Assembly: GCA_963753345.1 (NCBI GenBank)
Contig: CAVWBU010000018.1
Location: forward strand, 64,001 to 128,000
Origin: an uncultured Fibrobacterota bacterium
GTDB lineage: Bacteria > Fibrobacterota > Chitinivibrionia > Chitinivibrionales > FEN-1185
Direction of reading: 5' to 3'
Length of the DNA stretch: 64,000 nucleotides
A program made the translations under genes and the position numbers. The notes beneath the pieces were generated by a model. That model saw nothing but the letters and a program-made list of their open reading frames with translations, did no database searches and was not told where the DNA came from. This document shows positions 1 to 64,000 of this stretch, piece after piece (within the stretch, counting starts at the first letter, position 1; each line of letters begins with the position of its first letter).

Positions 1-883
1 GGTGCGGGTTGGCGATGTCGCCGGTCTGATTGAACACATACGCCTGGCCGGCCGCAATGGTTTGCTGCGTTCCCGGCAGATCGAGCGCCACGTTGCCGGC
101 GGCGTCCACCACCTTGACGTCAAGCGACACATTTTGTGAAGATGCGCCGTCGTTGCGGACGTTCGTCTGGATGTTGACTGTTGCCGAGGCGTCGGTGGCG
201 GTCACCGCCGCGGTATAGGTGCCCCACTGGTTGAGCACCGAATACACGTTGAGCGGCACATGGACATTGTCGGTGATGTGCATCCACACGGGGCGAAACA
301 GTCCGCCGTCGGACTGGCCGAACCGGAAGCCCTCGGCAAACCCGGGGTCGTTGTAAAAGCCGCCGCTCTTGCCCACACGCACGGCAAGGACATTGTCCGT
401 TCCTCCGAAATTCACGTACGGGGTGAGATCGACCACAAACCCGATAAACCCGATCACATGGGTGGCATTCGGGTTGACCGCGCTGTTTCCGGGAATGAGC
501 GTGCCGTTGATATACACCTGACAGCCCACGTGCGCGCCTTCGAATTCAACAAAGACCTTTCTCGCGGCGTAGGCCGCATCGAGCGTGAAATGCTTTCTGT
601 ACCAGACCGTGCCGGGCATCACCGTGCCGTCGTTGCCGCCCATTGACATGTTGAGAAACGTGCCGGTGTCGTCGTAGGTGTGGGGGATGCCCACGTCTTT
701 CCACGAGGCGTCGCCGAGCGTGGTGCTCTGGCCGCCGATCACGTCGGTTTTTGTGAATTTCCAGGGCGTCTGGCCGAGGTTGATGGTTACTCTATTGCTC
801 GGCTCGCCGGTGTAGGTTTGGGCAAGGCATGATGCCGCCGATAGGAGAGCTGCAAGGATGAGGATGAAGGTTTTGTTTGGCAT
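1..883 (-). CDS. Glycoside hydrolase family 2 protein, secreted (5' part; runs off the window)
   Basis: Manual translation from ATG at 883: MPNKTFILILAALLSAASCLAQTYTGEPSNRVTINLGQTPWKF...GIPHTYDD...WYRKHFTL...FEGAHVG; collinear with the two adjacent GH2 paralogs. Confidence 0.88.
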   Translation of the reverse strand, partial: MPNKTFILILAALLSAASCLAQTYTGEPSNRVTINLGQTPWKFTKTDVIGGQSTTLGDASWKDVGIPHTYDDTGTFLNMSMGGNDGTVMPGTVWYRKHFTLDAAYAARKVFVEFEGAHVGCQVYINGTLIPGNSAVNPNATHVIGFIGFVVDLTPYVNFGGTDNVLAVRVGKSGGFYNDPGFAEGFRFGQSDGGLFRPVWMHITDNVHVPLNVYSVLNQWGTYTAAVTATDASATVNIQTNVRNDGASSQNVSLDVKVVDAAGNVALDLPGTQQTIAAGQAYVFNQTGDIANPH

Positions 884-941
884 GTGGGGTCCTTGAATTA
901 AGGTTATCTGAAACAGTAATTGATTAACGATAAGAGAAATT

Positions 942-1097
942 GGGCGTTCCCCTCGTCTTCGTCAAGACTCAGGCTCGGGTCGGCCGTCCTTCCGGTCTCG
1001 GCCGCAGGCCTCGGGCCGCCTCGGCCCTATGGCCCACAGGGCCGGGTCCGGGCGGCATCCCGCTCTGGCGCGGACCTCCAGTCCGGCCTAACGCGCG
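942..1097 (+). repeat. Structured intergenic motif A, copy 1
   Basis: GGGCGTTCCCC...GGTCGG...CTCGGCC..GGCCTCG...CAGTCC..CCTAACGCG, shared with 7 other copies. Confidence 0.8.
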
Positions 1098-1158
1098 CAA
1101 ACCGTTATTGTCATCAGTCAATTTATTCTCGCGCCAATCGGAATGCTCAAGACCGTCG

Positions 1159-1267
1159 CCTCACCCCGGCCGCCATGGCGGCCACCCCTCTCCACAAGTG
1201 GAGAGGGGAATACAATCAGCATTTTGGACTCCCTTCTCCACGCTGTGGAGAAGGGCTGGGGATGAGG
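1159..1267. repeat. Inverted pair of REP-like palindromes (CCTCACCCC...CCCTCTCC-N-GGAGAGGG type)
   Basis: Hairpins CCCCTCTCCAC/GTGGAGAGGGG and CCCTTCTCCAC/GTGGAGAAGGG; outer ends CCTCACCCC / GGGGATGAGG; same family as 4366-4474. Confidence 0.75.
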
Positions 1268-1295
1268 CGAAACGATTGCGCGACCAATCGGCTCC

Positions 1296-1372
1296 TCAAC
1301 TTTTCAACTATTCAACTTCTTCTTCTCAACTCCTTGGCGTTTCAACTATTCAACGTTTCAACTTTTCAACTA
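1296..1372 (+). repeat. Low-complexity TCAACT tandem repeats (spacer before motif B)
   Basis: tcaacttttcaactattcaact...tttcaactattcaacgtttcaacttttcaact; similar tracts precede motif B at about 14400-14450 (minus) and 48720-48740. Confidence 0.7.
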
Positions 1373-1380
1373 TACTCCTT

Positions 1381-1487
1381 GGGTGCCCCCGCACAGGTGT
1401 CTGGTTCTGCCACTGCTTCCACTTGGGGTGCACCCAGGAGGGGGTAGCGGAGGACCGCAGGGCCGCAGCGAGGGGGATGCTTCCCCC
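1381..1487 (+). repeat. Structured intergenic motif B, copy 1
   Basis: GGGTGCCCCCGCAC...GGGGTGCACCC AGGAGGGGGTAGCG...GAGGGGGATGCTTCCCCC. Confidence 0.8.
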
Positions 1488-1502
1488 GCACAAATATTAT
1501 TA

Positions 1503-4290
1503 TTATCTAGCAATCACCACCCTTTTCACCATCTCCTGTCCGTCAACTAACGCATCTGACAACATATACGCCGTTGGCAAGCAATGACCTCAGGCCAACA
1601 ATAGGATGCCATCCTTCCGCCTGCAAGGACCTCGGAACACGCGCAACAATTCTTCCGCCCGCATCCACAACGTCAACCGACACTTTTGCCGCTCCGCTCA
1701 GATAATATTGTACCATCGCTCCAGTCTGTCTGATCCTGAAATCGAGTGCGGCGCGATGTGCGCCTTGTGGGGCAGGTAACAATACAGACACGGTGGGCGG
1801 CGGCGGCACGGGATACACGGTAAACGAGGTTGTTCCCTGGCCCAGCCCTGCCGAGGTCGCGGTGACGTTTACCGTGCCGGCGGTGAATGTGGAGCGGACG
1901 GCCACCTTGCACATGCCGCCTTCGGCCGAAAGGTTCGGGTCGCCGGGCGCATGATAATTCGCGCCGCCGGGGCCGATCATCTGATCGGCGCCTCCCCGGT
2001 AATTTCCCGGACCGCTAACGCTGAAAGTAATTACGTGGCTGTCCGTGGGGCACCAGGTGCCGTTTGCGTCCACCACCGTTGCGAGAATGAATGCCGCGTC
2101 CGTTGCATTGGCCGTGATCTTGAAGGTGTCGCCGGTGGCCGGATTCACGACCGGCGCGGCGACGGAAAGGGCAATGTGGTCAGGGGCGCCGGCGGTGACT
2201 TTCTGGTCGGAACACACGACGTTTCCATTGGCGTCCAAACCCTGGGCCGTAACTGTGCCTGTCTGCCAGGTTACGTTCCATGTACATTGATGCGCAAAAA
2301 GCGCGTTGGCGTTGCCCGTGTCCGGATACGGCGCTTGATCGTTGCCCTGTTTGACCCCGTTGACAAGCAGTCGCACCGTGGGGCAGTTGGAAAACGCGTT
2401 GACCGTGATCGCACCCGTTCGGTTCCAGTGGTGCGCGAGCGACACCACCGGCCGCACCGAATACGGCAGCCAGCACGCCTGGTATATTTTGTAAAGCATT
2501 TTCGGGATGCGGTTCCAGTCCATCATCGAACAGGCGAAATTCCTGCCCGTGCCGCTTTCGCCGGGCGATTCGGCCATGTACCACTGGCACATGCCGAAGG
2601 CCTTCACATACTTGCCGTATTTCCAGTTCTGCATGTAGACCTGGGCGAAATTGAGCTCGCCGTCGTAATCGAACCGGACTCCTTTGGTGTAGAACCCTTC
2701 GGCCCCGAAGGCGGGTTTGGTGGGCGCGATGCAGCAATGGAGGCCTCCCTCGCATCCGTCAAGAGAACAGGCTATCACCTGGTCCACCGCCATGTCGGAC
2801 TGGTCGTTGCCGCGGTCCTCCTGCGCGCGGGGCATGAGCGAGTCCCATTTGACCACCGTATCCCTGAGCGTCACATCGAACGCATGGTCGATGGGCGCGT
2901 TGCTGCATTCCCAGAGAAGGATGCTTGGATCGTTCCGGTCCCGCACGATCATGTCGCGATGGCATTCGCTCTTGAGCGCCTCGTTGAGCGAATCGGCGTG
3001 CGGCGTGCCGAGCGCCAGGTTTGCGGTCATGAACGAGCCTTCGTCGTCGCCGCTCGGCTGGGCGATCATGACGCCGAATGCGTCGCATGCTTCCACGAAT
3101 TCGTGCGAGCAGGTGGAATGGCCGGGCCGCCACAATCGTCCGCCGCAATCGGCGAGTGTCTTGACATCGCGCCACTGCTGTTCCTCCGGAACCGCGGTCC
3201 CCAGCGCGGGGTAGTCGTATCGGCCGGCCGCGCCCCAGAGATAATGGGGATGACCGTTAACAATGGGAAAATCGGTGTCCCACGTGAGGGTCCGGATGCC
3301 GAGCGGGCTGGTGAAAACGTCGACCGTCTTCCCGCCCACCTTTACAATGTGATACACTTTGTAGAGATACGGCCTGCCGTAGATGCTCGCATTGGGATAC
3401 CACAGGTGCGGGGTGTTTATGGTTGCCGTCTGGTCGAACACGTAGCACGCGCCTGCGTTGACGACATGGGAATCATCGGCGGACCACACCACGGTGCCGG
3501 CCGAATCCACCACCTTGGTGGTGAGGGCAACGGTGACGCCGCCGGCGTTTTCGTTCTGGACGTTGGTAAGGACCCGCACCGTGGCCGACGCATCCGAGGC
3601 CGCCGTCGTCGCCACGCACGTGCCCCAGTTATTGACAACGGAGAACACGTTGAGGGGAATGTGCACCTTGTCGGTCACGTGCATCCACACGGGCCTAAAC
3701 AGTCCGCCGTCGCCCTGGCCGAACCGGAAGTCGTTCGAAAAACTCGGATAGGTGAACCAGGCCGAGCTGGTGGCCACGCGGACCGCCAGAACATTGTCGC
3801 TGCCGTCGAGCTTGACATACTGGGTGATGTCCACCACGAACGGCAAAAAACCGATCACGTGCGTGGCCTGCGGGTTTACCGTGCTGTTGCCCGGAATAAA
3901 CGTTCCGTTGATGTACACCTGCGCGCCGACGTGCGCGCCTTCGAACTCGATAAAGATCTTCTTCCCCGAGTACCCGTTGTCCAAGGTGAAATGCTTACGG
4001 TACCAGCCGGTTATCCCCAAAAGCGCGCCTGCGTTCCCGCCTGCGTCCATGTTGAGGAAGGTGTTCATGTCGTTCCAGGTGTGCGGGATTCCGACCGTGC
4101 TCCACGCTGCGTCGCTGAAGGTCGTTCCCTGTGCGCCGATCGGATCGGACTGGATGAATTTCCACGGGGTGGCGCCGAGGTTGATTTTTGCGCGGTTGCT
4201 CGGTTCACCGTTGTAGTTTTGCGCAAGCGTTGCTGCGGAGAAAACGGTCAGGGTTATGATAAGTGAAATGACAGAGGTCGTTGATCGCAT
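1503..4290 (-). CDS. Glycoside hydrolase family 2 protein with T9SS-tail-like C-terminus; +1 frameshift near 1548 clips about 15 C-terminal residues
   Basis: 915-aa ORF with signal peptide, WYRKHF, FEGAH, LWYP, GIRT and RDRNDPS GH2 motifs; shifted frame continues LVDGQEMVKRVVIAR* to 1503, matching the paralog end VNGQDWYVKRVMMMR. Confidence 0.88.
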
Positions 4291-4365
4291 GGTTCCCCCC
4301 TTTTTTACTGATTAAAAACTATGCGTGCTGCGCACTGAGATGTGTCGATGGTTGCTCTGCTCCAA

Positions 4366-4474
4366 CCTCATCCCCCGGCCCCTTCTCCCGCAGGAGAAGG
4401 GGAGTAAGACGACCAAACTGAAATTCCCCTCTCCCTGTGGGAGAGGGGTGGCCGCGTCAGCGGCCGGGGTGAGG
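4366..4474. repeat. Inverted pair of REP-like palindromes
   Basis: CCTCATCCCCCGGCCCCTTCTCCCGCAGGAGAAGGGG ... CCCCTCTCCCTGTGGGAGAGGGG...CCGGGGTGAGG. Confidence 0.75.
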
Positions 4475-4508
4475 TTACACGAAATCGAAGGTCACTCCCT
4501 TTGCCGCA

Positions 4509-7316
4509 TCATCTCATCATCATAACCCGCTTCACATACCAGTCCTGCCCATTCACCGTGCAGCGGATAAGGTACACGCCGTTGCTCATCGCGTTGCCAC
4601 CCGCCGCACCAGCCCTGAGAGGAATCGCATGCCACCCGCTTTGTTGCTGGGCGTTCGGAACCCGGCACACGACCCTTCCGCTTGCGTCAAGAATGTCAAC
4701 GCTGACAAACGCTTTTTCAGTCATATAATATCTCACCATACCTCCTGTCATGGAGATGGCAAGCTTCGGCATTGACAAAGGCGCAACGGCGCGGACCGGC
4801 GCGTACGTTGCAACAGTGTCGCTGAAAGGATACACGGTGAACGACGTTGCCGCGGCCGCCCCCAGTCCCGGCGATGTCGCGCTCACGGTCACAACACCGG
4901 GAGTAAACGTTGCGCGCACCGCCACCTTGCACTTGCCGCCTTCGGCGGCAAGCTCGGGATCCATTGGGGAATGATAATAAAGCGGCATTCCGGTGGTGAC
5001 AAACTGGTCGCTGCCGCCGCGATAGCTGCCTGCCGCGCCGGAAACGCTGAAGGTGACAAAATGGCTGTCGGTCGGGCACCAGTTGCCGTTGGCATCAACC
5101 ACGGTCGCAAGAATAAAGGCGGCGTCCGAGCCATCGGCCATGATCTTGAACGTTTCGCCGTCCGGCTTCACCAGCGGCGGTTCAACGCTCAGAACAATGT
5201 GATCCGGAGCTCCGGCGGTGACTTTCTGGTCGGAGCACACCACGTTTCCGTTTGCGTCAAGGCCCTGGGCCGTCACCGTGCCGGCCGCCCAGGTAACGTC
5301 CCAGTAACACTCGAACGGAAGCTGCGTGGATGCGGCGTCGTTGGCGTCGCCGGTGCCGGTCCACGGGTTGGGCGTCTTGACACCCTGGCTGACGCCATTC
5401 ACCAGCAGCTTGACGCTCGGGCAGTTGCTGAACGCAAACTCCCGCACCGAACCCGAGCGGTTCCAGTGATGGGAAAGCGCGACAACCGGTTCGAGCGAAT
5501 AGGGCCTCCAGCAGGCCTTGTAGGCGTAGTACAGGAATTTCGGGATCCGGCTGAAATCGACCATGGACGATCCGAATGAGCGGCAGGGCGACTTGCCGTC
5601 TGCAAACGCCCTGTCCTCTCCCGGCGTTTCGGAGAAATACCATTGACAAAGGCCGAAGCAGTTCGCCTGGATGCTCTTGCGCCAGTTCTGGAGGAATTCC
5701 GCGGCATGATAGATTTCCCAGTCGTAGGCCGCCCGCTCCGAAGCACGGCCCCACGCCTCGGCGCCAAAAGCCGGGAGTTGCGGCTGTTGGCTATGCACTC
5801 CTATTTCACATCCGGTAAGGGTGCACGAGGCAATGTCGAGCGGCGACCACGGGGACCCGCGCACATTCTGCCTGCGGGGAGCAAGAGAGTCCCATGTTGT
5901 GCCGATGGCCCGTAACTGGTCGCACAACGTCGGATCGCAGGCGCCGTTGGACGTCTCCCAGGCAAGGATCGACGGATTGTTCCTGTCGCGAATCACCATG
6001 TCCCTGTGGACTTCCTGCTTGAGTCCCGCTTGATACGCAGAATAGTTGCCGGTGGCCCAGTTGTTTTCGCCGTCGCCGCTCGGCTGAATTATCATGACGC
6101 CGTACGCGTCGCATGCCGCAACAAAAACAGGGCCTTCCGCGGAATGTCCCGGCCGCCACAGGTTGCCGCCGCACCCGGCGGTCAGCTTGATGTCGCGCCA
6201 CACCTGTTCGGCGGGTATGGCGGTGCCGAGGGCCGGATAATCGTATCTGCCGGAAGCGCCCCAGAGAAGGTGCTTGTGGCCGTTGATATAGGGGAAATTC
6301 TGGTCCCAGGTGATGGTGCGGATCCCCAGCGGCGTTTCAAAAACGTCAAGCGTGGTCGCCCCGGCTTTCACAATATGATACACCTTGTACATCTTCGGCG
6401 TGCCGAACGTGCTGTTGTTGGGATACCACAGTTGCACCGGCGACGCGTCGCCCTTCTGGTCGAACACGAAGTTCGCGCCAGCGGCCACGGTCTGCGCCTG
6501 GTCCATGGACAACACCACGCTGTTGTTCGACGGATCAACCACTTTTGTGGTGAGAGAAACGGTCTGGCTTGCAGCGCTTTCGTTCTGAACGTTGGTCAGG
6601 ATCCGCAACGTGGCCGAGGTGCCGTTTGTCGCAAGGGTGGCCGCATAGGTTCCCCATTGGTTGACAACTGAAAAGACATTGGCCGGCACATGAACCTTGT
6701 CGGTGATATGCATCCACACCGGCCGGTAAATGCCCTGATCGGCCGAGCCGAACCGGAACACCAGAGAGAAGCCCGGCCAGGTGAGGAATGCGCTCTGGCC
6801 CACCCGGACGGCAAGGACATTGTCTGCGCCGCCGAAATTCAAATTGTAACCGGTGAGGTCCACAATAAAGCCGATAAATCCCAGCACATGCGTTGCCTGG
6901 GGATTGTAGGCGCTGTTTCCCGGAATGAGCGTGCCGTTGCAGTACACCTGACATCCCACGTGCACGCCTTCGAATTCGACGAAAATTTTTCTCCCCGAAT
7001 AGTTGTTGTCCAGCGTAAAGTGCTTCCGGTACCAGCAGGTGCCTTCGAACATCGAGCCGTCGCCGCCGCCGCTGATCTGGTTTTCGAAGGTGTCGGTGTC
7101 GTTCCACGTGTGGGGAATCCCGACGTTTTTCCATCCGGCGTCGTTAAACGCGACGGCCTGGGCGCCCGCGGGGTCGGACCGCTGGAATTTCCACGGCGTG
7201 GCGCCGAAATTGATTTTGACGCGGTTGCTTTGCTCAGGAACGTAGGTTTCGGCAAAACACACCGCCGTCACCAGGATCGCCATCAAAAGCGGGGTTGTAA
7301 AAAGTTGTGTGCGCAC
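4509..7316 (-). CDS. Glycoside hydrolase family 2 protein with T9SS-tail-like C-terminus
   Basis: 935 aa, GTG start after AAGGAGG; GH2 motifs; C-terminus SVDILDASGRVV...NGVYLIR. Confidence 0.9.
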   Translation of the reverse strand: MRTQLFTTPLLMAILVTAVCFAETYVPEQSNRVKINFGATPWKFQRSDPAGAQAVAFNDAGWKNVGIPHTWNDTDTFENQISGGGDGSMFEGTCWYRKHFTLDNNYSGRKIFVEFEGVHVGCQVYCNGTLIPGNSAYNPQATHVLGFIGFIVDLTGYNLNFGGADNVLAVRVGQSAFLTWPGFSLVFRFGSADQGIYRPVWMHITDKVHVPANVFSVVNQWGTYAATLATNGTSATLRILTNVQNESAASQTVSLTTKVVDPSNNSVVLSMDQAQTVAAGANFVFDQKGDASPVQLWYPNNSTFGTPKMYKVYHIVKAGATTLDVFETPLGIRTITWDQNFPYINGHKHLLWGASGRYDYPALGTAIPAEQVWRDIKLTAGCGGNLWRPGHSAEGPVFVAACDAYGVMIIQPSGDGENNWATGNYSAYQAGLKQEVHRDMVIRDRNNPSILAWETSNGACDPTLCDQLRAIGTTWDSLAPRRQNVRGSPWSPLDIASCTLTGCEIGVHSQQPQLPAFGAEAWGRASERAAYDWEIYHAAEFLQNWRKSIQANCFGLCQWYFSETPGEDRAFADGKSPCRSFGSSMVDFSRIPKFLYYAYKACWRPYSLEPVVALSHHWNRSGSVREFAFSNCPSVKLLVNGVSQGVKTPNPWTGTGDANDAASTQLPFECYWDVTWAAGTVTAQGLDANGNVVCSDQKVTAGAPDHIVLSVEPPLVKPDGETFKIMADGSDAAFILATVVDANGNWCPTDSHFVTFSVSGAAGSYRGGSDQFVTTGMPLYYHSPMDPELAAEGGKCKVAVRATFTPGVVTVSATSPGLGAAAATSFTVYPFSDTVATYAPVRAVAPLSMPKLAISMTGGMVRYYMTEKAFVSVDILDASGRVVCRVPNAQQQSGWHAIPLRAGAAGGNAMSNGVYLIRCTVNGQDWYVKRVMMMR

Positions 7317-7650
7317 GCGAAGTCCCTCCTTGTTTTTGTTGACAGCCGCAATTCATTTTTTCGCCGTATGATAATATAACGGCACGGGCTTCCCTGCGAC
7401 TCGGAATTGTGCGAGCCGGTGCATTGTTCGTTACATGTTTGTGTAACGGATAATACGGTATCTGCCATCATTTTCCGCCGGGAAAGACCCTGCATGTTTA
7501 TATTATTGAACATCGATGATTGATTTCGCCAAAGTCAATCAAGCCCGGTTGCGCATGGCCTTACTCGCTTGCCGACGAGATCATCAACCTTGACGGAAAG
7601 GTTTATTTGCTGATCGACACGGGTGTGCCGGTCGGAACGATTGAGGACCT

Positions 7651-8823
7651 ATGAGAATATCACATCAACCTGTATTGTTCGCTTTCGCGGGAATGGTACT
7701 GTTGGCACTCGCGGCCGGAAGCTTTGCAGCAGGCGGAACGGAGAAAATCGTGGTAACCAACAACTGTCCCATTACGCTGTGGATGCATTTCACCGAAATG
7801 CCGTATACCGCGGATATCAACGGCGGCAAGCCCCAGAAGATGCTTCCCAACACCACCGTGATATACGATTCGCTGCCGGATTTCGGCGCCGGAAGGTGCT
7901 GGGCCTATTACAAAGACCCCGGCGATGTGGTCAACAAATACGCACCCATTTCATCCTACAACGGTTTCGTGGAAATGACTGTGAGCGGCGGGCCCACCGG
8001 TGTGCAGAACTACAACATTTCCTTTGTCGACTATGCCACGCTGCCGGTCAAGGTGACGGGAGCCGGAAAAAACTGCATCCCGACCATCGTGCCCGTCAGC
8101 TTTGCCGAAATGCAGAACCAGCTCACAAACGGGTGCCCCACGCAGCTCGCCGATTACATTGACAGCCTGGGAATAGGCAGGTGTCTTTCTTCCTATTTCT
8201 ACTGCGTTCAGCCGGGCTTCGACACAGGGAATATTTACTGCAACAAGATGAAACTGGCCTACGGTTACGACGGCCTGGCCATCTACGGCGGTTCGTTCGG
8301 CGGCGCGTCGCAGTCGTTTTACGACTCGGTTGCCGGATGGAACCGGGGAACATTTGCCGGAGACGCGGATTCTGCCGATTACTACCTTGGCCCGGAACAG
8401 GATGCCAACGGCAAATGGGTGAAACCGTACAACCACTTTGCCAAGTGGGTTCACAAAGACCTCGACGCCGAAGTGTACGCCTTTGCCAACGACGACCATC
8501 AGAACCAAAGCGGGTTCCAGGCGTGCCCGAACTGCGGTGAGCTGGACATCACATGGTGCCCGTGCGAGGGATCATCCGTGTCGCAGGGCAAGTTCACGCC
8601 GATACTGCGCTTGCAGAATGAGAAGTTCATGCGGTATGCGCTCATCGCGCCCAGCGGGAAAACCGTGCGAACGGGCAACGCGACTTCGGTTGAAGAAGTT
8701 GGCCGGGCGCTTTCGTCCGGGCTTTCGCAGGGCGTGTATTATCTGGCGCTCTACGGCAGGGATGGAGCTTTGGCGGCAACAAAAAGGATCCTGGTTTCGG
8801 ATAGAATATCTCAAACAAGGTAG
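7651..8823 (+). CDS. Secreted GH64/thaumatin-like beta-1,3-glucanase with T9SS-tail-like C-terminus
   Basis: Signal peptide; NNCPITLW start, YNISFVD, YAFANDD, LDITWCP thaumatin/GH64-type motifs; LSQGVYYLAL tail. Confidence 0.7.
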   Translation: MRISHQPVLFAFAGMVLLALAAGSFAAGGTEKIVVTNNCPITLWMHFTEMPYTADINGGKPQKMLPNTTVIYDSLPDFGAGRCWAYYKDPGDVVNKYAPISSYNGFVEMTVSGGPTGVQNYNISFVDYATLPVKVTGAGKNCIPTIVPVSFAEMQNQLTNGCPTQLADYIDSLGIGRCLSSYFYCVQPGFDTGNIYCNKMKLAYGYDGLAIYGGSFGGASQSFYDSVAGWNRGTFAGDADSADYYLGPEQDANGKWVKPYNHFAKWVHKDLDAEVYAFANDDHQNQSGFQACPNCGELDITWCPCEGSSVSQGKFTPILRLQNEKFMRYALIAPSGKTVRTGNATSVEEVGRALSSGLSQGVYYLALYGRDGALAATKRILVSDRISQTR

Positions 8824-8835
8824 AGAGAGGGGAAC

Positions 8836-9987
8836 ATGAAGAAAATCGTCGCGGGAATGTTTTTCGTCGCGGTCCTTGCGGTCGCAATCTTTGGCGGGAC
8901 GCAGAAGGTGGTGGTGGCCAATGACTGCCCCATTACGCTATGGATCCATTTTACCGGTAATCCTGCTCCTGATGGCGGGATAACCCATAAAATGGCCCCT
9001 AACGATACCTTGACTTTCACTAACTGGCCGGATTTCGGCGCCGGAAGGTGCTGGGCCTATTATCATGATCCCGGCACAAAGACCAATACGAGTGCACCGA
9101 TCATGCCGGAAAATGGGTTTGTGGAAATGACCGTAAGCGGCGGGCCCACCGGTGTTCAGAACTACAACATTTCCTATGTCGACTATGCCACGCTGCCGGT
9201 GAAGGTTGTGGGAGGTTCACCTAATTGCATTCCGACAATTGTGCCGGTCACCTTTAATGAGATGAAGTACCAACTCTTGCACGGGTGTCCAACACAACTC
9301 AATTTTTTCGATACCGCTTTGGGAATAGGCATATGCCTTGGTTCTTACGACTACTGCGTCCAGCCGGGATACGATACCGGAAACATATACTGCAACAAGA
9401 TGTGGCTGGGCCACCACCACCACGGTACTGAAGTATACGGCGGTTCGCTTAATCCCGGTTCGAGCGACAAACTGTTTGATTCGATTGCCGCCTGGCAAAG
9501 GGGAACATTTTACCAGGATGCGGATTCTGCCGATTACTGGAAAAAGCCGGAACAAGATTCCATCGGCAATTGGGTAAATCCCTACAACCGCTATGCTAAA
9601 TGGATCCACAAAACCATGAACGCCCAGGTGTACGCATTTGCCAACGACGACCACCAGAACCAGAGCGGTTTCCAGGCGTGCCCGAACTGCGGTGAACTCG
9701 ACATCACGTGGTGCCCGTGCGAGAACGGGTGCGCGGACGATGTGTTGGCGCAGACGGCCGCGTCGCAGTTCACGCCGGTGATGCGCTTGCAGAATGAGAA
9801 GTTTATACGATACACTCTTTTCTCGCCTAACGGAAGAACCGTACGCACCGGGTTTGCCACCTCAATGGAAGAGGTGAGCCGGGCGCTCTCGGACAGGCTC
9901 ACGCTTTCGCGGGGTGTTTATTTTGTCGCGCTGTACGGGAAAGATGGGGCGTTGGCTGCAAGTAAAAGAATTTTTGCGACGTGGTAG
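8836..9987 (+). CDS. Secreted GH64/thaumatin-like beta-1,3-glucanase, tandem paralog
   Basis: Shares PDFGAGRCWAYY, EMTVSGGPTGVQNYNIS and YAFANDDHQNQSGFQACPNCGELDITWCPCE with the upstream gene. Confidence 0.7.
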   Translation: MKKIVAGMFFVAVLAVAIFGGTQKVVVANDCPITLWIHFTGNPAPDGGITHKMAPNDTLTFTNWPDFGAGRCWAYYHDPGTKTNTSAPIMPENGFVEMTVSGGPTGVQNYNISYVDYATLPVKVVGGSPNCIPTIVPVTFNEMKYQLLHGCPTQLNFFDTALGIGICLGSYDYCVQPGYDTGNIYCNKMWLGHHHHGTEVYGGSLNPGSSDKLFDSIAAWQRGTFYQDADSADYWKKPEQDSIGNWVNPYNRYAKWIHKTMNAQVYAFANDDHQNQSGFQACPNCGELDITWCPCENGCADDVLAQTAASQFTPVMRLQNEKFIRYTLFSPNGRTVRTGFATSMEEVSRALSDRLTLSRGVYFVALYGKDGALAASKRIFATW

Positions 9988-10018
9988 GATTTTTGCAACT
10001 GGAAGAAGAAATTAAATT

Positions 10019-10165
10019 GGGCGTTCCCCTCCCCCTCGACTTCGCTCGGGGTCGGGTCGGTTCTCCTTCCAGCTCGGCCTTTGGCCTCGTTGCCGGACCA
10101 CCCTATGCCTGTCGGCCGGGTCGTCCGGCAATGCGCTCTCGCGCACTTCCAGTCGCCCCTAACGC
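10019..10165 (+). repeat. Motif A, copy 2
   Basis: GGGCGTTCCCC...TTGCCGGAC...GTCCGGCAA TGCGCTCTCGCGCA...CCCTAACGC. Confidence 0.8.
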
Positions 10166-10179
10166 AAAGAGCAAATACG

Positions 10180-10479
10180 CAATCGCTGTTTCCTGCATTT
10201 CACCCATCAGTGGCGCAGCTGCGGCCGGCCATAACCGTCGCGCGGTCGTCGTTTGACAAAGTATTAAAAACAAACATGCTGTGGTACTCAATTAAGGGCG
10301 CATGCGGAACCAATCCCATACTGGGTTTGTATACGAGTACGGGAAAACGCGTGATGGAGCGCAGGATCGCAAATTCTTCGGGAAACATCCCGTTGTTCGG
10401 ATTGTCAAGAGGGATCTACTTCGTTGTTCTGAAGTCGGGACAATCGGTGCTTGCGCAGCGGGCAATGGTGGTCAGATAG
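10180..10479 (+). pseudogene. Orphan C-terminal remnant (T9SS-tail-like domain only)
   Basis: Frame encodes LGLYTSTGKRV...LSRGIYFVVLKSGQSVLAQRAMVVR* but has no signal peptide; upstream it runs into motif A. Confidence 0.55.
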
Positions 10480-10527
10480 GGGAGTGCGCCGGCATTGTCG
10501 CAAACGTAAACCAAAGGAGTCTGTCCT

Positions 10528-11487
10528 ATGCGCCGCAACCTTACAATTGCCGTTACGGTAATTTCCTGGTTGGTGTCGGCGTCCCTGGTGAACGCCGCTC
10601 TTCCACCGGGGTACACGGCCCAACCGTTTGCCGGCGACACCCTGCTCGGCAAGCCCCAGCAAATCCCGGGTGTTGTAAAGGCCATGTTCTGGGATAATGG
10701 CGGCGAAGGTGTGTCACAGCACATGAGCGGGGGTATACAGGGCTATAGCGGCAACGATTATGATGTAATAGGCTATGGTACTTCCGGTCACTTTGATTCG
10801 TCCGTTAATGCAACGCATCCCACTTCGCATCTTGCCTATATAGGCTGTGACAATCCTACTGCCAACCCGCCGTTTGTCGGAACATGGTTCAAATACACGG
10901 TCCATGTCAATACGGCCGGCACCTATTATGTCGACTTTAAACAAGCCACCGCCATTGCTCCTCCCAACCTTCAGGCGATCACCTACTACGACGGCACGTC
11001 GGTAACGTTGGATTCGGTCGCGAATTTACCCATGTGTATAACTCCTCCCGGATGTCCGGAAGTCTGGCACGCGTGGACCGTTAACATGAACGTCGACTCG
11101 GTAGCGCTCGATACCGGGCTGCAGGTCGTCCAGATCAATTTTCATGTGGGAAGCTGGAATTTCGATTGGATGAGGTTTAGACTGAAGAGCGAGACGGGAA
11201 CGCAGGTACCTGTCCTTCTCCGGTGTCAAGCCGGCCCCATGGGCCTCAGGACCACGTTGTCCGGTGCCCGGCTTACGCTCACCTACAAAGCCATGACGGC
11301 CACTTCGACAAGAATTTCCATCACGGATTGCGCGGGCAAAACTGTAGTTTCGTCCTTTGACGAAAAGAACGCGGCGGGAAGCCGCACCGTCGGCCTTGAC
11401 GTGCGCAACCTGCGCCAGGGTGTATATTTTGTCAATGTCGAACGCGGCGGAATCAGGGAAACAAAATCGTTTACGATCGCTCACTGA
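10528..11487 (+). CDS. Secreted carbohydrate-binding protein (CBM6-like) with T9SS-tail-like C-terminus
   Basis: Signal peptide; QIPGVVKAMFWDNGGEGVS, WFKYTVHVNTAGTY, WNFDWMRF; LRQGVYFV tail. Confidence 0.7.
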   Translation: MRRNLTIAVTVISWLVSASLVNAALPPGYTAQPFAGDTLLGKPQQIPGVVKAMFWDNGGEGVSQHMSGGIQGYSGNDYDVIGYGTSGHFDSSVNATHPTSHLAYIGCDNPTANPPFVGTWFKYTVHVNTAGTYYVDFKQATAIAPPNLQAITYYDGTSVTLDSVANLPMCITPPGCPEVWHAWTVNMNVDSVALDTGLQVVQINFHVGSWNFDWMRFRLKSETGTQVPVLLRCQAGPMGLRTTLSGARLTLTYKAMTATSTRISITDCAGKTVVSSFDEKNAAGSRTVGLDVRNLRQGVYFVNVERGGIRETKSFTIAH

Positions 11488-11513
11488 TTTTTATTTGGTA
11501 CGGAGTCTTTCCT

Positions 11514-12446
11514 ATGGGTGTGCCGAATCGGATTGCCCTCGCGGCAGCAGCCTGCCTTTTCTGTGTCTCTCTTCTCAATGCCGCGGTTCCGGCCGGCTAC
11601 ACGGGAACGGTTTTTACCGGCGACACGCTTGACGGCCATCCCCAGGCTATCCCGGGCGTGGTTAAGGCAGTGTTCTTCGACGAAGGCGGGCCGGAAGTCG
11701 GGTTCCACGACACATGGTCTGTTAATTTCGGCACGATACGGCTGGACTCGGCCGATATGCATGTCGGCATGCAGCCGTTTGGCAGCGGCGATCGAAACGC
11801 TGATGGGTCTGTTCCGCCGCAGGGTTCTTACCATCTTTCCTGGATAGACGTGGGCGAATGGATCAGATGCACCGTTCATGTAATGACCGCCGGCCAGTAC
11901 AACATAAGCAGCTATGAAGCTGTTTCGGCAACGCCGAATTCCCAGTCGGTCTCCTTCAACGACGGTACGCCGATACCAATCTCCAATCTTGCACCAACCA
12001 CGGCCCCGGCAGGCAACGAAATCTGGCACAATTGGAACACCTTCAACAATGTCGCAACGGTAAATCTTGATACCGGTCTGTTTGTGTTGAAACTTACGTT
12101 TGTCACCAATTCATTCAATTGCGACAAGCTCATGTTCACCCTCAAAAACGAAACCGGTTCCTTGCCGATGCATACCGTCGGGAATGCGGGCTTGTCATAC
12201 GCGCTCCGCACGCAGTCCGAAAATAAAAGGCTTGCGGTTTCTTATGACCTTCCCCAAGCAGGGAGATCACGTTTGTCTATTGTCAATTGTCACGGCAGAA
12301 CCGTTTTGCTGCAGTCGGAACGTCTGCTCTCCGCCGGCGCGCATGCTGAAACCGTGCCGCTCACCGGATTATGCCCCGGCGTTTATTTCTTAAAATTGAA
12401 GCAGTGTGGTATCTCCGGGGAATCCCGGTTTATTATCGCCCGGTAA
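11514..12446 (+). CDS. Secreted carbohydrate-binding protein (CBM6-like), tandem paralog
   Basis: AIPGVVKAVFFDEGGPEVGFHD, SWIDVGEWIRCTVHVMTAGQY; LCPGVYFLKL tail. Confidence 0.7.
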   Translation: MGVPNRIALAAAACLFCVSLLNAAVPAGYTGTVFTGDTLDGHPQAIPGVVKAVFFDEGGPEVGFHDTWSVNFGTIRLDSADMHVGMQPFGSGDRNADGSVPPQGSYHLSWIDVGEWIRCTVHVMTAGQYNISSYEAVSATPNSQSVSFNDGTPIPISNLAPTTAPAGNEIWHNWNTFNNVATVNLDTGLFVLKLTFVTNSFNCDKLMFTLKNETGSLPMHTVGNAGLSYALRTQSENKRLAVSYDLPQAGRSRLSIVNCHGRTVLLQSERLLSAGAHAETVPLTGLCPGVYFLKLKQCGISGESRFIIAR

Positions 12447-12531
12447 TGAAGAAAAGAATTTTCTCGCAAAGACTTGTGCCTGCCTGTCGAAGCATCGCTA
12501 AGGGCGCAACGAAGGGCGAATGGAGGACGTG

Positions 12532-14117
12532 ATGTTTTCAAAAAAGTCTCATTTTGATCCTGTTTGTGTCGGTGATATTGACCTTGACCATCACTGCCCC
12601 AGCCACGAGCCCAATCCATTCCCAAGCCCGGCGCGGACTTCACCTCAATCACCAATAACGGCGCCTGGACCTGGTATGGAAACCCGGTCGCGGTTTATTA
12701 TGAGGGTAAATACAAGAAAACCTATATGGGGTGGATATCCAATGGCGGCACTATTTCGGTGGGCTCCTACAACCACGTAACCGGCGATACTGCCACCAAA
12801 GTCATAAAAACGGGTTACCAGGTCGACGACCACTGCCATCCCAGCTTGCTCATGCGGCCCGACGGAAGGCTCATGGTGTTTTTTACCGGCCACGATGGCG
12901 GCACAATCAGCCTCTATATTTCCACCGATCCCGAAGACGTTTCCCAATTCAATCAGGAAACCGGCATCTCAGACGTCGGCCTTGTCTATTGTTATCCAAA
13001 CCCGATGTGGCTCAGCGCGGAGGGCGACAGCGGAAGGCTCTATGTTTTTTACCGTAGTATGCATACAAATCCGTGTTTTACCTACAGCGACGATTGGGGA
13101 AAGACTTGGAAACCCACAAGACAATACTATGCGAACTTTGACAACCCGGATCTGGATAAGGTATACGTAAACTATTGCTCAAACGGAAAAGACGAGATCC
13201 ATATGGCCATCGAAAAGGGCCATCGCGCCGGGTATTGCCCTCTTTATTATATGAAATACAAAAAAGGCGCATTTTACCAGGCGAGCGGCGCGCTGATAGC
13301 AACCGTTGACAGTCTGCCCATCCTTAACACGAAGATAGACACGCTGCAGGATCCCAAACTTTACGGCTGCCACGGCTCGTCATGGGACGTCGCGCTTGAC
13401 AACGCCGGAAATCCGGTCGTGGTCTACGACCAGTTCAAGGACGGGGCCAATCATCAGTATTACTATTTCCACTGGATGGGAACGTCGTGGTTAAAGAGCC
13501 TGCTGGTGAACAGCGGCGCCAACATGGGCGGCGAAGACGGATTTGCCGGCGGCATTACGCTCGACCACGAAAACACAAACAACGTCTACATGTCGCGGCA
13601 GATAGACGGGATGCATGAAATAGACAAATGGACTACTTCCGACGGCGGGACCACATGGGATTCCATGGCCATCACACGCGGCTCGGCGAAAAAGAACACC
13701 CGTCCCATCGTTCCGATCGGGCACAAGCCCTATGGCAAGCTCGATGTTATCTGGATGTACGGCGACTACACCGGGTGGGCCGGGGGATTCAACACGGCGG
13801 TCAAGATGTATCCGTTCAACGAGACCGTTGCGGCTATGGAATCCAACCGCGTGAAAGCTTCACATATGCAATCGGATATTTCCGCACATTCGCACGGCCT
13901 TTTTGTATCGCTGTCCGATCCGAAATCATCGTCGCTCAAAATCTTTGCTTTAAACGGCAGGATGGTGGTTGATTTGACAACTATGATAAGAGGCATGAGT
14001 GCGAACCGGGTATTCATCCCGTTTTCACGGATCAAGCTCGGGGTGGGGAGTTATCTGGTTTCGTTCAACAACGGGAAGACACAGTCGGTGAATAAAATGG
14101 TGTATTGTTTGAAGTAA
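12532..14117 (+). pseudogene. BNR_4-like (Asp-box) secreted protein with two apparent frameshifts in the signal-peptide region
   Basis: GGAGGA RBS then ATG 12532; hydrophobic signal SLILILFVSVILTLTITAPA in the +1 frame; main frame GAWTWYGNPVAV...DDHCHP...SDDWGKTW...TSDGGTTW in the +2 frame. Confidence 0.65.
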
Positions 14118-14205
14118 AATTCGCGCTCAAAGAATGCAAGTTTCTTTAAATACAAAATATAAGGCTGGGCGCCCCGCAGCTTCACAAAACAGAAGAGACT
14201 CTTGC

Positions 14206-14394
14206 GGGGGAAGTATCCCCCTAGCTACGGCCTCCTCGGCCTTTGGCCTGCGGTGACGTTGTCATTTCATTCCTTAAGGGTATGGTAATGGTGCTTCGCA
14301 CCTTCTAGTATGTCGTTTGCCCTTTCGCTACCCCCTCGTGGGTAGCCGCCTTGACAAAGCGGTTGCGAGACCACGCATTGCTGTGGCGGCACCC
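14206..14394 (-). repeat. Motif B, copy 2
   Basis: Minus strand GGGTGCCGCC...GGCGGCTACCC ACGAGGGGGTAGCG...AGGGGGATACTTCCCCC. Confidence 0.8.
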
Positions 14395-14525
14395 GAGAAG
14401 AGTAGTTGATAAGTTGAGGAGTTGAGAAGAAAAGCGTTGAAAAATGCGAAGAAGAAGCCTGGCTGATTTATTGCAGATGCAGATTAGCGCTAGACAAGGT
14501 AATTGACTGAATAGAATTCTGTTGC

Positions 14526-14692
14526 CGCGCGTTAGGTGGACCGGAGGGTGAGCTGAAGCGAATTGCCGGCCGATCCCGGCCGCAGGCGATTGGGACGGTC
14601 CGGCAACGAGGCCGAACGGCCGAGCCCGCAGGGACGACGCCTCGAAGCACCCGAAGGGGTGGACCGACCCGAGTGGAGCGAGGGGAACGCCC
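14526..14692 (-). repeat. Motif A, copy 3
   Basis: Minus strand GGGCGTTCCCC...TTGCCGGACC...CGGCCGGCAA...CCTAACGCG, followed by GAATTCTATTCAGTCAA. Confidence 0.8.
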
Positions 14693-15012
14693 AAATTCAT
14701 TCAATTATAATGCTCTCTTTCATCAGGCCCGTTACACAATCGTATAACGGAAAATGCTTTTGCCGTCATCATTCCCGACCCCAACGCACGGAGGGTGTTT
14801 ATATTATTCCAATACGGCCCGGGGTGTTTCGCGAAAGTAAAGCAGGTTTAACGCCGACTGGAATGAAGCGAGACTGCCATGAAAGAAACCTCACCTTTTG
14901 TCTCCCCCTTTTAGGGCTCTCCTTGTCAAGCCAGGGAGGGCCCGGGTGAGGTTTTTTCCATTGCGGATTGGACGGAATCGGCAATGATCAATCCGCAAAG
15001 AGAAATGCCCTG

Positions 15013-15040
15013 AAAAAAAACCACGGCCAAGGCCGTGGTT
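15013..15040 (-). terminator. Intrinsic terminator
   Basis: AACCACGGCC/GGCCGTGGTT stem then a T run on the minus strand, just past the stop at 15075. Confidence 0.75.
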
Positions 15041-15074
15041 CTCTACAAGTAAACGCTGCAGACTTCTCAGCCTG

Positions 15075-16667
15075 TTACCAGCCTATCGCGACCGCAATCC
15101 ACTGGACATTGCCTATGCCCATAAACGACTGATGTCCGCCGTCGTCGTCGTAGGGGAATCCGTAGCAATAATTGTTGATCGACCTGCGGTGGCACCATTT
15201 TGAAAAGTAGTTGCATGGCGCATCCTGGTAATAGGCAGCGGTGTCGTTGGTGCGCCAGTTTGCATATTCAACGCCTTGGGGAAGCGTTGCAACATGTCTG
15301 TTGATGGCGGCGGACCAATCGGGCGAGGCGCCCATTGACGGGTTCGGGCCCGCGCAGGCAAAAATATCCCACGCCGTCGGCACCGTAGGGTACGCGCCGG
15401 GGTCGGCGGCCCAGCCCGGATTTTTCACATAGTGGACGGAGGCCGAATCCTGATACCGGGTGAAGTAATCCACGTACGGGCCGCCCGTGTTGAAATAGTT
15501 GACGGGACATACATGGGGCGCCCATATGTTCGCAAAATCGTGCGTGGCAAGACCGGTAAATTCCTTCGGCACTTCGTTCTTGTATTCATCGAATTTCGAC
15601 TGGCGGGTCTGATAGAACAATTCGTAGTCGTCGCCCATCACCGTATCGATGCCGGTGGAGGTGTGGAGCCGGAAGGCAATGGGAAGCCTCCATCCGTCCA
15701 CGCGGGTGCTGTTGCCGTTCCAACTCCCGCCCCCTGCATTGACTTCCAGGAAATCAAAATATCTGCTGTTGGAGTCGGTGGGGTCGACGTAAAGGTAAAA
15801 TCTTTCGCTGACGATTGGCCTTACCGACTGCTGGGAAAGCTGGACCTTGGCTCCGCCCTGCTCGTGGCTCCAGTAAATCTTGGTGTCCGGGAACGCGCCG
15901 TTGGTCCTGTTCAGGATAATGTACTGAAACGTCTTCGGATAGGTGCTCGTGTCGCCCCAGAAGGCGGTTTTGTCGCCGGTCCAGGTGTTATTCTTTGTCA
16001 AGGTAAAATTGTATTGGCCCGTCAGCGCCGTTATCGGTGTGACGCCGATGGTGTACCCGGGCTCGGTGGCGTGCAGGGTGTCTGTTACCGCGGCGAGTTT
16101 TTCCAGCCGGGTCTCAAATCCGGGAGTGCTCTGGACAACCGTCCCTCCCAAAAGGTGCGACACAGGCTGCAATTTCAAAACCGATGCTGCCCCGTTGATG
16201 GTCACCCGCAGCAGATAGAACTGGGAAGAAATGCCGCGCGTGTCAATTGACATTGAATAGTTGCCTTTGGAAAGACTCTTGTTCAGTACATTGCGCACGC
16301 ACCGGCCGGTCAGGTCGTATATGCTCATCCTCACCAGCGCGTCGCTCTGAGTGAGGCTGAACAGCACTTTCCCGCCAACGTACACGGGCTGAGCAAAGGC
16401 GTCTCCCCGGACAAGCGGGCTTTTCGGGACCACGTTTACGTTGCAGTTCCCGCTCCCAAGCTGGTAATGACCGTTCTTGTCCGTGGTGACTAGATACGGG
16501 GCTTGCCCATACCCGTTGTCAAACGTTGTCTGGCCCAACCTGACAACCGTGTGGGTCAGGGGATTACCGCTTTGGTCCGTAACCAATCCGCAAATGTTTA
16601 CTGTCTGCGAAAAAACAGACCCAACGAAAAATGCCACCATCAGACACGTCACTGCTGCTCTTTTCAT
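15075..16667 (-). CDS. Secreted GH64 beta-1,3-glucanase with N-terminal carboxypeptidase-regulatory-like / T9SS-tail-like module
   Basis: Likely start MKRAAVT at 16667; NSTRVDGW, CNYFSKWCH and YGFPYDD GH64 motifs. Confidence 0.78.
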   Translation of the reverse strand: MKRAAVTCLMVAFFVGSVFSQTVNICGLVTDQSGNPLTHTVVRLGQTTFDNGYGQAPYLVTTDKNGHYQLGSGNCNVNVVPKSPLVRGDAFAQPVYVGGKVLFSLTQSDALVRMSIYDLTGRCVRNVLNKSLSKGNYSMSIDTRGISSQFYLLRVTINGAASVLKLQPVSHLLGGTVVQSTPGFETRLEKLAAVTDTLHATEPGYTIGVTPITALTGQYNFTLTKNNTWTGDKTAFWGDTSTYPKTFQYIILNRTNGAFPDTKIYWSHEQGGAKVQLSQQSVRPIVSERFYLYVDPTDSNSRYFDFLEVNAGGGSWNGNSTRVDGWRLPIAFRLHTSTGIDTVMGDDYELFYQTRQSKFDEYKNEVPKEFTGLATHDFANIWAPHVCPVNYFNTGGPYVDYFTRYQDSASVHYVKNPGWAADPGAYPTVPTAWDIFACAGPNPSMGASPDWSAAINRHVATLPQGVEYANWRTNDTAAYYQDAPCNYFSKWCHRRSINNYCYGFPYDDDGGHQSFMGIGNVQWIAVAIGW

Positions 16668-17037
16668 TTCACGCTCCCCCTTTTCTGGTGAAAAATAAGA
16701 CATAAGAAAGCGACCAGCCGTTGCCTCACTTTCCCGCATTTTTTGGGAAGGCAGGCTTACCCCCTTTTTCCTGTAATAAAGATACGCCTTGGAAGGTTTT
16801 TTTTCACATTTTTTTCGCGATCCCCTGCCATAGCGGAACTTATTTACCGGATTTGACAATTGTGGGCATAAATACCTATATTTTTTCGAAGAAGGTCAAA
16901 CCGATGTTTTCCGTGCTTCTCGTGAAAATTGTTGTAAATTCCAAGGTACGGCTAATCAGACTCCGCAGTGCAAGCTTGGCCTAAATTTTAACGCTTAATA
17001 CGGAAAATGTCTCCTAACCCAAAAAAGGGGGAATAAA

Positions 17038-18534
17038 ATGAAAAGGCCGGGAATCATTCTTCTGTTGCTTGCGGTAATGGCTGCTACGTCTTTTTCCCAA
17101 AACGTGGCAATTACCGGGCATGTGACCGGTGCCAACGGAAAACCCTTGACAAACACGCTTGTGCGGATGGGCGTTGGAATGCTTTACACCACGACCGATT
17201 CCAACGGTTTCTATTCGTTGAGCGGCGCGGTAAGTGTCTTTAGGCCGGCCGGGACACCGCAGGGAAACGCATTTTCCCAGCCTTCTCTTGCGGCCGGCAA
17301 AGTGTTGTTCAGCCTGCCCAAGGACGGCATGCAGGTGCGCATGACCATGTACGACCTGGGAGGCCGGTTCATCAAGGACATAATAAACGGGAAAATGGCA
17401 CAGGGCAACTATGCCGTATCCGCCGAGAGTCAGAGTATGTCGAGCCAGTTCTATATTGTCCGCCTCTCCATTGACGGGGTTTCTCATGTCATGAAATTCT
17501 CCTCGGTAACGCGCGGCGATGCCGGATCTGCGGGATCGGGCGTCTCCATGCCCGAAGCACGCTTGGAAAAGCTTGCAGCCGTGGTTGACACGCTCCATGC
17601 CACCGAGCCCGGCTATTCGCTTGGCATAACGCCGATACAGGCTCTTTCCGGCACCTACGATTTTCAACTTACGAAAACATCAACCTGGAACGGCGACACC
17701 GCCGCGTTCTGGGGAGATACCAGCAAACTCAGGAAAGCGGCGGGAAGAATATGGTGCACCTTCATCAACAGGACCAATGGTGCATTGGCGGACAGCCAGA
17801 TCTATTGGTGCCTGGGAGACTTTGGGACGCCGATTCGGCTGAGCGATTCATCAACCATCGATATTACCACTAGTACGGCAGGCAGACTTTACGTGATGCT
17901 TGGCTACAAGCCGGCGCCTCCCCCCGACTCTTCCCGCCCCGGCAACGCTGTTTGGGACTGGGAGGAACATACCTGCGGAAACGGGGGATATAACGGCAAT
18001 CTCACGCGGGTGGATGCCTTTGGAGTTCCGCTTTCCATCCGCCTGCATTGCACGGATGGCTATGATGCCGCTCGCGGCGAGATTTATGACGTGTTCTATG
18101 AGCCCCGTCAGGCGATTTTCGATGAATACGCCAATGAAGTCCCGTATCAGTTTACGGACCAAGCTACTATAGAGGCGCCCTATAGGATTCCGGATCCCGG
18201 CATGACACCCAATTTCAGCACCGGTGGACTGTACGCGCATTACTGGGATGCGTACCAGGCCTCCGTCGGGGTGAGTGCGGGACCATATTGCGGCATCAAC
18301 GATCCGGTAAAATCTTCCGGCCTGCATCGGCATACGCTGGAATTGCCCCTGGCAGAGCAGCAGAATGGCAAGTACCATTACCTGAAAGCGCCGTGCAACT
18401 TTTATTCATATTTCTTTCACCGGCGCGCATTGCTCCGGCTTCAATACGGGTTTCCCTATGACGACTGTTACGGCTTCTCGTCGTTCATAGCGCACGGCAA
18501 TGCCCAATGGCTGATCATAGCGGTGGGATACTAA
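17038..18534 (+). CDS. Secreted GH64 beta-1,3-glucanase, divergently transcribed paralog
   Basis: NLTRVDAFG, CNFYSYFFH, YGFPYDD; same N-terminal module (RLEKLAAVVDTLHATEPGY). Confidence 0.78.
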   Translation: MKRPGIILLLLAVMAATSFSQNVAITGHVTGANGKPLTNTLVRMGVGMLYTTTDSNGFYSLSGAVSVFRPAGTPQGNAFSQPSLAAGKVLFSLPKDGMQVRMTMYDLGGRFIKDIINGKMAQGNYAVSAESQSMSSQFYIVRLSIDGVSHVMKFSSVTRGDAGSAGSGVSMPEARLEKLAAVVDTLHATEPGYSLGITPIQALSGTYDFQLTKTSTWNGDTAAFWGDTSKLRKAAGRIWCTFINRTNGALADSQIYWCLGDFGTPIRLSDSSTIDITTSTAGRLYVMLGYKPAPPPDSSRPGNAVWDWEEHTCGNGGYNGNLTRVDAFGVPLSIRLHCTDGYDAARGEIYDVFYEPRQAIFDEYANEVPYQFTDQATIEAPYRIPDPGMTPNFSTGGLYAHYWDAYQASVGVSAGPYCGINDPVKSSGLHRHTLELPLAEQQNGKYHYLKAPCNFYSYFFHRRALLRLQYGFPYDDCYGFSSFIAHGNAQWLIIAVGY

Positions 18535-18555
18535 GGAGCGGAATCTGGGGGTTAT

Positions 18556-20571
18556 ATGATAAATAAGCTTATTGGCATTGTGGTGGTGTTGTGGTTTGGA
18601 TCTGTTGCGCAGGTGAACCTGACGGGGACCGTTACCGATGCTGCCAGCGGGTCTCCTCTACCCGGCGTTGTCGTCGCCTTGAAGGCCTTGGGAATATCGG
18701 ACACGACCGACGCTCAAGGAAAATGGCTGATCATTGCCACGCGATCAACGTGGCCAGGCCGTTCTTCGGCAAAAATTGTTCCGGGAAGCAGACTTGTTGG
18801 AAACCTCCTGAGGCTTAACATTTCAGAACCTTCACCCGTGACGGTCGAACTATTCAACGCCACCGGAGCAAAAATCACGACCCTGTTCAAAGATGCTAGT
18901 TTTTCCGGTGGAACGTATGATATCAACCTTTCAGCAATAGGGGTTGCACCAGGGCTGTATTTCATTCGGGCTCAGCAGGGTAATCGAAGCTGGGTTCATC
19001 GCTATCTGCCGATCCAGACGGCGGTTCAAGGTAATTTGACAAATAATGGTATCCGGAAAGCAATGGCGAAGAGGTTGGACGCAGGAGCGGCAATCGACAC
19101 CCTGGTGTTCAGTAAAACCGGGTATGGCTCGCTAATGATTCCGATTCAATCGTTTACCGGCACAATCGATACTGTGAAGATGGAGGCGATCCTTTCGGCT
19201 CCTTCGATTTCGAGCGTAACCTCGGGTGACGGCAGCGTGACCGTAAGCTGGGGTACCGTAACCGGCGCAACGTCGTATAACCTCTACTACAATACGGGAA
19301 CGACGGTTGACAAGGCGACCGGATCGAGATTGGTGGGTGTGACATCGCCGAAGCAAGTGACAGGCTTGACAAACGGGACGCAGTATGCATTTGCAGTGTC
19401 CGCGGTGAATGCGGGAGGAGAATCGGTTTTGAGCGCAGTACAGACAGTGACGCCTCAGGCAATCCCTGTTATTTCCGGCATAATTATTGGGGATGGCAGC
19501 GCTACGGTGAGTTGGGGCGCCGTAACCGGCGCGACATCGTACAACCTGTACTACAGTACAGGAACGACGGTTGACAAGGCGACCGGATCGAGGTTAACAG
19601 GTGTGACATCTCCGAAGCAGGTGGCAGGATTGACAAACGGAACGCAGTACGCCTTTGCCGTGTCCGCGGTGAACGCCGGAGGAGAGTCGGGATTGAGCGG
19701 CATAGTGACGGCAACGCTGATAGCAAACCCTGTTGTTTCCGGCATATCCGTTGGAGATAGAACCGCTACGGTAAGCTGGGGTTCAGTAGCCGGCGCGACA
19801 TCGTACAACCTGTACTATAAGGCCGGGACCACCGTTGATATGACAAGCGGTACTAAATTGACGGGAGTGACATCTCCGAAGCAGGTGACCGGATTGATTA
19901 ATGGAGCGCAGTACGCATTCGCCGTAAGCGCGGTAAATGCCGGAGGAGAGTCGGGATTGAGCAATGTGGTGACAGCAACGCCGAACATCGTTGATATTGA
20001 TGGAAATATTTATCACGCGGTTACAATAGGGACTCAAGTATGGATGGTAGAGAACCTGAAGACCACGAGATATAACGACGGCTCCGCAATACCGTTGGAT
20101 ACGAACAGCAGTACGTGGGGTGGTCTTACAACAGGGGCATACTGCTGGTATAATGATTCAGCTACCTATGGAAGCACGTACGGTGCATTATACAATTGGT
20201 ATGCAGTAAGTACAGGAAAACTTGCCCCGACAGGCTGGCATGTACCGACAGACTCTGAATGGACTGTACTAACCACGTACCTTGGAGGACTAAGTGTGGC
20301 TGGAGGGCCACTGAAAGAAGCAGGCACGGCGCACTGGGCTTCTCCCAATACCGGCGCGACAAATTCAAGCGGTTTTTCGGCGCTTCCGGGCGGTTTCCGT
20401 AACTTCACTGGTACTTTCAACTACATTGGCAGCAACGGTTACTGGTGGTCGTCTACGGCGAACGGTGCTTCGGCCTCGTGGACCCGTGGCATGAGCTGCA
20501 ATGACGCGGTTGCATACAGTTTCAACTACAACAATGTGAGCGGTGTCAGCGTCCGGTGCGTGAGGGATTGA
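18556..20571 (+). CDS. Secreted protein with three fibronectin type III repeats and a C-terminal FISUMP (Fib_succ_major-like) domain
   Basis: Three VSWG.V.GATSYNLYY...GLTNGTQYAFAVSAVNAGGES repeats; DIDGNIY..VTIGTQVWMVENL...YGALYNW...PTGWHVP...SVRCVRD. Confidence 0.88.
   Translation: MINKLIGIVVVLWFGSVAQVNLTGTVTDAASGSPLPGVVVALKALGISDTTDAQGKWLIIATRSTWPGRSSAKIVPGSRLVGNLLRLNISEPSPVTVELFNATGAKITTLFKDASFSGGTYDINLSAIGVAPGLYFIRAQQGNRSWVHRYLPIQTAVQGNLTNNGIRKAMAKRLDAGAAIDTLVFSKTGYGSLMIPIQSFTGTIDTVKMEAILSAPSISSVTSGDGSVTVSWGTVTGATSYNLYYNTGTTVDKATGSRLVGVTSPKQVTGLTNGTQYAFAVSAVNAGGESVLSAVQTVTPQAIPVISGIIIGDGSATVSWGAVTGATSYNLYYSTGTTVDKATGSRLTGVTSPKQVAGLTNGTQYAFAVSAVNAGGESGLSGIVTATLIANPVVSGISVGDRTATVSWGSVAGATSYNLYYKAGTTVDMTSGTKLTGVTSPKQVTGLINGAQYAFAVSAVNAGGESGLSNVVTATPNIVDIDGNIYHAVTIGTQVWMVENLKTTRYNDGSAIPLDTNSSTWGGLTTGAYCWYNDSATYGSTYGALYNWYAVSTGKLAPTGWHVPTDSEWTVLTTYLGGLSVAGGPLKEAGTAHWASPNTGATNSSGFSALPGGFRNFTGTFNYIGSNGYWWSSTANGASASWTRGMSCNDAVAYSFNYNNVSGVSVRCVRD
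19200..19983 (+). repeat. Three near-identical intragenic FN3-coding repeats (about 260 bp each)
   Basis: Recurrent accggcgc.acatcgtacaacctgtacta...gtgacatctccgaagcaggtg...acgcagtacgc. Confidence 0.8.
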
Positions 20572-20603
20572 TCCAGTGGTTGATCATAGCGGTGGGATAC
20601 TTA

Positions 20604-21525
20604 GAGCTTATCCATAAATAAAAGTTGATTGTCTGAAACATATTATTGCACAAGCCAACTGTAGTAAACCTGTATGACTACGAGCAAGTTTTTCAAAACG
20701 AACCAGCAATTTTCTGAAGCGGTTGAGCCACGACAAGCATCGCTCCACAACCCATCTTTGCGCCTTGAACCTTGGGTTCCTGCGCTTCATTTCAATTTCT
20801 TCTCCTCGTTGCCGAATGCAAGGGATATATCGCCGCTCGACACACTGGTTGAACGCGGGCTCTCCTGTATACCCTTTATCAGCACACAAATGCTGTCTCC
20901 GACGAGCTTTTGTTGTTGGACGTTCTATCATAATGTTGTCAAGTGTATCAGGCAGCAACTTCACGTCGTGCTTCTGTGCTCCGCTCACGACGAGCGACAG
21001 CGGGATGCCACGACCGTCGACGAGTATGCTTCGCTTGCTGCCATTTTTTTCCCCGATCAGTTGGGTTGTGGCCGACATTTTCAAGTGCAAGTGGGGCTTT
21101 GTTCATCCCACCATCAATACTTTGCCATTGCCAGGCTATGCCTTCCATATCGTCGTATTCGGCAATCCCTGCTTTCCACAATTTCTCGAAGAATCTGGCC
21201 TTTTGCCACTCAAGAAAATAGCGATGGATTGCACTTGGACTGCCAAATTGAGTCTTCGGAAGCGCTTTCCATTGAATTCCCGTCCGAAGAACAAAAACTA
21301 TCCCAGCCAAAACAAGACGAGGTGATATGGGTTTCCGTCCACCTCCTGATTCACGAACGAACTTCTGACGGCGATCACGCTTCTTTTTCGGTATTAACGG
21401 TTCAACTTTCGCCCAGAACTCGTCCGATATCTCCCATGAATAGAGCCTGCGTTTTTTTGGTTCTTCCATGGAAATAATATCATATATGCCGACATTAACC
21501 ACAATTCTTATTTATGGATAAGCTC
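20604..21525 (-). mobile_element. IS5-family insertion sequence (two-ORF, frameshift type)
   Basis: Terminal IRs GAGCTTATCCATAAATAA (20604-20621) / TTATTTATGGATAAGCTC (21508-21525), TA on both flanks; ORF A (VLRTGIQWKALP, DUF4096-like) and ORF B (ADKGY, RWVVER) joined at GGGGAAAAAAA. Confidence 0.9.
20608..21469 (-). CDS. IS5-family transposase (-1 frameshift at the A7 run near 21050)
   Basis: NPTDRGK/KNGSKRSILVDGRGIPL junction; DDE-type motifs; start codon uncertain. Confidence 0.82.
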
Positions 21526-21585
21526 TAAGAGCTTATCCGTAAATAATGATTTGGGCTGCACCTGGCTGCAAAAAAAGGAGAACTA

Positions 21586-21954
21586 GTGAACTACACGGGC
21601 CAATCGCCATCGGAGCTCATCTCGAAAAGAATCGCCGAACTAGGGGATTGGCGCGGGGAAACCCTTGGCAGAATGCGCAAGCTCATCAAGGAAGCAGACC
21701 CGGACGTCGTCGAGGAGTGGAAGTGGATGGGCACTCCGGTTTGGTCGCACGACGGCATCATCTGCACCGGCGAGTCCTACAAGGATGTCGTGAAGCTTAC
21801 TTTCTCCAAGGGTGCGTCTCTCAAGGATCCGGCCCGTCTCTTCAACGCGAGTCTCGACGGAAACGCACGCCGCGCGATCGACATTCACAAAGGAGAAGAA
21901 GTTGGCGAGGCTGCCTTCAAGGCGCTCGTTCGTCAAGCGATCGCCCTCACCTAA
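21586..21954 (+). CDS. DUF1801 (YdhG-like) domain protein
   Basis: [44 protein letters not shown]...[23 protein letters not shown]. Confidence 0.85.
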
Positions 21955-23357
21955 ATTTTTATGGTCAGTTTCTTTGTTACGGTTAACGTTCCTGCCTTTA
22001 GCGTAAAGAAATAGACTCCGCTTGGATACCGGCTCGCATCGAAGGTGAACGAATGTTCGCCCGTCGATTGCTGTTCGTTGACCAGCGCCGCAATTTCCTG
22101 TCCGATACTATTATAAATCGTCAGGGTAACCTGACTCAAGGCGGGCAACCGGTAGCTGATTTTCGCAGTCGATTTCAACGGATTCAGATAATTCGAGGAG
22201 AGAGAAAAATTCACCGCATTATTGTTGCTTAACCGGGCCCGTACGCCGGCTCCCGCTATTGAATATCCTTTGAGCGTATTATCGCATCCATCCCACATCC
22301 AGAATAATGTATTTGCAAATACACCGGCTGCTGCCGGAGGAACGTTATAATTCCCGAGCGAAGTGCCGGTCGCCGGATTCAATTGCCGCAAACTATCGAT
22401 TCCAACCCACAGATACGCGTCCGCATAACAGATCGATTGCGGATGTCCTATGATCTTGAACAGATACGTCGTCGGAAGTTTTGCATCGTGTGCCGGATCG
22501 TATTTCATCACTCCGTGTGCCGTGCCGGAATCCACCACAAGGTAGAAGACGGTGCCGTCGCTCGCCATTCCTGTCGCAAGTGACAGACTCGTATCGAGAG
22601 GAATCTGATTCGATGAAGAGCTTGCTGCAATGTTGATCTGGAAAAGGCCATCCCTGCCGCCGTTCCCGGATGGATCGCCGTATCCGCCCGTTGCCCATAG
22701 TGTGCCGTTGACGAAAAGAAAACTGTTGAGCCAGGAAACGCCGTTTTGTGAACTCTGGAGCGTGAAAATGTGGGTCGCGCTTACCTCTCCGGTTGAGGGA
22801 TTTATTACATAGATTTTCGCACTGCCGGCACCTTTGTAGTCGTGCTTGTACAAATAGAACGAACTCCCATCGTACGCGAGCGCCGGTTCAACTCCTGCAT
22901 TTGTTTCGCTCGGAAGGGTGAGAATCTGAGTCGGGGCGCTGTAGCCGGAGACATGGTAAAACGGATTTGGATGTTCGGTTGTACCGTCGGTCAGGGTAAT
23001 GTTGATGCCGCTGACGGAATTATTTCCCGTTATGACGACTGGGGCAATGTTACCCGAAATGTTGTAGAAGCCCCACGGATCGGTTTGTTTCATACAACCC
23101 GGGTTAGCACTTAAAAGCGAACCTATATAGTACGTTCCGTCCGGAAGACCGCCCATTGAATAATTCCCCAGGGAATCGCCATCGGAGAATGCCGCCGGCT
23201 GGCCCTGCGGAGTCGTGTCGGTAAGAGCCACAACCATCAGCGTGCCGGTCGTGCTTCCGGTGTAGGTGACCTTTCCGGAGATTGTGCCGGCCATTATTGA
23301 TGAAACAAATATTGAACAATAAAGCAAACAAAAAGAACTGTAACGAATAACTTTCAT
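21951..23357 (-). CDS. Secreted hypothetical protein (beta-rich, propeller-like) with T9SS-tail-like C-terminus
   Basis: Signal peptide; [42 protein letters not shown] tail; start uncertain. Confidence 0.7.
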
Positions 23358-23529
23358 GATCATATCCTCCCATAGTTCCAAGGTTTAATGATACGGTATT
23401 ATCGACGTAATTGGAAACAGATTGTATCTTAACACCGGAAGAATGTCAATCAATTGATAGGAATCATGATTTTTTGCCGCCATTGGTCAGCGTACAGCCA
23501 TGATTGTGCGGTGTGTCAGCAATCGTTGA

Positions 23530-23751
23530 TTATTTACCGCTGCGAGATTCTCGTATGATATTAATCAATTCTTGCGTTGTAATTTTTGTGGTAATGCCTT
23601 TGACTTCAAGAGGGGATCGTTTTGCAGACTTTTGCCTGAGGCTGTACACTCTTCCATCCTGTCTTTTTATTAGTACTTCGCCGGTTTTGCTTGCCGTGTC
23701 CAACAGAGACGCAAAATTCTGGCGGGCATTTGAAAATGTAAATACTGTCAT
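23530..23751 (-). CDS. Phd/YefM-family antitoxin
   Basis: MTVFTFSNARQNFASLLDTA...EVLIKRQDG. Confidence 0.8.
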   Translation of the reverse strand: MTVFTFSNARQNFASLLDTASKTGEVLIKRQDGRVYSLRQKSAKRSPLEVKGITTKITTQELINIIRESRSGK

Positions 23752-24146
23752 AAAGCACCTTTCAAATCTTTTATCTTAAGTTTTGTTGCAGTTTCACTCA
23801 AACGATGATCCAAGGTTAAGAGCGCAGCCTTGTTTTCCAATGCACATGCAAGCATGTACGAATCATAAGCATAAATTCCAAAATCGTGTGAGATTTTCAA
23901 AGCGTCTCCCATGTCAATACTCATGATTTCCAAAGGAATTTCTTGATACATTCTGTACGCCTCCATCGCCTCCCTGTAAATAATACGCTTTTTCTTGAAC
24001 ATGAGTGAAAAGGCATTTCCAATTTCCCAATGAAGAGACATCGGAGCGATGAGATGTGCATCTTTGGTGATTTCAATAAGCTGACGCTTTTCCGGTTCAT
24101 TCAATACAACGGCAAGAATTGTCGACGTATCAACTGTTATTTTCAA
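23748..24146 (-). CDS. vapC: PIN-domain (VapC-family) toxin
   Basis: TTG start after AAGGAG; VDTS, EIGNA, YAYDSY, LLTLD acidic PIN motifs; 4-bp overlap with the antitoxin. Confidence 0.82.
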   Translation of the reverse strand: MKITVDTSTILAVVLNEPEKRQLIEITKDAHLIAPMSLHWEIGNAFSLMFKKKRIIYREAMEAYRMYQEIPLEIMSIDMGDALKISHDFGIYAYDSYMLACALENKAALLTLDHRLSETATKLKIKDLKGAL

Positions 24147-24158
24147 TGTGGCTCCTTG

Positions 24159-24193
24159 TGTACAATTGTACAATGAATATACGACACATTCAA
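24159..24193 (-). promoter_or_regulatory. Sigma70 promoter with overlapping TGTACA palindromic operator
   Basis: Minus strand TTGAAT-17 nt-TACAAT; palindrome TGTACAATTGTACA at 24159-24172. Confidence 0.7.
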
Positions 24194-24350
24194 GAACGAT
24201 GCAATTTGTTTTATGAAGGGTGAGTCAACAAGAAGTATCCAAGCTGCCGATCCTCCGAATATCATCGAAGCTGGGCAGAATGGGGTAGAGCGGGAAACCG
24301 GGGGAGAAGCAAGCGTCGGTGGAGCTTCTGCAAAATCCCGTGGAGGGAAC

Positions 24351-24382
24351 GCAGAGCCTCGCAGTAAGCTGCGAGGTTCTGC
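24351..24382. repeat. Hairpin GCAGAGCCTCGCAG-TAAG-CTGCGAGGTTCTGC
   Basis: Near-perfect inverted repeat after the GH116 stop; resembles the hairpin at 32463-32494. Confidence 0.55.
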
Positions 24383-24401
24383 GTTCCCGGGAATCTGCCT
24401 T

Positions 24402-27400
24402 CTACTGAACAATGACGGTAAAAGCCTTTTTCGCAGCAGTCTTGTTTCCAGCTTTGTCAACCGCGGATACGTTCCATGTATGCGTACCCGTGGGAACAGA
24501 CGCGGCGGAATACACTGCAAGAGGTGTCCCATAAACGCCGAACTCGTAAATCGAATTGCCGTAGGTCGTGGCGCGTTTTGTGCAGAGGATGCGGACATAC
24601 CGACCGATGGCGCTCAGGCCCCTGATTGACTCTTTTCCGCCTGCGCCCGTGGTTGTCTGGTATACGGCCTTTCCCGTCCAGTTCAAGGTGTCGTTTGCAA
24701 CATCGATTTCATACGACGATGCAAATGCCGCCTCCCACGAGATCGTTACGGAATCTATTCTTGAAGGCGCGCCAAGGTCTATGGAGAGCCATTGGTTGTC
24801 GGCCCACGCGCTTTCCCACCGGGTGGTGGCATTTCCATCAACTGCGTTTGCCGCCACATTGCCCTCCAGCACCGACGATGCGTTTGCGGTTTTGCCGAGC
24901 GCAAGATTCCCGTACGACGTGTTGCCGGTGTCGCAGGCCACATCGGCCGCTTTCACGCCGTCAAGGGAGAACTCGTAGTGGTCCATGCCGGTTCCGTTGT
25001 CCGTTGCGGTCTGCCAGAAAAACGACACTGCGGGACCGGAAACGGTCGCGTTGTCGGCTGGCGCCACGAGTGAAAACGGGGACGGCGGGACAGTGTCGGA
25101 ATACACGAAGGTCTGCTTTGCCGACGAAGTGCTCAGGTTAACCCAGTTGACCGCCGAAATATACCATTGGAAAGAACCCGGCACGATGGCGGTGAAGGCA
25201 TAGGACGTGTCTGTTGTGGACGCGACTTTGTTGCCATTGACAAACACATCATATCGCTGGATGCCGGATTCCGGGTCCGAGCTTTGGTTCCACACAAGCA
25301 CCGGCATCGTGCTCTGGACGGTGGAACCGTTTGCAGGCGAAACGAGGCCGAATGCAAGCGGCGGGGTCGCATCGTTGAACCCCTGGTCGACGGCGTCGAT
25401 AAGAACGCCGGCCGAATCGACCGTGCCGGTCCAGTTTATTTTGATCCGGTGATCGAAGGTGCCGCTTCCGACGCGGGAAAACGGCGTGGTTGCCCCGTTG
25501 ACCGTGACGCTAACGGTGGTGGCGGGCAGGAATCTGTCCGAAATGTAAATTGACGAGACTTTTTGCGGCTTGTCAAAGCGGACCGTTATGGTCTGGTTCT
25601 GGTACGTGCCCCCGTCTTCCTTGTAGGAAATCGTGCCATAATTTCCCGGCATGCAGAACAGCGCATTTCTGAGCTCGTGATTCATCGAGGCGCCCCACTT
25701 GTCGGTCGTGGAGGGAAGTTTTGGTTCGACATACAATGCGTTGGTGTACGCATTATACCAGAACCCGATAAGGGAATAATAATTTCGCCATACAACCGGC
25801 ATGCTCACGTAAAAACTGTGGCCGCTCCAATCGGTGGAAGCGAAATTATCGCCGAGCCCGTTGTACACCAGGTAAATTCCGCCGTCGAACACCCTGTTGC
25901 GGTTGCCGAAATACCTGTTGTAAAAATCCCTTTGTATGGCCCGCCATTCTGCAACATGGTTGGTGTTTAAGAATGCGCCGCCGAGATGGCCCATCACATA
26001 CGGCACCCATCCTTCGTTTTCACCGTCCGACCCCGAAGCCGCCATGCCCTGATCGAGCGGGTGCCAGAATCCGTTGATCAAATAGGACAACGTGGTGTTG
26101 ATATCGGCATCTGAAAACATCTGGTCTTCATGAAAGTACAGAGACATCCACAACCCGGCAAACGGCGTTTCCTGGTTTGCGGTCATGCTGGTTGCCGGAT
26201 TGGCCAGATACCGCTTCTTAAAGGAGGCGATTCCGGTGGTATATGCTGTTGTAAAGCTGTCCTGCATCCCGGCGTCGCCGTAAATCCCGGCCATTTCCGC
26301 AATGATCTTGAAGGCAGTAAGGGCAAGTCCGGAGTTGTAAAGATCGTGGTCCTGCGGGCCCTTGTCGTAGGTTGCCCCGGTACCCTGAAAGGTAAATGGA
26401 TACGTTGTGTTACCGTTGTCGATGGTTGCAATTCTGTACAGACGTTGCGCTGTTCGCTTGAAATACGGCCAGTATGTGTCCATGCGCGTCTTGTCGCCGG
26501 TTGCGACAAACGATTCGTACACGCCGAAGAGGAATCCGCAATCGAGGTCCGCCCAGTTGGGGCCGCCCCAGCCGTGATACCCGGGAGCATCCCATTGGCA
26601 GGTCTTATGATCAGTCACCTGTCCCGCGGTAGGGGCAAAATCGTGCGAAATCTGGCCGTCATTATCGCCGCCGACCATTTCGGTACGCGCCCAGAATTCC
26701 ATTTCGGAAGCGTTGGGCCAGGAAAACATCGGGCCGTTGATACGCCAAATTTCGGAACCGAACGAATGCCACCCCTGGTCCATCTGGCCGAACCACGTGT
26801 ACACGCCTTCCCATTCGCTGTAACGGCCGTCCTTGGTATAAATGCTGCTGTTTGTCCAGGTGGTCTGGTCCAGCGTGGTGTTCACGATCCAGTCGGGAAC
26901 ATTGGAAGAGCGGAAGCGCTCCACGAATTGCACGGCACGCGATTCCAGGTCGTTGTAATTGTCAAGACCGGCCTGCGCAAAAAACTGCGCACTGGTTCCC
27001 AGGTTCGAGTAATAGTACCCGGCTGGATCGTCGGACTTGTACCAGGAAAGAACAAATTCGATGTCCTTTTTCTCGCCCGGGCCAAGCGTGACTTTCGACG
27101 CGACCATGTTGACCGTGCCGGACGGCGCATTGTTGAGCGTGCCGGAGGCAAGAAAACCTGCATCATTTCCCACGGTAACGATTGCCGCCGGATCACTGCT
27201 TTGAACAAAGAGCGCCATTGACGGGGCCCCGCCCTCTGCAGTAAAGCCTTTTCCGGAAACAAGCGTCGGCGTAGAACCGGTGGAGATCTGGAATGCGCAG
27301 GCCGCATCCACCGAGCTGTTGTTCATATTGCGCAACGTCAAGCGGTAAAACGCAACAGGCCAGGTCATTTTCGTCTGGTCCGCAAGGTTATACGGCGCGA

Positions 27401-28637
27401 ATGCGGCAAGTGTTACCGACACATTGTTCGTCTGGCCAAAATTTGCGTATTCGACAGGGAAGATGGCGTCATCGTCATAACGACTGTTAGCATTATACGT
27501 ACGCTTTGTCGCGCTCATTGCGGCCTGAGTCACCACCGCCGATCCGCGTTTGGTGTACAGCGAAAATTTCCAATTCGGTTGCTGAACATAATCCTCCTGG
27601 CCCGCCGGCGTCTTAGCCTGAAACGCGAATTGGCCGTTCCACGGGCAAAATTTCACCGCGCCCGCACCCGCGCCGCCGAGGGGCGCTCCCGAGGTGCCGT
27701 CCACGGCCTCCGCAATAGTAAAGCTTCCGGTGCTGCTTGCCTTGTCGCCTGCCGAAGAATGGGCGACAACATTCCATGAATGAGAAGAACCGACCGGCGT
27801 TGCGGCAATGGTCGTGACCACGACTTCGCCGAAGGTGACGCTCGCGGCAATGCTGTCCGCCACTTTGTTTCCGTCAACCATTATGGCATAGCCGGTTGCG
27901 CCGGCCAGGGCGTTCCACTCAAAGATTATCGAGCCGCCGGGTGACTTGAAAACACGCGTCCCGTCCGCGGGATAGGTGATATCGAAGGGGGCTTTTTCCA
28001 GGACAAAATTATAGGTACCGGAATACGCGCTTATTGAGCTCAGACCTTCCGCGTACCCAGATGCGGTCGCGATAAGCGTATCCACCACCGCTGCCCGCTT
28101 TGCAGACGCGGATGCCGCAAAATAGCCGTGAACGCAGGTGAGGCCGCCCTGCATGCCTGCATGTTTGTTGACATAGGTAAGCGCGTGCGTGGTGGTGACC
28201 GTGCCGATCCGTGCCTTTACCACATACATTTTTGCCGGAAGATTCGCGTTCACCAGCGGCAGCCGGTATTCACCAGGAGCCAGCGACGTATTGACAAGAT
28301 CGGCAACAAGTCTGCCGGTCAGGTCGTACAGTTGTATCCGGACCGGCTGTGTTTTTGCCACGGCAAACGAAAGAGAAAGTCCATGGACCACCGGCGCGGA
28401 AGCGAATGACGGCGCGGACGGCGAAGGGAGGTTTTGCGTGGAAACAAGGCTGTAGGCACCGTTGGTGTCTGTTGACGTGGTGAGACCGGCCTGGACAAGA
28501 CGCACCGTTGCGCCGGTGATTCCTTTGCCGCTTGCGTCCTTGACCGTTCCTGTAATGGAAATTGCCTGGGCAAAAGCATGGTAAACCAGCCCTGCCGTCA
28601 AAACACACAGGACGCATAACCGACGCTTTTTGTTCAT
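24402..28637 (-). CDS. Secreted GH116-like (GBA2-type) glycosidase with N-terminal module, Ig-like domains and F5/8 type C (CBM32-like) domain
   Basis: SGAPLGGAGAG, YSEWEG, WADL, TYD motifs; NLALGKTANASS...AVDGNATTRWES...WLSIDLG...YGNSIYEFGVY. Confidence 0.75.
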   Translation of the reverse strand: MNKKRRLCVLCVLTAGLVYHAFAQAISITGTVKDASGKGITGATVRLVQAGLTTSTDTNGAYSLVSTQNLPSPSAPSFASAPVVHGLSLSFAVAKTQPVRIQLYDLTGRLVADLVNTSLAPGEYRLPLVNANLPAKMYVVKARIGTVTTTHALTYVNKHAGMQGGLTCVHGYFAASASAKRAAVVDTLIATASGYAEGLSSISAYSGTYNFVLEKAPFDITYPADGTRVFKSPGGSIIFEWNALAGATGYAIMVDGNKVADSIAASVTFGEVVVTTIAATPVGSSHSWNVVAHSSAGDKASSTGSFTIAEAVDGTSGAPLGGAGAGAVKFCPWNGQFAFQAKTPAGQEDYVQQPNWKFSLYTKRGSAVVTQAAMSATKRTYNANSRYDDDAIFPVEYANFGQTNNVSVTLAAFAPYNLADQTKMTWPVAFYRLTLRNMNNSSVDAACAFQISTGSTPTLVSGKGFTAEGGAPSMALFVQSSDPAAIVTVGNDAGFLASGTLNNAPSGTVNMVASKVTLGPGEKKDIEFVLSWYKSDDPAGYYYSNLGTSAQFFAQAGLDNYNDLESRAVQFVERFRSSNVPDWIVNTTLDQTTWTNSSIYTKDGRYSEWEGVYTWFGQMDQGWHSFGSEIWRINGPMFSWPNASEMEFWARTEMVGGDNDGQISHDFAPTAGQVTDHKTCQWDAPGYHGWGGPNWADLDCGFLFGVYESFVATGDKTRMDTYWPYFKRTAQRLYRIATIDNGNTTYPFTFQGTGATYDKGPQDHDLYNSGLALTAFKIIAEMAGIYGDAGMQDSFTTAYTTGIASFKKRYLANPATSMTANQETPFAGLWMSLYFHEDQMFSDADINTTLSYLINGFWHPLDQGMAASGSDGENEGWVPYVMGHLGGAFLNTNHVAEWRAIQRDFYNRYFGNRNRVFDGGIYLVYNGLGDNFASTDWSGHSFYVSMPVVWRNYYSLIGFWYNAYTNALYVEPKLPSTTDKWGASMNHELRNALFCMPGNYGTISYKEDGGTYQNQTITVRFDKPQKVSSIYISDRFLPATTVSVTVNGATTPFSRVGSGTFDHRIKINWTGTVDSAGVLIDAVDQGFNDATPPLAFGLVSPANGSTVQSTMPVLVWNQSSDPESGIQRYDVFVNGNKVASTTDTSYAFTAIVPGSFQWYISAVNWVNLSTSSAKQTFVYSDTVPPSPFSLVAPADNATVSGPAVSFFWQTATDNGTGMDHYEFSLDGVKAADVACDTGNTSYGNLALGKTANASSVLEGNVAANAVDGNATTRWESAWADNQWLSIDLGAPSRIDSVTISWEAAFASSYEIDVANDTLNWTGKAVYQTTTGAGGKESIRGLSAIGRYVRILCTKRATTYGNSIYEFGVYGTPLAVYSAASVPTGTHTWNVSAVDKAGNKTAAKKAFTVIVQ

Positions 28638-28757
28638 TGCATTACCTCTTTTGGCAAAGGTGCTGGTGCGGGGTCCTCTTGATCATATGATTATACACCC
28701 AAAAATTGAGCCCGTCGATGACTTACGATTAACGGAAACGTGATTTTTTTTAAACGT

Positions 28758-28937
28758 CTATGACTCTATCTTTTCCGCAATGAGATGCGTTGACTGGTCT
28801 TCTGTGTTGAACCAGAAAATCAGCGTTCTGTTTTCGCAGGTGAAGCAATCGGAAAAAGATGCTTTGTCCTGAAGAGGACAAATGGCCCCGTACTGCATCA
28901 TTGCCCGCTGAATCATTCTTTCTCTTATTTCACCCAT
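28758..28937 (-). CDS. Small hypothetical protein
   Basis: MGEIRERMIQRAMMQYGAICP...CFTCENRTLIFWFNTEDQSTH; protein-like, with upstream AAGGCGG. Confidence 0.5.
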   Translation of the reverse strand: MGEIRERMIQRAMMQYGAICPLQDKASFSDCFTCENRTLIFWFNTEDQSTHLIAEKIES

Positions 28938-29214
28938 TTTCTGCCGCCTTTTCCGGTGGATACATGAGATCTTCGGGTTTTTCCTTTTTCCCTGCCTCCA
29001 TAAATTTACCCTGTTTTTGCTGAAAAACACTCTGGCAAGATAAAATACCGTATACTTCTTGTTTACATAATCATATTGATATTAAATGAGTTAAGTGCCA
29101 ATGTTGGTATCATCATCAATGCAATGTTTACATTGAGAGCAAACCTTTTGCGAATCTGAAATCTGAAAGGAGGAGAGGGCGATCCGCCATAACGACCGCG
29201 CGTTCTCGTTTCTG

Positions 29215-30568
29215 TTACGGCATTTGATTCCCCGGCGAGGTCACCACCATATCGGCCGCGGTAATGCCGAACATATACATGTCGTCCATATACAAAGTGT
29301 CGTCTAGTCAAGGCAAAGAACGATATCGAGGTCACGCCGCGCGACGCGCTCTGCCATGTGACGCCGCGCGTTGCGGTCTGGGAACCCGGGTTCGCCACCA
29401 GGTCGGTATTCTTTATCGAAATCCTCTGCCAATCAGCCGGAATCGTGAATTCGTAAATGAATTCTCCTTCGCCGTATTCCACCGTGTCGGTATGAAACAC
29501 CACCCTGTGGCGTCCCGAGCCTTTTGCGTAAAAGCTGAATTCGGTCATTTTGGAAAGGTCGTAGTAAACGCGTGGCGTGCAAATGTCAACGCCGATGCCG
29601 CCGGTCGGAGGTTGTCCCTGGTTGAAATAGATGAAAATCCTCATGGATTTTCCGTGAAATGCGCCGTCGGTGACAATACAACTGTCAAAATCCGAGGGGA
29701 ATACGGCGGGTGAAACAATGTGGCCGTTGGCATTCGGCCGCACGACCCACTCACCGCTTCCGGCGCCGCCCGGCAACGGCAGCTTGTCGTAGATGGCGTT
29801 GCGCGCGACCCCGCCGACAAGAGGGCTTTCGAAATCGTCGAACAGAAGCGCCTGGGCCTGCGCTTCGACCGGAACCACGATAAAGGAACTGCTGAGTGAG
29901 CTGGGATAATAATTCTCCACACCCTGCGCCTCGGAAACCGCTTTGGCAAACTGCACATCGTTGACAAAAACAGTATCGCCGAGATCGGCCGACAGGTCCA
30001 CGTGGAGAAAATCCGCGAAGGAGCCGCTGATAAAGGCGATGTCGTACGCCGAATGCGGCGCGGCGAGCAGTGCGTAATTCCCCTGGCTGTCGGGATAGAA
30101 GGTGATTCCCATGCCCGGCACCACGATCCGCATGGTTTGCAAATCGGACTTGGCTGAAGAGACGATTCTGCCCTTTACAACAGCTTCGTGGTTGACAACA
30201 AGATCGGCAATCATGGAAGCAGAGTCGCCTGCAAGAACGATTTTCTGCAGGATCGCGGACCGTGCGCTGGCCGAATCATTGCAATACAGCGCATAATCTC
30301 CTGCCGCGACGCTGTCGAACCGATACGAGCCGTTTGCAACGGTTTTAACACTTCTGTTTTCCATGATGCTGTCGCCCCGCGGGGTAATTCTGAAAGTACG
30401 CAAATACAACGTCACCCCTGCCGCAGGGTTTCCCTGACCATCAACGACGCTGCCGGAAACCTTTGCATTGCCGGTTGTGCTTGAACCTGCCGCCATGATG
30501 GGTGACGTGCCGCACTTAACAAAAAGCAACAGACTTGCCAGGAGAACAGCCAGACATAGTTGTTTCAT
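29215..30568 (-). CDS. Lipoprotein with carboxypeptidase-regulatory-like domain and CBM11-like C-terminus; frameshift near 29305
   Basis: LLFVKC lipoprotein-type signal then AAGSSTTGN; YDLSKMTEFSFYAKGSG; shifted frame gives DDTLYMDDMYMFGITAADM...* ending 29215. Confidence 0.68.
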
Positions 30569-31410
30569 GATGGGCGATTGTCCTTGGTTCGCGGCGAACG
30601 CATCAAGGGAAACATCTGCATGTTCAACTGATACACGTCGTCGCTTGTGTCAAGAGAATCAACGATCTTGACGACACGATCCCGGAACCCTTCCATCTCC
30701 GCCACAATCATATCATACGCTTCCTTCGTACACCCGACGGTAATCCCGGACGCATACCGTTCCTGTACCGGCACATCATCCAGCGACCGCTCGGCAAGGC
30801 GTATCATCACGCGGTTGAAATTTCTGACGACCATCGACTTCACTTCGGAACGCGTGGTGATTGCCTTGTGGGTCTGCTCGTATCTGCCGTTCTTCTGTTT
30901 TTTAAGGAGATCATGGGCAAGGAGCCACGCCACGGCCTTCTGCGCATCGTCGGGGGATATTTCCGGATGAACGCTTTTCGCCACCAGGTCCCAGTCGTCG
31001 TTGTAATCGTGCTGGCAGATCCCCTCACGGAGGGCGCTCACATACCATTTGTCGTAATAATCGAAATGATCATCTTCCATGACGTGCTGGGACACCTGGT
31101 CGGACATGGACTTGAGCACACGGTAATATTCCTGTTTTTCAAGGGACGATTTTGCCTGGTTGAAATGGACGAGGTTGCGGAAAAATACCGCTTCTTTCTC
31201 TTTGAGACCAACGCCTTTGACAAATTTGTCGATTGTCTTGCTGCTCAGGTTTCTTTTGCCGTCAATGACCATCTTGAGAAGAATGGGAGCATTGACCCCG
31301 GCGCGCAGCGCGAAGAACCGGTAGGAAAAGTATTTCCTGGTCTTCTTCGCATCGTCGTAGAAGTCTTTGAGAAACCGGCGATAGTCGATATATTCGAAGA
31401 CTGATTTCAT
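30565..31410 (-). CDS. TIGR02147-family (DUF4423) protein
   Basis: MKSVFEYIDYRRFLKDFY...FSYRFFA..AG...GKRNLS...FNQAK...WY...VYQLNMQMFPL; overlaps the downstream lipoprotein gene. Confidence 0.85.
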   Translation of the reverse strand: MKSVFEYIDYRRFLKDFYDDAKKTRKYFSYRFFALRAGVNAPILLKMVIDGKRNLSSKTIDKFVKGVGLKEKEAVFFRNLVHFNQAKSSLEKQEYYRVLKSMSDQVSQHVMEDDHFDYYDKWYVSALREGICQHDYNDDWDLVAKSVHPEISPDDAQKAVAWLLAHDLLKKQKNGRYEQTHKAITTRSEVKSMVVRNFNRVMIRLAERSLDDVPVQERYASGITVGCTKEAYDMIVAEMEGFRDRVVKIVDSLDTSDDVYQLNMQMFPLMRSPRTKDNRPS

Positions 31411-31867
31411 AAACAGTGGAAATCCTTTTTGAACCATCGAGGTACCAACAACCTAATATACAGCAAATTCACCCGATGCATACGCGGAAAAAATAATATG
31501 CGTACACTGTTTGTTTACATCGGTTCACGTAAAAACAACAAGTTACAATGATTTTAAGCACTTGCGTATTCTAAAATGTTCTTTTTGTGGCAGAGTGTTT
31601 CTTTAACATCCGAGCAGATGAGGCATACCCTTCTTAACCTTCGGGCTGCGACCCTTGGAAGTGTGCCCCTTGAGCATCCCTAAAGAGGGACCCGAAGGGT
31701 AAAGCCACGAGACCTGTATTCTCAGGGTTGACAATTGGAGGCGGGGATACCTATATTTTTTCTTGAAGCCGGTCAAGATTCCGAGGGTAAAGCCTCGGAA
31801 TCCCCTCATTTGTCCGCCGCTCAAGAAAAATCAAATTGCCCATCAGGTATTGAAGGGAGCCTGTAAA

Positions 31868-32292
31868 ATGAAGAAGACAATGGCCTCATTTTTTCTGTCA
31901 ACCATGCTGATAGCTGCCGCATCGGGGCAAGAAATAACCGTGGACATCCCCTCCCGCGATGATGCCGGCGGCAAACCGACCAATTTTTGCGCCATGAAAG
32001 CCGGAGGAATCGTGCTGCTCTGCGTAGGTGCTGCATCCCTTGTAACCGGTATCATACTGGTGTCAACAGAGGTGAGCAGGCCGGCATGACGGATGCGGAA
32101 ATGAATTCCCAGATCACCGGAATTGTTTCAGGAGTGGTTTGCATCGGACTGGCAATACCGATGATGGTAGGCGGCGGCGTGTTGACCGGCATAGGAAGCA
32201 AAAAATGCAGGAAGACAAAACCCGACATGGAAATCCAAGGCGGTTATAATATTGACCGGCGATGTTTTACGAGAATTGTCTGCTGTTTTTAA
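31868..32292 (+). pseudogene. Small membrane protein split by a frameshift near 32080
   Basis: MKKTMASFFLSTMLIAAASG signal plus a TM helix; continues in the -1 frame with a second TM helix (GIVSGVVCIGLAIPMMVGGGVLTGIG). Confidence 0.5.
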
Positions 32293-32304
32293 TCACAGTG
32301 GGTC

Positions 32305-32494
32305 TAATTCCTCGAAGCTTGCTTCGACTTTAACTCACCCCTACTCGCTTCGCTCGGCGACGCTTCGAAGCACCCGACGGGGTGTTTCCCCTCTCTTTTC
32401 CCTCTTCAGGGATGCCCGAAGGGGCACAAGAGAGTGGATTAAGGGGTGAGTTGTAGATTCTGGATTCCTCGCAGCTTGCTGCGGGGTTCTTCAA
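32305..32494 (+). mobile_element. Putative non-autonomous IS200/IS605-like miniature element
   Basis: Bounded by hairpins TCGAAGCTTGCTTCGA and CCTCGCAGCTTGCTGCGGGG; ends TTCAA; no ORF. Confidence 0.4.
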
Positions 32495-32539
32495 TTTGTC
32501 TTGCTTGCCTTGATTTACTTCTGATATTTCGAATTGGTT

Positions 32540-32932
32540 TTATATGAATATTCCAATGAGTACCATAAATATTCCTATTGTTGCAACATTCCAAATCAGA
32601 GAACGCAACAATGGGATTCCAATTGCATATAGTATTGCGTAAGCAATTCTTCCAGTCAAATAAAAATATGTACCCCAAATTATTATTGAATTATGATGTC
32701 CGGTTACCTGTGCAATTATTACTACTGTTGCAAAAAACGGGAATGTTTCCAAATAATTAATTGCAATTCTTTCCAATCGACCTGCAATGCCGGACAATGG
32801 CGAAACAATTTTGTCTCTGTTGCTTGCAGCCCATTTATAGCCACGTTGAAAACTGGCAAAATGTGACGCCATGACGAGATGGATTATTCCCAGAATTACG
32901 CTTAGAACAAGTATGGTCAATTCAATGGTCAT
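32540..32932 (-). CDS. MAPEG family membrane protein
   Basis: GRLERIAINYLETFPFF, GRIAYAILYAIG; locally AT-rich. Confidence 0.82.
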   Translation of the reverse strand: MTIELTILVLSVILGIIHLVMASHFASFQRGYKWAASNRDKIVSPLSGIAGRLERIAINYLETFPFFATVVIIAQVTGHHNSIIIWGTYFYLTGRIAYAILYAIGIPLLRSLIWNVATIGIFMVLIGIFI

Positions 32933-33027
32933 GGTATTCTTTTCCTTCCGCTCACGATGCGCTTAACCTGCCTGTGGAATCCGGATTGCGGATCTCAATA
33001 CTCTGCAACCGAATCGGGGCTTTATTA

Positions 33028-34182
33028 TCACGGCCGTTCGGTGCGCGAAAACCGTATCTCCCGAACATTCCATCGACGGACCGTTTCCTTTCTGAAAAAC
33101 GGCGAATAATAGAACCGCCAGGATTTCCCGTAATACGGGGCGTTGGTGGGGCAGAAGGAAATAACGTCGACGCCCGCCTTTGCCGCAAGGTCCCTGGCTG
33201 CGGCAAGGAATTCGGGCCGGTCGTTCCAGTTGAATAAGACATATTTCCATTCTATGAAGGGCAGCGCGCGGCCCTTTTCGTTGCGGAGCCGCACGACTTC
33301 CCTGAGGTTTGCATACGCTTTTTCAAACGAGCCGCCGCGCTGGTAATGGGACAGGGTCTCGTCGGAAACGCCGTCGATAGAAAAGTAGATATGGTCGGCG
33401 AGCAGCGCTGCTTCGCGTTTGTCCTGCGAGTCGATAAAGGCGCCGTTGGTCGAGATGGTGATGATGATGCCCGGATTTGTTTCCCTGATGACGGCGAGTT
33501 CTTCACGGATGGCGGGGGAGAGGAATGTCTCGCCGTACTTGAAATAATGGACTCGCTTTATTCCAAGGATGCGCAGGGTCTCGGCTATTTTACGGACGTC
33601 GTCGAGCGACATTCTGGTCCTGCGCCTCGACCGGGCGATGCTCCTGCGGTTGCAGGCGATGCAGTCGAGGTTGCAGTTTGAGGTGTTTTCCACCATGATG
33701 CCTTCGGGCGCCGGTGCGCGGCGGCCGAGCATGGCGCGGGCTTCCGATTTGTCTATAGTGCGCAGTTCCACGCAGCGGCTGCACGTCCGCAGGGGCAGAA
33801 CGCCGCGCGCCATTGCCGCGCGAAAGCCGTTCGCAACCGGCCCCCAGTACACCGCCTCGAATGAATCCCGCGCCATGTCTCCCAGGAGGCCTTCGCCGTA
33901 ATCGTCCTGGCAGTTGCACGACACCGTCATGTCGCAGTTGACGCTGATGTTGTACGCGGACCTTCCCTGCAGCGCGTTGCAGAAGAACGCCCTGCCCCGC
34001 AGCCGCGCCCGGGCCTCCATGGCGAGTTTCTTGATATTTGCAAATCCCCGCCGCACCGCGGGCATGCGCGCGGCGTCGAGCACATCGGTGACCGCCCGGA
34101 TCGAGGTGAGCCGGGAAAAGGGGCCAGAAAGGCGCGGAACCGGCGCTCGTGTCATGGGAACCGTTTGCTCCGGGGGGTTCAT
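33028..34182 (-). CDS. Radical SAM protein with N-terminal Cys-rich SPASM/twitch-like segment
   Basis: CNLDCIAC (CxxxCxxC), YGET, STNG, SIDG; N-terminal CDMTVSCNCQD...LGD...CSRC. Confidence 0.8.
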   Translation of the reverse strand: MNPPEQTVPMTRAPVPRLSGPFSRLTSIRAVTDVLDAARMPAVRRGFANIKKLAMEARARLRGRAFFCNALQGRSAYNISVNCDMTVSCNCQDDYGEGLLGDMARDSFEAVYWGPVANGFRAAMARGVLPLRTCSRCVELRTIDKSEARAMLGRRAPAPEGIMVENTSNCNLDCIACNRRSIARSRRRTRMSLDDVRKIAETLRILGIKRVHYFKYGETFLSPAIREELAVIRETNPGIIITISTNGAFIDSQDKREAALLADHIYFSIDGVSDETLSHYQRGGSFEKAYANLREVVRLRNEKGRALPFIEWKYVLFNWNDRPEFLAAARDLAAKAGVDVISFCPTNAPYYGKSWRFYYSPFFRKETVRRWNVREIRFSRTERP

Positions 34183-34319
34183 GGTCGTCCGCGACGACGA
34201 AAAACCGGGGTGAGGCTGCGGACGGCAGGACTAAAATAGTTCAAGGCCGATTTCGGGCGTCTTGGGGGCCTTTCTTCAAGAGCCGTTTTCCAGCAGAAAA
34301 CGGAAAGATCGGTGGTCAC

Positions 34320-34348
34320 TTGACTGTGCTGGCGGGTTGGAGTATACT
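34320..34348 (+). promoter_or_regulatory. Sigma70-type promoter
   Basis: TTGACT-17 nt-TATACT upstream of ATG 34388. Confidence 0.65.
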
Positions 34349-34387
34349 ATATTGTGGAACCGGAAAGATTGATGACGGGGGGTCGGC

Positions 34388-34648
34388 ATGCGCGCGGGAA
34401 TTGCGGGACTTATTCTGGCGGCGCTGGTTTCAGCAGCCACGGCCCAGCATGCGGACACGGGCCTGCGGGCCCCTTTGCCGTGGGAGAAGCCCTTGGCGAA
34501 GGCAAGTGCGGCGACGCCTGCAGCGCCCAAGGACACGCTGCCCGTGACCACTCAAATCAGGAACGACTCCGGCTCGCGCACAAACGTGATCGTGCAGAAG
34601 AAGATTCGCATTTCCGACTTGGACAGGTTTCTGGATATGTGGCGGTAA
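34388..34648 (+). CDS. Small secreted hypothetical protein
   Basis: Signal peptide MRAGIAGLILAALVSAATA; promoter upstream. Confidence 0.6.
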   Translation: MRAGIAGLILAALVSAATAQHADTGLRAPLPWEKPLAKASAATPAAPKDTLPVTTQIRNDSGSRTNVIVQKKIRISDLDRFLDMWR

Positions 34649-34685
34649 AAATGTCCAGCCTGTCTCAAAAGTCAAGAGAAGATCT

Positions 34686-34821
34686 GGGCGCCTCGCCGAA
34701 GACGGCGGCGGTTCTCCTTTCGCGCTCGGCTATTCGCCTCGTTGCCGGACCGCCCTAGTCGCCTGCGGCGAGGGTCGGCCGGCAATGCGCTCTGGCGCAC
34801 CCTTCAGTCCAACCTGGCGCG
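34686..34821 (+). repeat. Motif A, copy 4
   Basis: GGGCGCC...TTGCCGGACC...CGGCCGGCAA TGCGCTCTGGCGCA...CCTGGCGC. Confidence 0.8.
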
Positions 34822-34940
34822 TGGCATCAGTATTGTTCCACAATCAACATCTGCCTGACAAAAGAGAATTCAGTTGTGTCGATCCAAGTTGATCTCGGAT
34901 GGCGCAAGAAACATCTCTTGACAGAGTAAACTCCAGTTGG

Positions 34941-35103
34941 CGCGCGTTAGGTGGACCGGAGGGTGAGCAAAAGCGAATTGCCGCCTGACCACGGCCGAAG
35001 GCCATTGTGGCAGGCGGCAACGAGGCGATCAGCCGAGCCCGCTGGGACGACGCCTCGAAGCACCCGAAGGGGTGGACCGACCCCGCAAAGCGGGGGAACG
35101 CCC
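34941..35103 (-). repeat. Motif A, copy 5 (inverted relative to copy 4)
   Basis: Minus strand GGGCGTTCCCC...TTGCCGCCTG...CAGGCGGCAA...CCTAACGCG. Confidence 0.8.
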
Positions 35104-35121
35104 AGATCTGTACTCTACTCT

Positions 35122-35877
35122 TTATCTATTTTTCCACCCGCGCCAAACCCTGAGCGCCCGTTTCTCCCTCACCCGATCCATGCGCCTGAAAAAGAAGATC
35201 AGTATCACGCCGGCAAGGAATCCGCCCACATGCGCGCCCACGGCCACGCCTCCGCTGTTTCCGCCGAGGGCCGGGAGCACGCCCAACAACTGAAGCAGGA
35301 ACCAGTAGCCGAGCATGAAATACGCGGGCACGATAATCTTGGTGATGAAGAATCCGAGAAACACGAGCATGTGAATGGGCGCGCGCGGATACAGCACCAC
35401 ATAGGCGCCCATGACCCCGCCTATTGCGCCCGACGCGCCCACCATGGGGATTGCGCTCTGAGGGTCAAGCACCATCTGCGTGGCGGCGGCGGCCAGCCCG
35501 CACAAAAGGTAGAAGAACACGAACCTGATCGATCCCATGGAATCTTCAACGTTGTCACCGAATATGGCAAGGAACCACATGTTGCCTATGACGTGGAACC
35601 AGCCGCCGTGCATGAACATGTGGGTGATTGCGGTATACCAGTTGTGGGTGTCTTCGACCACGCAGGCGAGCCCGCCGCCCAGCGGAACTTCGGTGCCGGG
35701 GGGAACAAGGCCGAGCAGTTCGCCCGGCACAAGCCCGTAGTGGCACAAGGATTTGGCGAGCGCGGGGTTAAAGCCTGCGCCCTGGACAAAAATCCAGACC
35801 AGCACATTTATTAATATGATAAGAAATGTGACGACCGCCTTGTGAATGGTCGGGTTGTCGTCGCGGATTGGAAACAT
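35122..35877 (-). CDS. Rhomboid family intramembrane serine protease
   Basis: MFMHGGWFHVIGNM, GASGA (catalytic Ser), AHVGG (catalytic His). Confidence 0.93.
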   Translation of the reverse strand: MFPIRDDNPTIHKAVVTFLIILINVLVWIFVQGAGFNPALAKSLCHYGLVPGELLGLVPPGTEVPLGGGLACVVEDTHNWYTAITHMFMHGGWFHVIGNMWFLAIFGDNVEDSMGSIRFVFFYLLCGLAAAATQMVLDPQSAIPMVGASGAIGGVMGAYVVLYPRAPIHMLVFLGFFITKIIVPAYFMLGYWFLLQLLGVLPALGGNSGGVAVGAHVGGFLAGVILIFFFRRMDRVREKRALRVWRGWKNR

Positions 35878-35999
35878 GCGTAGGTTTTTCGATCGGCTTG
35901 TTACTGTGCCGGATTATGCCCAGACCGCCGGACAAGGGAACTTTTGTCGAGTCTGCGGCATGGTTGGCGGGCGAAAGCCGCAGGGCGCACAGCTCGCTC

Positions 36000-36269
36000 T
36001 TATTTGAAGGTGTAGTGTTTCTTGATCGGCTCCTTGACTTCCCACTCGCATTCGAGGCCCTTGGGAAACCGCACGAAATCGCCTTTGCCGAACTCGAACT
36101 GCTGGCCGTCCTTTGTCCTGACAACGGCTTTTCCCTCGAGCACGTAGCATTCCTCGGTCTGCTCGTAAAACCAGTTGAAGCGGGACACCTCTTTTTCCCA
36201 GATCGGCCACGACAAGGCGCCTTTCTTGCGCAACTCGGTTTTCTTCGGTCTGGTTATTTCAACGGTCAT
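36000..36269 (-). CDS. Cupin domain protein (DUF861/EutQ-like)
   Basis: WPIWEKEVSRFNWFYEQTEECYVLEG...GDFVRFPKGLECEW. Confidence 0.85.
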   Translation of the reverse strand: MTVEITRPKKTELRKKGALSWPIWEKEVSRFNWFYEQTEECYVLEGKAVVRTKDGQQFEFGKGDFVRFPKGLECEWEVKEPIKKHYTFK

Positions 36270-36450
36270 GGGCACGCTCCTTTGCGCTACGATCATAAAA
36301 TATATCTTTTTCTCCGATCATTCTTGTATTATCAAGAGAAAGCAGGAGCTTTTTGGTTCACCTTGCGTCAATCGGAATATATATTTTCTTGACCATATTC
36401 CCCGAGCAACTTCTTTCCGGGCAACATCTTCCACGCGAACGACGGCAGGT

Positions 36451-37161
36451 ATGAACGTTCCCGCGCACATCGGCATCATCCTGGACGGCAACGGCCGCTG
36501 GGCCAAGTCGCGCGGCCTTCCTCGCACGGCGGGCCATCGGGCCGGGACCGATGCCACGCGCGCCATTGTCCGGGCCTGCGGCGAGCTCGGCGTAAGCTAC
36601 CTCACCATCTATGTTTTTTCTGCGGAAAACTGGGGAAGGCCTCGCCAGGAGGTTTCCCTGCTTATGGACCTTCTCGTGGAAATGACACGGCGCGAGATAC
36701 GAGAGCTCAACAAGAACAATGTGAGGCTTCACGCAATCGGCGACCTTTCCAGGCTCCCGCCCAAGACGCGCAAGGAGCTGCTCGACGGAATCGAGGCCAC
36801 AAAGGGGAACACCGGGCTCAATCTGGTGCTCGCGGTGAGCTACGGCGGACGCGCCGAGATCGTTCTGGGCGTTAAAAAATTCGCGCGTTCGGCGCTTGCC
36901 AATCCGTCGGTTATCGACGGGCTGACCGAAGAATCGTTCAGGAGCCTGCTTTTCACGGCCGATTTCCCTGACCCCGACCTTATCATCCGGACCGGCGGGG
37001 AGAAGCGGACCAGCAATTTCCTGTTATGGCAGTCGGCCTACGCGGAGCTGTATTTCACGGACGTTTTGTGGCCCGATTTCGACAAGCAATGCCTTGTGAC
37101 CGCGATCGAGGACTTTAACAAACGCGAACGAAGGTTCGGCAAGGTGAAGGAGGGCTCATGA
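36451..37161 (+). CDS. uppS: Undecaprenyl diphosphate synthase
   Basis: HIGIILDGNGRWA, FSAENW, SYGGR, DLIIRTGGEKRTSNFLLWQ. Confidence 0.96.
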   Translation: MNVPAHIGIILDGNGRWAKSRGLPRTAGHRAGTDATRAIVRACGELGVSYLTIYVFSAENWGRPRQEVSLLMDLLVEMTRREIRELNKNNVRLHAIGDLSRLPPKTRKELLDGIEATKGNTGLNLVLAVSYGGRAEIVLGVKKFARSALANPSVIDGLTEESFRSLLFTADFPDPDLIIRTGGEKRTSNFLLWQSAYAELYFTDVLWPDFDKQCLVTAIEDFNKRERRFGKVKEGS

Positions 37162-38453
37162 TCGACCGGGCCAACCTGTACCGCCGTCTCCTCTTTGCGA
37201 TTCCCGCCATTCCCGTGGGCTGGTGGATAATCAATTCGAATCTTTCGCTTATCCCGGGGACCCCGCAACCGGTGGTCCCAGGTATCATTGTCACCATCGT
37301 CGTTATAGTGCTGGGAGGTTCCGAGTATAACCGGATGCTTTCGCTTCTGTTCCCCAGAAACGGTTTCTGGCTGTGCCTTGTCTGGCTCGGCACCGTGCTC
37401 GTCTGGGGCCTCTTCAGTCCTACGATCCACCTTCGGTTCCTTATATTCATCCTGCTCCTTATCGTGGCGTTCGAGGCGATCGTCTGGGGAAAAAGGAACT
37501 CGGGCCGCTGGCGCCGTGCAAGCCTGTCGTTTTCCGCAGCAGTCTTTCTTTACATAGCGGGAGTCTCCGTCCTGTACCTGTTCGACCCGGATTTCCAGTC
37601 GTTCTTCAAGTCCTTTCCGCAGGAAATGCTGTCCCGCACCGGGGTCGCCATTGTCATCGGTTCGGTGCTCATGTGCGACACCATGGCCTATTTTGTCGGA
37701 AGCGCATGGGGCAAACACCACTACAGCAACATAAGCCCCAACAAAACAGTTGAAGGTAGCATTGCCGGATTCATCACCGCGTTTGTCCTTTGTTCAGTGC
37801 TGTGGATCTTCCTGCGAAATCCGGCATATCCCTGGTACATTGGCCTTCCCATGGGTCTTATTCTCGGAGTGTTTGCGCAGGTGGGCGACCTTTTCGTCTC
37901 ACTCATGAAGCGGTACTTTGGGACCAAGAACGCATCAGACATACTTCCGGGACACGGCGGTCTCCTTGACCGTTTCGGGAGCGTGTTCGTGGCGGTTCCC
38001 ACGCTCGGGCTGTTTCTCCTTGCTTTCGCCTCCAACGACGATGTCAAGACCATAGACGAATATCTTCGCCTCCTGCAAAACAAAGAATTTGAGAAGGCCT
38101 ATGATTTTGTAGGAGATGTATCCATTACCTGCAACAGTGGAAATGCCGGTTCCGCATTTGTCGGGCGAGGTACACGTGCCGAATGGGTCAGCAGACAGAA
38201 ACAATGCGCCGACCTGACAAAAATAGGCAAAATCCAGGAAGTCAAATACTGGGAAAATAAACCCGAGCACGGATTTGAATGCGCATCCGAACTCGGCCTG
38301 AGACTCTACAGGCTCCACCTGCTTTATGAATACAAGACGGACCCTTCGATCAAGCATGCGGCGCCGGAGGGTTGGCAAACGAGATTCGCCTGGCTCAGCA
38401 AAGGCGCCGACTCGAAGATACGGGTAGTGGGGGAACTGGGCACCGGGCCGTGA
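37158..38453 (+). CDS. cdsA: Phosphatidate cytidylyltransferase with an extra C-terminal soluble domain of about 140 aa
   Basis: DTMAYFVG, ISPNKTVEG, GDLFVSLMKR, LPGHGGLLDRF; lies between uppS and dxr. Confidence 0.88.
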   Translation: MIDRANLYRRLLFAIPAIPVGWWIINSNLSLIPGTPQPVVPGIIVTIVVIVLGGSEYNRMLSLLFPRNGFWLCLVWLGTVLVWGLFSPTIHLRFLIFILLLIVAFEAIVWGKRNSGRWRRASLSFSAAVFLYIAGVSVLYLFDPDFQSFFKSFPQEMLSRTGVAIVIGSVLMCDTMAYFVGSAWGKHHYSNISPNKTVEGSIAGFITAFVLCSVLWIFLRNPAYPWYIGLPMGLILGVFAQVGDLFVSLMKRYFGTKNASDILPGHGGLLDRFGSVFVAVPTLGLFLLAFASNDDVKTIDEYLRLLQNKEFEKAYDFVGDVSITCNSGNAGSAFVGRGTRAEWVSRQKQCADLTKIGKIQEVKYWENKPEHGFECASELGLRLYRLHLLYEYKTDPSIKHAAPEGWQTRFAWLSKGADSKIRVVGELGTGP

Positions 38454-38548
38454 TTCGTCGTTCGCCGCGCTAATTTTGCATCGGTCAAGTCGCGGCCATT
38501 CGTACTCACCGGTGAAATAGGTCTCTTGGCGACAGGAATTTTCAACAG

Positions 38549-39715
38549 ATGAACCGCATCAAAATAGTCCTTCTCGGCGCCACCGGCTCCATAGGCACCA
38601 GCGCCTGCAACTGCATTCGGCGGTTTCCGGACAGGTTCGAAATCGCGGGCCTTTCGGCAAACAACAGCGTTGACAAACTCGTTTCCCTTGCCGAAGAGTT
38701 CAGGCCGAAATCCGTGTGCGTTTCGTCGACCGCGGCAGGAGGCAGCCTTGACAATCGCTTCGGTCCGGGTGTCCGCGTATTCACCGGCGAATCCGGTCTC
38801 GAAAAACTGGTGGCGGAAACCGAGTTCGACATTCTGCTCAACGCGCTCGTGGGCGCCGTGGGTCTGCGCGCCACCATGGCGGCGCTCGGGAAAAACAAGC
38901 GCGTCGCGCTTGCCAACAAGGAAAGTCTTGTGATCGGCGGCGACTGCATTGCGGCGCTTCTCCGGGACGGGCACGGCACCATCGTTCCGGTCGACAGCGA
39001 GCACAGCGCCATTCTCCAGTGTTGTGCGGGCGCGGACCGCGCGGCCGTGGAGTCGATTATCCTCACGGCATCGGGCGGGCCGTTTAGGACACTGCCTCTT
39101 GACAAATTCAGAGACATCAGGCCGGCCGACGCGCTCAACCATCCCACATGGAGCATGGGGAAAAAGATCACCATCGACGCGGCGACGCTCGTCAACAAGG
39201 GGTTCGAGGTGATCGAAGCGCACCATCTCTTCGCCATGCCCTACGACCGCCTGCGCGTAGTGATCCATCCGCAGTCGGTTGTCCATTCCATGGTGGAATT
39301 CCACGACGGGGCGGTGATGGCGCAGATGGGCGTTCCCGACATGGAGCTGCCGATACAGTACGCGCTGTCGTACCCTGAGCGCCTGCCGTCCGCGGCGAAG
39401 CGTCTTGACCTTGCGGCAATCCGCGAGCTTTCGTTTTTCGAGCCTGACTACGAGCGGTTTCCGTGCCTGCGGCTGTGTCTTGACGCGGGGAGAATCGGCG
39501 GCACCATGCCCGCGGTGCTCAACGCGGCCAACGAGGTAGCAGTCGCCGCGTTTCTCGACAACGGACTTCGCTTCGACCGGATCGCGTATGTGCTGCGCGC
39601 TGCAATGGACAGCCATGCACCCGCGCCCGCGACGTCCCTGGAGGCCGTCGAGAAAGCAGACCGGGCGGCCAGGGAATTCGCGGCGAAGACGATTTCAAAC
39701 ATCACGAGAGCCTAA
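38549..39715 (+). CDS. dxr: 1-deoxy-D-xylulose-5-phosphate reductoisomerase
   Basis: LGATGSIG, LANKES, PVDSEHSAI, TASGGPF, WSMGKKITID, NKGFE, NAANE. Confidence 0.97.
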   Translation: MNRIKIVLLGATGSIGTSACNCIRRFPDRFEIAGLSANNSVDKLVSLAEEFRPKSVCVSSTAAGGSLDNRFGPGVRVFTGESGLEKLVAETEFDILLNALVGAVGLRATMAALGKNKRVALANKESLVIGGDCIAALLRDGHGTIVPVDSEHSAILQCCAGADRAAVESIILTASGGPFRTLPLDKFRDIRPADALNHPTWSMGKKITIDAATLVNKGFEVIEAHHLFAMPYDRLRVVIHPQSVVHSMVEFHDGAVMAQMGVPDMELPIQYALSYPERLPSAAKRLDLAAIRELSFFEPDYERFPCLRLCLDAGRIGGTMPAVLNAANEVAVAAFLDNGLRFDRIAYVLRAAMDSHAPAPATSLEAVEKADRAAREFAAKTISNITRA

Positions 39716-39740
39716 AAAGGCACGGGGAAAGCGGCATACC

Positions 39741-41108
39741 ATGATTCATCTCATCCAATCGGCGGCGATCGTCGCGCTGTTCTTGGCCGTCGGCCTCGCA
39801 GTGCTGGGAATACTTGTCCTTGTCCATGAAGTGGGACATTTCGCGGCTGCCAAGCGTTTCGGCATTCGCGTGCTCACCTTTTCCATAGGATTCGGCAAGC
39901 CGCTCTATTCCAGGACCGTGGGCGGGACCGATTACCGCATCGGGTTGATCCCCTTCGGCGGGTTTGTGGCCATGTCCGGCGAACATCCGGAAGATAAGCC
40001 GGTGGTGGAACCCGGCGATTTCACCTCGAAGCCCAAATGGCAGCGCGCCGTGGTGGCGATTTCCGGGCCCGCCGCGAATTACCTTTTCGCAATGCTGTGC
40101 CTGTATGCTGCGTTTGCCGTTGGCGTCAACGAGCCCCTGTACCTCAAGCGGCCCTTGATAGGCACGGTCACCGACAGCTCCGCCGCGTGGAAGGCCGGGT
40201 TTCTGGCGGGAGACAGTATTGTCGCCATGAACGGGAAATCCGTGCGCACCTGGGAGGACGTTGAACGGGCGCTTGCCCTGCGCGAAGCGCGGTACGACAT
40301 CGCTTTCGTGCGCGGCGGCGCGCCGCGTGCCGCGGTGCTTGACATGCCGGAATGGCGCGGCAGGGGGCTCCCCAAGGACCCCACGGGCGGGCTGTTCCCC
40401 GTGTACACGCCCGTGATCGGCTACGTAAAGGACGGAACGCCCGCCGCAGCGGCCGGCTTCAAGGCGGGCGATACGGTGGTGGCAATTGACGGAAGCACAA
40501 TCGTCTCGTGGGGCCAGCTCACGCAGCGGGTGATGCATTTCGACAGCACGCGGGGTCCCCTGCAATTCGTGGTGAAGCGCGGCGCAGGCACGGTTCGGCT
40601 TCTCGTGGCGCCCGCGTTCCGCCCCGACGCGGGGACGCGTCAGATCGGCGTGGTGCGGGGCAATTCCGCTTCTGTCAAGGTGCGCTACGGCCCGATCGCC
40701 GCGGCGCGGAAGATGCTTTCGGCGACGTGGGAGAACACCACGCTGGTGTTCCAGGTTCTGGGCATGCTTTCCACGCAGAAGGTGTCCGCCAAAGAGCTCA
40801 CCGGGCCCGTGGGCATCGTCCAGTGGATCGGCATCGTGGCCATGGCCGGGCCGGTTGAGATCGTCAAGCTCATGGCCCTTATCGGCATCAACCTTGCGGT
40901 GCTGAACCTGCTGCCGCTGGTGATCACCGACGGCGGCCTGCTCCTGTTTCTGCTCCTCGAGGCGATTCGCCGCAGGCCGCTGTCGGTGCGGGCCCAGTCC
41001 ATTGTCAACCGGGCCGCGCTCGCGTTTTTTGTCATGCTGTTTCTGTATGTTACGTACAACGACCTGGGCCGCGTGCCGGACCTTCTGAAAGTGATGACGG
41101 GGCGCTGA
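39741..41108 (+). CDS. rseP: RIP metalloprotease RseP
   Basis: HEVGH, FSIGFG, two PDZ-like domains, NLLPLVITDGG. Confidence 0.93.
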   Translation: MIHLIQSAAIVALFLAVGLAVLGILVLVHEVGHFAAAKRFGIRVLTFSIGFGKPLYSRTVGGTDYRIGLIPFGGFVAMSGEHPEDKPVVEPGDFTSKPKWQRAVVAISGPAANYLFAMLCLYAAFAVGVNEPLYLKRPLIGTVTDSSAAWKAGFLAGDSIVAMNGKSVRTWEDVERALALREARYDIAFVRGGAPRAAVLDMPEWRGRGLPKDPTGGLFPVYTPVIGYVKDGTPAAAAGFKAGDTVVAIDGSTIVSWGQLTQRVMHFDSTRGPLQFVVKRGAGTVRLLVAPAFRPDAGTRQIGVVRGNSASVKVRYGPIAAARKMLSATWENTTLVFQVLGMLSTQKVSAKELTGPVGIVQWIGIVAMAGPVEIVKLMALIGINLAVLNLLPLVITDGGLLLFLLLEAIRRRPLSVRAQSIVNRAALAFFVMLFLYVTYNDLGRVPDLLKVMTGR

Positions 41109-41110
41109 CC

Positions 41111-41953
41111 ATGACGATTCGCATGATGTCAATTGCCGCCGGGGCGCTTGCCGCCGCTCTTGCGTGGGCGCCGGCGCACGGGTTCGAACAGAAAGCGCCC
41201 CTCCCGGACACGCTCACCCTGGAGCAGACCCACCTCCTCGACTCGATCGATAACGCCCTGTACGTCAAGGAATGCTGCCGCGGAACGCTCGCCTCCTGCC
41301 TGAGCCGGAAAACGCCGTGCCCGGTTGCCCCGAGGCTCCATGCGTTTGTCAAATGGCTGGTCGTGCGGGCAACCGCGCCGTCGACGATATTCGTTGAGGC
41401 CGACAAGCGCATCGAAAGCCTCACCTCCACGCGAAAGGGCGTCATCGACACGGCCGGCTATGCCATTGCCGGCGACAGGCGCGCGCCGATCCTTATCGCG
41501 GGATACGTGAGTGCAACGTGCCCCATCTGCCACTTTGTGACGCACGAGATGTACGACGCCGTCACCTCGGGCGCGCTTGCCGGCAAGGCAAGGCTCATGG
41601 TGAAGCCGCTCGGCAACGGGTTTGCAAACCGGTCCCTCGTTGCGGCGAACTCTATGGGCAGGTTCTGGGATTTCTTTATCGCGCTTGCAAAGACCAAGGT
41701 CCGCGTGAGCGAGGAACTCATTTACATCGTTGCCGACAGCCTCGGGATATCGCACGGGGAGTTCAAGAGAAAAATAAACGCGCCCGAAACGGACTCAACG
41801 GTAAAGGCCTCCACGCTCGAGGCGGGGGTCAATGGCATCAACCTTACCCCGTCGTATTTTATTGACCGGGTGCGCTATGGAAGCTACAAGGACCCCATGT
41901 GGCTTATTGACGCAGCGGAATACAGGTACGAGACGCTGAAAAAGGCACGCTGA
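41111..41953 (+). CDS. Periplasmic DsbA/thioredoxin-fold protein with Cys-rich N-terminal domain
   Basis: Signal peptide; CPIC motif; TPSYFI cis-Pro-type loop; N-terminal CC-x6-C-x6-C. Confidence 0.7.
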   Translation: MTIRMMSIAAGALAAALAWAPAHGFEQKAPLPDTLTLEQTHLLDSIDNALYVKECCRGTLASCLSRKTPCPVAPRLHAFVKWLVVRATAPSTIFVEADKRIESLTSTRKGVIDTAGYAIAGDRRAPILIAGYVSATCPICHFVTHEMYDAVTSGALAGKARLMVKPLGNGFANRSLVAANSMGRFWDFFIALAKTKVRVSEELIYIVADSLGISHGEFKRKINAPETDSTVKASTLEAGVNGINLTPSYFIDRVRYGSYKDPMWLIDAAEYRYETLKKAR

Positions 41954-41991
41954 AGCCGGGGACCCTGCTTTCCGGCGGATGGACACGGTGC

Positions 41992-43515
41992 ATGAACATT
42001 GCCAACATCATTCTTATCGACATCGACAACGCCGACCTCGCGGGTCAGCTTGTGTCGCGCGGGTACACGCCGGTGCCGGTGCAGGACATTCCTTCCATCC
42101 TCGACGCAAAGGTTCCGTTCGCCGCGGTTCTGGTGAGCCAGGAGGCCATCGGCGACGCGTATGCCGAAGACATGGAGCGCCTGTACTTCGCGAGCGGCGG
42201 AGCGCCCATCGCCGTGTTTATTTACGATCCGTCAATCATCTCCGCGGGGCTCAAGCGCGCGCTCGACGAAGGCACGCTCGAGCGCGTGTACGCGCACGAG
42301 GTGGCAAGCGGCCTGGCCACGAGCAGAATAGACCGGTTGTATCTTTCCGCCGGCCTCGACACCGTCGTGCGCGCGTACCAGCAGCAGGCCGACGACAAGG
42401 ATCTTCTCCACAAGGAGATGAACCTTCGCAACCGCGTGATCGAGCACGGGAGGGAGTTCAACTCGAATATCACCGGGTCCATCACGTCCGGGCTCGTGGT
42501 GATCGATACCGGGGGAAACATATTCCTCATCAACGAATACGCCCGGCGTCTCCTCAGGCTTTCCCAGGGCGACATGCTGGGCGAACCGTACCGCCGGGTG
42601 TTTCCGGAAAAAGTGTCCCGGTTCGTGGAAAACGCGCTCAAAAGGATTGCGGGCCCGTGGCGGCTGCACGACATGAAGAAGATAACCGTGGACGAGTCGG
42701 TGCTGGAAATCGCCACGTACCGCATGAACGACAATGCGCACGATCCCATCGGGCTGCTCATGCTCATCAACGACATCACCGACCAGGAGAACACCACAGC
42801 CCAGCTTTACAGGTCGGAAAAGCTCGCGACCGTGGGCACCATGCTGTCGGGCATCGCCCACGAGCTGCGCAACCCGCTGTCGATCATCAGCGCCCGGTCG
42901 CAGATGGCGCTCAAGAAGAGCGAGTGGGACCGGGAGTGGGCCTTAAAGAACTTCGAATCCATCGACGGCCAGGTCAACCGCTGCGCGTCGATCCTCAACA
43001 GCATGCTCGACTTCACCCGGTACAAGGCCGTGCAGCAGGCGCTTCACAAAGTGGACGAGGTGCTCGACGAGACGCTCACCCACGTGGAGTACCAGAGCAT
43101 TTTCGACGACATCAAGGTTGAAAAAAACTACCAGACGGGGCTTGTGGTGTACGGCGACCGCTCCCGTTTTGTCCAGATATTCCTCAACCTCATTCTCAAC
43201 GCGGCCGACGCCATGTCCGGCAAGGGCGTGCTCAGGCTCACAAGTTCGCTAGAGGAGCAGTCGACGGTGCTCGTCGAAATCCACGACACCGGCTGCGGGA
43301 TAGACGCCGCGGTCAAGGACAAGATTTTCGATCCGTTCTTCACCACCAAGGAACCGGGCAAGGGCGCCGGCCTCGGACTCGCCGTTTCCTACAAGATTAT
43401 CCAGGATTCGGGAGGCGAGATCTGGTGCTCCTCCGAGCCCGGCAGCACGTCCTTTTTTGTCCGGCTCCCCTCGGGGAAGAGAAAGGTGTATGAAAGAAAA
43501 ACTGCTGCTGGTTGA
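41992..43515 (+). CDS. PAS-domain sensor histidine kinase
   Basis: [10 protein letters not shown]-box, NLILNA, DTGCG, FFTTK, GAGLGL. Confidence 0.92.
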
Positions 43516-44398
43516 CGACGAGGCCGATTTCCTCGACGTCCTGTCGGAATATCTGGTTGACGAAGGCTACACGGTGAGCACCGCGCTCAACGCCAAGGAG
43601 GCGCTCTCGCTCCTTTCGAAGGAAACGTTCGACCTGCTCCTGTCGGACATCAACATGCCCGGCATGAAGGGGTTCGAGCTCATCAAGGAGGCCCGGCGGC
43701 TGTACCCTTCGCTCAAGAGCGCGCTCATCACGGCCTACGACGTGCGCGACTACCTGTACATGGCGAAACATTACAACATCGGCAATATCATCACCAAGAC
43801 GACCCCGTTCAATTTCGACGAGGTGCTGCTGCTTGTCAAGAACATCCTCTCGGAGGAAGTGTTCGGCCTCGACCGCTATGTGCGCGGCCCGGTGAAGCGG
43901 ACCACGGTCCGGAGCACCAACGACATCGAGGGCGTCATCCAGAGCATCGTCGCCGAAATGCCGGACCTCAGGCACCGGCGGAAGTTCCGTCAGGTGCTCA
44001 ACGAGATCATCGTGAACGCGGTGTACTACGGCGCGAAGCACGAGCGGGGCGACAGCAAGGAATCGTGGCCGCAGGAGGTGACCCTTTCCCCCGAGGAGGA
44101 GATCCTCATCGAGTGGGGCGCGGACGAAGAAAAGGCCGGCGTCACGGTGTGCGACCAGAAAGGCATGTTGACAAAAGAGGAAGTTCTGTACTGGCTCGAG
44201 CGCAACGCCACCAAGGGCGACAACGGCATGTCGGTGGGCCTGCTCGACGAGCACGGCAAGGGGCTTTTTATCTCGCGGGAGACCATCGACCGGTTCATCG
44301 TAAACATCAAGCGCGGGCAGAAGACCGAGATCGTGATGCTTAACTATAAGGAAGGACTGTACGACGGGTACAGGCCGTTGTGGATACAGGAACTATAA
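43490..44398 (+). CDS. Response regulator with C-terminal HATPase/anti-sigma-like domain
   Basis: LLVDD, SDINMPG receiver; EIIVNAVYYG, DQKG, GKGLFI. Confidence 0.82.
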   Translation: MKEKLLLVDDEADFLDVLSEYLVDEGYTVSTALNAKEALSLLSKETFDLLLSDINMPGMKGFELIKEARRLYPSLKSALITAYDVRDYLYMAKHYNIGNIITKTTPFNFDEVLLLVKNILSEEVFGLDRYVRGPVKRTTVRSTNDIEGVIQSIVAEMPDLRHRRKFRQVLNEIIVNAVYYGAKHERGDSKESWPQEVTLSPEEEILIEWGADEEKAGVTVCDQKGMLTKEEVLYWLERNATKGDNGMSVGLLDEHGKGLFISRETIDRFIVNIKRGQKTEIVMLNYKEGLYDGYRPLWIQEL

Positions 44399-44420
44399 TA
44401 AAATGTGACAATATTTATAA

Positions 44421-44543
44421 GGGGGAAGGCTCCCCCTCGCTCCGGTCTCCTCGGACTTCGTCCTCAAATACCTCCGCTACCCCCTCCTGGGTGTCCGCCT
44501 TGACAAAGCAGCTGCAAGACCATGCATTGTTGTGGCGGCACCC
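44421..44543 (-). repeat. Motif B, copy 3
   Basis: Minus strand GGGTGCCGCC...GGCGGACACCCAGGAGGGGGTAGCG...GAGGGGGAGCCTTCCCCC. Confidence 0.8.
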
Positions 44544-44701
44544 ACGGGGAATTGTGGATTGAGGAATGTGGATTGAAGGCGATAGATGCGAGTGAAGTGA
44601 AGCAATCACCGGCAACGTTGACGTTTGGCAATTGACCGCGGATCTTCAGCGCATGCGAAATTGCGCAAGAAGAACTACTTGACGGAATAGATTCCGGCTA
44701 C

Positions 44702-44870
44702 CGCGCGTTAGGGGCGACGGAGTGGTCCCGCCGAAGCGGGATTGCCGGCCGACGACCCTTGGAAGCACCCGACGGGGTGCCCCGCCGCAACGCGGCTTCG
44801 GGGCGGTCCGGCAACGAGGCGAACAGCCGAGCCCGGAGGAGAACCGACCCCGCAAAGCGGGGGAACGCCC
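44702..44870 (-). repeat. Motif A, copy 6
   Basis: Minus strand GGGCGTTCCCC...CCCTAACGCG then GAATCTATTCCGTCAA. Confidence 0.8.
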
Positions 44871-44903
44871 ATCCCCCTCGACTTCTATTACTGCGTGTAA
44901 TAG

Positions 44904-45523
44904 TTATTCCGACAACCTGAACGGCGGATACTCATCCGTGATCAGCAGGAACGCGTACGCGTTCACCCGCAGCGACCACCGGAGCACGCCCACCACAAAC
45001 TCGTGCATCCCCGCCGGATATTTCCCGGTGAAGAGAATGGCGAACCATGCGATGATCGTTACGAACACAACGGAAATGCCCAGGAAGACAAGGATGAAAA
45101 TGTGCGGGATGGCAAGGAACCATTTCACCAGCGGCATCCCCCGCGACAATTCCTGCGCAGCGTCGGATAACGCAGTTCGATGTTGACGGACTGGTCTTCC
45201 GCAAGCGCCGGATACTCATCGCGCAGTATCAGGAGATAGGCGCCGATCCTTGTGGAGAATTTCGTGAGTGACACGTTCCAGTCGAACCACCAGCGGGGAT
45301 ATTTTCTCCTGAACAGAATGGCGAGCACCGTGGGAAGGAGCAGTATTCCCGGCCCCGCCCAGTGTCCGTTTTTCGAGGTGAACCCGACCAGAAGGACCAG
45401 GATGATCGCCACCGGTATGGCGCAGAATATCCTGAAAAAGCATGTGAGCCGGTCCGACGAGGCCGGGTGGGGAATGGCAAGCCTTGCAAAGGGAAAAGAA
45501 GGGACGGTCTGCTGCTCGTTCAT
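44904..45523 (-). pseudogene. DUF4389 membrane protein, frameshifted near 45165
   Basis: Two DUF4389-type halves (LFRRKYPRWWFDW...DEYP; LFTGKYP...DEYPPF); adding one base restores YPDAAQELSRGMPLVKW. Confidence 0.75.
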
Positions 45524-45820
45524 GGCTTCTCCTTTGTGAAGTAAGCTGATTTTATTTGATTGATTTGCTCTTGAAAGGATTGGGCTGACCCAAACAAAAT
45601 GACTTGGAAGTGGGCTTGGATATCAAACTACAATCTGCATTCGTCGCTGTCCATGTTGGATCTTAGGTTGGTTTTAACACTTGTGCGGGCTGCCATCAAC
45701 AGGATTAAGAGAAGGAAATACATCCCGATAGTTGATAGCTCAAAGAGGGATAATTGCCAATCACCCTAAATATACCGAACAGCGTAGATTGAATGAGTTT
45801 ACAGAATAGATTTCCTCTGC

Positions 45821-45961
45821 CGCGCGCCAGGCAGGACTGGAGGCCGCGCTGGAGCGCGGTGCCGCCCGGACCCGCCGCGTCAGCGGCGTAGGGCCGAGGC
45901 GGCCCGAGGCCGAAGGCCGAGACCGGAAGGACGGCCGCCGCTGCGAAGCAGCGGGGCGCCC
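45821..45961 (-). repeat. Motif A, copy 7
   Basis: Minus strand GGGCGCCCC...CCTTCCGGTCTCGGCC...GGGCCGCCTCGG...CCGGGCGGCA...CCTGGCGCG. Confidence 0.8.
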
Positions 45962-45977
45962 ATATTTTTAACACTCT

Positions 45978-46685
45978 TCATCCGCCCAGATACGCCGCTA
46001 TCACCTTGGGATTGTCCCGAATCTCGGCCGCCCTTCCGCTCAGCACGATGCACCCGGTTTCCAATACATAGGCGGAATGCGCAATAGTCAATGCCTTGTG
46101 CGCGTTCTGTTCCACCAGAAGAATCGTGGCGCCCTCGCCGTTGATCCTTTGGATCGTCTCGAACATACTTGACACAAGGGAAGGCGAGAGACCCATGGAA
46201 GGCTCGTCGAGCAGAAGAAGTTCGGCGCCGGAAACCAGGGCGCGTCCCACGGCGAGCATCTGCTGTTCCCCTCCGGAAAGCGTGCCCGCGGTCTGTTTCG
46301 CGCGCTCGCTAAGCCTGGGAAACAGGTCGAACACGTGCGCGAGCGCAGTTTCGAACGCGGCTTTGGGCTGACCCGCCGACGCGGCCACCTCCAGGTTTTC
46401 CATCACGGTGAGTGGGGAGAAAATGCCGCGGCCCTCGGGCACGTGCGCGATGCCCATTCTGGCGATGGTGTGGGCCGGAAGCCGCGCAATGTCTTTTCCT
46501 TTGAAGCGAATGGCGCCGGCCGAAGCACGGTGGAGGCCGGAAATGGTGCGCAGAATGGTCGATTTCCCGGCGCCGTTTGCGCCTACAATGGCGACAATAT
46601 GTCCCTTGTCGACGGAAAAGGAGACGTCGTCGAGCGCGGTGATGGAGCCGTAGGCGGCGCGGACGTGTTCCGCTTCAAGCAGCAT
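45978..46685 (-). CDS. livF: Branched-chain amino acid ABC transporter ATP-binding protein
   Basis: GANGAGKS, VPEGRGIF, LSGGEQQM, LLDEPSMGL, VEQNA. Confidence 0.92.
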   Translation of the reverse strand: MLLEAEHVRAAYGSITALDDVSFSVDKGHIVAIVGANGAGKSTILRTISGLHRASAGAIRFKGKDIARLPAHTIARMGIAHVPEGRGIFSPLTVMENLEVAASAGQPKAAFETALAHVFDLFPRLSERAKQTAGTLSGGEQQMLAVGRALVSGAELLLLDEPSMGLSPSLVSSMFETIQRINGEGATILLVEQNAHKALTIAHSAYVLETGCIVLSGRAAEIRDNPKVIAAYLGG

Positions 46686-47454
46686 GGCCGCCCTCTTTTC
46701 CGAGATAGGCCTCGATCACGCGCGGGTCGCTGCGCACGTCGGCGGGCGCGCCCTGCGCTATTGTTTCTCCAAAGTCAAGAACAACGATCCTTTGCGAGAC
46801 CTTCATGATCACGTGCATGTTGTGCTCGATGATGAGCATGGTGAGGCCGAAGCGTTCCTTGACCCACAGGATGGTGTCGATAAGGTCCTTTGCCTCGTTG
46901 AGGTTCATGCCCGCGGCGGGCTCGTCGAGCAGCAGCAGCGACGGCCCGGTGGCGATCGCGCGCGCGATCTCCAGGCGGCGCTGCTGACCGTAGGCCAGCG
47001 AGGAACTGCGCAGATCCGCCTTTGCCTCGAGCCCGAAAATGGACAACAGGTCGCGGCACCAGGCATCGAGGTCGTGCTCGCTTGTCCAGAACCGGGGCGG
47101 ATGGAACAGCGACGCGGCAAGGCCGTAGCCCGTACGGCGCCGTGCCGCCACCTTGATGTTGTCGATAATCGACATGTCGTGAAACAGGCGGATGTTCTGG
47201 AATGTCCTTGCAATGCCTTTGCGGTTCACTGCATGCGGCGCGAGGCCCGCCACCGACTCGCCGTTGAACACGATGTCGCCCCTGCTCGGTTTGTAGATGC
47301 CCGAGATCAGGTTGAACACCGTAGTCTTGCCCGCGCCGTTGGGACCGATGAGCCCAACAAGCTCGCCGCGCTCCATTGACAGATTAAAGTCCGCCACGGC
47401 GCACAGGCCGCCGAAGTAGCGGGTGAGGCCGGTTATGGTGAACAGCGGCATCAT
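46675..47454 (-). CDS. livG: Branched-chain amino acid ABC transporter ATP-binding protein
   Basis: GPNGAGKT, ARTFQNIRLF, LAYGQQRRLEIARA, DEPAAGM, IEHNM. Confidence 0.92.
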   Translation of the reverse strand: MMPLFTITGLTRYFGGLCAVADFNLSMERGELVGLIGPNGAGKTTVFNLISGIYKPSRGDIVFNGESVAGLAPHAVNRKGIARTFQNIRLFHDMSIIDNIKVAARRRTGYGLAASLFHPPRFWTSEHDLDAWCRDLLSIFGLEAKADLRSSSLAYGQQRRLEIARAIATGPSLLLLDEPAAGMNLNEAKDLIDTILWVKERFGLTMLIIEHNMHVIMKVSQRIVVLDFGETIAQGAPADVRSDPRVIEAYLGKEGGHAA

Positions 47455-48476
47455 GATTTCCTTTTTTCCACCATTTCCTTGTATTTCCACGGCACAAGGA
47501 ACGAAAACTCGCGCTCGCCCATGATCCCGTCACGCAGGAACCGCATCACCAGAATGAGGATGAGCGGGTAGATGGCCATGCGCCATGCCTCCAGGTTTAC
47601 AAGCCGGAGGCCTTCGGGTACGAGGGTGAAAATGCCCGCTCCCACGATGCTGCCCGCGATGCTGTGCGGCCCGCCTATGTACAGAAAGATGAGAATGTCG
47701 AGCGTCTTGAGAAAGCCGAAGTTGTCGGGATTGATGTAGCGGCTCAGGTGGGCAAACAAGGCGCCGGCGATGCCCGCGAAAAAGGCGCCGAGCGCAAAAG
47801 CGCACACCTTCTGGAACGTGGCGTTGACGCCCATGCAGGAAGCCGCGATTTCGTTGTCGCGCACGGCAATGCACGCCCTGCCGAAATGCGAATACACGAA
47901 GTTGCGCATCATCCAGAGCGAAAGAACAAAGAACGCGCCCACGTAGAATGCTCCGGAAAACGCGGGAATGGCGGGAATGCCGCGCGGCCCGCCCAGAACG
48001 TCGGTGAAGCGAAGCCCGGCCCGGATCACCTCGCCTGCGGCAAGCGTCACGATGGCAAGGTAATCGCCGCGCAGCCGAAGCGAAGGAAAACCGATGGCAA
48101 TGCCGAACGCGCCGGCCGCGGCGCCGCCCGCAAACACCGACAGCACAAACACCGCGTGGCCCGCAATAGACGTCGCGGCAAGCGGAGTGCCGAAAATCAA
48201 CTTCGGCAGCAGGGTGGTTATCGTCGCCGAGGCGTACGCGCCGATGGCCATGAATCCCGCATGCCCGAGTGAGAACTGGCCCGAGAAGCCGTTGATAAGC
48301 GCGAGCGACGCCGTGAGGATGATGTTGATTTCGATGAGAAAGAAGATGCGGGAGTAATACTGGAACTGGCGGTGGCCGGAAAACATTCCGAGCGCCGTTT
48401 GGGCGATAATGAATATGCCCAAGATCAGGAGGACCTTGGTCGTATGTTGTGGCTTTGATTCGATTTGTAAATGCAT
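47451..48476 (-). CDS. livM: Branched-chain amino acid ABC transporter permease
   Basis: GQFSLGHAGF, LRLRGDYLAIVTL, AVRDNEIAA. Confidence 0.9.
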   Translation of the reverse strand: MHLQIESKPQHTTKVLLILGIFIIAQTALGMFSGHRQFQYYSRIFFLIEINIILTASLALINGFSGQFSLGHAGFMAIGAYASATITTLLPKLIFGTPLAATSIAGHAVFVLSVFAGGAAAGAFGIAIGFPSLRLRGDYLAIVTLAAGEVIRAGLRFTDVLGGPRGIPAIPAFSGAFYVGAFFVLSLWMMRNFVYSHFGRACIAVRDNEIAASCMGVNATFQKVCAFALGAFFAGIAGALFAHLSRYINPDNFGFLKTLDILIFLYIGGPHSIAGSIVGAGIFTLVPEGLRLVNLEAWRMAIYPLILILVMRFLRDGIMGEREFSFLVPWKYKEMVEKRKS

Positions 48477-48496
48477 GTAAATAGACCTTAAGATTT

Positions 48497-48638
48497 GGGC
48501 GTCCCCGCTGCTTCGCCGCGGCGGCCCTCCTTCCAGGCTCGGCCTATCGGCCTCGTTGCCGCCTGCCGCAATGGCTCTTTGAGCCGCGGTCAGGCGGCAA
48601 TGCGCTCTGGCGCACCTTCCAGTCCTGCCTGGCGCGCG
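48497..48638 (+). repeat. Motif A, copy 8
   Basis: GGGCGTCCCC...TTGCCGCCTG...CAGGCGGCAA TGCGCTCTGGCGCA...CCTGGCGCG then GAATCTCTATTCAGTCAA. Confidence 0.8.
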
Positions 48639-48745
48639 GTAGAAGAATCTCTATTCAGTCAACGTTGTAACAGCGCCATTCCGCATCCTCAGCACACTAG
48701 TCAATGGTTCTTTCTTTGCTTTTCAACTTAGCAACTTTCGCTCGT

Positions 48746-48882
48746 GGGTGCCCCCGCACAGGTGTATGGTTCTTCGCGGCGCCATCAAGGGGGCCACCCG
48801 GGAGAGGGGGGTGCCGAGCGACACCGCAGTCCCAGCTGCAGGCGGGGCGGGGAGGCGAGGCCAGGGGAGATACCTCTCCCCC
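48746..48882 (+). repeat. Motif B, copy 4
   Basis: GGGTGCCCCCGCACAGGTGT...GGGGGCCACCC...GGGGAGATACCTCTCCCC. Confidence 0.78.
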
Positions 48883-48912
48883 AATAAATTTTAGTCATTT
48901 AATTGGCAATTT

Positions 48913-50076
48913 TTACACTTTTTCCTGCTCACTTTTCCCCAGAATTCCTGTCGGCTTGACAAGAAGGATGATCATCAATATGATAAACGCCGCGGCAAAC
49001 CCGAGGTTCGAATCCACCGAATTCGCGAACACCTCCGATATTCCCATGATAAATGCTCCGATCACCGCGCCGGGCAGGCTGCCGATGCCGCCGAGGACCG
49101 CGGCGATAAACGCCTTCATGCCGGGCGCAAAACCCAGAAACGGCGACTGGAGCACGCCGTAGTTCATGGCGTAAAGAATGCCCGATGCGCCCGCCAGCGC
49201 GGGGCCGATCACAAAGGTGAGCGCAATGATTCCGTTGACGTCAATGCCCATGAGCGCGGCGGCGTCATGGTTGAACGCCACAGCCCGCATCTGTTTTCCC
49301 AACAGCGTCTTCTCCACGAGGAACCAGAGCAGCAACAGCAGCAACCCGCACACGGCGATGTTGATGACGAACATGTTGGTGACCGAGACGTCGAGCCCGG
49401 GAATGCGCAGGAGGTCGACCCGCTTGAGCAGGTCGGGGAACGCGCGGTACTTGTTTTCGAACACCATGGGCAGGGAGCAGAAGTTCTCGAGGAAGTAGGA
49501 AACGCCGAGCGCGGTGATGAGCACCGAGAGCCTCTTCCTGCGGCGCAGCGGCCGGTAGGCGATGCGCTCCATGGCGGCGCCGAGCACGGCGCAAACTGCC
49601 ATTACGTAAAGCACGAGCAGGGGAAAAAACAGCAGGCCGAGCCTTAGCGAGTAGAGACCGCGTGAAATCGCGAGCAGCGCGGGCGCGATCGCGCAGGTGA
49701 GCGCGGCAATGCACACTAGTTTCGCCGCGTTTTCCGCGGCAACCTGCGCGGCCTTCACCCGGAACAGGCCCCCGAGAACCGGCAGGTTGCGCATCGCGAA
49801 CCGCTCGAACAGGACGGCCGTGATGAGATACGCCAGCGCCAGTCCGACAAGGACGCAGAGCTGCGGCGGAAACGCAGCCGACCCTGCGTAAAACGAGGCG
49901 GCGAAGAACGCAACATACGCGCCCACCATAAAGATATCGGCGTGGGCGAAATTGATGAGCTTGATCACGCCGTAGACAAGCGTGTACCCCAGCGCGATAA
50001 GGGCGTAGATGGAGCCGAGCTGGAGGCCGTTGATCAATTGCTGGAGGAGGTAGGACAGCATGGGCGAGCTATGCAT
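48913..50076 (-). CDS. livH: Branched-chain amino acid ABC transporter permease (with internal hydrophobic insertion)
   Basis: QQLINGLQLGSIYALIALGYTLVYG..INFAH, ERIAYRPLR, KAFIAAVLGGIGS, KPTGILG. Confidence 0.9.
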   Translation of the reverse strand: MHSSPMLSYLLQQLINGLQLGSIYALIALGYTLVYGVIKLINFAHADIFMVGAYVAFFAASFYAGSAAFPPQLCVLVGLALAYLITAVLFERFAMRNLPVLGGLFRVKAAQVAAENAAKLVCIAALTCAIAPALLAISRGLYSLRLGLLFFPLLVLYVMAVCAVLGAAMERIAYRPLRRRKRLSVLITALGVSYFLENFCSLPMVFENKYRAFPDLLKRVDLLRIPGLDVSVTNMFVINIAVCGLLLLLLWFLVEKTLLGKQMRAVAFNHDAAALMGIDVNGIIALTFVIGPALAGASGILYAMNYGVLQSPFLGFAPGMKAFIAAVLGGIGSLPGAVIGAFIMGISEVFANSVDSNLGFAAAFIILMIILLVKPTGILGKSEQEKV

Positions 50077-50288
50077 TCCCTTGTGTCAAATCAGCCGGTG
50101 TGAGTCAACACAGTTTCAAAGCGATTTGCCACCTGGCCGTCAAATGCCGCGGACGCATCCGAAGCCCGTGCGTAAAGAAGAGAAAAACTACGTATTCCTC
50201 ACCAGGAAAGCAAATGCACCATGGGGGTGGCACCGTGCGCTTTGTACCGGCGAGGGAGGAGGTTGTGGAAGGGCGAAATTCCGCCGCT

Positions 50289-51158
50289 CTAGCTCGCGGG
50301 AAGAATCCGACCAAGTGCCGCCATAATCGCCTGCGGATCAATGGTATCGAGGCAGTGTTTCTCCTTGAGCGGGCACGGCTGAGCATAGGGCACCGATCCT
50401 TTGCCTGGGCCGATGCACGGGTCGGTCGGATCGCAGGGCTTGGCCGCTTGGAGGTGCACCTGCTCGTCGTATCCGTACACCTCGTGGCTGGTGGGGCCCC
50501 ACATCGCGACCGCCCGGACACCCGCGCAGTGCGCGGCGTGCATGACGAAGTTGTCAAGCGTTATCACTGCGTTCATGCGTTTTAACAGCGCGATGAGCTG
50601 GCGCGGGGTGGTGAGCCCGAGGAGCGAGTAGGCGCCGCGCACGTGACGGTCCGACGCCCTTCCCACCTGAAATATGCCGATGTCCCTCGACGCGAGGGCC
50701 GCCGCGACCGACCGCCATATGTCAAGCGACATCTCCTTCTTGGGGGAAGCAGAGGATGCCGCGATGGCTACGTTGGTTTTTTTCCACGGCAGAAAATCGG
50801 TCAGCAGTTTGTCTTCCGTGCCGTCATTGGAAATCCAGAGGCGCTCGTCCACGGGCGTTGTGAGGCCGAAGGTGCGGGCCAGAATCTGGAACGGCCGCGC
50901 CGGGCCCGGCCCCAGGGTCTCGAGGCTCCAGTAGGTCATGTGAACGAGGGGAGCGTCTGCCGGAGGGTGGCCGATATCGGCGATGGCAGGATGCCCGGTC
51001 AGAATGTCGGTGTAATCGGTCCGCCGGATAAGATTGTAGCGTTGCTTCGGGTTCCTGTCGTGCACCATCTTGAGCACGCCGGAGAGCATGAGCGCGTCGC
51101 CCTGGCCGCCCACAGGGTTAATCCAGGGATACGCGTTTCCTTTTGTTTCATGAGCCAT
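50289..51158 (-). CDS. Glycosyltransferase family 9 (heptosyltransferase-like) protein
   Basis: GGQGDALM N-terminal motif; DNFVMHAAHCAGVRAVAMWGPT; C-terminal Cys loop; overlaps the upstream rSAM gene. Confidence 0.82.
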   Translation of the reverse strand: MAHETKGNAYPWINPVGGQGDALMLSGVLKMVHDRNPKQRYNLIRRTDYTDILTGHPAIADIGHPPADAPLVHMTYWSLETLGPGPARPFQILARTFGLTTPVDERLWISNDGTEDKLLTDFLPWKKTNVAIAASSASPKKEMSLDIWRSVAAALASRDIGIFQVGRASDRHVRGAYSLLGLTTPRQLIALLKRMNAVITLDNFVMHAAHCAGVRAVAMWGPTSHEVYGYDEQVHLQAAKPCDPTDPCIGPGKGSVPYAQPCPLKEKHCLDTIDPQAIMAALGRILPAS

Positions 51159-52257
51159 GGTGCTGGAACCTCAGGCCGGTTATCGGTTCAAAGTAATCCG
51201 TTATGAACATCCGTTTGGAATCGCACCATTCGCTTTTGTGAAGAAATCCCTTATGCTGCGACCACGCGTCCAGCGGGCATCCGCCGTGGCACAGTTTCCA
51301 GAAGCGGCACCCGGCGCATTCGCCGTCGCGCAGCACCCCGCTGCGCCGGGCCAGCTCGTCGCGCTGCGAGTCGGCAAGGATTTCCGCGAGCGATCGTTGC
51401 TGAATGTTGCCGTACGGGAGCAGGTCCCAGTCCGCTGAGCGGCCGCATTGCGAGGTTTCGCCGTTCGGCGCGATATTCACGTGGCTGTAGGCGCACTCCC
51501 CGGAATCGCAGCAGCCGAGGTTGAAGATGTTGTCCCGAATATTGTCGGTGATGCGGCGCAGCGGCTGAACGTTCGGATACCGGCCCTGGTGCTTCCACCA
51601 GACCGGAAACAGGGCGCCCAGGAAATCCGCGAATTCGCGCGGGGTCACCGCAAGGTCTTTGCGCTCGTTGTCGTAGATGAGCACCGGGTTCAGGTTGAAA
51701 TTACCGCCGGGGCATAGATTGACAAGGTAGTAAAAAAGGTCGAGCGGCCGGGCGAGCGACAGGCGCGTGACCACGTAGATTATTCCCCAGGTGAACCCGT
51801 TCCGCTTGAGCACCGAAAGCCCGTTAAAAAACCGCTCCCTGTACCATTCGGAATCGGGCGTTGCGCCTGGTCCCCGAATGTTGGGGAGAGGGTCGTAGCT
51901 GGTTCCCATGCTCGTGATGCGCAGGGCGCGCAGTGCAGGTATGTACTCCTCGGTAAGACACGTAAGGTTGGTCTGAATGCAGTGCCTGATGCGCGGCGCG
52001 GTTGACGGGCAATATGTTCGTTCCAATGCGGCCGCCTTTTCCAGATAGGCGGGCCCCAGAAGGAGCGGTTCGCCGCCGTGCCATATGAACGAGACCGCTT
52101 CCGCGGGCTTGGCAAGAAGGAATTCATTTATTCTTGTAAAGAGCATTTCCAGAATTTCAAATGACATAGTCTCGCCCCCGCGGGGCTTTCGCACCACGTC
52201 GCAATAAGCGCAGTTGGAATTGCACTTCTCGGTTACTTTGACGATCAGGTTTGCCAT
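51148..52257 (-). CDS. Radical SAM/SPASM peptide-maturase-like enzyme (anSME/3-CyFE-like)
   Basis: KVTEKCNSNCAYC, WHGGEPLL, QTN; SPASM CCDSGEC...PNGETSQC...GNI...CAGCRFWKLCHGGCP...C. Confidence 0.88.
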   Translation of the reverse strand: MANLIVKVTEKCNSNCAYCDVVRKPRGGETMSFEILEMLFTRINEFLLAKPAEAVSFIWHGGEPLLLGPAYLEKAAALERTYCPSTAPRIRHCIQTNLTCLTEEYIPALRALRITSMGTSYDPLPNIRGPGATPDSEWYRERFFNGLSVLKRNGFTWGIIYVVTRLSLARPLDLFYYLVNLCPGGNFNLNPVLIYDNERKDLAVTPREFADFLGALFPVWWKHQGRYPNVQPLRRITDNIRDNIFNLGCCDSGECAYSHVNIAPNGETSQCGRSADWDLLPYGNIQQRSLAEILADSQRDELARRSGVLRDGECAGCRFWKLCHGGCPLDAWSQHKGFLHKSEWCDSKRMFITDYFEPITGLRFQHHGS

Positions 52258-53093
52258 AGCATGTGCCGTCCCCGGCGGCTCAGATCCTTGCTCTGCTCCA
52301 CCGCATCCAGCAGGTCGGCAAAGAATTCCTTTGCTTCATTGGGGCAGTTCGCGGGATCCGCAACCGTGCCGAGGCATACCGCCAGGGCGCTGCAGATTGC
52401 GCAGGAACTGTTCTGTGCCAATAGACCAAGTGCCGAATCCAAAGGCTCGGGAGGGGCGGCAAAAAACCGCTCGATGCTCGGGGCGACGAATTCACCCCTG
52501 GCCAGGTCGGCCGCGGTGCGCGCGAGCGCGCCGTTTTCGTTCACGTGAAATGTGCCCGACGGGTCTTCGAACATCGCAGTTGTCAAGCGGTTGATGCCCG
52601 CTTCATTGTAATGTTCGGCCAGCCGCGCGAACGGATCGATCGGCGCATGGGGCGTGGTGCCCAGCAGCGCGTAGGTGCACAGGTCCGCGCAGCCGCCCCA
52701 GTCCGCAAAGCGGTCGATGATTGCGGCTGAGGCCAGTCCCAGTGACGAGAGGATGCGTATGCCCGCCAGATTCTCCGCCGTCGACGCGGGGACGTACACG
52801 CGGAGATTGAGACGCCGCAGATCGGGCAGAAGAGGGGCCAGATCGCGGAATCTTCCCACTCCGTCAACATAGAGCGCGAGCGGAATGCCCTCCCACGACG
52901 TTTCGGGCTTGATTTCTGAGAGAAGCCCGGTGAAACGTGCGCGCACGCAGCGCACCGCAACATTGCATCGCCGGGCCAAGCCGAAAGCGTCAGCAATGCC
53001 CACGGTGGAGGCCGCATCGACGACAACGTTTCTGTCCTTGAGCGCACGAAGAAGCGGTTCCCTGGGCGGGCACACAAAAACGTGATCGCTCAT
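52245..53093 (-). CDS. Degenerate radical-SAM-like protein with SPASM-like C-terminal Cys cluster
   Basis: No CxxxCxxC; C-terminal HVNENG...CAICSALAVCLG...C; overlaps both neighbouring rSAM genes. Confidence 0.65.
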   Translation of the reverse strand: MSDHVFVCPPREPLLRALKDRNVVVDAASTVGIADAFGLARRCNVAVRCVRARFTGLLSEIKPETSWEGIPLALYVDGVGRFRDLAPLLPDLRRLNLRVYVPASTAENLAGIRILSSLGLASAAIIDRFADWGGCADLCTYALLGTTPHAPIDPFARLAEHYNEAGINRLTTAMFEDPSGTFHVNENGALARTAADLARGEFVAPSIERFFAAPPEPLDSALGLLAQNSSCAICSALAVCLGTVADPANCPNEAKEFFADLLDAVEQSKDLSRRGRHMLWQT

Positions 53094-54094
53094 GCGTACA
53101 CCTCCTGAGCGCGCACGTTCGGCTCGTGACGGAAGGCCTCAAGCGCATGCGCCACGCAGCCGCCCGCGCAGTTGCCGTCCCTGCGAAGCCCGCAGGTGTC
53201 GCACGCCAGATATATTCCGCCCTGTTCGACGCGGATCTTCTTGGTGAGGCCGTCGTAATGGGTTCGCATTTCCGCAAGCGAGTTGAACTCAAAGATGGAC
53301 CGTTTGCCGAAGGCCGACAGCGGGAAGCAGGGCCACACGCTCATGTCCGGGCCGATGTCGATCACCGCGCCGCAGCCGAAGCGGCATTCGCCGCCGTATC
53401 GCATGAACCAGGCGATCTGTTCATTTGTAAACCTGCACAGCGGAAACCCGCAATCCATGCCGGGACGGATGTGCAGCCGTTCGAGGAGCGGCGCGTGTTC
53501 GAAAAACCGCTTGATGATGAGGTCGATGTCCTTTAGGGAGATGAACAGGTTCTGCTGGCCGGGGATCGGGTGCGTAAGTCCGAGCCTGATGCTTCTCTTG
53601 AGGCCGAAACGGTTGATGTGGTGGCAGATGAAATCGAGGCTGAAATCGGTCTGGTAGATGTTGAAACCCGGCGCGACGCGGCCGCCGAATTCCGCAAGGA
53701 ACGCCTCCACCCGCGGCAGTTCGGCGGCCGATTCCTCCGAACGGCCCGGATCGTTCACGTTGCAGATAAATGCGAGCGCCTCCTGGGGCAGCGCGGCAAA
53801 TGCGGCCGAGGCATCCTTAAGCTTGCTTTCGGACATGATACCGCTGGTGAACACCCGGACATGGAAACGCCGCTCGATCAGGTAGAGAACCATGTCCACG
53901 AAATCCGGATGCAGGGTGGGCTCCCCGCCGAGTATCGAAAAGGCCCGTTCGCCGCCGGCCTCGAAGAAGTCCGCAAGGTAGATGACGTTTTCCCACGAGA
54001 TTACGTCGTCCGGTGAGGAATCGGACATGTGCTTGCGGGCGAAACAGTAGGGACACGATCGCACGCAGCGCTGGGTGAAAAGAACATTGGGCAT
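53090..54094 (-). CDS. Radical SAM/SPASM enzyme
   Basis: CVRSCPYC, GGEPTLHP, DCGFPLC, C-x-DIGPDMSVWPC, CDTC-x6-CAGGC. Confidence 0.88.
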   Translation of the reverse strand: MPNVLFTQRCVRSCPYCFARKHMSDSSPDDVISWENVIYLADFFEAGGERAFSILGGEPTLHPDFVDMVLYLIERRFHVRVFTSGIMSESKLKDASAAFAALPQEALAFICNVNDPGRSEESAAELPRVEAFLAEFGGRVAPGFNIYQTDFSLDFICHHINRFGLKRSIRLGLTHPIPGQQNLFISLKDIDLIIKRFFEHAPLLERLHIRPGMDCGFPLCRFTNEQIAWFMRYGGECRFGCGAVIDIGPDMSVWPCFPLSAFGKRSIFEFNSLAEMRTHYDGLTKKIRVEQGGIYLACDTCGLRRDGNCAGGCVAHALEAFRHEPNVRAQEVYA

Positions 54095-54141
54095 AAAGTC
54101 ACCTTATTGGTTTGGCCGCAGTCTGAGAAGGTCGGCCGGAC

Positions 54142-54175
54142 AAAAAAAGGCCGGCCGCTTAAACGGCCGGCCTTT
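54142..54175 (-). terminator. Intrinsic terminator between precursor and maturase genes
   Basis: Stem AAAGGCCGGCCG/CGGCCGGCCTTT, 6-nt loop, T7 tail on the minus strand. Confidence 0.8.
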
Positions 54176-54196
54176 ATTGATATGTCAAGTACTTTG

Positions 54197-54538
54197 TCAG
54201 CTATTGGAACAGTACTCGCTCGAATAGGACCCCGCATAGCTATAGTAGAAAGAGTCGTAATAATAGCTGTAATAATAGTAGTTTGTGGTCCCGTAATAGG
54301 CGTTATAAGAAGCATAGTAGCTCGAATAACCGGAGAAGTAATCGCTGTAATAGTAAGAGTAAGTGGTATAATAGCTGCAATAGGGAACGCTGAAAGGATT
54401 GATGCAACTCAAGCCCCCGGCCACAGGAACAGAGGCCGCTGCGGCAACACCGGCAATCCTCTTCATCGCATCACGACGCGACATTGGTTTCTTTGTCGAA
54501 GGTTGGTTTTGCAGGTTGTTCGGCTTTTGTTGCGTCAT
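54197..54538 (-). CDS. Putative RiPP precursor: twin-arginine/lipobox-like leader plus Tyr/Ser-rich core
   Basis: AAGGGAG RBS; SRRDAMK-hydrophobic-GGLSC, then 26 Tyr and 15 Ser in the last 61 residues; directly upstream of rSAM genes. Confidence 0.8.
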   Translation of the reverse strand: MTQQKPNNLQNQPSTKKPMSRRDAMKRIAGVAAAASVPVAGGLSCINPFSVPYCSYYTTYSYYYSDYFSGYSSYYASYNAYYGTTNYYYYSYYYDSFYYSYAGSYSSEYCSNS

Positions 54539-54698
54539 GGTACTCTCCCTTGGATGGAATGGCGCTGGTTAAGGAACAGAAAATATAGAACGAAATAATT
54601 CCAAAAAGCAAGAGAAAAATGATGGTGGCAAGCAGTGCTTTCAGCCATCTTCCAGAGTAACTTCTGCGCAGCCCGCATGGTTGCCTGCCCTTGTAGAA

Positions 54699-54727
54699 AT
54701 TATAGAATTCCCCGGCTTTTTCGTCAA
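54699..54727 (-). promoter_or_regulatory. Near-consensus sigma70 promoter for the precursor gene
   Basis: Minus strand TTGACG-17 nt-TATAAT. Confidence 0.75.
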
Positions 54728-54876
54728 GTCCCAGAGAACACTTAATACGGGCACTTGGCAAATGAAACTTGTTTGCGTCCTGCTGATTTTGACAAGAGGT
54801 GGGTAAAACCTTATATTCTCTGAGGAGACGCCTGGTGCGAAGAGCTAGGACAGGAGAAACGAAAGGATTTGATGTG

Positions 54877-56031
54877 ATGAAAAAAAATCTGAGGTTGTCT
54901 TTGATTGTACCGATTGCTATGGTGAGTTTGTTCCTGCCTGCCGCTGGCCAGAATGAGTGCGATAATTGGCAGACAGACCACACGGACTGGATTTTCTGCG
55001 ATGATTTCGAGGACACCGGTGCGCTGGTGAAACAGGGGAGGTATTTCGAGTACGACGACAACGCAGGTGATTTTGTTCCCAAGGCCGGCATCGGGCTCAG
55101 CGGTTCACGCGGCATGCAGGTGCGATGGCAGGCAGGCGAGGTGGGCGCGGGAAGCATAAAACTGTCATTCGGCCGGAACCCCAATGCATACATGAACAAA
55201 CAGAACATCCGCCCCGGCCAGGACTTCAGGGAAATCTACTACCGCATGTACCTCAAGATGCAGAGCGGCTGGCAGGGCAGCCCGGCAAAGCTTTCGCGCG
55301 CAACCATCTTCACTTCTGCGAATGACTGGCGCCAGGCCATGATCGCGCACCTGTGGAGCGACGACAGTGCGCATCTGCTCATCGATCCCGCGAGCTGCGT
55401 TGACGGCGGGGTTGTACAGTGCACCACCTACAACGATTTCAATCACCTCAAATGGCTGGGCAACAAAAGCGGCGTCACGCCTCTTTTCGCCACAGACCAC
55501 AGCGGCACATGGTATTGTATTGAGGCGCATGTAAAGGTCAATGACCCGGGCCAGTCGAACGGCGTGCAGGAGTTCTGGATAGACGGCCGGCTCGAGGCCA
55601 GGCGGGAAGGGCTCAATTTCACCGGTACCTATGCGGATTATGGCATCAATGCCGTGTTTTTCGAGAACTACTGGAACGCTGGATCGCCGGTTCTGCAGGA
55701 ACGGTATTTCGACAACATCGTGGTTTCCACAAAGCCGATAGGATGTTTGCAGACAGGCGGGGTGAGGCCGGAGAAGAACCATGGTATGATGAATCACGGC
55801 ATGGCCACAATTGCGGTGTGCAGGAGAAGCGGCAGGGATTTTCTCGCGGTAAGGAACGGCTATCCGGGCAGGTGCAGCGTCGTTTCACCAACAGGCAAGG
55901 AAGTTCTTCGCGGTGATATTCCCGCGAACGGCATGAGTATGATTGACCTATCTGATGTGCCTTGCGGTATATTCTTGTTTGTCATGAACGACGGACATGG
56001 GTCTATGGTTTCACGACGGGTTGTACGATGA
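54877..56031 (+). CDS. Secreted beta-sandwich protein (polysaccharide-lyase-like) with T9SS-tail-like C-terminus
   Basis: Signal peptide; IFCDDFE, YYRMYLK, WYCIEAHVK, EFWIDG, YFDNIVVS; VPCGIFLFV tail. Confidence 0.6.
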   Translation: MKKNLRLSLIVPIAMVSLFLPAAGQNECDNWQTDHTDWIFCDDFEDTGALVKQGRYFEYDDNAGDFVPKAGIGLSGSRGMQVRWQAGEVGAGSIKLSFGRNPNAYMNKQNIRPGQDFREIYYRMYLKMQSGWQGSPAKLSRATIFTSANDWRQAMIAHLWSDDSAHLLIDPASCVDGGVVQCTTYNDFNHLKWLGNKSGVTPLFATDHSGTWYCIEAHVKVNDPGQSNGVQEFWIDGRLEARREGLNFTGTYADYGINAVFFENYWNAGSPVLQERYFDNIVVSTKPIGCLQTGGVRPEKNHGMMNHGMATIAVCRRSGRDFLAVRNGYPGRCSVVSPTGKEVLRGDIPANGMSMIDLSDVPCGIFLFVMNDGHGSMVSRRVVR

Positions 56032-56179
56032 GGCAACGCGGGTGGGCAAGTATCCTCCATGCAGGCAACTGATGGGTTGGTGATGACCTTGGTGCCCGGT
56101 ATCCGTTCCCAATCAAAAGTACGTGGCGGAAACGCAATATCTCAAAATTCCTGCGGCGGCGCAGGCGGAGGTTAAAAAC

Positions 56180-58444
56180 ATGCAGCGAAACGGGAATGTC
56201 GCAAAGAAGTGTTGCCGTTCCACGGCGGTGGCGCTTGTTCTCTGCCTAACCCCGGTCCTTGCGCAAGGGATCCACGTAACGGGAACCGTAGTTGACAGCA
56301 CAGGAATCGGGCTGTCGGAAGCTTCGGTCACTTTGATTTCCCAGAACCTGTCGACCGTCACCGGGCCGGATGGTTCCTTCGTATTCAGCAGCAGCGGGGT
56401 CGTCAGCGCAGGATACCGTGCAAGCGCTTCCGCGTGGCTGTACTTCAGGAACGGCGTCCTTCACCTCTTTCTTGCACACACCGAGAAGGTGACCGTACTC
56501 GTTTGTGATTCCAAAGGCAGGCGGGTCTGGGCGCAAGCCAAAGCTCTTGGGCCCGGCGATTTCGCCCTGTCTCCTCCGTTGCAGAGGATCAGTCCGCAGA
56601 TCTTGCTGTTTGAAGTGTCAATGGCCGGCAGGAGCTTTCAATTCAAACAATGCAATGTGCCTCCTGACGCATGCTGTCAACCTTGCCGCGAGACCGGGAA
56701 CGGGAGTGCCTTCGCCGGCACGGGTCTTGCCAAAGCGCTGGCTTCGCTTGATTCCCTCAGGGCCTCTATGGGCGGGTATGTCACATCGTCAATCCCCGTC
56801 GATTCCTACACGGGGAGTTACACCGTCACCCTCCATCGCATCGCTTTCTCGGCCGCGCCTGATCGCTTGACAACGTGGAATCCCGGAATCAGGTCCGACA
56901 GGGAGCTTGGTATGGCGCTTCGTTCCGACGGCTTGCCGGACCGCACCACGGTATGGGCCACGCTCAGTCCCGGCGACAACATCCAAAACGCAATCAACGG
57001 CTGTCCCGCGGGAAGGGTGGTGGTCCTGGGCCCCGGCACGTTCTCCGTTTCGTCAACGCTTCAGATTTCAAGCGGCGTTGTCCTGCGCGGTGCCGGTTCG
57101 CAGGGCGCCCCCACGGGAACGACCATTGTTAAAACCGGTGGTTCCACGGTGATAGCCATTGGACCGGACCGCGACGCCACCTGCTATGGTGGAACGGGTT
57201 ACGGCCTTGTGCAGGACGCGGTGAAGGAATCCCGTACGGTCTCCATCGGCTCGGCGGCGTCGAATTTCTCCGTTGGGGACCTTGCGCTTCTTGACGTGGT
57301 CGACGACGGCACGGTCCAGGAGGGCGACTGCGCGTATTTCAAACGCGTGGACAAAAGGTCGGCGAGCCAGCGCGTGGAGATTGCGGCAATCGACGCTGCA
57401 CACGGTCTGCTCACGCTCGATGCGCCGCTGCACTGGAACTTTAGATCGCAGAGTCCCTATCTCGCACAGATCGTGAGGGTCACGCGGCCCGTCACCAGAT
57501 GGGCCGGGATCGAAAACGTCCGGATTCAGGGCGGCACGAACCCGGGTTACGACGGCCAGATGGCCGGCGGCATCGACATTTCCAATGCCGCGTACTGTTG
57601 GGTGAAGGACGTGCAGACCGACAGCACGATCGGTGGAATGCACGTATCGCTCACCGGGACCTACCGCTGCGTTGTGCGCGACGGCTACTTTCACCATTCG
57701 GCAAACTATGGATTCGGTGCGGATTGCTATGGGATCGTATTGCGATGCGGTGCCGCCGAGAACCTTATCGAAAATAATGTGGTGAGGTACATGAACAAAC
57801 CGATCATGTTCAATGTCACCGGCGGCGGGAATGTGATCGCATACAACTATGCCGACAATTCCTGGGCCACGCCGCCCGCGTGGCAGGAAGTCAACATCGA
57901 CTGTCACTGCTCGTTCCCGCACATGGAGCTTATGGAGGGAAATGATGCCCCGCATATGGGCGCATCAACCACTCATGGCAATGCCGGGTACCTTACGTAT
58001 TTCAGAAACTACGCGTCGAGCGTGTTCGCGCCGCCGGCGGTCTACGGCTTCGGGGGCACGCAAACCGGCAACGTCACCTCGTTGCAGTTTGACGGAGGCG
58101 ACATCGGCATGAATGCGGTGGCCAATGTGCTCGGCACCTCCGGAGTCAGCACTGCCTACGATGCCTACGACAGCGGACCGTGCTCCATTTTCGAACTCGG
58201 CGCGAACGGCGCCGGTGCCGCTGATATTGCGGCTACGTCGCTTGTGCGGCAGGGAAATTACGATTATGTCAACAACAAAACCATGTGGTATCCCGCAGCC
58301 GCCCAGAGCCCGCTCCCTGCCTCGCTCTACCTTGCGGCTCAGCCCGCATGGTGGCCTGCAGGAGTTCGGTGGCCGTGGGTCGGGCCGGAACTCGCGCCCA
58401 TGGTGGGGACTTTGCCGGCAAAGGACAGAGCGCTGCACTATTAG
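56180..58444 (+). CDS. Secreted right-handed beta-helix protein (pectate-lyase-3/GH55-like) with N-terminal module
   Basis: IQNAINGCPAGRVVVLGPGTF...VVLRGAG; NLIENNV; GNVIAYNY; ASLYLAAQPAWW. Confidence 0.7.
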   Translation: MQRNGNVAKKCCRSTAVALVLCLTPVLAQGIHVTGTVVDSTGIGLSEASVTLISQNLSTVTGPDGSFVFSSSGVVSAGYRASASAWLYFRNGVLHLFLAHTEKVTVLVCDSKGRRVWAQAKALGPGDFALSPPLQRISPQILLFEVSMAGRSFQFKQCNVPPDACCQPCRETGNGSAFAGTGLAKALASLDSLRASMGGYVTSSIPVDSYTGSYTVTLHRIAFSAAPDRLTTWNPGIRSDRELGMALRSDGLPDRTTVWATLSPGDNIQNAINGCPAGRVVVLGPGTFSVSSTLQISSGVVLRGAGSQGAPTGTTIVKTGGSTVIAIGPDRDATCYGGTGYGLVQDAVKESRTVSIGSAASNFSVGDLALLDVVDDGTVQEGDCAYFKRVDKRSASQRVEIAAIDAAHGLLTLDAPLHWNFRSQSPYLAQIVRVTRPVTRWAGIENVRIQGGTNPGYDGQMAGGIDISNAAYCWVKDVQTDSTIGGMHVSLTGTYRCVVRDGYFHHSANYGFGADCYGIVLRCGAAENLIENNVVRYMNKPIMFNVTGGGNVIAYNYADNSWATPPAWQEVNIDCHCSFPHMELMEGNDAPHMGASTTHGNAGYLTYFRNYASSVFAPPAVYGFGGTQTGNVTSLQFDGGDIGMNAVANVLGTSGVSTAYDAYDSGPCSIFELGANGAGAADIAATSLVRQGNYDYVNNKTMWYPAAAQSPLPASLYLAAQPAWWPAGVRWPWVGPELAPMVGTLPAKDRALHY

Positions 58445-58725
58445 GGTGTGTGGAGAGGTGGTCCACAATTACGGCCGCATCGACAACAATTCTCGCGCAA
58501 ACAAGGTGCTGAGCGTCGAACTGGCGTTGATCACCGCGCAGGGTGGGAAATACTGGCTTCAGTTCTCGTCCGGGCAGAGCGACCATTTTGACTGGCCCAT
58601 ATCAATACTCAAGCCGGTGAGGGAGGCTCTTCAGCGGTAGGGACTGCTATGGCGAGCGAAGCTTTTCATGCACGACGCCTCCCGTTGCTCGGGAAATGCC
58701 TTTGCTTTATGTCAATCACTTCCCG

Positions 58726-59292
58726 CTAAAACTTCACCTTCGGCGCCTCTTTCGCTTCCGCAACAGCCTCGAAATAAGGCGCTTCCTTGAAACCGGCCGC
58801 AACAAGGCTGTAGGGAAATTTCCTGCGTGTGGCATTGAGCATCCGCGCCGCCTCGTTGTAACGCTGGCGTGCGACCGAAATGCGGTTTTCCGTTCCCGCA
58901 AGCTCGTCCTGCAGCGCCAGGAAATTCTGGTTTGCCTTGAGATCCGGGTAGCTCTCCGCAACAACCAGCAGCCGCGACAGCGCCGACGAGAGCTGATTGT
59001 TGGCGGCGATCTTGTCCGACGGGGAAGAAGCGCCCGCCACGCTCGCGCGGGCCTTGGTGACCTCCGTGAACACCGTCTCCTCGTGTTTGGCGTAGCCCTT
59101 GACGGTTTCAACAAGGTTGGGGATCAGGTCGAGCCTGCGCTGGAGCTGGCTTTCCACCTGCGCCCACTGGGTCTTTGTGTTTTCGTCCATCTCAATGAGA
59201 CGGTTTTTCCAGCCGATGAACTGGCCTGCAATAACAAGCACGAGCAGGACCACAACGGCAACGGCAATCAACACTTTGTAAATGCCTTTCAT
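58726..59292 (-). CDS. lemA: LemA family protein
   Basis: QRRLDLIPNLVETVKGYAKHE, YPDLKANQNF, GTENRISVARQRYN. Confidence 0.93.
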   Translation of the reverse strand: MKGIYKVLIAVAVVVLLVLVIAGQFIGWKNRLIEMDENTKTQWAQVESQLQRRLDLIPNLVETVKGYAKHEETVFTEVTKARASVAGASSPSDKIAANNQLSSALSRLLVVAESYPDLKANQNFLALQDELAGTENRISVARQRYNEAARMLNATRRKFPYSLVAAGFKEAPYFEAVAEAKEAPKVKF

Positions 59293-60020
59293 GCGTTCCC
59301 CTTTGTTGAGAGTTGATCGATTGAATTCGCAAGTGACTTGATCGCGTTTGCATAGGCAGGGAATGCTTCGGTCATTTCGTTCTTGCTGCCGCGCCGGGCC
59401 GCCTCAAGCGCCTTTTCCAGAGACATGTCGTCTATGCCGTAGGCTTTTGCGACGGCGGCGAAAAGCGATTTTCTGTCCTTTGGGATCGGAAGGCTTTTTA
59501 CGTGGAGCATGCCCTTGAAAATCGGCGAGAAATCCTTTGAGGAGATTTCCATCAGCCTTCTGAGCCGTGCGGGATTTTTCCTCGATGCAAGCCAGCCCCG
59601 CACAAGATGCAGCCATTTTCCCTTGATTTCCCGCTCGATCTGGAGCCGCAGATCTTCGCTGCGGATCAGGATGTCTTTGAGAACGTCCTCGCCAAAAACA
59701 ACCGTGTAGCTGTCCTTCATGGCAAGAAACTCCACAGGGAACGAATCCAAAGAGCGGGTGATGTACTCCTTGTCCATGATGAGCGGTCGGGAAAAGCGTT
59801 TCTTCATCCATTTTTCCTGGCACCCGGCCGACTTTTCAAGCACGGGCAGGGTGACGGCCGAGAGAACGACAAGGAGGTTGACGTCCGATTTTCTCGGGTC
59901 GAAATCCGGTCCTGCCGCGCTGCCGTAGACGATAACGGACAGCAGGTCGTTGCCGTAGCATGTCCGAAAATCAAGCGCGGCGCTGCGCGCAAGTTCGATT
60001 GGATTGGTCAGCTTGCTCAT
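59289..60020 (-). CDS. Nucleotidyltransferase-domain protein
   Basis: VIVYGSAAGPDFDPRKSDVNLLVV; typical neighbour of lemA/TPM genes. Confidence 0.75.
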   Translation of the reverse strand: MSKLTNPIELARSAALDFRTCYGNDLLSVIVYGSAAGPDFDPRKSDVNLLVVLSAVTLPVLEKSAGCQEKWMKKRFSRPLIMDKEYITRSLDSFPVEFLAMKDSYTVVFGEDVLKDILIRSEDLRLQIEREIKGKWLHLVRGWLASRKNPARLRRLMEISSKDFSPIFKGMLHVKSLPIPKDRKSLFAAVAKAYGIDDMSLEKALEAARRGSKNEMTEAFPAYANAIKSLANSIDQLSTKGNA

Positions 60021-60154
60021 TTGCAAACCTCTTCCTGTTTTCTCTGAGAAAGCTCAATTTCAAATTGTGGAGTGTGTCATTTTTTTTCTTGGTCTCGAAT
60101 CAAAAATAACGACCATCGTCAACTTTCAACCTTAAACTTTGAACTTTCAACTTC

Positions 60155-60940
60155 TCAAAAACCCCGTGATGCTCCGCCTCCGCCGCTGCCGCCGCCCCCG
60201 AACCCTCCGCCGAAGCCCCCGCCGCCGAAACCGCCGCCGAAACCGCCGCTTCTGCCGCCGCGGCCTCCGCTGAAAAGCCCCATGAGGAACATTGTCCAGA
60301 GTAGTGTGCGGCCGAACGGCGTCGCCATGAGGAAAATCAGCACGACGATAAAAAGGACGGCCTTGAGCAGGGAAACCTTTCTGAAGCGATACTGCTCCGG
60401 CGCGCGCTGCTCTTGGCCCGGCAAAGCAAGGCTGATGTTTTTTTCGTGGGCAACAATCCGCGCTATTGTGATGGAGACATTCAGAAGGCCCGCGGAGTAG
60501 TCGTTGGTCTTGAAGAACGGGACGCCGGACTCGTCGAGTATTCTTCCCGCCTTTGCGTCGTTGAGATACCCTTCGGATCCATAGCCGACTTCGATGCGCG
60601 CTTTCCGGGGGTCGAGCGAAAGCAGAACGAGCGCCCCCTCGTCCGATCCAGTCCTGCCGATTCCCCACCTTTTGTAAAGCTCCGGCGCGTATTCGTCGAT
60701 TGTCGCGTTTTCAAGTTTCGGCAGTGTAGCCACCACAAGGCCGAAGCCTGCCTGTTCCCAGAGCGCCTGGGCGATAAGGGCAATTTTCTGTTGGGTCGGC
60801 TGGTCGACCACGCCGGCAAAGTCGGCAACGGGCCCGGACGGACGGGTGGGATATTCCTGGCCGGAAACGGCACCGCACAGGGCAACTGTGCAACAGATGG
60901 TTGCGAAGAGCGGGCTTCTTGCTCGATGCGTATTCTTCAT
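60155..60940 (-). CDS. TPM (YgcG-like) domain protein
   Basis: VADFAGV, WGIG, RIEVGYGSEG, Gly-rich C-terminus GGGGSGGGGASRGF. Confidence 0.9.
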   Translation of the reverse strand: MKNTHRARSPLFATICCTVALCGAVSGQEYPTRPSGPVADFAGVVDQPTQQKIALIAQALWEQAGFGLVVATLPKLENATIDEYAPELYKRWGIGRTGSDEGALVLLSLDPRKARIEVGYGSEGYLNDAKAGRILDESGVPFFKTNDYSAGLLNVSITIARIVAHEKNISLALPGQEQRAPEQYRFRKVSLLKAVLFIVVLIFLMATPFGRTLLWTMFLMGLFSGGRGGRSGGFGGGFGGGGFGGGFGGGGSGGGGASRGF

Positions 60941-61275
60941 CTTCCTCTTGGCGCAGGGTTCGTGCTCGTAGAAATATACTTGCTCTCCGCTGCAACCGTG
61001 ACTTCGCCTGTATAAGACGGTTGCACCCGGCTCCGTGGATTTTGCTGAACGCCAGCGACAAATCCATCCGCCGCTTTGAAAACATTATTGTGCCGGAGTC
61101 GCGTGTCAACCATCCAGCCTGCAGTGTGCAGTAGTCAATGAGAGAGCATTTTCCTCTGGAGCCCAACCCGCATGGCCGCTCCGACAACGTTGAAAGAAAT
61201 TCGGGAAAAGGGTATATTCTCAAGCAAGGCGCGCGAAACGAATATCCAGGGAATAGGAACCGGGCCGTGAGAGCG

Positions 61276-62154
61276 ATGAAAAGAATAATGGTCATGCTGT
61301 CGGCGCTAAGACCCTTGCAATGGACAAAAAATGTTTTTGTTTTCGGCGCCCTGTTCTTTTCGAAGAATCTTTTCAATCCGCACGCTTTCGCCGTAGTCTG
61401 TTCCGCATTTGTGATTTTCTGCCTGCTTTCGGGTTCCTACTACATTTTCAACGACATCTGCGACAGGGAAGGGGACAGGAATCATCCGGAAAAGTCCAGG
61501 CGCCCCATTGCTTCGGGCAGGCTGCCGGTGTCCCAGGCGGTTGCGCTGATGGTGTTCTGCGCAATTGCCTCCCTGGCGTGGGCCTTCTTTCTTGGACTAC
61601 CTTTCTTTGCGGTTTGCCTGTCCGCGATTGTTCTGCAGTGCGCGTACTCTCTCGCGTTGAAAAAGATCGTCATCGTTGATGTGTTCGTCATCGCAATCAC
61701 CTTTGTTCTGAGGGTCGTGGCGGGCGGCGTCGCCATCCATGTCGAGATTTCCTCGTGGATTCTCATCTGCACCCTGCTTCTCGCGCTTTTCCTCGCGCTC
61801 GGAAAACGCCGGCAGGAATTCCTGCTGATTTCGGGCGGGGCGGCGCACCGCAGGAAAGTGCTTGACGACTACAACCTGCCGTTGCTCGACCAGATGACCT
61901 CCGTTGTGGCCGCATCGACGGTCATCACCTATGCGCTCTACACCGTTTCCGAAAGCACGCTGCGGAGGGTCCACTCCAGCAACCTTATGTATACGATCCC
62001 CTTTGTCCTCTACGGCGTCTTCAGGTATCTGTATCTTATTCACCGGGAGCAAAAAGGCGGGAGCCCGGAAACCGTTCTTCTCACCGACAAACCGCTTTAT
62101 ATTTGCATCCTCTTGTATCTGGCAACGGCCGGAGCAATACTGTATGTCAAGTGA
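61276..62154 (+). CDS. UbiA-family decaprenyl-phosphate phosphoribosyltransferase-like protein
   Basis: LRPLQWTKN, YIFNDICDREGDRNHPEKSRRPIASG, KRRQE. Confidence 0.88.
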   Translation: MKRIMVMLSALRPLQWTKNVFVFGALFFSKNLFNPHAFAVVCSAFVIFCLLSGSYYIFNDICDREGDRNHPEKSRRPIASGRLPVSQAVALMVFCAIASLAWAFFLGLPFFAVCLSAIVLQCAYSLALKKIVIVDVFVIAITFVLRVVAGGVAIHVEISSWILICTLLLALFLALGKRRQEFLLISGGAAHRRKVLDDYNLPLLDQMTSVVAASTVITYALYTVSESTLRRVHSSNLMYTIPFVLYGVFRYLYLIHREQKGGSPETVLLTDKPLYICILLYLATAGAILYVK

Positions 62155-62265
62155 CGGGGCCCGATTCGCCGCCGCGGTCCTGCCCGTTGATTTTCTTATC
62201 CGTCGTGATTGCCTCCGTCACGTGTGACCATACTTGCAGAAGTTCACTCTTCAATTACTCTCCGT

Positions 62266-62413
62266 GGGTGCCCCCGCACGAGTGTTTGATTCTTGCAACC
62301 GCACCTTCTTGGGGTGCACCCAGGAGGGGGTAGCGAAAGACCAGCGGGCGATTGACGATGATCAACCATTATAGTACGCACGCTGGGCTGTAGCGAGGGG
62401 GAGCCTTCCCCCC
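62266..62413 (+). repeat. Motif B, copy 5 (no recognisable motif A upstream)
   Basis: GGGTGCCCCCGCAC...CTTGGGGTGCACCCAGGAGGGGGTAGCG...GAGGGGGAGCCTTCCCCC. Confidence 0.8.
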
Positions 62414-62445
62414 ATCATTATATCTTTCCGTCGCTCCAAGAAAAC

Positions 62446-62480
62446 AAAAAGCCCCTTTCCATCGCTGAAAAGGGGCCTTT
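62446..62480 (-). terminator. Probable intrinsic terminator
   Basis: GCCCCTTT...AAAGGGGC stem with a T run on the minus strand after the TPR gene stop. Confidence 0.6.
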
Positions 62481-62504
62481 AAGACCATGCTTAATTGACA
62501 GCCG

Positions 62505-64000
62505 CTACTTCTTCTTTCCCGCCTCTTCGAGAATGTCCTTGTCGTTCGGGTCCAATGCAAGCGCCTTGTCGAGGTGCTGTTTGTACCCCGTCATGTCCTT
62601 CTGGGCCTTTGCGAGTTTGGCGAGCCCGAGCTCTGCCCTTGCACAGTTCGGGTCTGCCTTGAGGGCGCGGTCGTAAAACGTTTTCGCCCACTGCAGCTTG
62701 GACTGGTTGAGGTACACGTCGGCGCGCTCGCAGATGGCCGGCGTGTAGTTCGGGTTGATGTACGAGATTTCCTTGTACGTTTCCACCGCGTCGTCCCACT
62801 TGCCCTGGATCGACTGGATCTTGCCGTACAGCATGAGTGCCGCGATATTCTCCGGGTCGGTGGCCGTGATGTCCTTGATGGTGCTCTCGGCCTGTGCGTA
62901 CACGCCCGCGAGGTACAGGGCCTCGGCGTACTTGAGCAGGGTCTTGTTATCGCGCTTCTTCTGCACGATCTGCTGCATCACGTCAAGAGCCTTCTTCGAC
63001 TGGCCGGTTGACTTATACAGGTCAAACAGGGTCATGCGGATGGTCTCGTCGTCGGGCTTCAGCTTGTCGGCCTTTTCCAGAAGCTCAAGCGCATCCTTGG
63101 AACGGTCGGTCTGGATATAGCCCTGAGCGAGCGGGACCATGTACGCGGGTTCGTTTGGTTTGAGCGCGTTGGCCGTTTCCAGGAACATCATGGCGTCGTT
63201 GTATTTCTTTTTCGCCACGAGCATAGCGCCGATCTTGCCGGCCGCGTCGGCGTTCTCCGGGTCGAGCTGGATGAATTTTCTGAACGCCTCCAGCTCGTCC
63301 TTGTCCTTGCCGAGCTTGTCGTATACCTGGCCCATCTCAAACCACATTGACGGAATGGTGTCGGCCAGGGTCGAGCATTTCTTGAGCAGGGCCAGCGCCT
63401 TGTCGAGCGTTGACTTCTGCTTGGCATAATAGAGTCCTGCGGCGAGGAAACTCTTGTAATCCTTGGGATACGCCACGGTGTTCTCTTCGTACATCTTTGC
63501 CGCCGCGGCCGGGTTTGTCGCCTCGGTGAGCTGCGCCTTCCGCAACGAGGCCTCCGGGTCCTTTACGCCGGACAGCTTGGTATAAATCGAGTACACTTCG
63601 AGCGCCTTTGCCGCGTTGCTGGACTTGTCGTATGCCTCGCCGAGCAACTTCATCACGGTTGTGGTTCCCGCGTGTTTCTGCGTGAGCTTGCCGTTGATTT
63701 CACGGAACCGTTCAAAGAGCTCGATCGCCTTCTTGTAGTCTTTTGTGTAGGAGCAGGCCTGTCCGTACACGAAAATGAAGTCGATCGACTTGGCAGCGTC
63801 GCCGGTCACCAGCGCCAGGTACTTCACCGCCTCTTCGTAGTTCTTTGCGGCAAACGCGGCTTCGCCTACGGAACGCGCCACGGACACGTCCTTCGGGTTC
63901 TTGTCGAGGTACTTCTTGTACATCGACAGCGCCTGCGACGCCTTGTTCTGCTTGGTGTAGAGATCGCCGAGCGCCTTGTAATCGGCGACGGCGTCCGGGT
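62505..64000 (-). CDS. Tetratricopeptide repeat protein (3' part; start lies outside the window)
   Basis: Repeated helical TPR patterns (A...G..Y...A...ALKADPN); frame open to the window edge. Confidence 0.88.
   Translation of the reverse strand, partial: PDAVADYKALGDLYTKQNKASQALSMYKKYLDKNPKDVSVARSVGEAAFAAKNYEEAVKYLALVTGDAAKSIDFIFVYGQACSYTKDYKKAIELFERFREINGKLTQKHAGTTTVMKLLGEAYDKSSNAAKALEVYSIYTKLSGVKDPEASLRKAQLTEATNPAAAAKMYEENTVAYPKDYKSFLAAGLYYAKQKSTLDKALALLKKCSTLADTIPSMWFEMGQVYDKLGKDKDELEAFRKFIQLDPENADAAGKIGAMLVAKKKYNDAMMFLETANALKPNEPAYMVPLAQGYIQTDRSKDALELLEKADKLKPDDETIRMTLFDLYKSTGQSKKALDVMQQIVQKKRDNKTLLKYAEALYLAGVYAQAESTIKDITATDPENIAALMLYGKIQSIQGKWDDAVETYKEISYINPNYTPAICERADVYLNQSKLQWAKTFYDRALKADPNCARAELGLAKLAKAQKDMTGYKQHLDKALALDPNDKDILEEAGKKK

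Follow-up and report, generated by a model that had tools for sequence, protein, structure and literature searches.

The 64-kb stretch of DNA analyzed here (the window) carries several copies of two motifs, A and B, which in four places are joined by a spacer into a composite unit. Which kind of element do they form? An earlier note on this DNA had proposed either one large bipartite structured RNA, or the two ends of a non-autonomous mobile element whose autonomous parent would carry an ORF between A and B.

Copies of A and B in the window

The copies are listed in Table 1. The five B copies described in the earlier note were all recovered with a covariance model for B (R2), at 114-138 bits. 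The four A-spacer-B units also lie where they had been described, with A upstream of B and on the same strand; the A-to-B distance, given as 105-285 nt, was measured as 277, 125, 152 and 101 nt in units 1 to 4, which is close. The parts reported for B are present: the GGGTG/CACCC stem enclosing CCCC/GGGG, the switch to CGCC/GGCG in the 14.2 kb and 44.4 kb copies, GGGGGTAGCG, the variable arm and the terminal GGGGGA-loop-TCCCCC hairpin. The pyrimidine-rich TCAAY repeats seen before B correspond to an NTTCAACN array with an 8-nt period. Upstream of the B core of 140 A-B units, TCAAY reaches a density of 3.0 per 100 nt (0.24 genome-wide), and 172 of the TCAAY spacings are equal to 8. A repeat search of the window found the shared blocks D14, D19, I1, I9 and I11 independently. 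Concerning the neighboring genes, the unit reported between GH2 genes is unit 1, which is flanked by Glyco_hydro_2 domains. The livH/livM setting reported for another unit agrees with a Pfam scan of one flank of unit 4, ORF 47451-48476 (-), which is a BPD_transp_2 permease; the other flanking ORF is 48913-50076 (-).

Table 1. Location of A and B modules in the window. R1, model for A cores; R2, covariance model for B; R3, model of the core element described below.
Feature	Coordinates	Strand	Description	Evidence
A core, unit 1	941..1098	+	seven-helix module, starts TGGGCGTT	R1 109.4 bits
A tail and spacer, unit 1	1099..1291	+	tail: small hairpin, GTCAA, GCGCCAATC	
Repeat in spacer, unit 1	within 1099..1291	+	unrelated CCTCACCCC...GGAGAGGGG repeat	inverted repeat I15
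Tandem tract, unit 1	1292..1378	+	NTTCAACN, 8-nt period, precedes B	repeat family D16, period statistics
B, unit 1	1376..1490	+		R2 118.6 bits; R3 52.5 bits
Solo A	10018..10169	+		R1 107.8 bits
A core, unit 2	14525..14693	-		R1 111.7 bits
B, unit 2	14203..14399	-	long variable arm, CGCC/GGCG variant	R2 134.2 bits; R3 26.7 bits
Solo A	34685..34824	+	tail to tail with 34940..35104 copy	R1 128.2 bits
Solo A	34940..35104	-	convergent with 34685..34824 copy	R1 129.3 bits
A core, unit 3	44701..44871	-		R1 78.6 bits
B, unit 3	44418..44548	-		R2 138.3 bits; R3 43.6 bits
Solo A	45820..45962	-	GCGCC/GGCGC closing-stem subfamily	R1 96.5 bits
A core, unit 4	48496..48639	+	gap between two minus-strand ORFs	R1 129.5 bits
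B, unit 4	48741..48883	+	variant GAGAGGGGGG...GGGGAGA-loop-TCTCCCC	R2 114.4 bits
Solo B	62261..62415	+		R2 114.1 bits; R3 50.1 bits

Abundance, linkage and folding of the modules

An nhmmer search over the 4.5 Mb genome gave 415 A and 285 B matches. The linkage of A and B, for which a genome-wide test had been proposed, is non-random: 197 of the 270 near-full B copies have a same-strand A just upstream, against 1 of 270 with an opposite-strand A, which is far beyond chance. The matches resolve into 185 units with both modules, 175 solo copies of A and 90 of B. These approximately 450 units represent roughly 4% of the genome and fill hundreds of intergenic gaps, about one gap in seven; 10 of the 450 overlap a gene by more than 60 nt, genes being here crude longest-ORF calls. 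The usual order in the composite is A core, short A tail, variable spacer, the NTTCAACN tract of 8-nt period, B and the terminal hairpin. A cores measure 135-170 nt (about 150) and contain seven helices. B, of 115-200 nt, consists of a long hairpin, GAGGGGGUAGCG and a variable arm, and ends with a GGGGGA-loop-UCCCCC hairpin. The spacer between the two varies in length and contains unrelated repeats. Compared in pairs, copies of A share a median of 72% identity and copies of B 69%; no pair reaches 97% among the 128 A and 75 B copies compared. The copies of A and B are old and diverged.

Both modules are real folded structures with compensatory changes, as the earlier note had proposed together with their fixed order and polarity. 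In the alignment of 128 A copies, 90.9% of the cells are paired, and double-change cells number 444, against 149.5 in shuffled alignments and 18-116 with slid partners. In that of 75 B copies, 89.0% of the cells are paired, with 156 double-change cells against 57.6 in shuffled alignments; these covariation counts for A and B are inflated by subfamily inheritance. The inner stem pair of B that distinguishes CCCC/GGGG from CGCC/GGCG is CG in 57 copies and GC in 18. In cell counts, G-U is in excess over A-C (371 vs 55, 307 vs 71); counted by pairs whose commonest type is Watson-Crick, this lead is small (11 vs 8, 9 vs 7). The two strands were not separated by MFE, alifold or ssDNA z-scores.

A widespread core element within B

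The distribution of A and B was analyzed in 41 genomes. A was present in 11 of them, including the present genome, and B in 12. Each of the two reaches at least tens of copies in the same four of five sister species, the fifth yielding neither. No A was found outside the order. In three genomes from two other families of the order, the B core was present with no A within 1.5 kb (14 of 14 loci).

In its 3' half, B represents a three-hairpin element of approximately 80 nt (75-100 nt), organized as GGGGCGUU...GAGGGGGUAGCG...GGGGGA-loop-UCCCCC; in unit 1 the matching part is 1427-1489. An exact-pattern scan for this core returned at least 116 stretches, whose record titles cover six phyla or more; a GGGCGYYRCR head was present at most 60 nt upstream in 75 of the 123 pattern matches listed. 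The start of A, (T)GGGCGTT, is the same 5' octamer as the start of the small core element. The model R3, whose training sequences included none from this genus, recovered four of the five B copies of the window. It also detected at least 48 copies in T. ruminis, 31 in T. bryantii, 16 in T. pectinovorum, 6 in a Leptospira and 51 in an F. succinogenes MAG. The core element is thus dispersed and multi-copy in Spirochaetota and Fibrobacterota, and occurs also in Bacteroidota, Nitrospirota, Actinomycetota and Acidobacteriota. It is much older than the A-B composite, and its sequence is strongly conserved. A is an add-on seen within the order.

A scan of the window with Rfam 15 at the gathering score gave no match. 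The same scan of 13 core loci from other phyla gave a tRNA only, and when units 1 and 3 and one further locus (L087) were scanned by E-value, only chance-level matches appeared. The core element is absent from Rfam 15, widespread and uncatalogued. Among the findings which the earlier note named as refuting its inference, a match of B to a known repeat independent of A is borne out in so far as the core exists independently and widely, although it is in no catalogue.

In T. ruminis the ends of the copies are sharp and constant, and the flanks unrelated. The terminal hairpin has a purine strand which is mirrored by a G-run before helix 2, significantly in T. ruminis only; this relation, if real, would suggest that the folded strand forms a purine-motif triple helix.

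Plasmid copies of the core element

Fifteen plasmid records, from alphaproteobacterial and acidobacterial hosts, match the core element, 11 of them near full length; the eight inspected are all full R3 matches. Five of these loci are from Sphingomonadaceae, and together they stand for about three independent lineages. In seven of the eight, a block of co-directional genes runs antisense to the element. In six of the eight, genes for ardC, ssb, a ParB-like nuclease, DUF4942/DUF3768, LPD29 or a primase are found within 3 kb. On pDE3 the gene block beside the element is transcribed towards the relaxase gene. From gene orientation we infer that the core element probably lies in the first-transferred (leading, establishment) region, with its sense strand on the transferred strand. 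It is predicted to fold stably as a single strand. Given this presumed position beside ardC and ssb, with the sense strand on the strand presumed to be transferred, it may be an ssDNA signal that serves, for instance, in priming or in early expression. This context need not explain the chromosomal copies, because in the other phyla their neighbors are ordinary genes (e.g. flagellar rod genes, FKBP) and the copies of T. ruminis have no orientation bias (16/10/9/9).

Search for mobilizing genes and element ends

In the present genome, which is 94% complete, no match was obtained to Y1_Tnp/RAYT (PF01797), to the TnpB-type domain (PF07282) or to the reverse transcriptase RVT_1 (PF00078), this last result giving no indication of a retroelement-derived repeat such as a group II intron, a retron or a DGR. 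A mobilizing gene could be missing from the 94%-complete MAG. PF01797 was found in two of five other carrier genomes, at loci which hold no R3 match. No protein family recurs in the neighborhood of the 123 pattern matches listed. Target duplications were not detected: the longest direct repeat (LCS) averaged 3.29 around 56 A-B units vs 3.35 in shuffled pairings, and 3.11 vs 3.17 around 44 T. ruminis copies. Terminal inverted repeats were detected neither for the A-B units (flank complementarity z = 1.2) nor for these T. ruminis copies, which also have no conserved target tetranucleotide on their 5' side. Finally, no U-tract follows the element on either strand.

Several known classes were considered in the light of these results. 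MITEs are not supported, as neither terminal inverted repeats nor target-site duplications were detected. REPIN-RAYT or REP elements were rejected on account of the lack of a PF01797 match in the genome and of the length of the units, above that of a palindrome of 20-40 nt. For a PATE of the IS200/IS605 type or a TnpB omega-RNA, neither TnpA/TnpB nor a recurrent adjacent protein was found, the absence of TIR and TSD and the hairpins near both ends being traits which PATEs do share. Seven A..B pairs are 400-5000 nt apart, and the ORFs they enclose look by eye like ordinary secreted or membrane proteins. The proposed autonomous parent, in which an ORF would separate the two modules, was not found among these seven spaced pairs, nor do the searches for Y1_Tnp, TnpB-type and RVT_1 domains uphold it. 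There is some support for A and B as the opposite ends of a non-autonomous element: A shares the 5' octamer of the core and B its 3' end, but no parent was found.

Genomic position and strain variation

The gene downstream of B is convergent on it in 67 of 85 cases for solo B and in 107 of 179 for A-B units, and the median distance between the B hairpin and the stop codon of the convergent gene is 33 nt (a regex count that includes some double matches). As the copies are usually located just beyond a convergent stop codon, transcription of that gene probably continues into their reverse complement, which would then be a structured 3' or intercistronic part of the mRNA.

In strain-variant contigs, modules are swapped at fixed gaps, A and B are exchanged independently, and whole segments are replaced. 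Such module exchange at fixed intergenic sites looks more like recombination or gene conversion than clean cut-and-paste insertion. At the gap orthologous to that of unit 4, one sister species (G005, locus L029) carries an A together with a B-type copy which shares the variant strings of unit 4. Its A is of a different subfamily from that of unit 4, and the flanking protein is only 76% identical. Two other sister species have neither A nor a B-type unit at this gap.

Comparison with known systems

In Streptococcus pneumoniae, BOX elements are intergenic, multi-copy repeats of structure boxA-boxB(n)-boxC, with two end modules, tandem units of ~45 nt and incomplete forms. The A-B units resemble them as modular composites of fixed order and polarity, with folded ends joined by short tandem units and with incomplete forms. 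Compared by description, they differ in their larger modules (A has seven helices), the 8-nt tandem unit and the cross-phylum relatives of one module, and a relation in sequence is not to be expected. REP/BIME and REPIN-RAYT systems of Enterobacteria and Pseudomonas are extragenic and mosaic, present in hundreds of copies, often shortly past stop codons and inside operons; REPs are species-specific imperfect palindromes of 20-40 nt whose single strands form hairpins. The A-B units are likewise extragenic mosaics of motifs in hundreds of copies, often in these same positions, with a hairpin-forming single strand; unlike REP/BIME, they have no RAYT in this genome or in three of the five other carriers, and their core sequence is conserved across phyla. 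PATEs derived from IS200/IS605 and the omega-RNA scaffolds of TnpB are, like our element, strand-specific and devoid of TIR/TSD, with a hairpin at either end, but here the genome has no TnpA/TnpB, and there is neither an adjacent ORF nor a conserved 5' target.

STAXI (Ssb, Topoisomerase, Antirestriction, XerDC integrase neighborhood) is an Rfam family of repeated pseudoknots. Like the core element it is a structured non-coding motif near ssb and antirestriction genes of mobile DNA, suspected to act as ssDNA; the core has no Rfam match, STAXI included, by gathering score or E-value, and three hairpins instead of repeated pseudoknots. Frpo/ssi are described as ssDNA promoters and priming signals in the leading regions of conjugative plasmids, Frpo being a hairpin of ~300 nt which presents -35/-10 hexamers in a stem (PMC11541004, which cites Masai and Arai 1997). 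With Frpo as portrayed there, the plasmid core would share a location among ssb, ardC and other establishment genes and a position on the presumed transferred strand, and it has a stable single-strand fold in common with it. It is set apart from that description by its size of ~80 nt, its GC-rich composition and its three short hairpins. For Frpo itself, no amplification in chromosomes is known. TTGACA/TATAAT-like -35/-10 boxes were looked for by eye in the core element and none was seen.

Nature of the A-B units

The units are intergenic and multi-copy, with separable modules, a preferred order and incomplete forms. We therefore consider it probable that A and B are separate folded modules of an amplified mosaic interspersed repeat built on a widespread older core, and comparable to BIME or BOX as a class that works alike, not as a homologous family. 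What is new here is the cross-phylum core within B and its link to plasmids. In this reading the core element would act as a folded single strand, and the chromosomal copies would be amplified derivatives whose foldability is preserved by selection. More tentatively, and at a rather low probability, this core might be an undescribed, strand-specific cross-phylum ssDNA signal, serving on conjugative plasmids the incoming strand (priming or early expression next to ssb and ardC), which in several lineages escaped to chromosomes, multiplied there to tens or hundreds of copies without a resident transposase, and was fused in one Chitinivibrionales genus with A and the tract to give a 400-500-nt composite.

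Another view of the same copies, which we hold to be rather unlikely, is that of a non-autonomous element of HUH type, similar to IS200/IS605: the small core element and, by extension, the A-B composite would be cut at GGGGCGTT on the 5' side and beyond the terminal hairpin on the 3' side, the single strand being moved in trans by an enzyme possibly brought by visiting plasmids or ICEs. The sharp ends, unrelated flanks and absence of TSD/TIR in T. ruminis, and likewise in the present genome, would fit such a movement, as would the hairpins near both ends, the 5' octamer common to A and the core, and multiple copies in many phyla and on plasmids. This view has to contend with a present genome devoid of Y1_Tnp and TnpB-type domains, and with three of five other carriers devoid of Y1_Tnp, the existing Y1 genes not being flanked by the element. 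Neither a 5' target tetranucleotide nor, among the 123 matches listed, a neighbor protein is conserved, strain variants replace whole segments with no clean insertions, and no copies are 97% identical or more.

The remaining explanations place the function in RNA. A cis-acting family similar to the E. coli REP, acting within neighboring mRNAs by 3'-end protection, termination, cistron insulation or recruitment of a dedicated protein, would account for the position of B, a median 33 nt past convergent stop codons, and for the bias of solo B (67/85). It also agrees with units located between adjacent same-strand genes (the 48.5 kb BPD_transp_2 gap, the GH2 genes), with a structure kept despite about 70% identity, and with the B similar to that of unit 4 at the same gap of a species whose flanking protein is 76% identical. 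We judge it unlikely nevertheless: in such an arrangement the conserved G-U pairs are borne by the strand opposite to the one co-transcribed, T. ruminis copies show no orientation bias, neither strand has a U-tract, and in two sister species the gap of unit 4 holds no unit. As for a single bipartite RNA of 390-550 nt with cooperating A and B domains, the order and polarity kept in 197 of 270 B and the structure of both domains speak for it. It is contradicted by the 175 solo A and 90 solo B among ~450 units, by strains which swap the modules independently, by A-less B cores in other families, phyla and plasmids, and by a spacer of varying length with unrelated repeats inside; we regard it as very improbable.

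If the mosaic repeat and its plasmid-linked core are correctly interpreted, a structured element conserved in sequence in at least six phyla, including the cultured Treponema and Fibrobacter, was missed by RNA-family catalogues and is now searchable. Its ssb/ardC setting would make its function testable in laboratory plasmids, as a case of ssDNA priming or expression outside the Frpo paradigm. The Chitinivibrionales genus would illustrate the elaboration of such an element into a repeat of several hundred nt with no recognizable transposase, which bears on how bacterial interspersed repeats spread and stay foldable. On a practical level, these repeats explain contig breaks in these MAGs, as well as spurious long ORFs in intergenic gaps, such as 920-1447 and 940-1587 in the window.

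Distribution of A and B in the genome

The folded repeat modules A and B were located with covariance models of the A core (R1) and of B (R2). An earlier note, made from the sequence alone, had placed five copies of B and four composite A-spacer-B units in the window, and its positions match the sequence and the model coordinates (see table). The A core-to-B gaps of units 1 to 4 are 277, 125, 152 and 101 nt respectively. The switch from CCCC/GGGG to CGCC/GGCG described for B is real (CG in 57 and GC in 18 of the 75 B copies), and the TCAACT repeats noticed before B correspond to a NTTCAACN tract with an 8-nt period. In 140 A-B units the density of TCAAY 5' of the B core is 3.0 per 100 nt compared to 0.24 genome-wide, and 172 TCAAY spacings are exactly 8 nt. 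Genes flanking the window units are ordinary (GH2, BNR, GH64, response regulator, ABC ATPase, BPD_transp_2 permease, UbiA and TPR). Two open frames cross unit 1 on the + strand (920-1447, 175 aa; 940-1587, 215 aa); they are by-products of the GC-rich repeat, and an annotation might mistake them for genes.

Positions of repeats and duplicate contigs (window coordinates unless another sequence is named)
Feature	Position	Strand	Model or comparison
A core, unit 1	941-1098	+	R1
B, unit 1	1376-1490	+	R2
A core, unit 2	14525-14693	-	R1
B, unit 2	14203-14399	-	R2
A core, unit 3	44701-44871	-	R1
B, unit 3	44418-44548	-	R2
A core, unit 4	48496-48639	+	R1
B, unit 4	48741-48883	+	R2
B, solo	62261-62415	+	R2
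Solo A, four copies	10018, 34685, 34940 (-), 45820 (-)		R1
Third repeat type	1159-1193, 4440-4474, ~32330-32450; locus L027 of sister species G004, ~1400-1450		
Core element with arrays, Prevotellaceae MAG L051	3297-3427, 3637-3771		
Short duplicate contigs	C2-C17, C25, C29, C38, C39, C43-C46, C50-C55		larger contigs

Profiles made from the window copies were run with nhmmer on the whole assembly (55 contigs, 4.52 Mb, 55.9% GC), of which the window is positions 64001-128000 of contig C18. We obtained 415 matches to A, 360 of them near full length, and 285 to B (270 near full length). A lies directly upstream on the same strand for 197 of the 270 B, with a median gap between matches of 43 nt; in one case A is on the opposite strand, and in 72 cases there is no A within 400 nt. 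Conversely, a B follows 187 of the 360 A copies and none follows the other 173. By these counts the A-B linkage suggested by the window is far from random genome-wide, and A and B are nevertheless separable modules. There are 185 A-B units, and A stands alone in 175 places and B in 90. Overlap with a gene by more than 60 nt, genes being crude longest-ORF calls, affects only 10 of these 450 units. The autonomous parent that had been imagined, with an ORF between A and B, was not recovered: in seven A..B pairs the two modules are separated by 400-5000 nt that contain no repeat-like sequence, and the inner ORFs, judged by eye, are mostly on the opposite strand and resemble ordinary secreted or membrane proteins.

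Structure and folding strand

The A core model (149 positions, 36 pairs) found 128 copies in 455 kb, i.e. the window and 20 dense regions, with 90.9% of cells paired; the B model (142 positions, 33 pairs) found 75 copies, with 89.0% of cells paired. Double-change cells number 444 in A, compared to 149.5 in shuffled alignments and 18-116 with partners slid, and 156 in B compared to 57.6 in the control, counts which include inherited subfamily differences such as the change of a closing stem from GCGUU/AACGC to GCGCC/GGCGC in 42 copies. Copies of A and B are old; their median pairwise identity is 72% and 69% respectively, and no copy reaches 97%. G-U cells outnumber A-C cells (371 vs 55 in A, 307 vs 71 in B). 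Among Watson-Crick-dominant pairs this lead is modest, with 141 vs 55 cells (11 vs 8 pairs) in A and 116 vs 67 cells (9 vs 7 pairs) in B. MFE, alifold energies and single-stranded DNA z-scores do not discriminate between the two strands.

A widespread core element

The 3' half of B belongs to a small element found across phyla. An exact pattern describing this half (GAGGGGGYAGCG, 15-45 nt, GCGWGGGGGA, 4 nt, TCCCCC) was run against GTDB, with a single genome for each species, and at least 116 stretches matched. Among the matches listed, carriers according to record titles include many Treponema (isolates of T. bryantii, T. pectinovorum and T. ruminis among them), Spirochaetaceae, Gracilinema, one Leptospira, Fibrobacter succinogenes, Fibrobacteraceae, Chitinispirillales, Chitinivibrionales, a Nitrospirae MAG, Collinsella and Ca. 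Ancillula. In a Prevotellaceae MAG there are 25 copies or more, many of them located where a contig ends and preceded by (TAATCAC)x19. GGGCGYYRCR is present within 60 nt upstream in 75 of 123 pattern matches. The core element is about 75-100 nt long and reads GGGGCGUU, hairpin 1, AGAGGGGGUAGCG, hairpin 2, GAGCGA, hairpin 3. Hairpin 1 is GCGGGG-loop-CCCCGC, in which 9 of 36 sequences show GC to AU covariation, and hairpin 2 is a covarying stem with purine-rich internal loops. No matching family was found in Rfam, and literature listings for Chitinivibrionales, Treponema and Fibrobacter repeats, ncRNA motifs and the literal motif strings showed no description of A, B or the core element.

A covariance model of the core element (R3), trained on 36 sequences none of which comes from the genus under study, recovers four of the five window B copies (26.7-52.5 bits), the exception being the variant of unit 4. 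With 150 candidates scored per genome, its copy counts are lower bounds: at least 48 in the complete genome of T. ruminis, 31 in T. bryantii, 16 in T. pectinovorum, 6 in Leptospira and 51 in an F. succinogenes MAG. The 44 T. ruminis copies analyzed have sharp ends and unrelated flanks, often 0-20 nt from flanking ORFs, and show neither duplication nor a bias in orientation (16/10/9/9). In this species the purine strand of hairpin 3 reads as the mirror of the G-run that precedes hairpin 2, by subfamily (AGGGGG with GGGGGA, AAGGGG with GGGGAA, GAGGGG with GGGGAG); the mirror is exact in 24 of 42 copies compared to 11.7 in shuffles, a value reached by none of 2000 shuffles. The copies of our genome give no such signal (56 of 74 vs 56.5 shuffled). 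The T. ruminis mirror may have been inherited with the subfamilies, or it may stem from an alternative pairing of the C-run or from contact in a triple helix.

No recurrent family of neighbour proteins was seen around the 123 pattern matches; neighbours in other phyla are as varied as genes for the flagellar rod, methylase genes and Fic/RhuM genes. In the Nitrospirae MAG (L103, 3506-5715) a gene pair encoding DUF3226 and an AAA_15/AAA_21 ATPase adjoins the core element and has the look of a defence system.

Relatives within the order

A and B are each present in at least tens of copies in the same four of five sister species. Neither was found in the fifth (99% complete) nor in two further genera belonging to the family. 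Genomes from the order's other families give weak matches to A and B. At 14 loci of three such genomes, B-like copies retain just the 3' half of B, preceded by a short hairpin, and A is absent within 1.5 kb (best R1 E = 0.64). One Chitinivibrionales MAG (L050) has the same long-form B as ours. In one other family an 8-nt TTTGACTT tract comes after the element, not before. More generally, lineage-specific short tandem arrays accompany the core element in other Fibrobacterota (L073, L035-L044) and in the Prevotellaceae MAG: (TAATCAC)x19 before it, a 21-nt unit x6 nearby, or (TTTGACTT)n after it; (NTTCAACN)n before B is their counterpart in our genome.

Variation between strains and sister species

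The MAG contains short duplicate contigs, 89-99.9% identical to parts of larger contigs, which represent strain heterogeneity. Their differences concentrate in intergenic gaps bearing repeats. One gap measures 61 nt in contig C4 vs 478 nt in C16, and its right breakpoint is exactly the 5' end of the B core. Between C4/C16 and C5, the same gap is filled differently: one haplotype has A and a reversed A, the other a different A subfamily, the tract and B. In the pairs C2/C26 and C3/C10, one contig carries A flanked on both sides by about 80 nt of unrelated DNA, and the other lacks all of this. At the gap orthologous to unit 4, sister species G005 carries an A of another subfamily and a B-type copy with the unusual variant strings of unit 4, and G004 and G002 have no unit. 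This pattern is better matched by units that have long occupied their sites while copies exchanged modules than by recent clean insertions. DNA contigs from four sequencing runs show 25-40-fold pile-ups at repeats and break there, so that no empty-site allele could be read.

Origin and possible function

A and B together form a mosaic repeat specific to this lineage. B elaborates the small element seen across phyla; A, an addition restricted to the order, opens with the octamer of that element. Because A starts with this octamer and B elaborates the element, the composite resembles the small element in having a single GGGCGTT head and a single hairpin-3 tail. To this extent the earlier idea that A and B are the two ends of a mobile element is partly supported; the ORF-bearing parent and a recognisable mobilising enzyme are lacking. 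A transposon mobilised in trans is a live rival. Neither target-site duplication nor flank complementarity was detected in 56 A-B units, and an element bearing duplications or terminal inverted repeats was rejected, neither being seen in these units nor in the T. ruminis copies. A resident RAYT, TnpB or reverse transcriptase source was also rejected, the genome (94% complete) having no Y1_Tnp, TnpB-type domain or RVT_1. Y1_Tnp occurs in two of the five genomes scanned with R3, not flanked by the core element.

A cis-acting mRNA element is the other live rival. The gene downstream of B, in the sense of B, is convergent in 67 of 85 solo B and 107 of 179 A-B units, and on the upstream side of A no bias of gene orientation was seen. 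The median distance from the terminal hairpin to the stop codon of the convergent gene is 33 nt (some hairpins being counted twice by the regular expression); all five window B copies face such a gene, at 23-92 nt. The sense strand is the C-rich strand in 97 of 161 A-B units, a count confounded with gene direction, and the replication-strand bias is weak. The best functional lead is that the core element may act as a folded single strand. As single-stranded DNA, each of the two strands of the core element folds more stably than shuffled sequence does (z = -3.1 to -4.2), and the sense strand is the more stable by 1-4 kcal/mol.

Core elements on plasmids

By blastn, the core element is present on 15 plasmid records, near full length in 11, from Sphingobium, Sphingomonas, Tardibacter, Magnetospira, Granulicella and T. 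saccharophilum; phages gave no match, and A has no match on plasmids. All eight plasmid loci inspected contain full R3 matches (47-71 bits). The plasmids concerned amount to some three independent lineages. In seven of the eight loci the sense strand of the element runs opposite to a co-directional gene block, and in six of the eight this block has ardC, ssb, a ParB-like nuclease, DUF4942/DUF3768, LPD29 or a RepB primase within 3 kb. The pDE3 block (9.2-25.8 kb) encodes ssb, a CHC2 zinc-finger protein, DUF3768 and DUF6884 and is transcribed toward the relaxase gene traA. PMC11541004 describes leading-region genes as read from the transferred strand, and the pDE3 block has the arrangement described there. 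Given this orientation, the sense strand of the core element would be the transferred strand in pDE3, with the nic site deduced from gene orientation. Unlike Frpo, which has -35/-10 boxes, the core element is devoid of them by inspection.

Other repeats of the window

A 930-bp IS-like repeat (20600-21529) has 28-nt terminal inverted repeats (I22, 93% complementary) and at least five near-identical copies on other contigs; its 267-aa ORF (20674-21477) matches no Pfam family. It was rejected as mobiliser, its ends being unlike A or B. A third repeat type, CCTCACCCC...CCCCTCTCC-loop-GGAGAGGGG, is present inside the unit 1 spacer and alone elsewhere. Three tandem 264-nt repeats (D2, 19207-19998; 79% and 69% identity) lie within a 671-aa ORF (18556-20571), and three consecutive paralogous GH2-type genes occupy positions 2-7316, with blocks 70-86% identical (D1, D3, D4, D7, D11, D15).

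Follow-up and report, generated by a model that had tools for sequence, protein, structure and literature searches.

Among the described systems closest to Motif A, the repeat analysed here, are the REP/BIME sequences of enterobacteria and the REPINs with their RAYT transposases, which likewise occur in high copy number, lie strictly between genes, also inside gene clusters, lack coding capacity, keep their fold through compensatory changes and form mosaics in which units of different subtypes are inverted. The REP/REPIN unit, however, is a single hairpin of 20–40 nt, a short imperfect palindrome, whereas Motif A comprises about 150 nt and five helices with conserved linkers and is tied to a second module, B, and to 7–8-nt tandem repeats. 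The ends of IS200/IS605 elements, PATEs and omega-RNA scaffolds resemble Motif A in the selection on the fold of one strand, in a conserved ...TCAA terminus shortly after a small hairpin (weakly supported in Motif A), in being non-coding derivatives of a few hundred bases and in having a multi-stem region of about 150 nt. ERIC, Correia/NEMIS, BOX and Bacillus cereus bcr repeats, which are structured, MITE-like and act at the RNA level, are, like Motif A, dispersed intergenic sequences of 100–170 nt; they are co-transcribed with their neighbours, have predicted stable RNA folds and are modular in some cases (BOX A/B/C). Unlike Motif A, they are mostly simple long hairpins with terminal inverted repeats and target duplications, and the copies of Motif A are far more diverged while keeping a branched fold. 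Inspection by eye and position counts revealed neither terminal inverted repeats nor target duplications in the flanks of Motif A, the only inverted part at its ends being the closing stem of 5–7 bp, so it is not a classical DDE-type MITE, which has terminal inverted repeats of at least 10 bp and target-site duplications. Integron attC sites have the order 5'-RYYYAAC...GTTRRRY-3', a uniform orientation within the array and an integrase nearby; in Motif A the order is reversed on either strand (GCGTT...AACGC), and its copies lie in both orientations between unrelated housekeeping genes, and an attC identity was rejected.

A Chitinivibrionales-like Fibrobacterota lineage carries an undescribed family of structured intergenic repeats with a mosaic make-up, and Motif A is their core module. 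Across the whole window, i.e. the 64-kb stretch of DNA analysed, no Rfam 15 family matched at its gathering score, in line with the novelty suggested by an earlier sequence-only reading; at E ≤10, two stretches holding copies c6, c7 and c8 gave only chance-level hits, the best being sbcD (19 bits, gathering 40) and Pistol (15 bits, gathering 34.5). The likeness to the Flavo-1 RNA motif, which that reading had seen in the termini and which is the sole likeness between the two, found no support, as Flavo-1 matched neither at gathering over the window nor at E ≤10 around c6, c7 and c8.

All eight copies that had been noted in the window, and no others, were found by the covariance model R1, which was built using five of them (c3, c5 and c6 were left out). 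The eight scored 70.8–169.3 bits in the 64 kb searched, including 70.8–88.3 bits for the three not used for building, and the best match after them reached 13.2 bits (E 0.052); a 22-base gapped pattern drawn from the copies matched five times in the window versus none in 100 shuffles. The copies are indeed intergenic and in both orientations, all lying outside crude gene calls with four on each strand. On the plus strand, c1 (940..1122; 158.3 bits) consists of the core and a tail ending in GTCAA, its GGGCG end lying 56 nt from the start of a divergent GH2 gene (2-883); c2 (10017..10193; 146.6 bits) has an intact core, a degenerate tail without GTCAA and no B module, and begins 29 nt past the stop of gene 8836-9987; c4 (34684..34848; 146.6 bits) has a GCGCC-type closing stem and a tail ending in ATCAAC; and c8 (48495..48663; 169.3 bits) has its GGGCG end 18 nt away from the start codon of gene 47451-48476. 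On the minus strand, c3 (14502..14694; 88.3 bits) contains a mini-hairpin module of about 30 nt inserted after helix P2; c5 (34917..35105; 73.6 bits), of the GCGTT type with the same kind of insert, begins 16 nt past the stop of a rhomboid gene (35122-35877), and a copy is present at the orthologous site in locus L016; c6 (44678..44872; 70.8 bits) carries the mini-hairpin module in the apex of its long arm; and c7 (45797..45963; 142.7 bits), of the GCGCC type with the tail GTAAA, begins 14 nt past the stop of an ABC ATPase gene (45978-46685).

When the window was searched together with related loci of three Fibrobacterota/Chitinivibrionales MAGs (54 sources totalling 526 kb), the covariance model identified 100 distinct copies. 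The matches at E ≤0.001, 106 in number, were all in loci of these MAGs (DATFYJ01, CAVSQB01 and PLWQ01), and 11 loci of other phyla that were also matched by the gapped pattern gave no match at this threshold. Motif A is non-coding and dispersed at about one copy per 8 kb, with a unit length of 140–290 nt (median about 170), the core being about 150 nt and 160–190 nt with leader and tail. Pairwise identity among copies had a median of 66% and a maximum of 89%, with a nearest-neighbour median of 83%. As no pair exceeds 89% identity, nothing points to recent transposition, and recombination between copies could explain the turnover; judging from this divergence, the copies are old.

The five helices form a junction of a closing stem (P1), a variable hairpin (P2), a GGCC hairpin (P3), a long arm (P4) and a small hairpin (P5). 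The compensatory switches previously described in three of them are real in the 100-copy alignment: UA (66–68) versus CG (13–22) at columns 9/417 and 10/416 of the closing stem, GC (58) versus CG (38) at 148/298 and CG (68) versus UA (27) at 152/296 of the long arm, and GC (45) versus CG (32) at 308/393 of the small hairpin. The linkers CTCGGC, GCCTCG and (C/A)GTCC, of which conserved forms had also been noted, are invariant or nearly so; conserved pyrimidine-rich linkers join the helices, and two carry the same CCYUCCRG motif, changing in step. In this alignment, which was fitted to the model structure and so favours it, 86.4% of the cells were paired versus 76.7 ± 0.4 in shuffles, both sides changed at 23 of 36 pairs versus 18.4 ± 1.4 (none of 500 shuffles reached 23), and 311 cells were changed on both sides versus 109 ± 7 in shuffles and 25–101 with slid partners. 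Nearly all of the column pairs with the highest mutual information were model pairs. Among 37 disjoint nearest-neighbour pairs of copies, the difference rate was 0.100 in paired and 0.239 in unpaired columns, and double changes numbered 58 versus 13 expected, the pair being kept in 37 of the 58. The covariation counts, mutual information and nearest-neighbour double changes thus bear out the proposed selection on a single-stranded fold: the pairing of Motif A, rather than its sequence, is kept by selection.

Of the two strands, the one reading GGGCG to AACGC is the likelier to be folded. On this strand, GU/UG pairs outnumbered AC/CA pairs (281 versus 40 overall; 49 versus 34 on robust pairs), pair-keeping single changes numbered 37 versus 13 on the other strand, and CTTCGG, corresponding to cUUCGg loops, occurred 73 times in 59 of the 100 copies, in three different helices, versus six occurrences of its complement; folding energy failed to separate the strands, the GGGCG-to-AACGC strand being more stable in 43 copies and the other in 56. 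The asymmetry in wobble pairs and loops is also what a family of sRNAs would show, in which every copy would form a separate gene encoding an RNA of about 150–190 nt from this strand, acting in trans, for instance as a scaffold that binds proteins or via its two exposed linkers of the CCUCC type, which are anti-Shine-Dalgarno-like. The conservation of the single-stranded linkers with their jointly changing motifs, the A-rich leaders with TAnAAT-like hexamers upstream of several copies, one orthologous copy better conserved than the neighbouring genes and the absence of an orientation bias relative to neighbours, which fits self-contained genes, agree with such a family. However, the copies have no promoter or terminator consensus, one copy per about 8 kb would make an unusually large sRNA family, the fixed A-to-B order and tail-to-tail doublets resemble the architecture of repeats, one composite lies within a cluster of transporter genes at 18 nt from a start codon, and element content is swapped between species at orthologous sites, so that we regard an sRNA family as unlikely. 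We consider it quite unlikely that Motif A is at once mobile and functional, representing a new class of structured RNA, about 150 nt long with five helices from GGGCG to AACGC and two co-varying anti-Shine-Dalgarno-like CCYUCCRG linkers; if so, it would spread via a single-stranded intermediate cut at TCAA or via an RNA copy, and would be a scaffold for a partner, for example an RNA-guided, HUH-type or global RNA-binding protein.

The 3' tail described for most copies was confirmed in the window, with exact GTCAA in five of the eight, ATCAA in one, GTAAA in one and neither in c2. Across the family, 59 of the 100 copies had GTCAA no more than 45 nt after P1, versus about five expected by chance, and in 46 of these 59 it lay at 21–22 nt; the small AT-rich hairpin preceding it (3–4 AT pairs, few covariations) is weakly supported. 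This fixed distance raises the possibility of an IS200/IS605-type, PATE-like derivative, in which Motif A would be the right end or omega-RNA-like guide-RNA scaffold of a TnpA/TnpB-type element that would be cleaved on the 3' side of TCAA and would also insert on that side of a TCAA target. Its size and multi-stem fold recall TnpB omega-RNA-like scaffolds, similarity ends at GTCAA in a second tail type, and about 10 copies are preceded by a stub of another copy of about 30 nt, at least two of which break at GTCAA and are joined to a new leader (loci L032 and L014, not L034). The strand-specific, tandem TCAAC units between A and B point the same way. So do the roughly 20 of 87 flanks that carry TCAA 13–24 nt upstream of the core, but this enrichment is only about two-fold by a rough estimate. 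In most copies, moreover, conserved sequence continues beyond GTCAA as the box GCGCCAATCGG, which is thus not a variable guide, and no left end is recognisable. HEARO, an IS200/IS605/omega-RNA-like family included in Rfam, was among the families without a match over the window. Strand-biased single-strand transposons do not show the 4:4 orientation of the eight copies, a small sample, within a single replichore-like stretch of steadily rising cumulative GC skew. The 297 of 423 ORF-called proteins scanned in the window and loci included no Y1/RAYT transposase or other HUH protein, TnpB, reverse transcriptase or DDE transposase, and the only hit of a mobility kind was a phage-type integrase, truncated where its contig ends. 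From the proteins scanned and the copies compared, we hold an IS200/IS605 derivative to be very unlikely.

Motif A copies are strictly intergenic beside housekeeping genes and occur in all gap types, the gaps having a median of about 500–640 nt with Motif A versus 44–149 nt without it. In co-directional gaps, 26 were sense and 29 antisense, i.e. without bias. In 49 cases the element and its upstream gene share a strand, and in 25 of these it begins 8–30 nt past the gene's stop, a position that would suit a lineage-specific, conserved-sequence transcription terminator or insulator, a purely host element that is not mobile. On either strand the fold is followed by pyrimidine-rich tracts, and the region shows no enrichment of canonical terminators (21 versus 17.7 expected), both also compatible with this role. 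Against it, 43 copies adjoin the start of a divergent gene instead, the c8 composite lies within a gene cluster close to a start codon, subfamilies are swapped at orthologous sites, and no U-run directly follows the closing stem; with a GC-rich hairpin and an immediate U-run as the hallmark, Motif A is not an intrinsic terminator. A scan of 34000-49500, which holds five copies, gave no terminator-like site that included their P1, and the two sites overlapping copies were internal small hairpins. We therefore hold a host terminator or insulator to be highly improbable.

The larger mosaic of which Motif A is one module had been missed by the first reading. Motif A can stand alone, open A-(YTCAACNN)n-B composites of about 400–560 nt as their first module, or pair up in tail-to-tail doublets of unlike subfamilies, and in every arrangement its GGGCG end points outward, near the neighbouring gene. 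The structured module B lies 34–252 nt downstream of A in 41 of the 100 copies, in the same orientation in all 41. According to the composite alignment, c1, c3, c6 and c8 are the 5' modules of composites at ~925-1500 (+), ~14200-14710 (−), ~44410-44885 (−) and ~48480-48890 (+), the last lying in a branched-chain amino-acid ABC transporter cluster, where it separates two permease genes and is antisense to both. Their B cores were detected by nhmmer at 1374..1453 (+; E 9e-20), 14322..14401 (−; E 4.7e-20), 44471..44550 (−; E 4.6e-22) and 48739..48817 (+; E 4.4e-15), and a solo core lies at 62259..62339 (+; E 1.4e-19), near which R1 finds no A copy. The B module of c1 has a long-range stem, GGGTGCC(G/C)CC...GG(C/G)GG..ACCC, followed by AGGAGGGGGTAGCG; after these come a variable hairpin and, reaching to ~1500, a terminal GGGGGA..TCCCCC hairpin. 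Tandem 7–8-nt (Y)TCAACNN repeats (repeat family D16) span 1292..1378 (+) between the c1 tail and B, and the other composites have shorter runs; in the 41 A-B spacers, CAAC occurred 116 times versus seven for GTTG, with a spacing of 8 (37 times) or 7 (16 times). The mini-hairpin module inserted in c3, c5 and c6 is also present as a solo copy, in reverse orientation, at 32355..32384 (+; repeat family D18). Twenty of the 100 copies are paired tail to tail, making 10 doublets whose gaps measure 6–148 nt, none being head-to-head or tandem, and the arms are from different subfamilies (identity 0.53–0.67); in the window, c4 and c5 are the left and right arms of such a doublet (gap 68 nt, arm identity 0.67).

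Considering these results, we propose that Motif A is a structured dispersed repeat of the REP/BIME kind, maintained as a single-stranded fold, a reading we favour at somewhat better than an even chance. An enzyme supplied in trans may spread and reshuffle it between intergenic sites, as with REP/BIME and REPIN sequences, reading both the single strand in its folded form and the conserved ...GTCAA end, and only copies keeping the fold would continue to be copied or converted. The earlier suggestion of a REPIN-like element moved by a HUH transposase gains from the inverted doublets, the fixed-distance GTCAA and the stubs breaking near it, but stays unproven given the lack of an enzyme among the proteins scanned, the 4:4 orientation and the conserved sequence past GTCAA. 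Once placed, the REP/BIME-like repeat would be transcribed with its neighbours, and its very stable fold could punctuate mRNAs through 3'-end protection or partial termination; as neither sigma-70-type promoters nor canonical terminators mark the copies, this proposed role in mRNAs has no direct support.

Related species differ in which elements their orthologous intergenic regions contain. Locus L039 has a full A-B composite where the window has other hairpin repeats (4291-4508), though the flanking genes are 89–90% identical. Locus L034 shares with the window the c1 composite, including a hairpin module about 97% identical, but the A cores are only 63% identical, and L034 retains the stub of an older copy. 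The orthologous copies at L041 9956 and L006 11517 are 87% identical, differing mainly in the tail, versus 79% over the surrounding 3.2 kb, which points to a host-level function at that site.

Motif A, a structured intergenic repeat of about 150 nt, was recognised by direct reading of the window sequence as one element, in both orientations, at all eight places where the sequence-only reading had put it. A covariance model (R1), built from five copies and an RNAalifold structure trimmed by hand, agreed with that count, returning exactly eight matches in the window (70.8–169.3 bits). With A(+) defined as the strand reading GGGCG...AACGC, the copies, numbered c1–c8 by position, lie on the + strand at 940–1122, 10017–10193, 34684–34848 and 48495–48663, and on the − strand at 14502–14694, 34917–35105, 44678–44872 and 45797–45963. 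The three copies held out of model training scored 70.8–88.3 bits, the next-best score in the window was 13.2 bits, and a 22-base gapped pattern derived from the copies matched five times in the window and never in 100 shuffles. The whole window gave no match to Rfam 15 at the gathering score, and two stretches containing c6, c7 and c8 gave only chance-level matches at E up to 10; Flavo-1 was absent from the results of both searches, which leaves the likeness to it proposed in the sequence-only reading unsupported. Among the papers listed by a full-text literature search, no title or abstract gave an account of repeats in Fibrobacter.

Several other readings of the copies were tried and rejected. 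Long ORFs, e.g., 940–1587, start from an NTG at the 5′ end, though indels of stem length and compensatory changes in pairs disfavour a Motif A peptide, and an attC site was rejected because of how the GTT and AAC boxes are ordered. Scanning of 34000–49500 gave five promoter-like sites (4.3 expected) and 21 terminator-like sites (17.7 expected), neither of which consistently marked the copies. The sequence TTGACnGAATAGA on the opposite strand was considered as a promoter, and its spacings, judged by eye, were unfit for a −35/−10 pair.

Scanning of genome contigs with the gapped pattern, taking 10-kb flanks, yielded at least 68 loci, a set biased toward Motif A copies, with at least 106 R1 matches at E ≤0.001. 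The R1 matches listed were all within contigs of three MAGs (DATFYJ01, CAVSQB01 and PLWQ01) annotated as Chitinivibrionales or Fibrobacterota/Fibrobacteres; 11 listed loci of other phyla had no R1 match and are therefore chance matches to the pattern. Among the listed loci, from which the window's own genome is absent, the closest relative was DATFYJ01, with 89–90% identity over the glycoside hydrolase genes, and locus L016 (CAVSQB01) was syntenic with the window at about 73–77% identity. A Fib_succ_major domain protein encoded in the window is consistent with the phylum. In the window and 53 loci (525,980 nt), R1 gave 103 matches at E ≤1e-15, 100 of them distinct.

The model describes a junction closed by P1 (GGGCGTT/AACGC) with four further helices within, connected by conserved linkers: P2, a hairpin variable in length and sequence; P3, a GGCC hairpin; P4, a long arm (TTGCCGG.../...CCGGCAA); and P5, a small hairpin. 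In the 100-copy alignment, which was fitted to R1 and hence favours the model structure, paired cells reached 86.4%, compared with 76.7 ± 0.4 in shuffles. Two-sided change occurred in 23 of 36 pairs (18.4 ± 1.4 in shuffles, none of 500 reaching 23) and in 311 cells (109 ± 7 when shuffled, and 25–101 with slid partners). The top mutual-information column pairs from a structure-free computation were nearly all model pairs, and the pairing switches noticed earlier in the closing stem, long arm and small hairpin were each present in numbers. Furthermore, in 37 disjoint pairs of nearest-neighbour copies (75–89% identity), the difference rate was 0.100 in paired and 0.239 in unpaired columns, and double changes numbered 58, compared with 13 expected under independent sides, with the pair kept in 37. 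The excess of double changes and the lower rate in paired columns thus indicate either that pairing in Motif A is under selection or that it is carried by patchy conversion between copies. Together, the copies provide abundant natural covariation data on a new fold.

The J2/3 and J5/1 linkers (columns 64–87 and 394–415 of alignment A5; e.g., window 48524–48537 and 48614–48626) share one anti-Shine-Dalgarno-like motif, CCYUCCRG, which is single-stranded in the model. Its variants CCTTCCAG and CCCTCCGG tend to co-occur across copies, and no pairing was found to explain the joint change of the two linkers. An extra long-range helix between them was considered and rejected, with only two covarying column pairs (78/406 and 71/412) and unpaired positions between; these columns are better explained by two occurrences of a single motif.

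Several strand-specific signals bear on which strand folds. Wobble pairs favoured A(+), with 281 GU/UG versus 40 AC/CA, though much of this came from five doubtful pairs, and the robust pairs gave 49 versus 34. Of the single changes, 37 kept the pair on A(+), compared with 13 on the opposite strand. The cUUCGg loop is an RNA-specific stabiliser; CTTCGG occurred on A(+) 73 times in 59 copies (38 at the P4 apex, 14 in P3 and 13 in the P2 region), and its complement six times. Folding energy did not separate the strands. Crudely counted, GNRA-like loops pointed to the other strand (24 vs 156), though this count was contaminated by the pyrimidine-rich linkers, and the loops read from the alignment were UNNG/UUCG-like on the GGGCG strand. 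A(+) is more likely to be the folded strand, and RNA the more likely form.

Motif A is also one part of a mosaic. P1 is followed by a tail, GRAATCTATTCWGTCAA, and GTCAA stood within 45 nt of P1 in 59 of the 100 copies (at 21–22 nt in 46), where about five were expected. In most such copies, a conserved box, GCGCCAATCGG, comes after GTCAA, followed by 0–10 tandem (Y)TCAACNN units at successive spacings of 8 or 7. These units, which are strand-specific (CAAC 116 vs GTTG 7), lie between the Motif A tail and a second structured module, Motif B, and were found in the window at 1292–1378, about 14400–14440 and 48700–48735. CAATCCN units were observed as a variant of the tandem repeat in some loci. 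Motif B has an approximately 80-nt core with an exposed AGGAGG, in which a long-range stem, GGGTGCC(G/C)CC...GG(C/G)GG..ACCC with a G/C swap, is followed by AGGAGGGGGTAGCG; after the core come two hairpins, one variable and the other terminal (GGGGGA..TCCCCC). Cores lie at 1374–1453, 14322–14401, 44471–44550, 48739–48817 and 62259–62339, one window copy being without Motif A, and the window and loci together held 37 distinct full-length cores. Motif B stood 34–252 nt downstream of Motif A in 41 of the 100 copies, and its orientation matched that of Motif A every time; strict assembly rules tie the two modules together. The A–repeat–B composite of c8 gave no BLASTN match to plasmids and phages.

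Another 20 copies are arranged tail to tail as 10 doublets, whose gaps span 6–148 nt, and no head-to-head or tandem pairs were found within 400 nt among the 100 copies. The doublet arms were only 0.53–0.67 identical and usually unlike in closing-stem type, which is reminiscent of BIMEs, in which REP types alternate. A stub of another copy, approximately 30 nt long and with its break in the P2 loop, stands ahead of about ten copies; at loci L032 and L014, the break in the stub comes directly after GTCAA and is followed by an A-rich leader. Separately, a mini-hairpin module of about 30 nt (CACCCC-TTCG/GTCG-GGGTG plus a CTTCGAAG-like flank) was inserted at two Motif A sites, after P2 or at the P4 apex (c3, about 14632–14661; c5, about 35045–35074; c6, about 44750–44779), and occurred alone at 32355–32384; the module resembles a small, nested repeat. 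Further GC-rich hairpin repeats, such as CCTCACCCCGGCCGC...GCGGCCACCCCTCTCC followed by its partner, GGAGAGGGG, were seen in other intergenic gaps and inside the c1 composite (window 1159–1290 and 4370–4474; locus L034, about 960–1020).

The TCAA signals would suit derivation from a TnpA/TnpB-type element, a reading that remains, though conserved sequence continues past GTCAA, the window copies are 4:4 in orientation, and the genes are missing from the proteins scanned. Among 297 of 423 ORF-called proteins searched with Pfam, there were no Y1, TnpB, DDE or reverse-transcriptase domains, and a single truncated phage-type integrase lay at a contig end. All-against-all BLASTP of the 423 proteins found no recurrent neighbour; its matches were confined to ordinary paralogues, glycoside hydrolases among them. 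The genes adjoining the copies are ordinary ones, e.g., dxr, uppS, cdsA, recA, fab genes and one for an M50 protease, and one composite sits within a branched-chain amino-acid transporter cluster, flanked on each side by a permease gene.

According to crude ORF calling, the GGGCG end is the side near the adjoining gene. With a same-strand upstream neighbour (49 cases), the element started 8–30 nt past the stop codon in 25; with a divergent one (43 cases), it lay −13 to 359 nt from that gene's start (median about 70). The opposite side is further non-coding DNA (median about 270–320 nt). Co-directional gaps held 26 sense and 29 antisense copies, convergent gaps 18 and divergent gaps 10, and gap medians were about 500–640 nt with a copy versus 44–149 nt without. 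That the copies act as a lineage-specific terminator remains another reading, against which stands the abutment of many copies on start codons.

The Motif A copies are old, with a median pairwise identity of 66% and a nearest-neighbour identity of 83% (median; maximum 89%), and at orthologous sites element content turns over faster than genes. L039 has a full A–B composite where window 4291–4508 holds other hairpin repeats. L034 shares a composite with c1, in which the inserted hairpin module is about 97% identical and the A cores are 63% identical, far below the adjacent module; L034 also carries a stub resembling the c1 5′ end. Between c5 and its L016 counterpart, identity was 59%, and five double changes were compensatory. 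By contrast, the copies at L041 9956 and L006 11517 were 87% identical, differing mostly in the tail, within 3.2 kb of surrounding sequence at 79% identity. The neighbouring pair (L041 11511 and L006 9939) was 71% identical, with three compensatory changes. These orthologous comparisons indicate that certain sites have stayed conserved in place, and that at others the core has been replaced. Both syntenic comparisons with the window were whole-gap replacements, so empty sites give no precise element boundary. A family of self-transcribed sRNAs, in which each copy would be expressed in its own right, remains a rival reading, favoured by the strand signals and one well-conserved orthologue.

Considering these results, Motif A is best read as a structured, dispersed repeat family resembling REP/BIME elements, for which selection on the fold, mosaic rules and core swapping are shown. 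Fold-selected dispersed repeats (REP, BIME, REPIN and ERIC) are known, and nearly all are simple hairpins, whereas Motif A has five helices in a branched arrangement joined by conserved linkers, a unit that greatly exceeds in size and branching any known to us, with pairing still kept in at least 100 old, diverged copies. A putative enzyme may read the folded strand together with the GTCAA end, and the fold may punctuate mRNAs. Which enzyme or RNA-binding partner reads the fold is a testable question; should that partner prove to be an RNA-guided or HUH protein, Motif A would join the system concerned as a new, non-autonomous companion. With this family, a little-studied phylum stands out as rich in mosaic intergenic elements.

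Other repeats were observed in the window. At 2–7316 and 7651–9987 lie a tandem set of three paralogous glycoside hydrolase genes of GH2 type and a tandem pair of GH64-like genes, and the gene at 18556–20571 contains three 264-nt tandem repeats (19207–19998) corresponding to fibronectin type III domains. Furthermore, a 28-nt inverted repeat (20600–20627 and 21502–21529, 93% complementary) flanks an 874-nt stretch of lower G+C, in which an ORF of 267 aa (20674–21477) has no Pfam match; the bracketed stretch may be a small insertion element.

Follow-up and report, generated by a model that had tools for sequence, protein, structure and literature searches.

Within the window, i.e. the whole 64,000-nucleotide stretch of DNA from an uncultured Fibrobacterota bacterium analysed here, we found five co-oriented genes on the minus strand (50289-54538). 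Four of them, encoding a Tyr-rich precursor, a radical SAM enzyme (rSAM-1), a partner protein and a second radical SAM enzyme (rSAM-2), form a conserved cassette that, judged from gene context and homology, would constitute a RiPP-like modification system with a probability of roughly 0.6. As the gene set recurs in distant bacteria, it probably represents an undescribed peptide-modification system, whose chemistry we infer. At the gene level, the architecture of RiPPs, namely a precursor with leader and core beside the enzymes, is present in six of six loci. From the ORF reading of the window and the search for regulatory signals, the following features were obtained:

54699-54727, minus strand: sigma-70-like promoter of the precursor gene, TTGACG-17-TATAAT, 11/12 matches
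54197-54538, minus strand: precursor gene, 113 aa; ORF with RBS-like site
54146-54175, minus strand: hairpin and T7 between the precursor and rSAM-1 genes; 13 pairs, 9 G-C
53090-54094, minus strand: rSAM-1, 334 aa; PF04055, CxxxCxxC at residues 10-17
52245-53093, minus strand: partner, 282 aa; no curated family matched
51148-52257, minus strand: rSAM-2, 369 aa; anSME-like radical SAM/SPASM enzyme
50289-51158, minus strand: GT9 glycosyltransferase, 289 aa; divergent, PF01075
50216-50233, minus strand: weak terminator-like site downstream of GT9; 6 pairs, 3 G-C

The four enzyme genes are joined by overlapping stop and start codons, sharing 4 nt (53090-53093), 13 nt (52245-52257) and 11 nt (51148-51158), the last where the GT9 start overlaps the end of rSAM-2; this arrangement and the coordinates are those given in the first-pass annotation, which had also assigned the precursor gene its own promoter. 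That promoter was found again (54727-54699), as a consensus match only, given that the region contains four promoter-like sites compared with 1.9 ± 1.4 in shuffles, and an RBS-like GGGAGAG lies 5' of the precursor ATG. The intergenic hairpin, which the annotation did not mention, folds with -39.9 kcal/mol (z = -4.5), a stability equalled by 0 of 200 shuffles, and probably acts as a partial terminator giving a high precursor-to-enzyme transcript ratio; an equivalent was looked for in two of the loci described below, L006 and L007, and not found. The site at 50216-50233 may mark the operon end, on weak evidence, since terminator-like sites (four) are no more frequent here than in shuffles (5.2 ± 2.4). 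As noted before, neither a peptidase nor a peptide exporter is encoded near the precursor and enzyme genes in the window: downstream (45978-50076) lie genes of a branched-chain amino-acid ABC importer, and upstream, on the plus strand, genes that are polysaccharide-lyase-like (family match below cut-off).

The precursor ORF is a genuine gene under purifying selection, as 28 synonymous differences over 70 sites and 29 non-synonymous ones over 269 sites separate it from its sister-genome counterpart (dN/dS 0.20). Its product carries a Tat-type leader, comprising SRRDAMKRIAG and a hydrophobic stretch, followed by the first Cys at residue 45 and a core of 69 residues with 26 Tyr, 16 Ser, 3 Cys, no Trp and no basic residues. 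No stretch elsewhere in the 4.5-Mb genome is as rich in Tyr (20 in 40 residues, runner-up 14), and Tyr and Ser codons account for the drop in G+C to 47 % from about 60 % around the gene. Other Tyr-rich, secreted-looking ORFs occur in the genome, away from any rSAM. A word-based protein search with the precursor returned only two relatives. Furthermore, alignment of the window precursor with six counterparts revealed a leader stretch, [ST]RRDA[LM]KR[IM]A, common to three phyla; in the window genome, this ORF alone carries a stretch of this type. On Tat models, the window leader scored 15.1 bits for TIGR01409 (cut-off 16.7) and 14.1 for PF10518 (cut-off 22.7), while TIGR01409 matched four of five precursors at 14-16.8 bits, that of L016 passing the cut-off at 16.8; TatC is encoded in the genome (222 bits). 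The first Cys is conserved in position across precursors. The bacterial lipobox at the signal end follows the consensus [LVI][ASTVI][GAS]C, which ITGC of L007 and IAGC of L016 fit and GLSC of the window and AGPC of L006 do not. The cores, which with 69-90 residues are long for a RiPP, align with a shared composition and no common motif, therefore no modification site can be named.

Conservation of a Tyr-rich, RR-leader ORF beside the enzymes, on which the first-pass annotation had made its reading depend, is seen in five of the five other readable partner-bearing loci: immediately 5' of the first enzyme gene, each has a Tyr-rich ORF with a Tat-type leader. The loci belong to a sister Chitinivibrionales MAG (L005), in which GT9 is also present, a Phycisphaerae MAG (L006), two related proteobacterial MAGs (L007 and L016) and a divergent planctomycete variant (L015), in which homology of the partner was recognised by hhalign (probability 96 %); together with the window they make a small sample of six loci from about four lineages. 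The upstream ORFs of the other loci encode 113-136 aa; each product has an RR leader and its first Cys 24-30 residues beyond RR, and the cores contain 14-38 % Tyr and 0-2 basic residues. Enrichment in Tyr is common to all six precursors, whereas Ser accounts for just 2 of 73 residues in L015. Clear repeats are present in L006, L007 and L015. The conserved core set comprises the precursor, rSAM-1, the partner and the anSME-like rSAM-2, the adjacency of precursor and enzymes being kept across three phyla in which flanking genes differ. Within the window's own phylum, the cassette was detected in 2 of 296 genomes, a very patchy distribution that points to transfer as a unit. For rSAM-1, 1155 homologs were found, with an identity of at least 51 % among the 120 matches listed and of about 60 % across phyla among these matches; rSAM-2 is 57 % identical to its counterpart in L006, 48 % in L007 and 35 % in L015, and the partner 36 % and 32 % to its counterparts. 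At the sequence level this divergence pattern is RiPP-like, as the enzymes are conserved and the leaders kept while the cores diverge.

Both rSAMs contain the CxxxCxxC motif attributed to them at the outset, which in rSAM-1 reads CVRSCPYC and is accompanied by GGEPT. SPASM cysteines had likewise been ascribed to both, which holds for rSAM-2, as it passes PF13186 (26.9 bits, cut-off 21.5) and TIGR04085 (42.9, cut-off 27), whereas rSAM-1 matches PF04055 (56 bits) and none of the SPASM models, yet has further conserved cysteines. Across 23 homologs, C10, C14, C17, C220, C241, C256, C298, C301, C309 and C313 of rSAM-1 are invariant and C111 and C215 nearly so, graded as six further invariant and two nearly invariant Cys beyond CxxxCxxC. 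In the L015 homolog, the third Cys of CxxxCxxC is lost, therefore rSAM-1 catalysis cannot be essential in every version. The enzyme has no N-terminal RRE domain, and its predicted model (pLDDT 83) finds its best folds in SuiB, CteB, anSME, SkfB and ChlB.

The partner had been described as degenerate, a term that fits its predicted fold, which is radical-SAM-maturase-like without CxxxCxxC (pLDDT 78.8) and matches ChlB, CteB and SuiB (TMq 0.52-0.56, E 1.7e-4), but not its sequence, as profile comparison with rSAM-1 gave no similarity (probability 0.9 %); searches against Pfam and NCBIfam returned no match. The protein keeps CxxCxxxxxC and a later Cys near its C-terminus; C231, C234 and C240 are invariant and C8 and C49 nearly invariant. 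Its family counts 410 clusters among 1.84 billion representative proteins and is very patchy in genomes. Complex prediction suggests that the partner binds rSAM-1: the pair scored 0.84 and the best control 0.01. Of 80 solved complexes 58 attain this mark, as do 2 of 110 mismatched pairs, a calibration that holds only roughly because our own alignments served as input. Three runs shared at least 100 % of contacts, with a partner pLDDT of at least 86, and the residues of the predicted interface fall on invariant columns of both families.

As to rSAM-2, the anSME-type motif pattern proposed earlier was read in the translation as KVTEKCNSNCAYC, WHGGEP and QTN, and PF04055 is passed with 50.1 bits (cut-off 29.5). 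The suggested link to the Xye/Grr/Fxs cyclophane synthases proved loose, with 54.8 bits for TIGR04496 XyeB (cut-off 450), 60.4 for TIGR04261 GrrM/OscB (310) and 63.6 for TIGR04269 FxsB (370), next to 78.9 for NF041707 YhhB (445) and 74.5 for NF041718 AmcB (425). Better, yet still far below cut-off, are DynA (NF041298, 127 bits vs 450), DarW (NF041300, 122 vs 650), DarE (NF038005, 112 vs 650) and anSME (TIGR03942, 122 vs 349.45); the five rSAM-2 counterparts tested likewise fall below the DarE, DarW and DynA cut-offs. Since the genome's true anSME (G000 C21; TIGR03942 406 bits) outscores rSAM-2 on the DynA model (181 vs 127 bits), the DynA match reflects a shared anSME-like fold, and the best model matches say little about the chemistry of rSAM-2. 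rSAM-2 is most likely the main modifier of the core.

The GT9 gene is a lineage-specific accessory outside the conserved set, as among the loci read it occurs in the window and the sister L005 only; it was not seen in L007, L016 and L015, and L006 stops at the contig end. Thus, the earlier suggestion of a possibly glycosylated product applies to the window lineage at most. With 36 bits for PF01075 (cut-off 22), the protein ranks sixth of seven matches in the genome (35.8 bits; only a 22-bit fragment is lower). Stronger GT9 genes, reaching 133 bits, lie elsewhere in the genome. For the LPS heptosyltransferases I (TIGR02193), II (TIGR02195) and III (TIGR02201) it scored 17.7, 19.7 and 15.6 bits against cut-offs of 185.3, 134.6 and 170.2, respectively.

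Among the curated models of specific families, including those for cofactor, LPS and characterised RiPP systems, none has its cut-off passed by any of the three core enzymes, so that they do not fall into the cofactor or LPS families that the first-pass annotation had considered as a counter-explanation. Our literature searches returned no description of this gene system, in agreement with that annotation, where the combination was not recognised as a characterised class. Several known systems are nevertheless reminiscent of it. In triceptides, an aromatic residue is joined to a non-aromatic one through a C-C crosslink (PMC9055067). The cassette resembles the triceptide/Grr/Fxs/Xye systems in placing an anSME-like rSAM/SPASM enzyme without RRE beside a precursor rich in aromatic repeat units, but differs by model scores of 55-79 bits against cut-offs of 310-450 (XyeB, GrrM, FxsB, YhhB, AmcB), and by the presence of a second rSAM and a degenerate partner; its precursors, moreover, have a Tat-type leader, and their cores span 69-90 residues, of which as much as 38 % is Tyr. 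Cyclophane synthases form a C-C bond from an aromatic ring to the beta-carbon two residues further on; aromatic-x-x triplets occur frequently in the window core, which is trivial at 38 % Tyr. The darobactin and dynobactin maturases (DarE, DarW, DynA), in which one anSME-like enzyme installs the crosslinks on aromatic side chains, provide the best specific NCBIfam models for rSAM-2 and its counterparts (127-174 bits), although far below the cut-offs of 450-650; there, short precursors carry a heptapeptide or decapeptide core that includes Trp, and export is of the ABC type, whereas the window core lacks Trp. With anSME, rSAM-2 shares its length, the SPASM domain and the lack of an RRE; unlike in the anSME system, the precursor is not a sulfatase and has no sulfatase motif.

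SuiB (streptide), CteB (sactipeptide), SkfB and ChlB are the best structural matches of rSAM-1 (TMq 0.55-0.64), and the partner model is also closest to ChlB, CteB and SuiB (TMq 0.52-0.56). Identity is, however, 13-17 %, the chains of SuiB and CteB are longer and covered only in part (TMt 0.48-0.52), and the N-terminal RRE domain that these two carry is missing here, where instead the predicted companion of rSAM-1 is a separate protein of the same fold that lacks the SAM-cluster motif. Another likeness concerns QhpD, an rSAM/SPASM enzyme that crosslinks the small subunit QhpC in the cytoplasm before its exit, the product being a protein rather than a short peptide; maturation of this quinohemoprotein amine dehydrogenase involves Cys-to-Asp/Glu thioethers, its own protease and an ABC exporter. 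TIGR03906 matches rSAM-2 weakly (51.6 bits), far below its cut-off of 453, and the window locus lacks dehydrogenase subunits. Autotransporter heptosyltransferases modify many Ser of a repetitive protein in the cytoplasm prior to export. These enzymes (TibC/AAH, BAHT family) are a precedent for protein glycosylation by heptosyltransferases (PMC4358343). The GT9 found here is, at 289 aa, smaller than TibC/AAH and lies outside the conserved cassette; among PDB sequences it matched not TibC but only 3tov (E 0.16).

Could the same enzymes and substrate serve a different chemistry, in which rSAM-2 oxidises Ser or Cys to aldehydes or carbonyls (formylglycine-type), or epimerises residues, without any Tyr crosslinks? 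We regard this as unlikely, even though anSME 4k36/4k37 is the sole full-length match of rSAM-2 among solved structures (58 bits, residues 4-354), TIGR03942 with 122 bits is about level with DynA and DarW, and the core offers 16 Ser and 3 Cys. The sulfatase motif, C/S-x-P/A-x-R, requires Pro and Arg after the target, but the core contains no Arg, and it is Tyr rather than Ser whose enrichment is common to the six precursors. A role of rSAM-2 as anaerobic sulfatase maturase was rejected on its 122 vs 349.45 bits, the Arg-free core and the true anSME (406 bits) elsewhere in the genome. More doubtful again is that the Tyr-rich product is an independent envelope or matrix protein and the enzymes act on a cofactor, lipid or LPS. 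The long low-complexity core is like that of some structural proteins, secreted-looking Tyr-rich ORFs exist away from rSAMs, and the operon ends with a GT9, a family typical of LPS core synthesis; against this stand the adjacency kept in all five other partner loci of three phyla with differing flanks, the patchy occurrence suggesting unit transfer, the failure of the core enzymes to reach any cofactor or LPS cut-off, and a GT9 that is not conserved with the cassette.

The precursor might also be a sacrificial scaffold from which Tyr-derived small molecules or cofactors are excised, Tyr being the residue used in the PQQ, mycofactocin and pearlin-type pathways; PqqE and the mycofactocin maturase are among the weak matches of rSAM-1 (23-24 bits; 21.7 for PqqE in a separate search). 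These matches lie more than ten-fold below cut-offs, however, none of the six loci encodes a release enzyme such as a peptidase or amidase, and a Tat-type signal and conserved Cys are ill-suited to a cytoplasmic scaffold, which makes this very improbable. Hardly credible is the idea that the 113-aa ORF arose by chance in a spacer of higher A+T. Low complexity, the G+C of 47 % and the mere two relatives of the word-based search would agree with it, but we rejected it because of the dN/dS of 0.20, the RBS, promoter-like site and terminator-like hairpin, and the counterparts of the same architecture in three phyla; the G+C drop, moreover, follows from the Tyr and Ser codons.

We return to the cassette as a putative RiPP-like modification system; profile and structure searches place both rSAMs closest, by fold and by family, to peptide maturases. 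In our model, the 113-aa product would be overproduced from its own promoter, with the hairpin terminator passing part of the transcripts into the enzyme genes. Its N-terminal region would double as recognition leader and twin-arginine signal. The precursor, the putative substrate of the enzymes, would be modified on its Tyr/Ser-rich core in the cytoplasm by two radical SAM activities, rSAM-2 and an rSAM-1/partner heterodimer. As neither rSAM has an RRE domain, the partner, presumably a non-catalytic subunit of radical SAM fold, probably serves to bind the substrate or brings in an additional Fe-S cluster. In the window lineage, Ser or Tyr may also be glycosylated by GT9. The modified product would then be exported by Tat and its leader removed by signal peptidase, and we propose that no dedicated protease or exporter is encoded because these two would suffice. 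By analogy with anSME-like maturases, the likeliest chemistry would be repeated side-chain crosslinks, C-C or C-O, at or next to Tyr, and their outcome would be a rigid, multiply cyclised polypeptide.

The precursor, the two radical SAM enzymes (rSAM-1 and rSAM-2), and the 282-aa helper protein encoded between them, referred to as the partner, make up a well-defined and conserved cassette which, judging from its sequence, may represent both a new class of RiPP and a new logic of export. The five co-oriented minus-strand ORFs to which the first-pass annotation had drawn attention, the fifth encoding a family 9 glycosyltransferase (GT9), were found at exactly the coordinates it had reported. Its statements that the enzyme genes overlap, that the precursor gene has its own promoter, and that no peptidase or peptide exporter is encoded here also held up: stops and starts overlap by 4, 13, and 11 nt, a promoter-like site lies upstream of the precursor, and inspection of the gene neighbourhood revealed neither kind of gene at the locus.

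Features of the cassette locus
54799-58444, plus strand: two large secreted-looking proteins, divergent from the precursor, polysaccharide-lyase-like with Pfam matches below cut-off
54789-54817, plus strand: promoter-like site of the divergent gene, TTGACA-17-TATATT, 11/12
54727-54699, minus strand: promoter-like site of the precursor, TTGACG-17-TATAAT, 11/12 consensus matches
54197-54538, minus strand: precursor, ORF of 113 aa
54175-54146, minus strand: intergenic hairpin between precursor and rSAM-1, 13 bp with 9 G-C pairs, then seven T
53090-54094, minus strand: rSAM-1, ORF of 334 aa
52245-53093, minus strand: partner, ORF of 282 aa
51148-52257, minus strand: rSAM-2, ORF of 369 aa
50289-51158, minus strand: GT9, ORF of 289 aa

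The promoter-like sites of the precursor (minus) and the divergent gene (plus) stand back-to-back in a 260-bp spacer (54681-54817 region), and a GGGAGAG ribosome-binding site precedes the precursor ATG. The intergenic hairpin has a fold z of -4.5, and none of 200 shuffled sequences folds equally well. RiPP operons often place a strong promoter ahead of the precursor and a hairpin between it and the enzyme genes, and by analogy the hairpin would play such a part here. No such hairpin was found in L006 (a Phycisphaerae MAG) or L007 (a proteobacterial MAG), and Rfam returned no match across 49900-55000. The downstream neighbour, beyond a 213-bp gap, is a branched-chain amino-acid ABC importer. 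On the divergent side, the 410-aa protein has weak polysaccharide-lyase matches (PF21294, 21.7 bits; PF14099, 18.1 bits) and the 773-aa protein has CarboxypepD_reg and pectate-lyase-like matches, all below cut-off; the former also adjoins the cassette in the sister Chitinivibrionales MAG, L005.

The precursor begins with a Tat-type leader (...KKPMSRRDAMKRIAGVAAAASVPVAGGLSC), whose score with TIGR01409, the model of Tat signals, is 15.1 bits (cut-off 16.7) and which is among about ten Tat-like N-termini retrieved by a crude regular expression from the genome, where TatC is also encoded (222 bits). Its first Cys is residue 45, and the 69-residue core after it, which contains 26 Tyr, 16 Ser, 3 Cys, 2 aliphatic residues, and no Lys, Arg, or His, has the highest Tyr density of any stretch in the 4.5-Mb genome. 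Other Tyr-rich, secreted-looking ORFs lie away from rSAM genes in the same genome, and those on contigs C41 and C21 are paralogs with a C-terminal domain in common.

Tyr-rich ORFs elsewhere in the genome of the window (12-14 Tyr per 40 residues)
C3, near 16239, plus strand: Tyr-rich ORF
C41, near 195672, plus strand: Tyr-rich ORF
C21, near 248944, minus strand: Tyr-rich ORF

No other gene marks the cassette as specifically as the partner, and DNA was readable for six partner-bearing loci: the window, L005, L006, L007, L016 (a second proteobacterial MAG, related to L007), and L015, a divergent planctomycete variant. The order precursor, rSAM-1, partner, rSAM-2 is kept in L005, L006, L007, and L016; L005 has all five genes, and in L006 a second rSAM-2 paralog comes next before the contig ends. 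The Tyr-rich leader ORF previously noted beside the enzymes recurs, as at all five non-window loci an ORF with an RR leader lies immediately upstream. TIGR01409 gave 14-16.8 bits in four of the five precursors scanned (window, L006, L007, and L016, with no match in L015), and the leader stretch [ST]RRDA[LM]KR[IM]A is common to three phyla. In each of the five non-window precursors the first Cys lies 24-30 residues past the RR; the cores comprise 69-90 residues, of which 14-38 % are Tyr and 0-2 are basic. These cores share composition and repeats (DYSSAYSSNG three times in L006, a GYGVSGDYVA-type unit four times in L007, and a 27-residue Cys/Tyr/Asp/Gly-rich unit twice in L015), but no alignable motif, and the enzymes are far better conserved, rSAM-2 being 57 %, 48 %, and 35 % identical to its counterparts in L006, L007, and L015, respectively. 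The variant L015 (G911:C98, 3762-8403) consists of a Tat-leader ORF with SRRAFFQRMG, a SPASM enzyme, a partner homolog (hhalign probability 96 %), an rSAM-1 homolog, and a second SPASM enzyme. Both of its anSME-like SPASM enzymes are intact; two of its four enzyme-like proteins may be non-catalytic, since CQRRCPSR replaces the SAM-cluster motif in the rSAM-1 homolog.

The sole family match of rSAM-1 is PF04055. Among 23 homologs, CxxxCxxC, GGEPT, and further Cys are conserved, of which C220, C241, C256, C298, C301, C309, and C313 are invariant and C111 and C215 nearly so. Its AlphaFold model (pLDDT 83.1) is closest to SuiB, CteB, anSME, SkfB, and ChlB (TMq 0.55-0.64), and as the protein begins at the SAM cluster, it has no RRE domain. 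The partner had no match in Pfam or NCBIfam, its profile found none among PDB sequences, and comparison with the rSAM-1 profile revealed no similarity. Its predicted fold (pLDDT 78.8, pTM 0.78) most resembles those of ChlB, CteB, and SuiB, all radical-SAM maturases (E 1.7e-4, TMq 0.52-0.56); it lacks CxxxCxxC and keeps an invariant C231-x2-C234-x5-C240 plus a later Cys, and in one neighbouring atlas cluster 17 % of the members bear a SPASM annotation. Modelling supports binding of rSAM-1 to the partner: the predicted complex scored 0.84, with 0.01 for the best control. Of 80 solved complexes, 58 attained the former value, as did 2 of 110 mismatched pairs, counts that hold only roughly as custom alignments were the input. 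Runs agreed in at least 100 % of contacts, with a partner pLDDT of at least 86. The predicted interface residues, including F82, R113, S117, L118, D137, Y141, and G145 of the partner and W34, I38, D42, Y71, E74, and R75 of rSAM-1, fall in invariant or nearly invariant columns of both families.

rSAM-2 exceeds the cut-offs of PF04055, PF13186, and TIGR04085, and its best specific models (DynA 127, DarW 122, anSME 122, and DarE 112 bits), as well as those of triceptide synthases (55-79 bits), remain far below theirs; anSME is the one solved structure related to it over the full length. The genuine anSME of the genome lies elsewhere (C21:239318-240322; L002 1453-2592; TIGR03942 406 bits, cut-off 349), and rSAM-2 was rejected as the organism's anSME. 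Because this genuine anSME reaches 181 bits on the DynA model, the match of rSAM-2 reflects a common anSME-like scaffold and no special kinship, a caution against taking best matches to DynA or DarE for relatedness. As for GT9, it passes the PF01075 cut-off (36 bits), ranks sixth by score of seven PF01075 matches in the genome, with just a 22-bit fragment below it, and lies far below the LPS heptosyltransferase cut-offs. The first-pass annotation had counted it as part of the cluster, a view that we narrow to this lineage: present in L005 and absent from L007 and L016, it is lineage-specific and was rejected as a core member. Its role would be that of a tailoring enzyme peculiar to this lineage. 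TibC-type enzymes, to which GT9 has no sequence link, offer a precedent in their heptosylation of proteins (PMC4358343).

A word-based search found 25 partner relatives, and the full profile, run against 1.84 billion representatives, placed 410 clusters (at 50 % identity) in the family at E <= 0.001; at the stricter E <= 1e-30 the number was 240. For rSAM-1, 1155 homologs were retrieved, with at least 51 % identity among the 120 matches listed and with Gemmatimonadetes and Nitrospirae MAGs among the sources. In genomes, the partner profile matched 2/41 relatives and 2/296 members of the window's phylum, 1/301 in the class of the planctomycete G296, and 1/301 in the order of a further genome, G297, while the rSAM-1 profile matched 2/61 relatives of each of these two and 1/401 in the class of G297. 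Occurrences of the cassette in genomes are few and scattered, a pattern compatible with its transfer as one unit. The rSAM-1 profile also matched 7/401 genomes of the G296 phylum, six of them with distant homologs at 138-219 bits. A script scan found the partner, an rSAM-2 or GT9 homolog, or an RR- and Tyr-rich ORF at none of these six loci, an absence that is weak for the two on contigs of just 3.5-3.9 kb, and the six, lying in other contexts, were rejected as cassette members. The 1155 homologs hence overstate the size of the cassette.

Two further loci carry distant rSAM-1-like genes. On a plasmid of Candidatus Chlorohelix allophototropha (NZ_CP128402.1, 4339-11388), a gene 31 % identical to rSAM-1 lies in a different, undescribed multi-rSAM cluster of three annotated radical SAM proteins, a WD40 protein, and hypothetical proteins adjoining an IS21 element, and was rejected as a cassette on account of this context. 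A different RiPP-like planctomycete cluster (L026; G349:C58, 7248-9743) has two tandem rSAM-1-like genes (scoring 202 and 159 bits against the rSAM-1 profile), an ORF of 101 aa that looks PqqD-like by eye (9189-9494), and a 68-aa ORF ending in SLYYYY (9537-9743); the latter hints that the wider rSAM-1-like family may also act on Tyr-rich peptide tails.

From what the data show, namely the gene set with its conservation, the family placements, and the predicted interface, we infer that rSAM-2 and a heterodimer of rSAM-1 with the partner would both act on the Tyr-rich polypeptide in the cytoplasm as radical-SAM enzymes, installing side-chain crosslinks at or beside Tyr, and that the leader would double as enzyme-recognition sequence and Tat signal, a reading to which we assign a probability of roughly 0.6. 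The rigid product would therefore leave by Tat and a signal peptidase would cut off the leader, which would account for the lack of any protease or exporter of its own. An anSME-like oxidation of Ser instead of crosslinking seems unlikely to us. It is improbable that the enzymes are merely adjacent to the precursor without any substrate relation, the RR-leader ORF standing next to them at every readable locus, and very improbable that the precursor serves as a sacrificial scaffold on which a small molecule is built. Regarding the precursor itself, a word-based search retrieved only two relatives, both close; its alignment to L005 is gapless over 113 codons, with 28 synonymous differences over 70 sites and 29 non-synonymous ones over 269 sites (dN/dS 0.20). 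The precursor is a real gene, and this ratio leaves a negligible probability to a chance ORF, which was rejected.

Going beyond the crosslinking of a Tat-exported precursor, we tentatively envisage a product that would be a post-translationally built material and not a small diffusible RiPP: a 70-90-residue Tyr “ladder”, stitched many times by the two rSAM activities in the cytoplasm and exported by Tat, with one N-terminal segment as both leader and Tat signal and the conserved first Cys as the mature N-terminus, perhaps a lipid anchor. Tat would carry it, since a chain held by crosslinks cannot unfold for threading. If true, this doubtful but possible scenario would mean a new export logic for radical-SAM-modified peptides and a new enzyme arrangement, in which an active rSAM is paired with a degenerate rSAM-fold subunit that stands in for an RRE.

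New crosslink chemistry in peptides comes mainly from radical-SAM/SPASM maturases, with the BamA-targeting darobactins as one example. The cassette can be likened to the anSME-like peptide maturase systems of triceptides/Grr, daropeptides, and QhpD, and falls below every specific curated family cut-off tested. In contrast to these systems, it has a Tat-type leader and a long, very Tyr-rich core free of basic residues, has a further rSAM (rSAM-1) that is predicted to pair with a degenerate rSAM-fold subunit, and lacks an RRE, a protease, and an exporter. Full-text searches of a largely open-access library, judged by titles and abstract openings, found no description of such a system; an earlier mention within a large mining study is possible. 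The cassette would define a new precursor class, with a Tat-type leader, abundant Tyr, and almost no basic residues, brings two enzyme families and a helper family that have no curated model, and offers a simple explanation of the missing protease and exporter. The predicted rSAM-1/partner heterodimer provides a concrete hypothesis for substrate recognition by RRE-less maturases, and the cassette hypothesis is open to direct co-expression testing. With a partner family that is not tiny, the cassette could prove to be common but overlooked among uncultured bacteria, possibly ranging over Fibrobacterota, Planctomycetota, Proteobacteria, Gemmatimonadota, and Nitrospirota.
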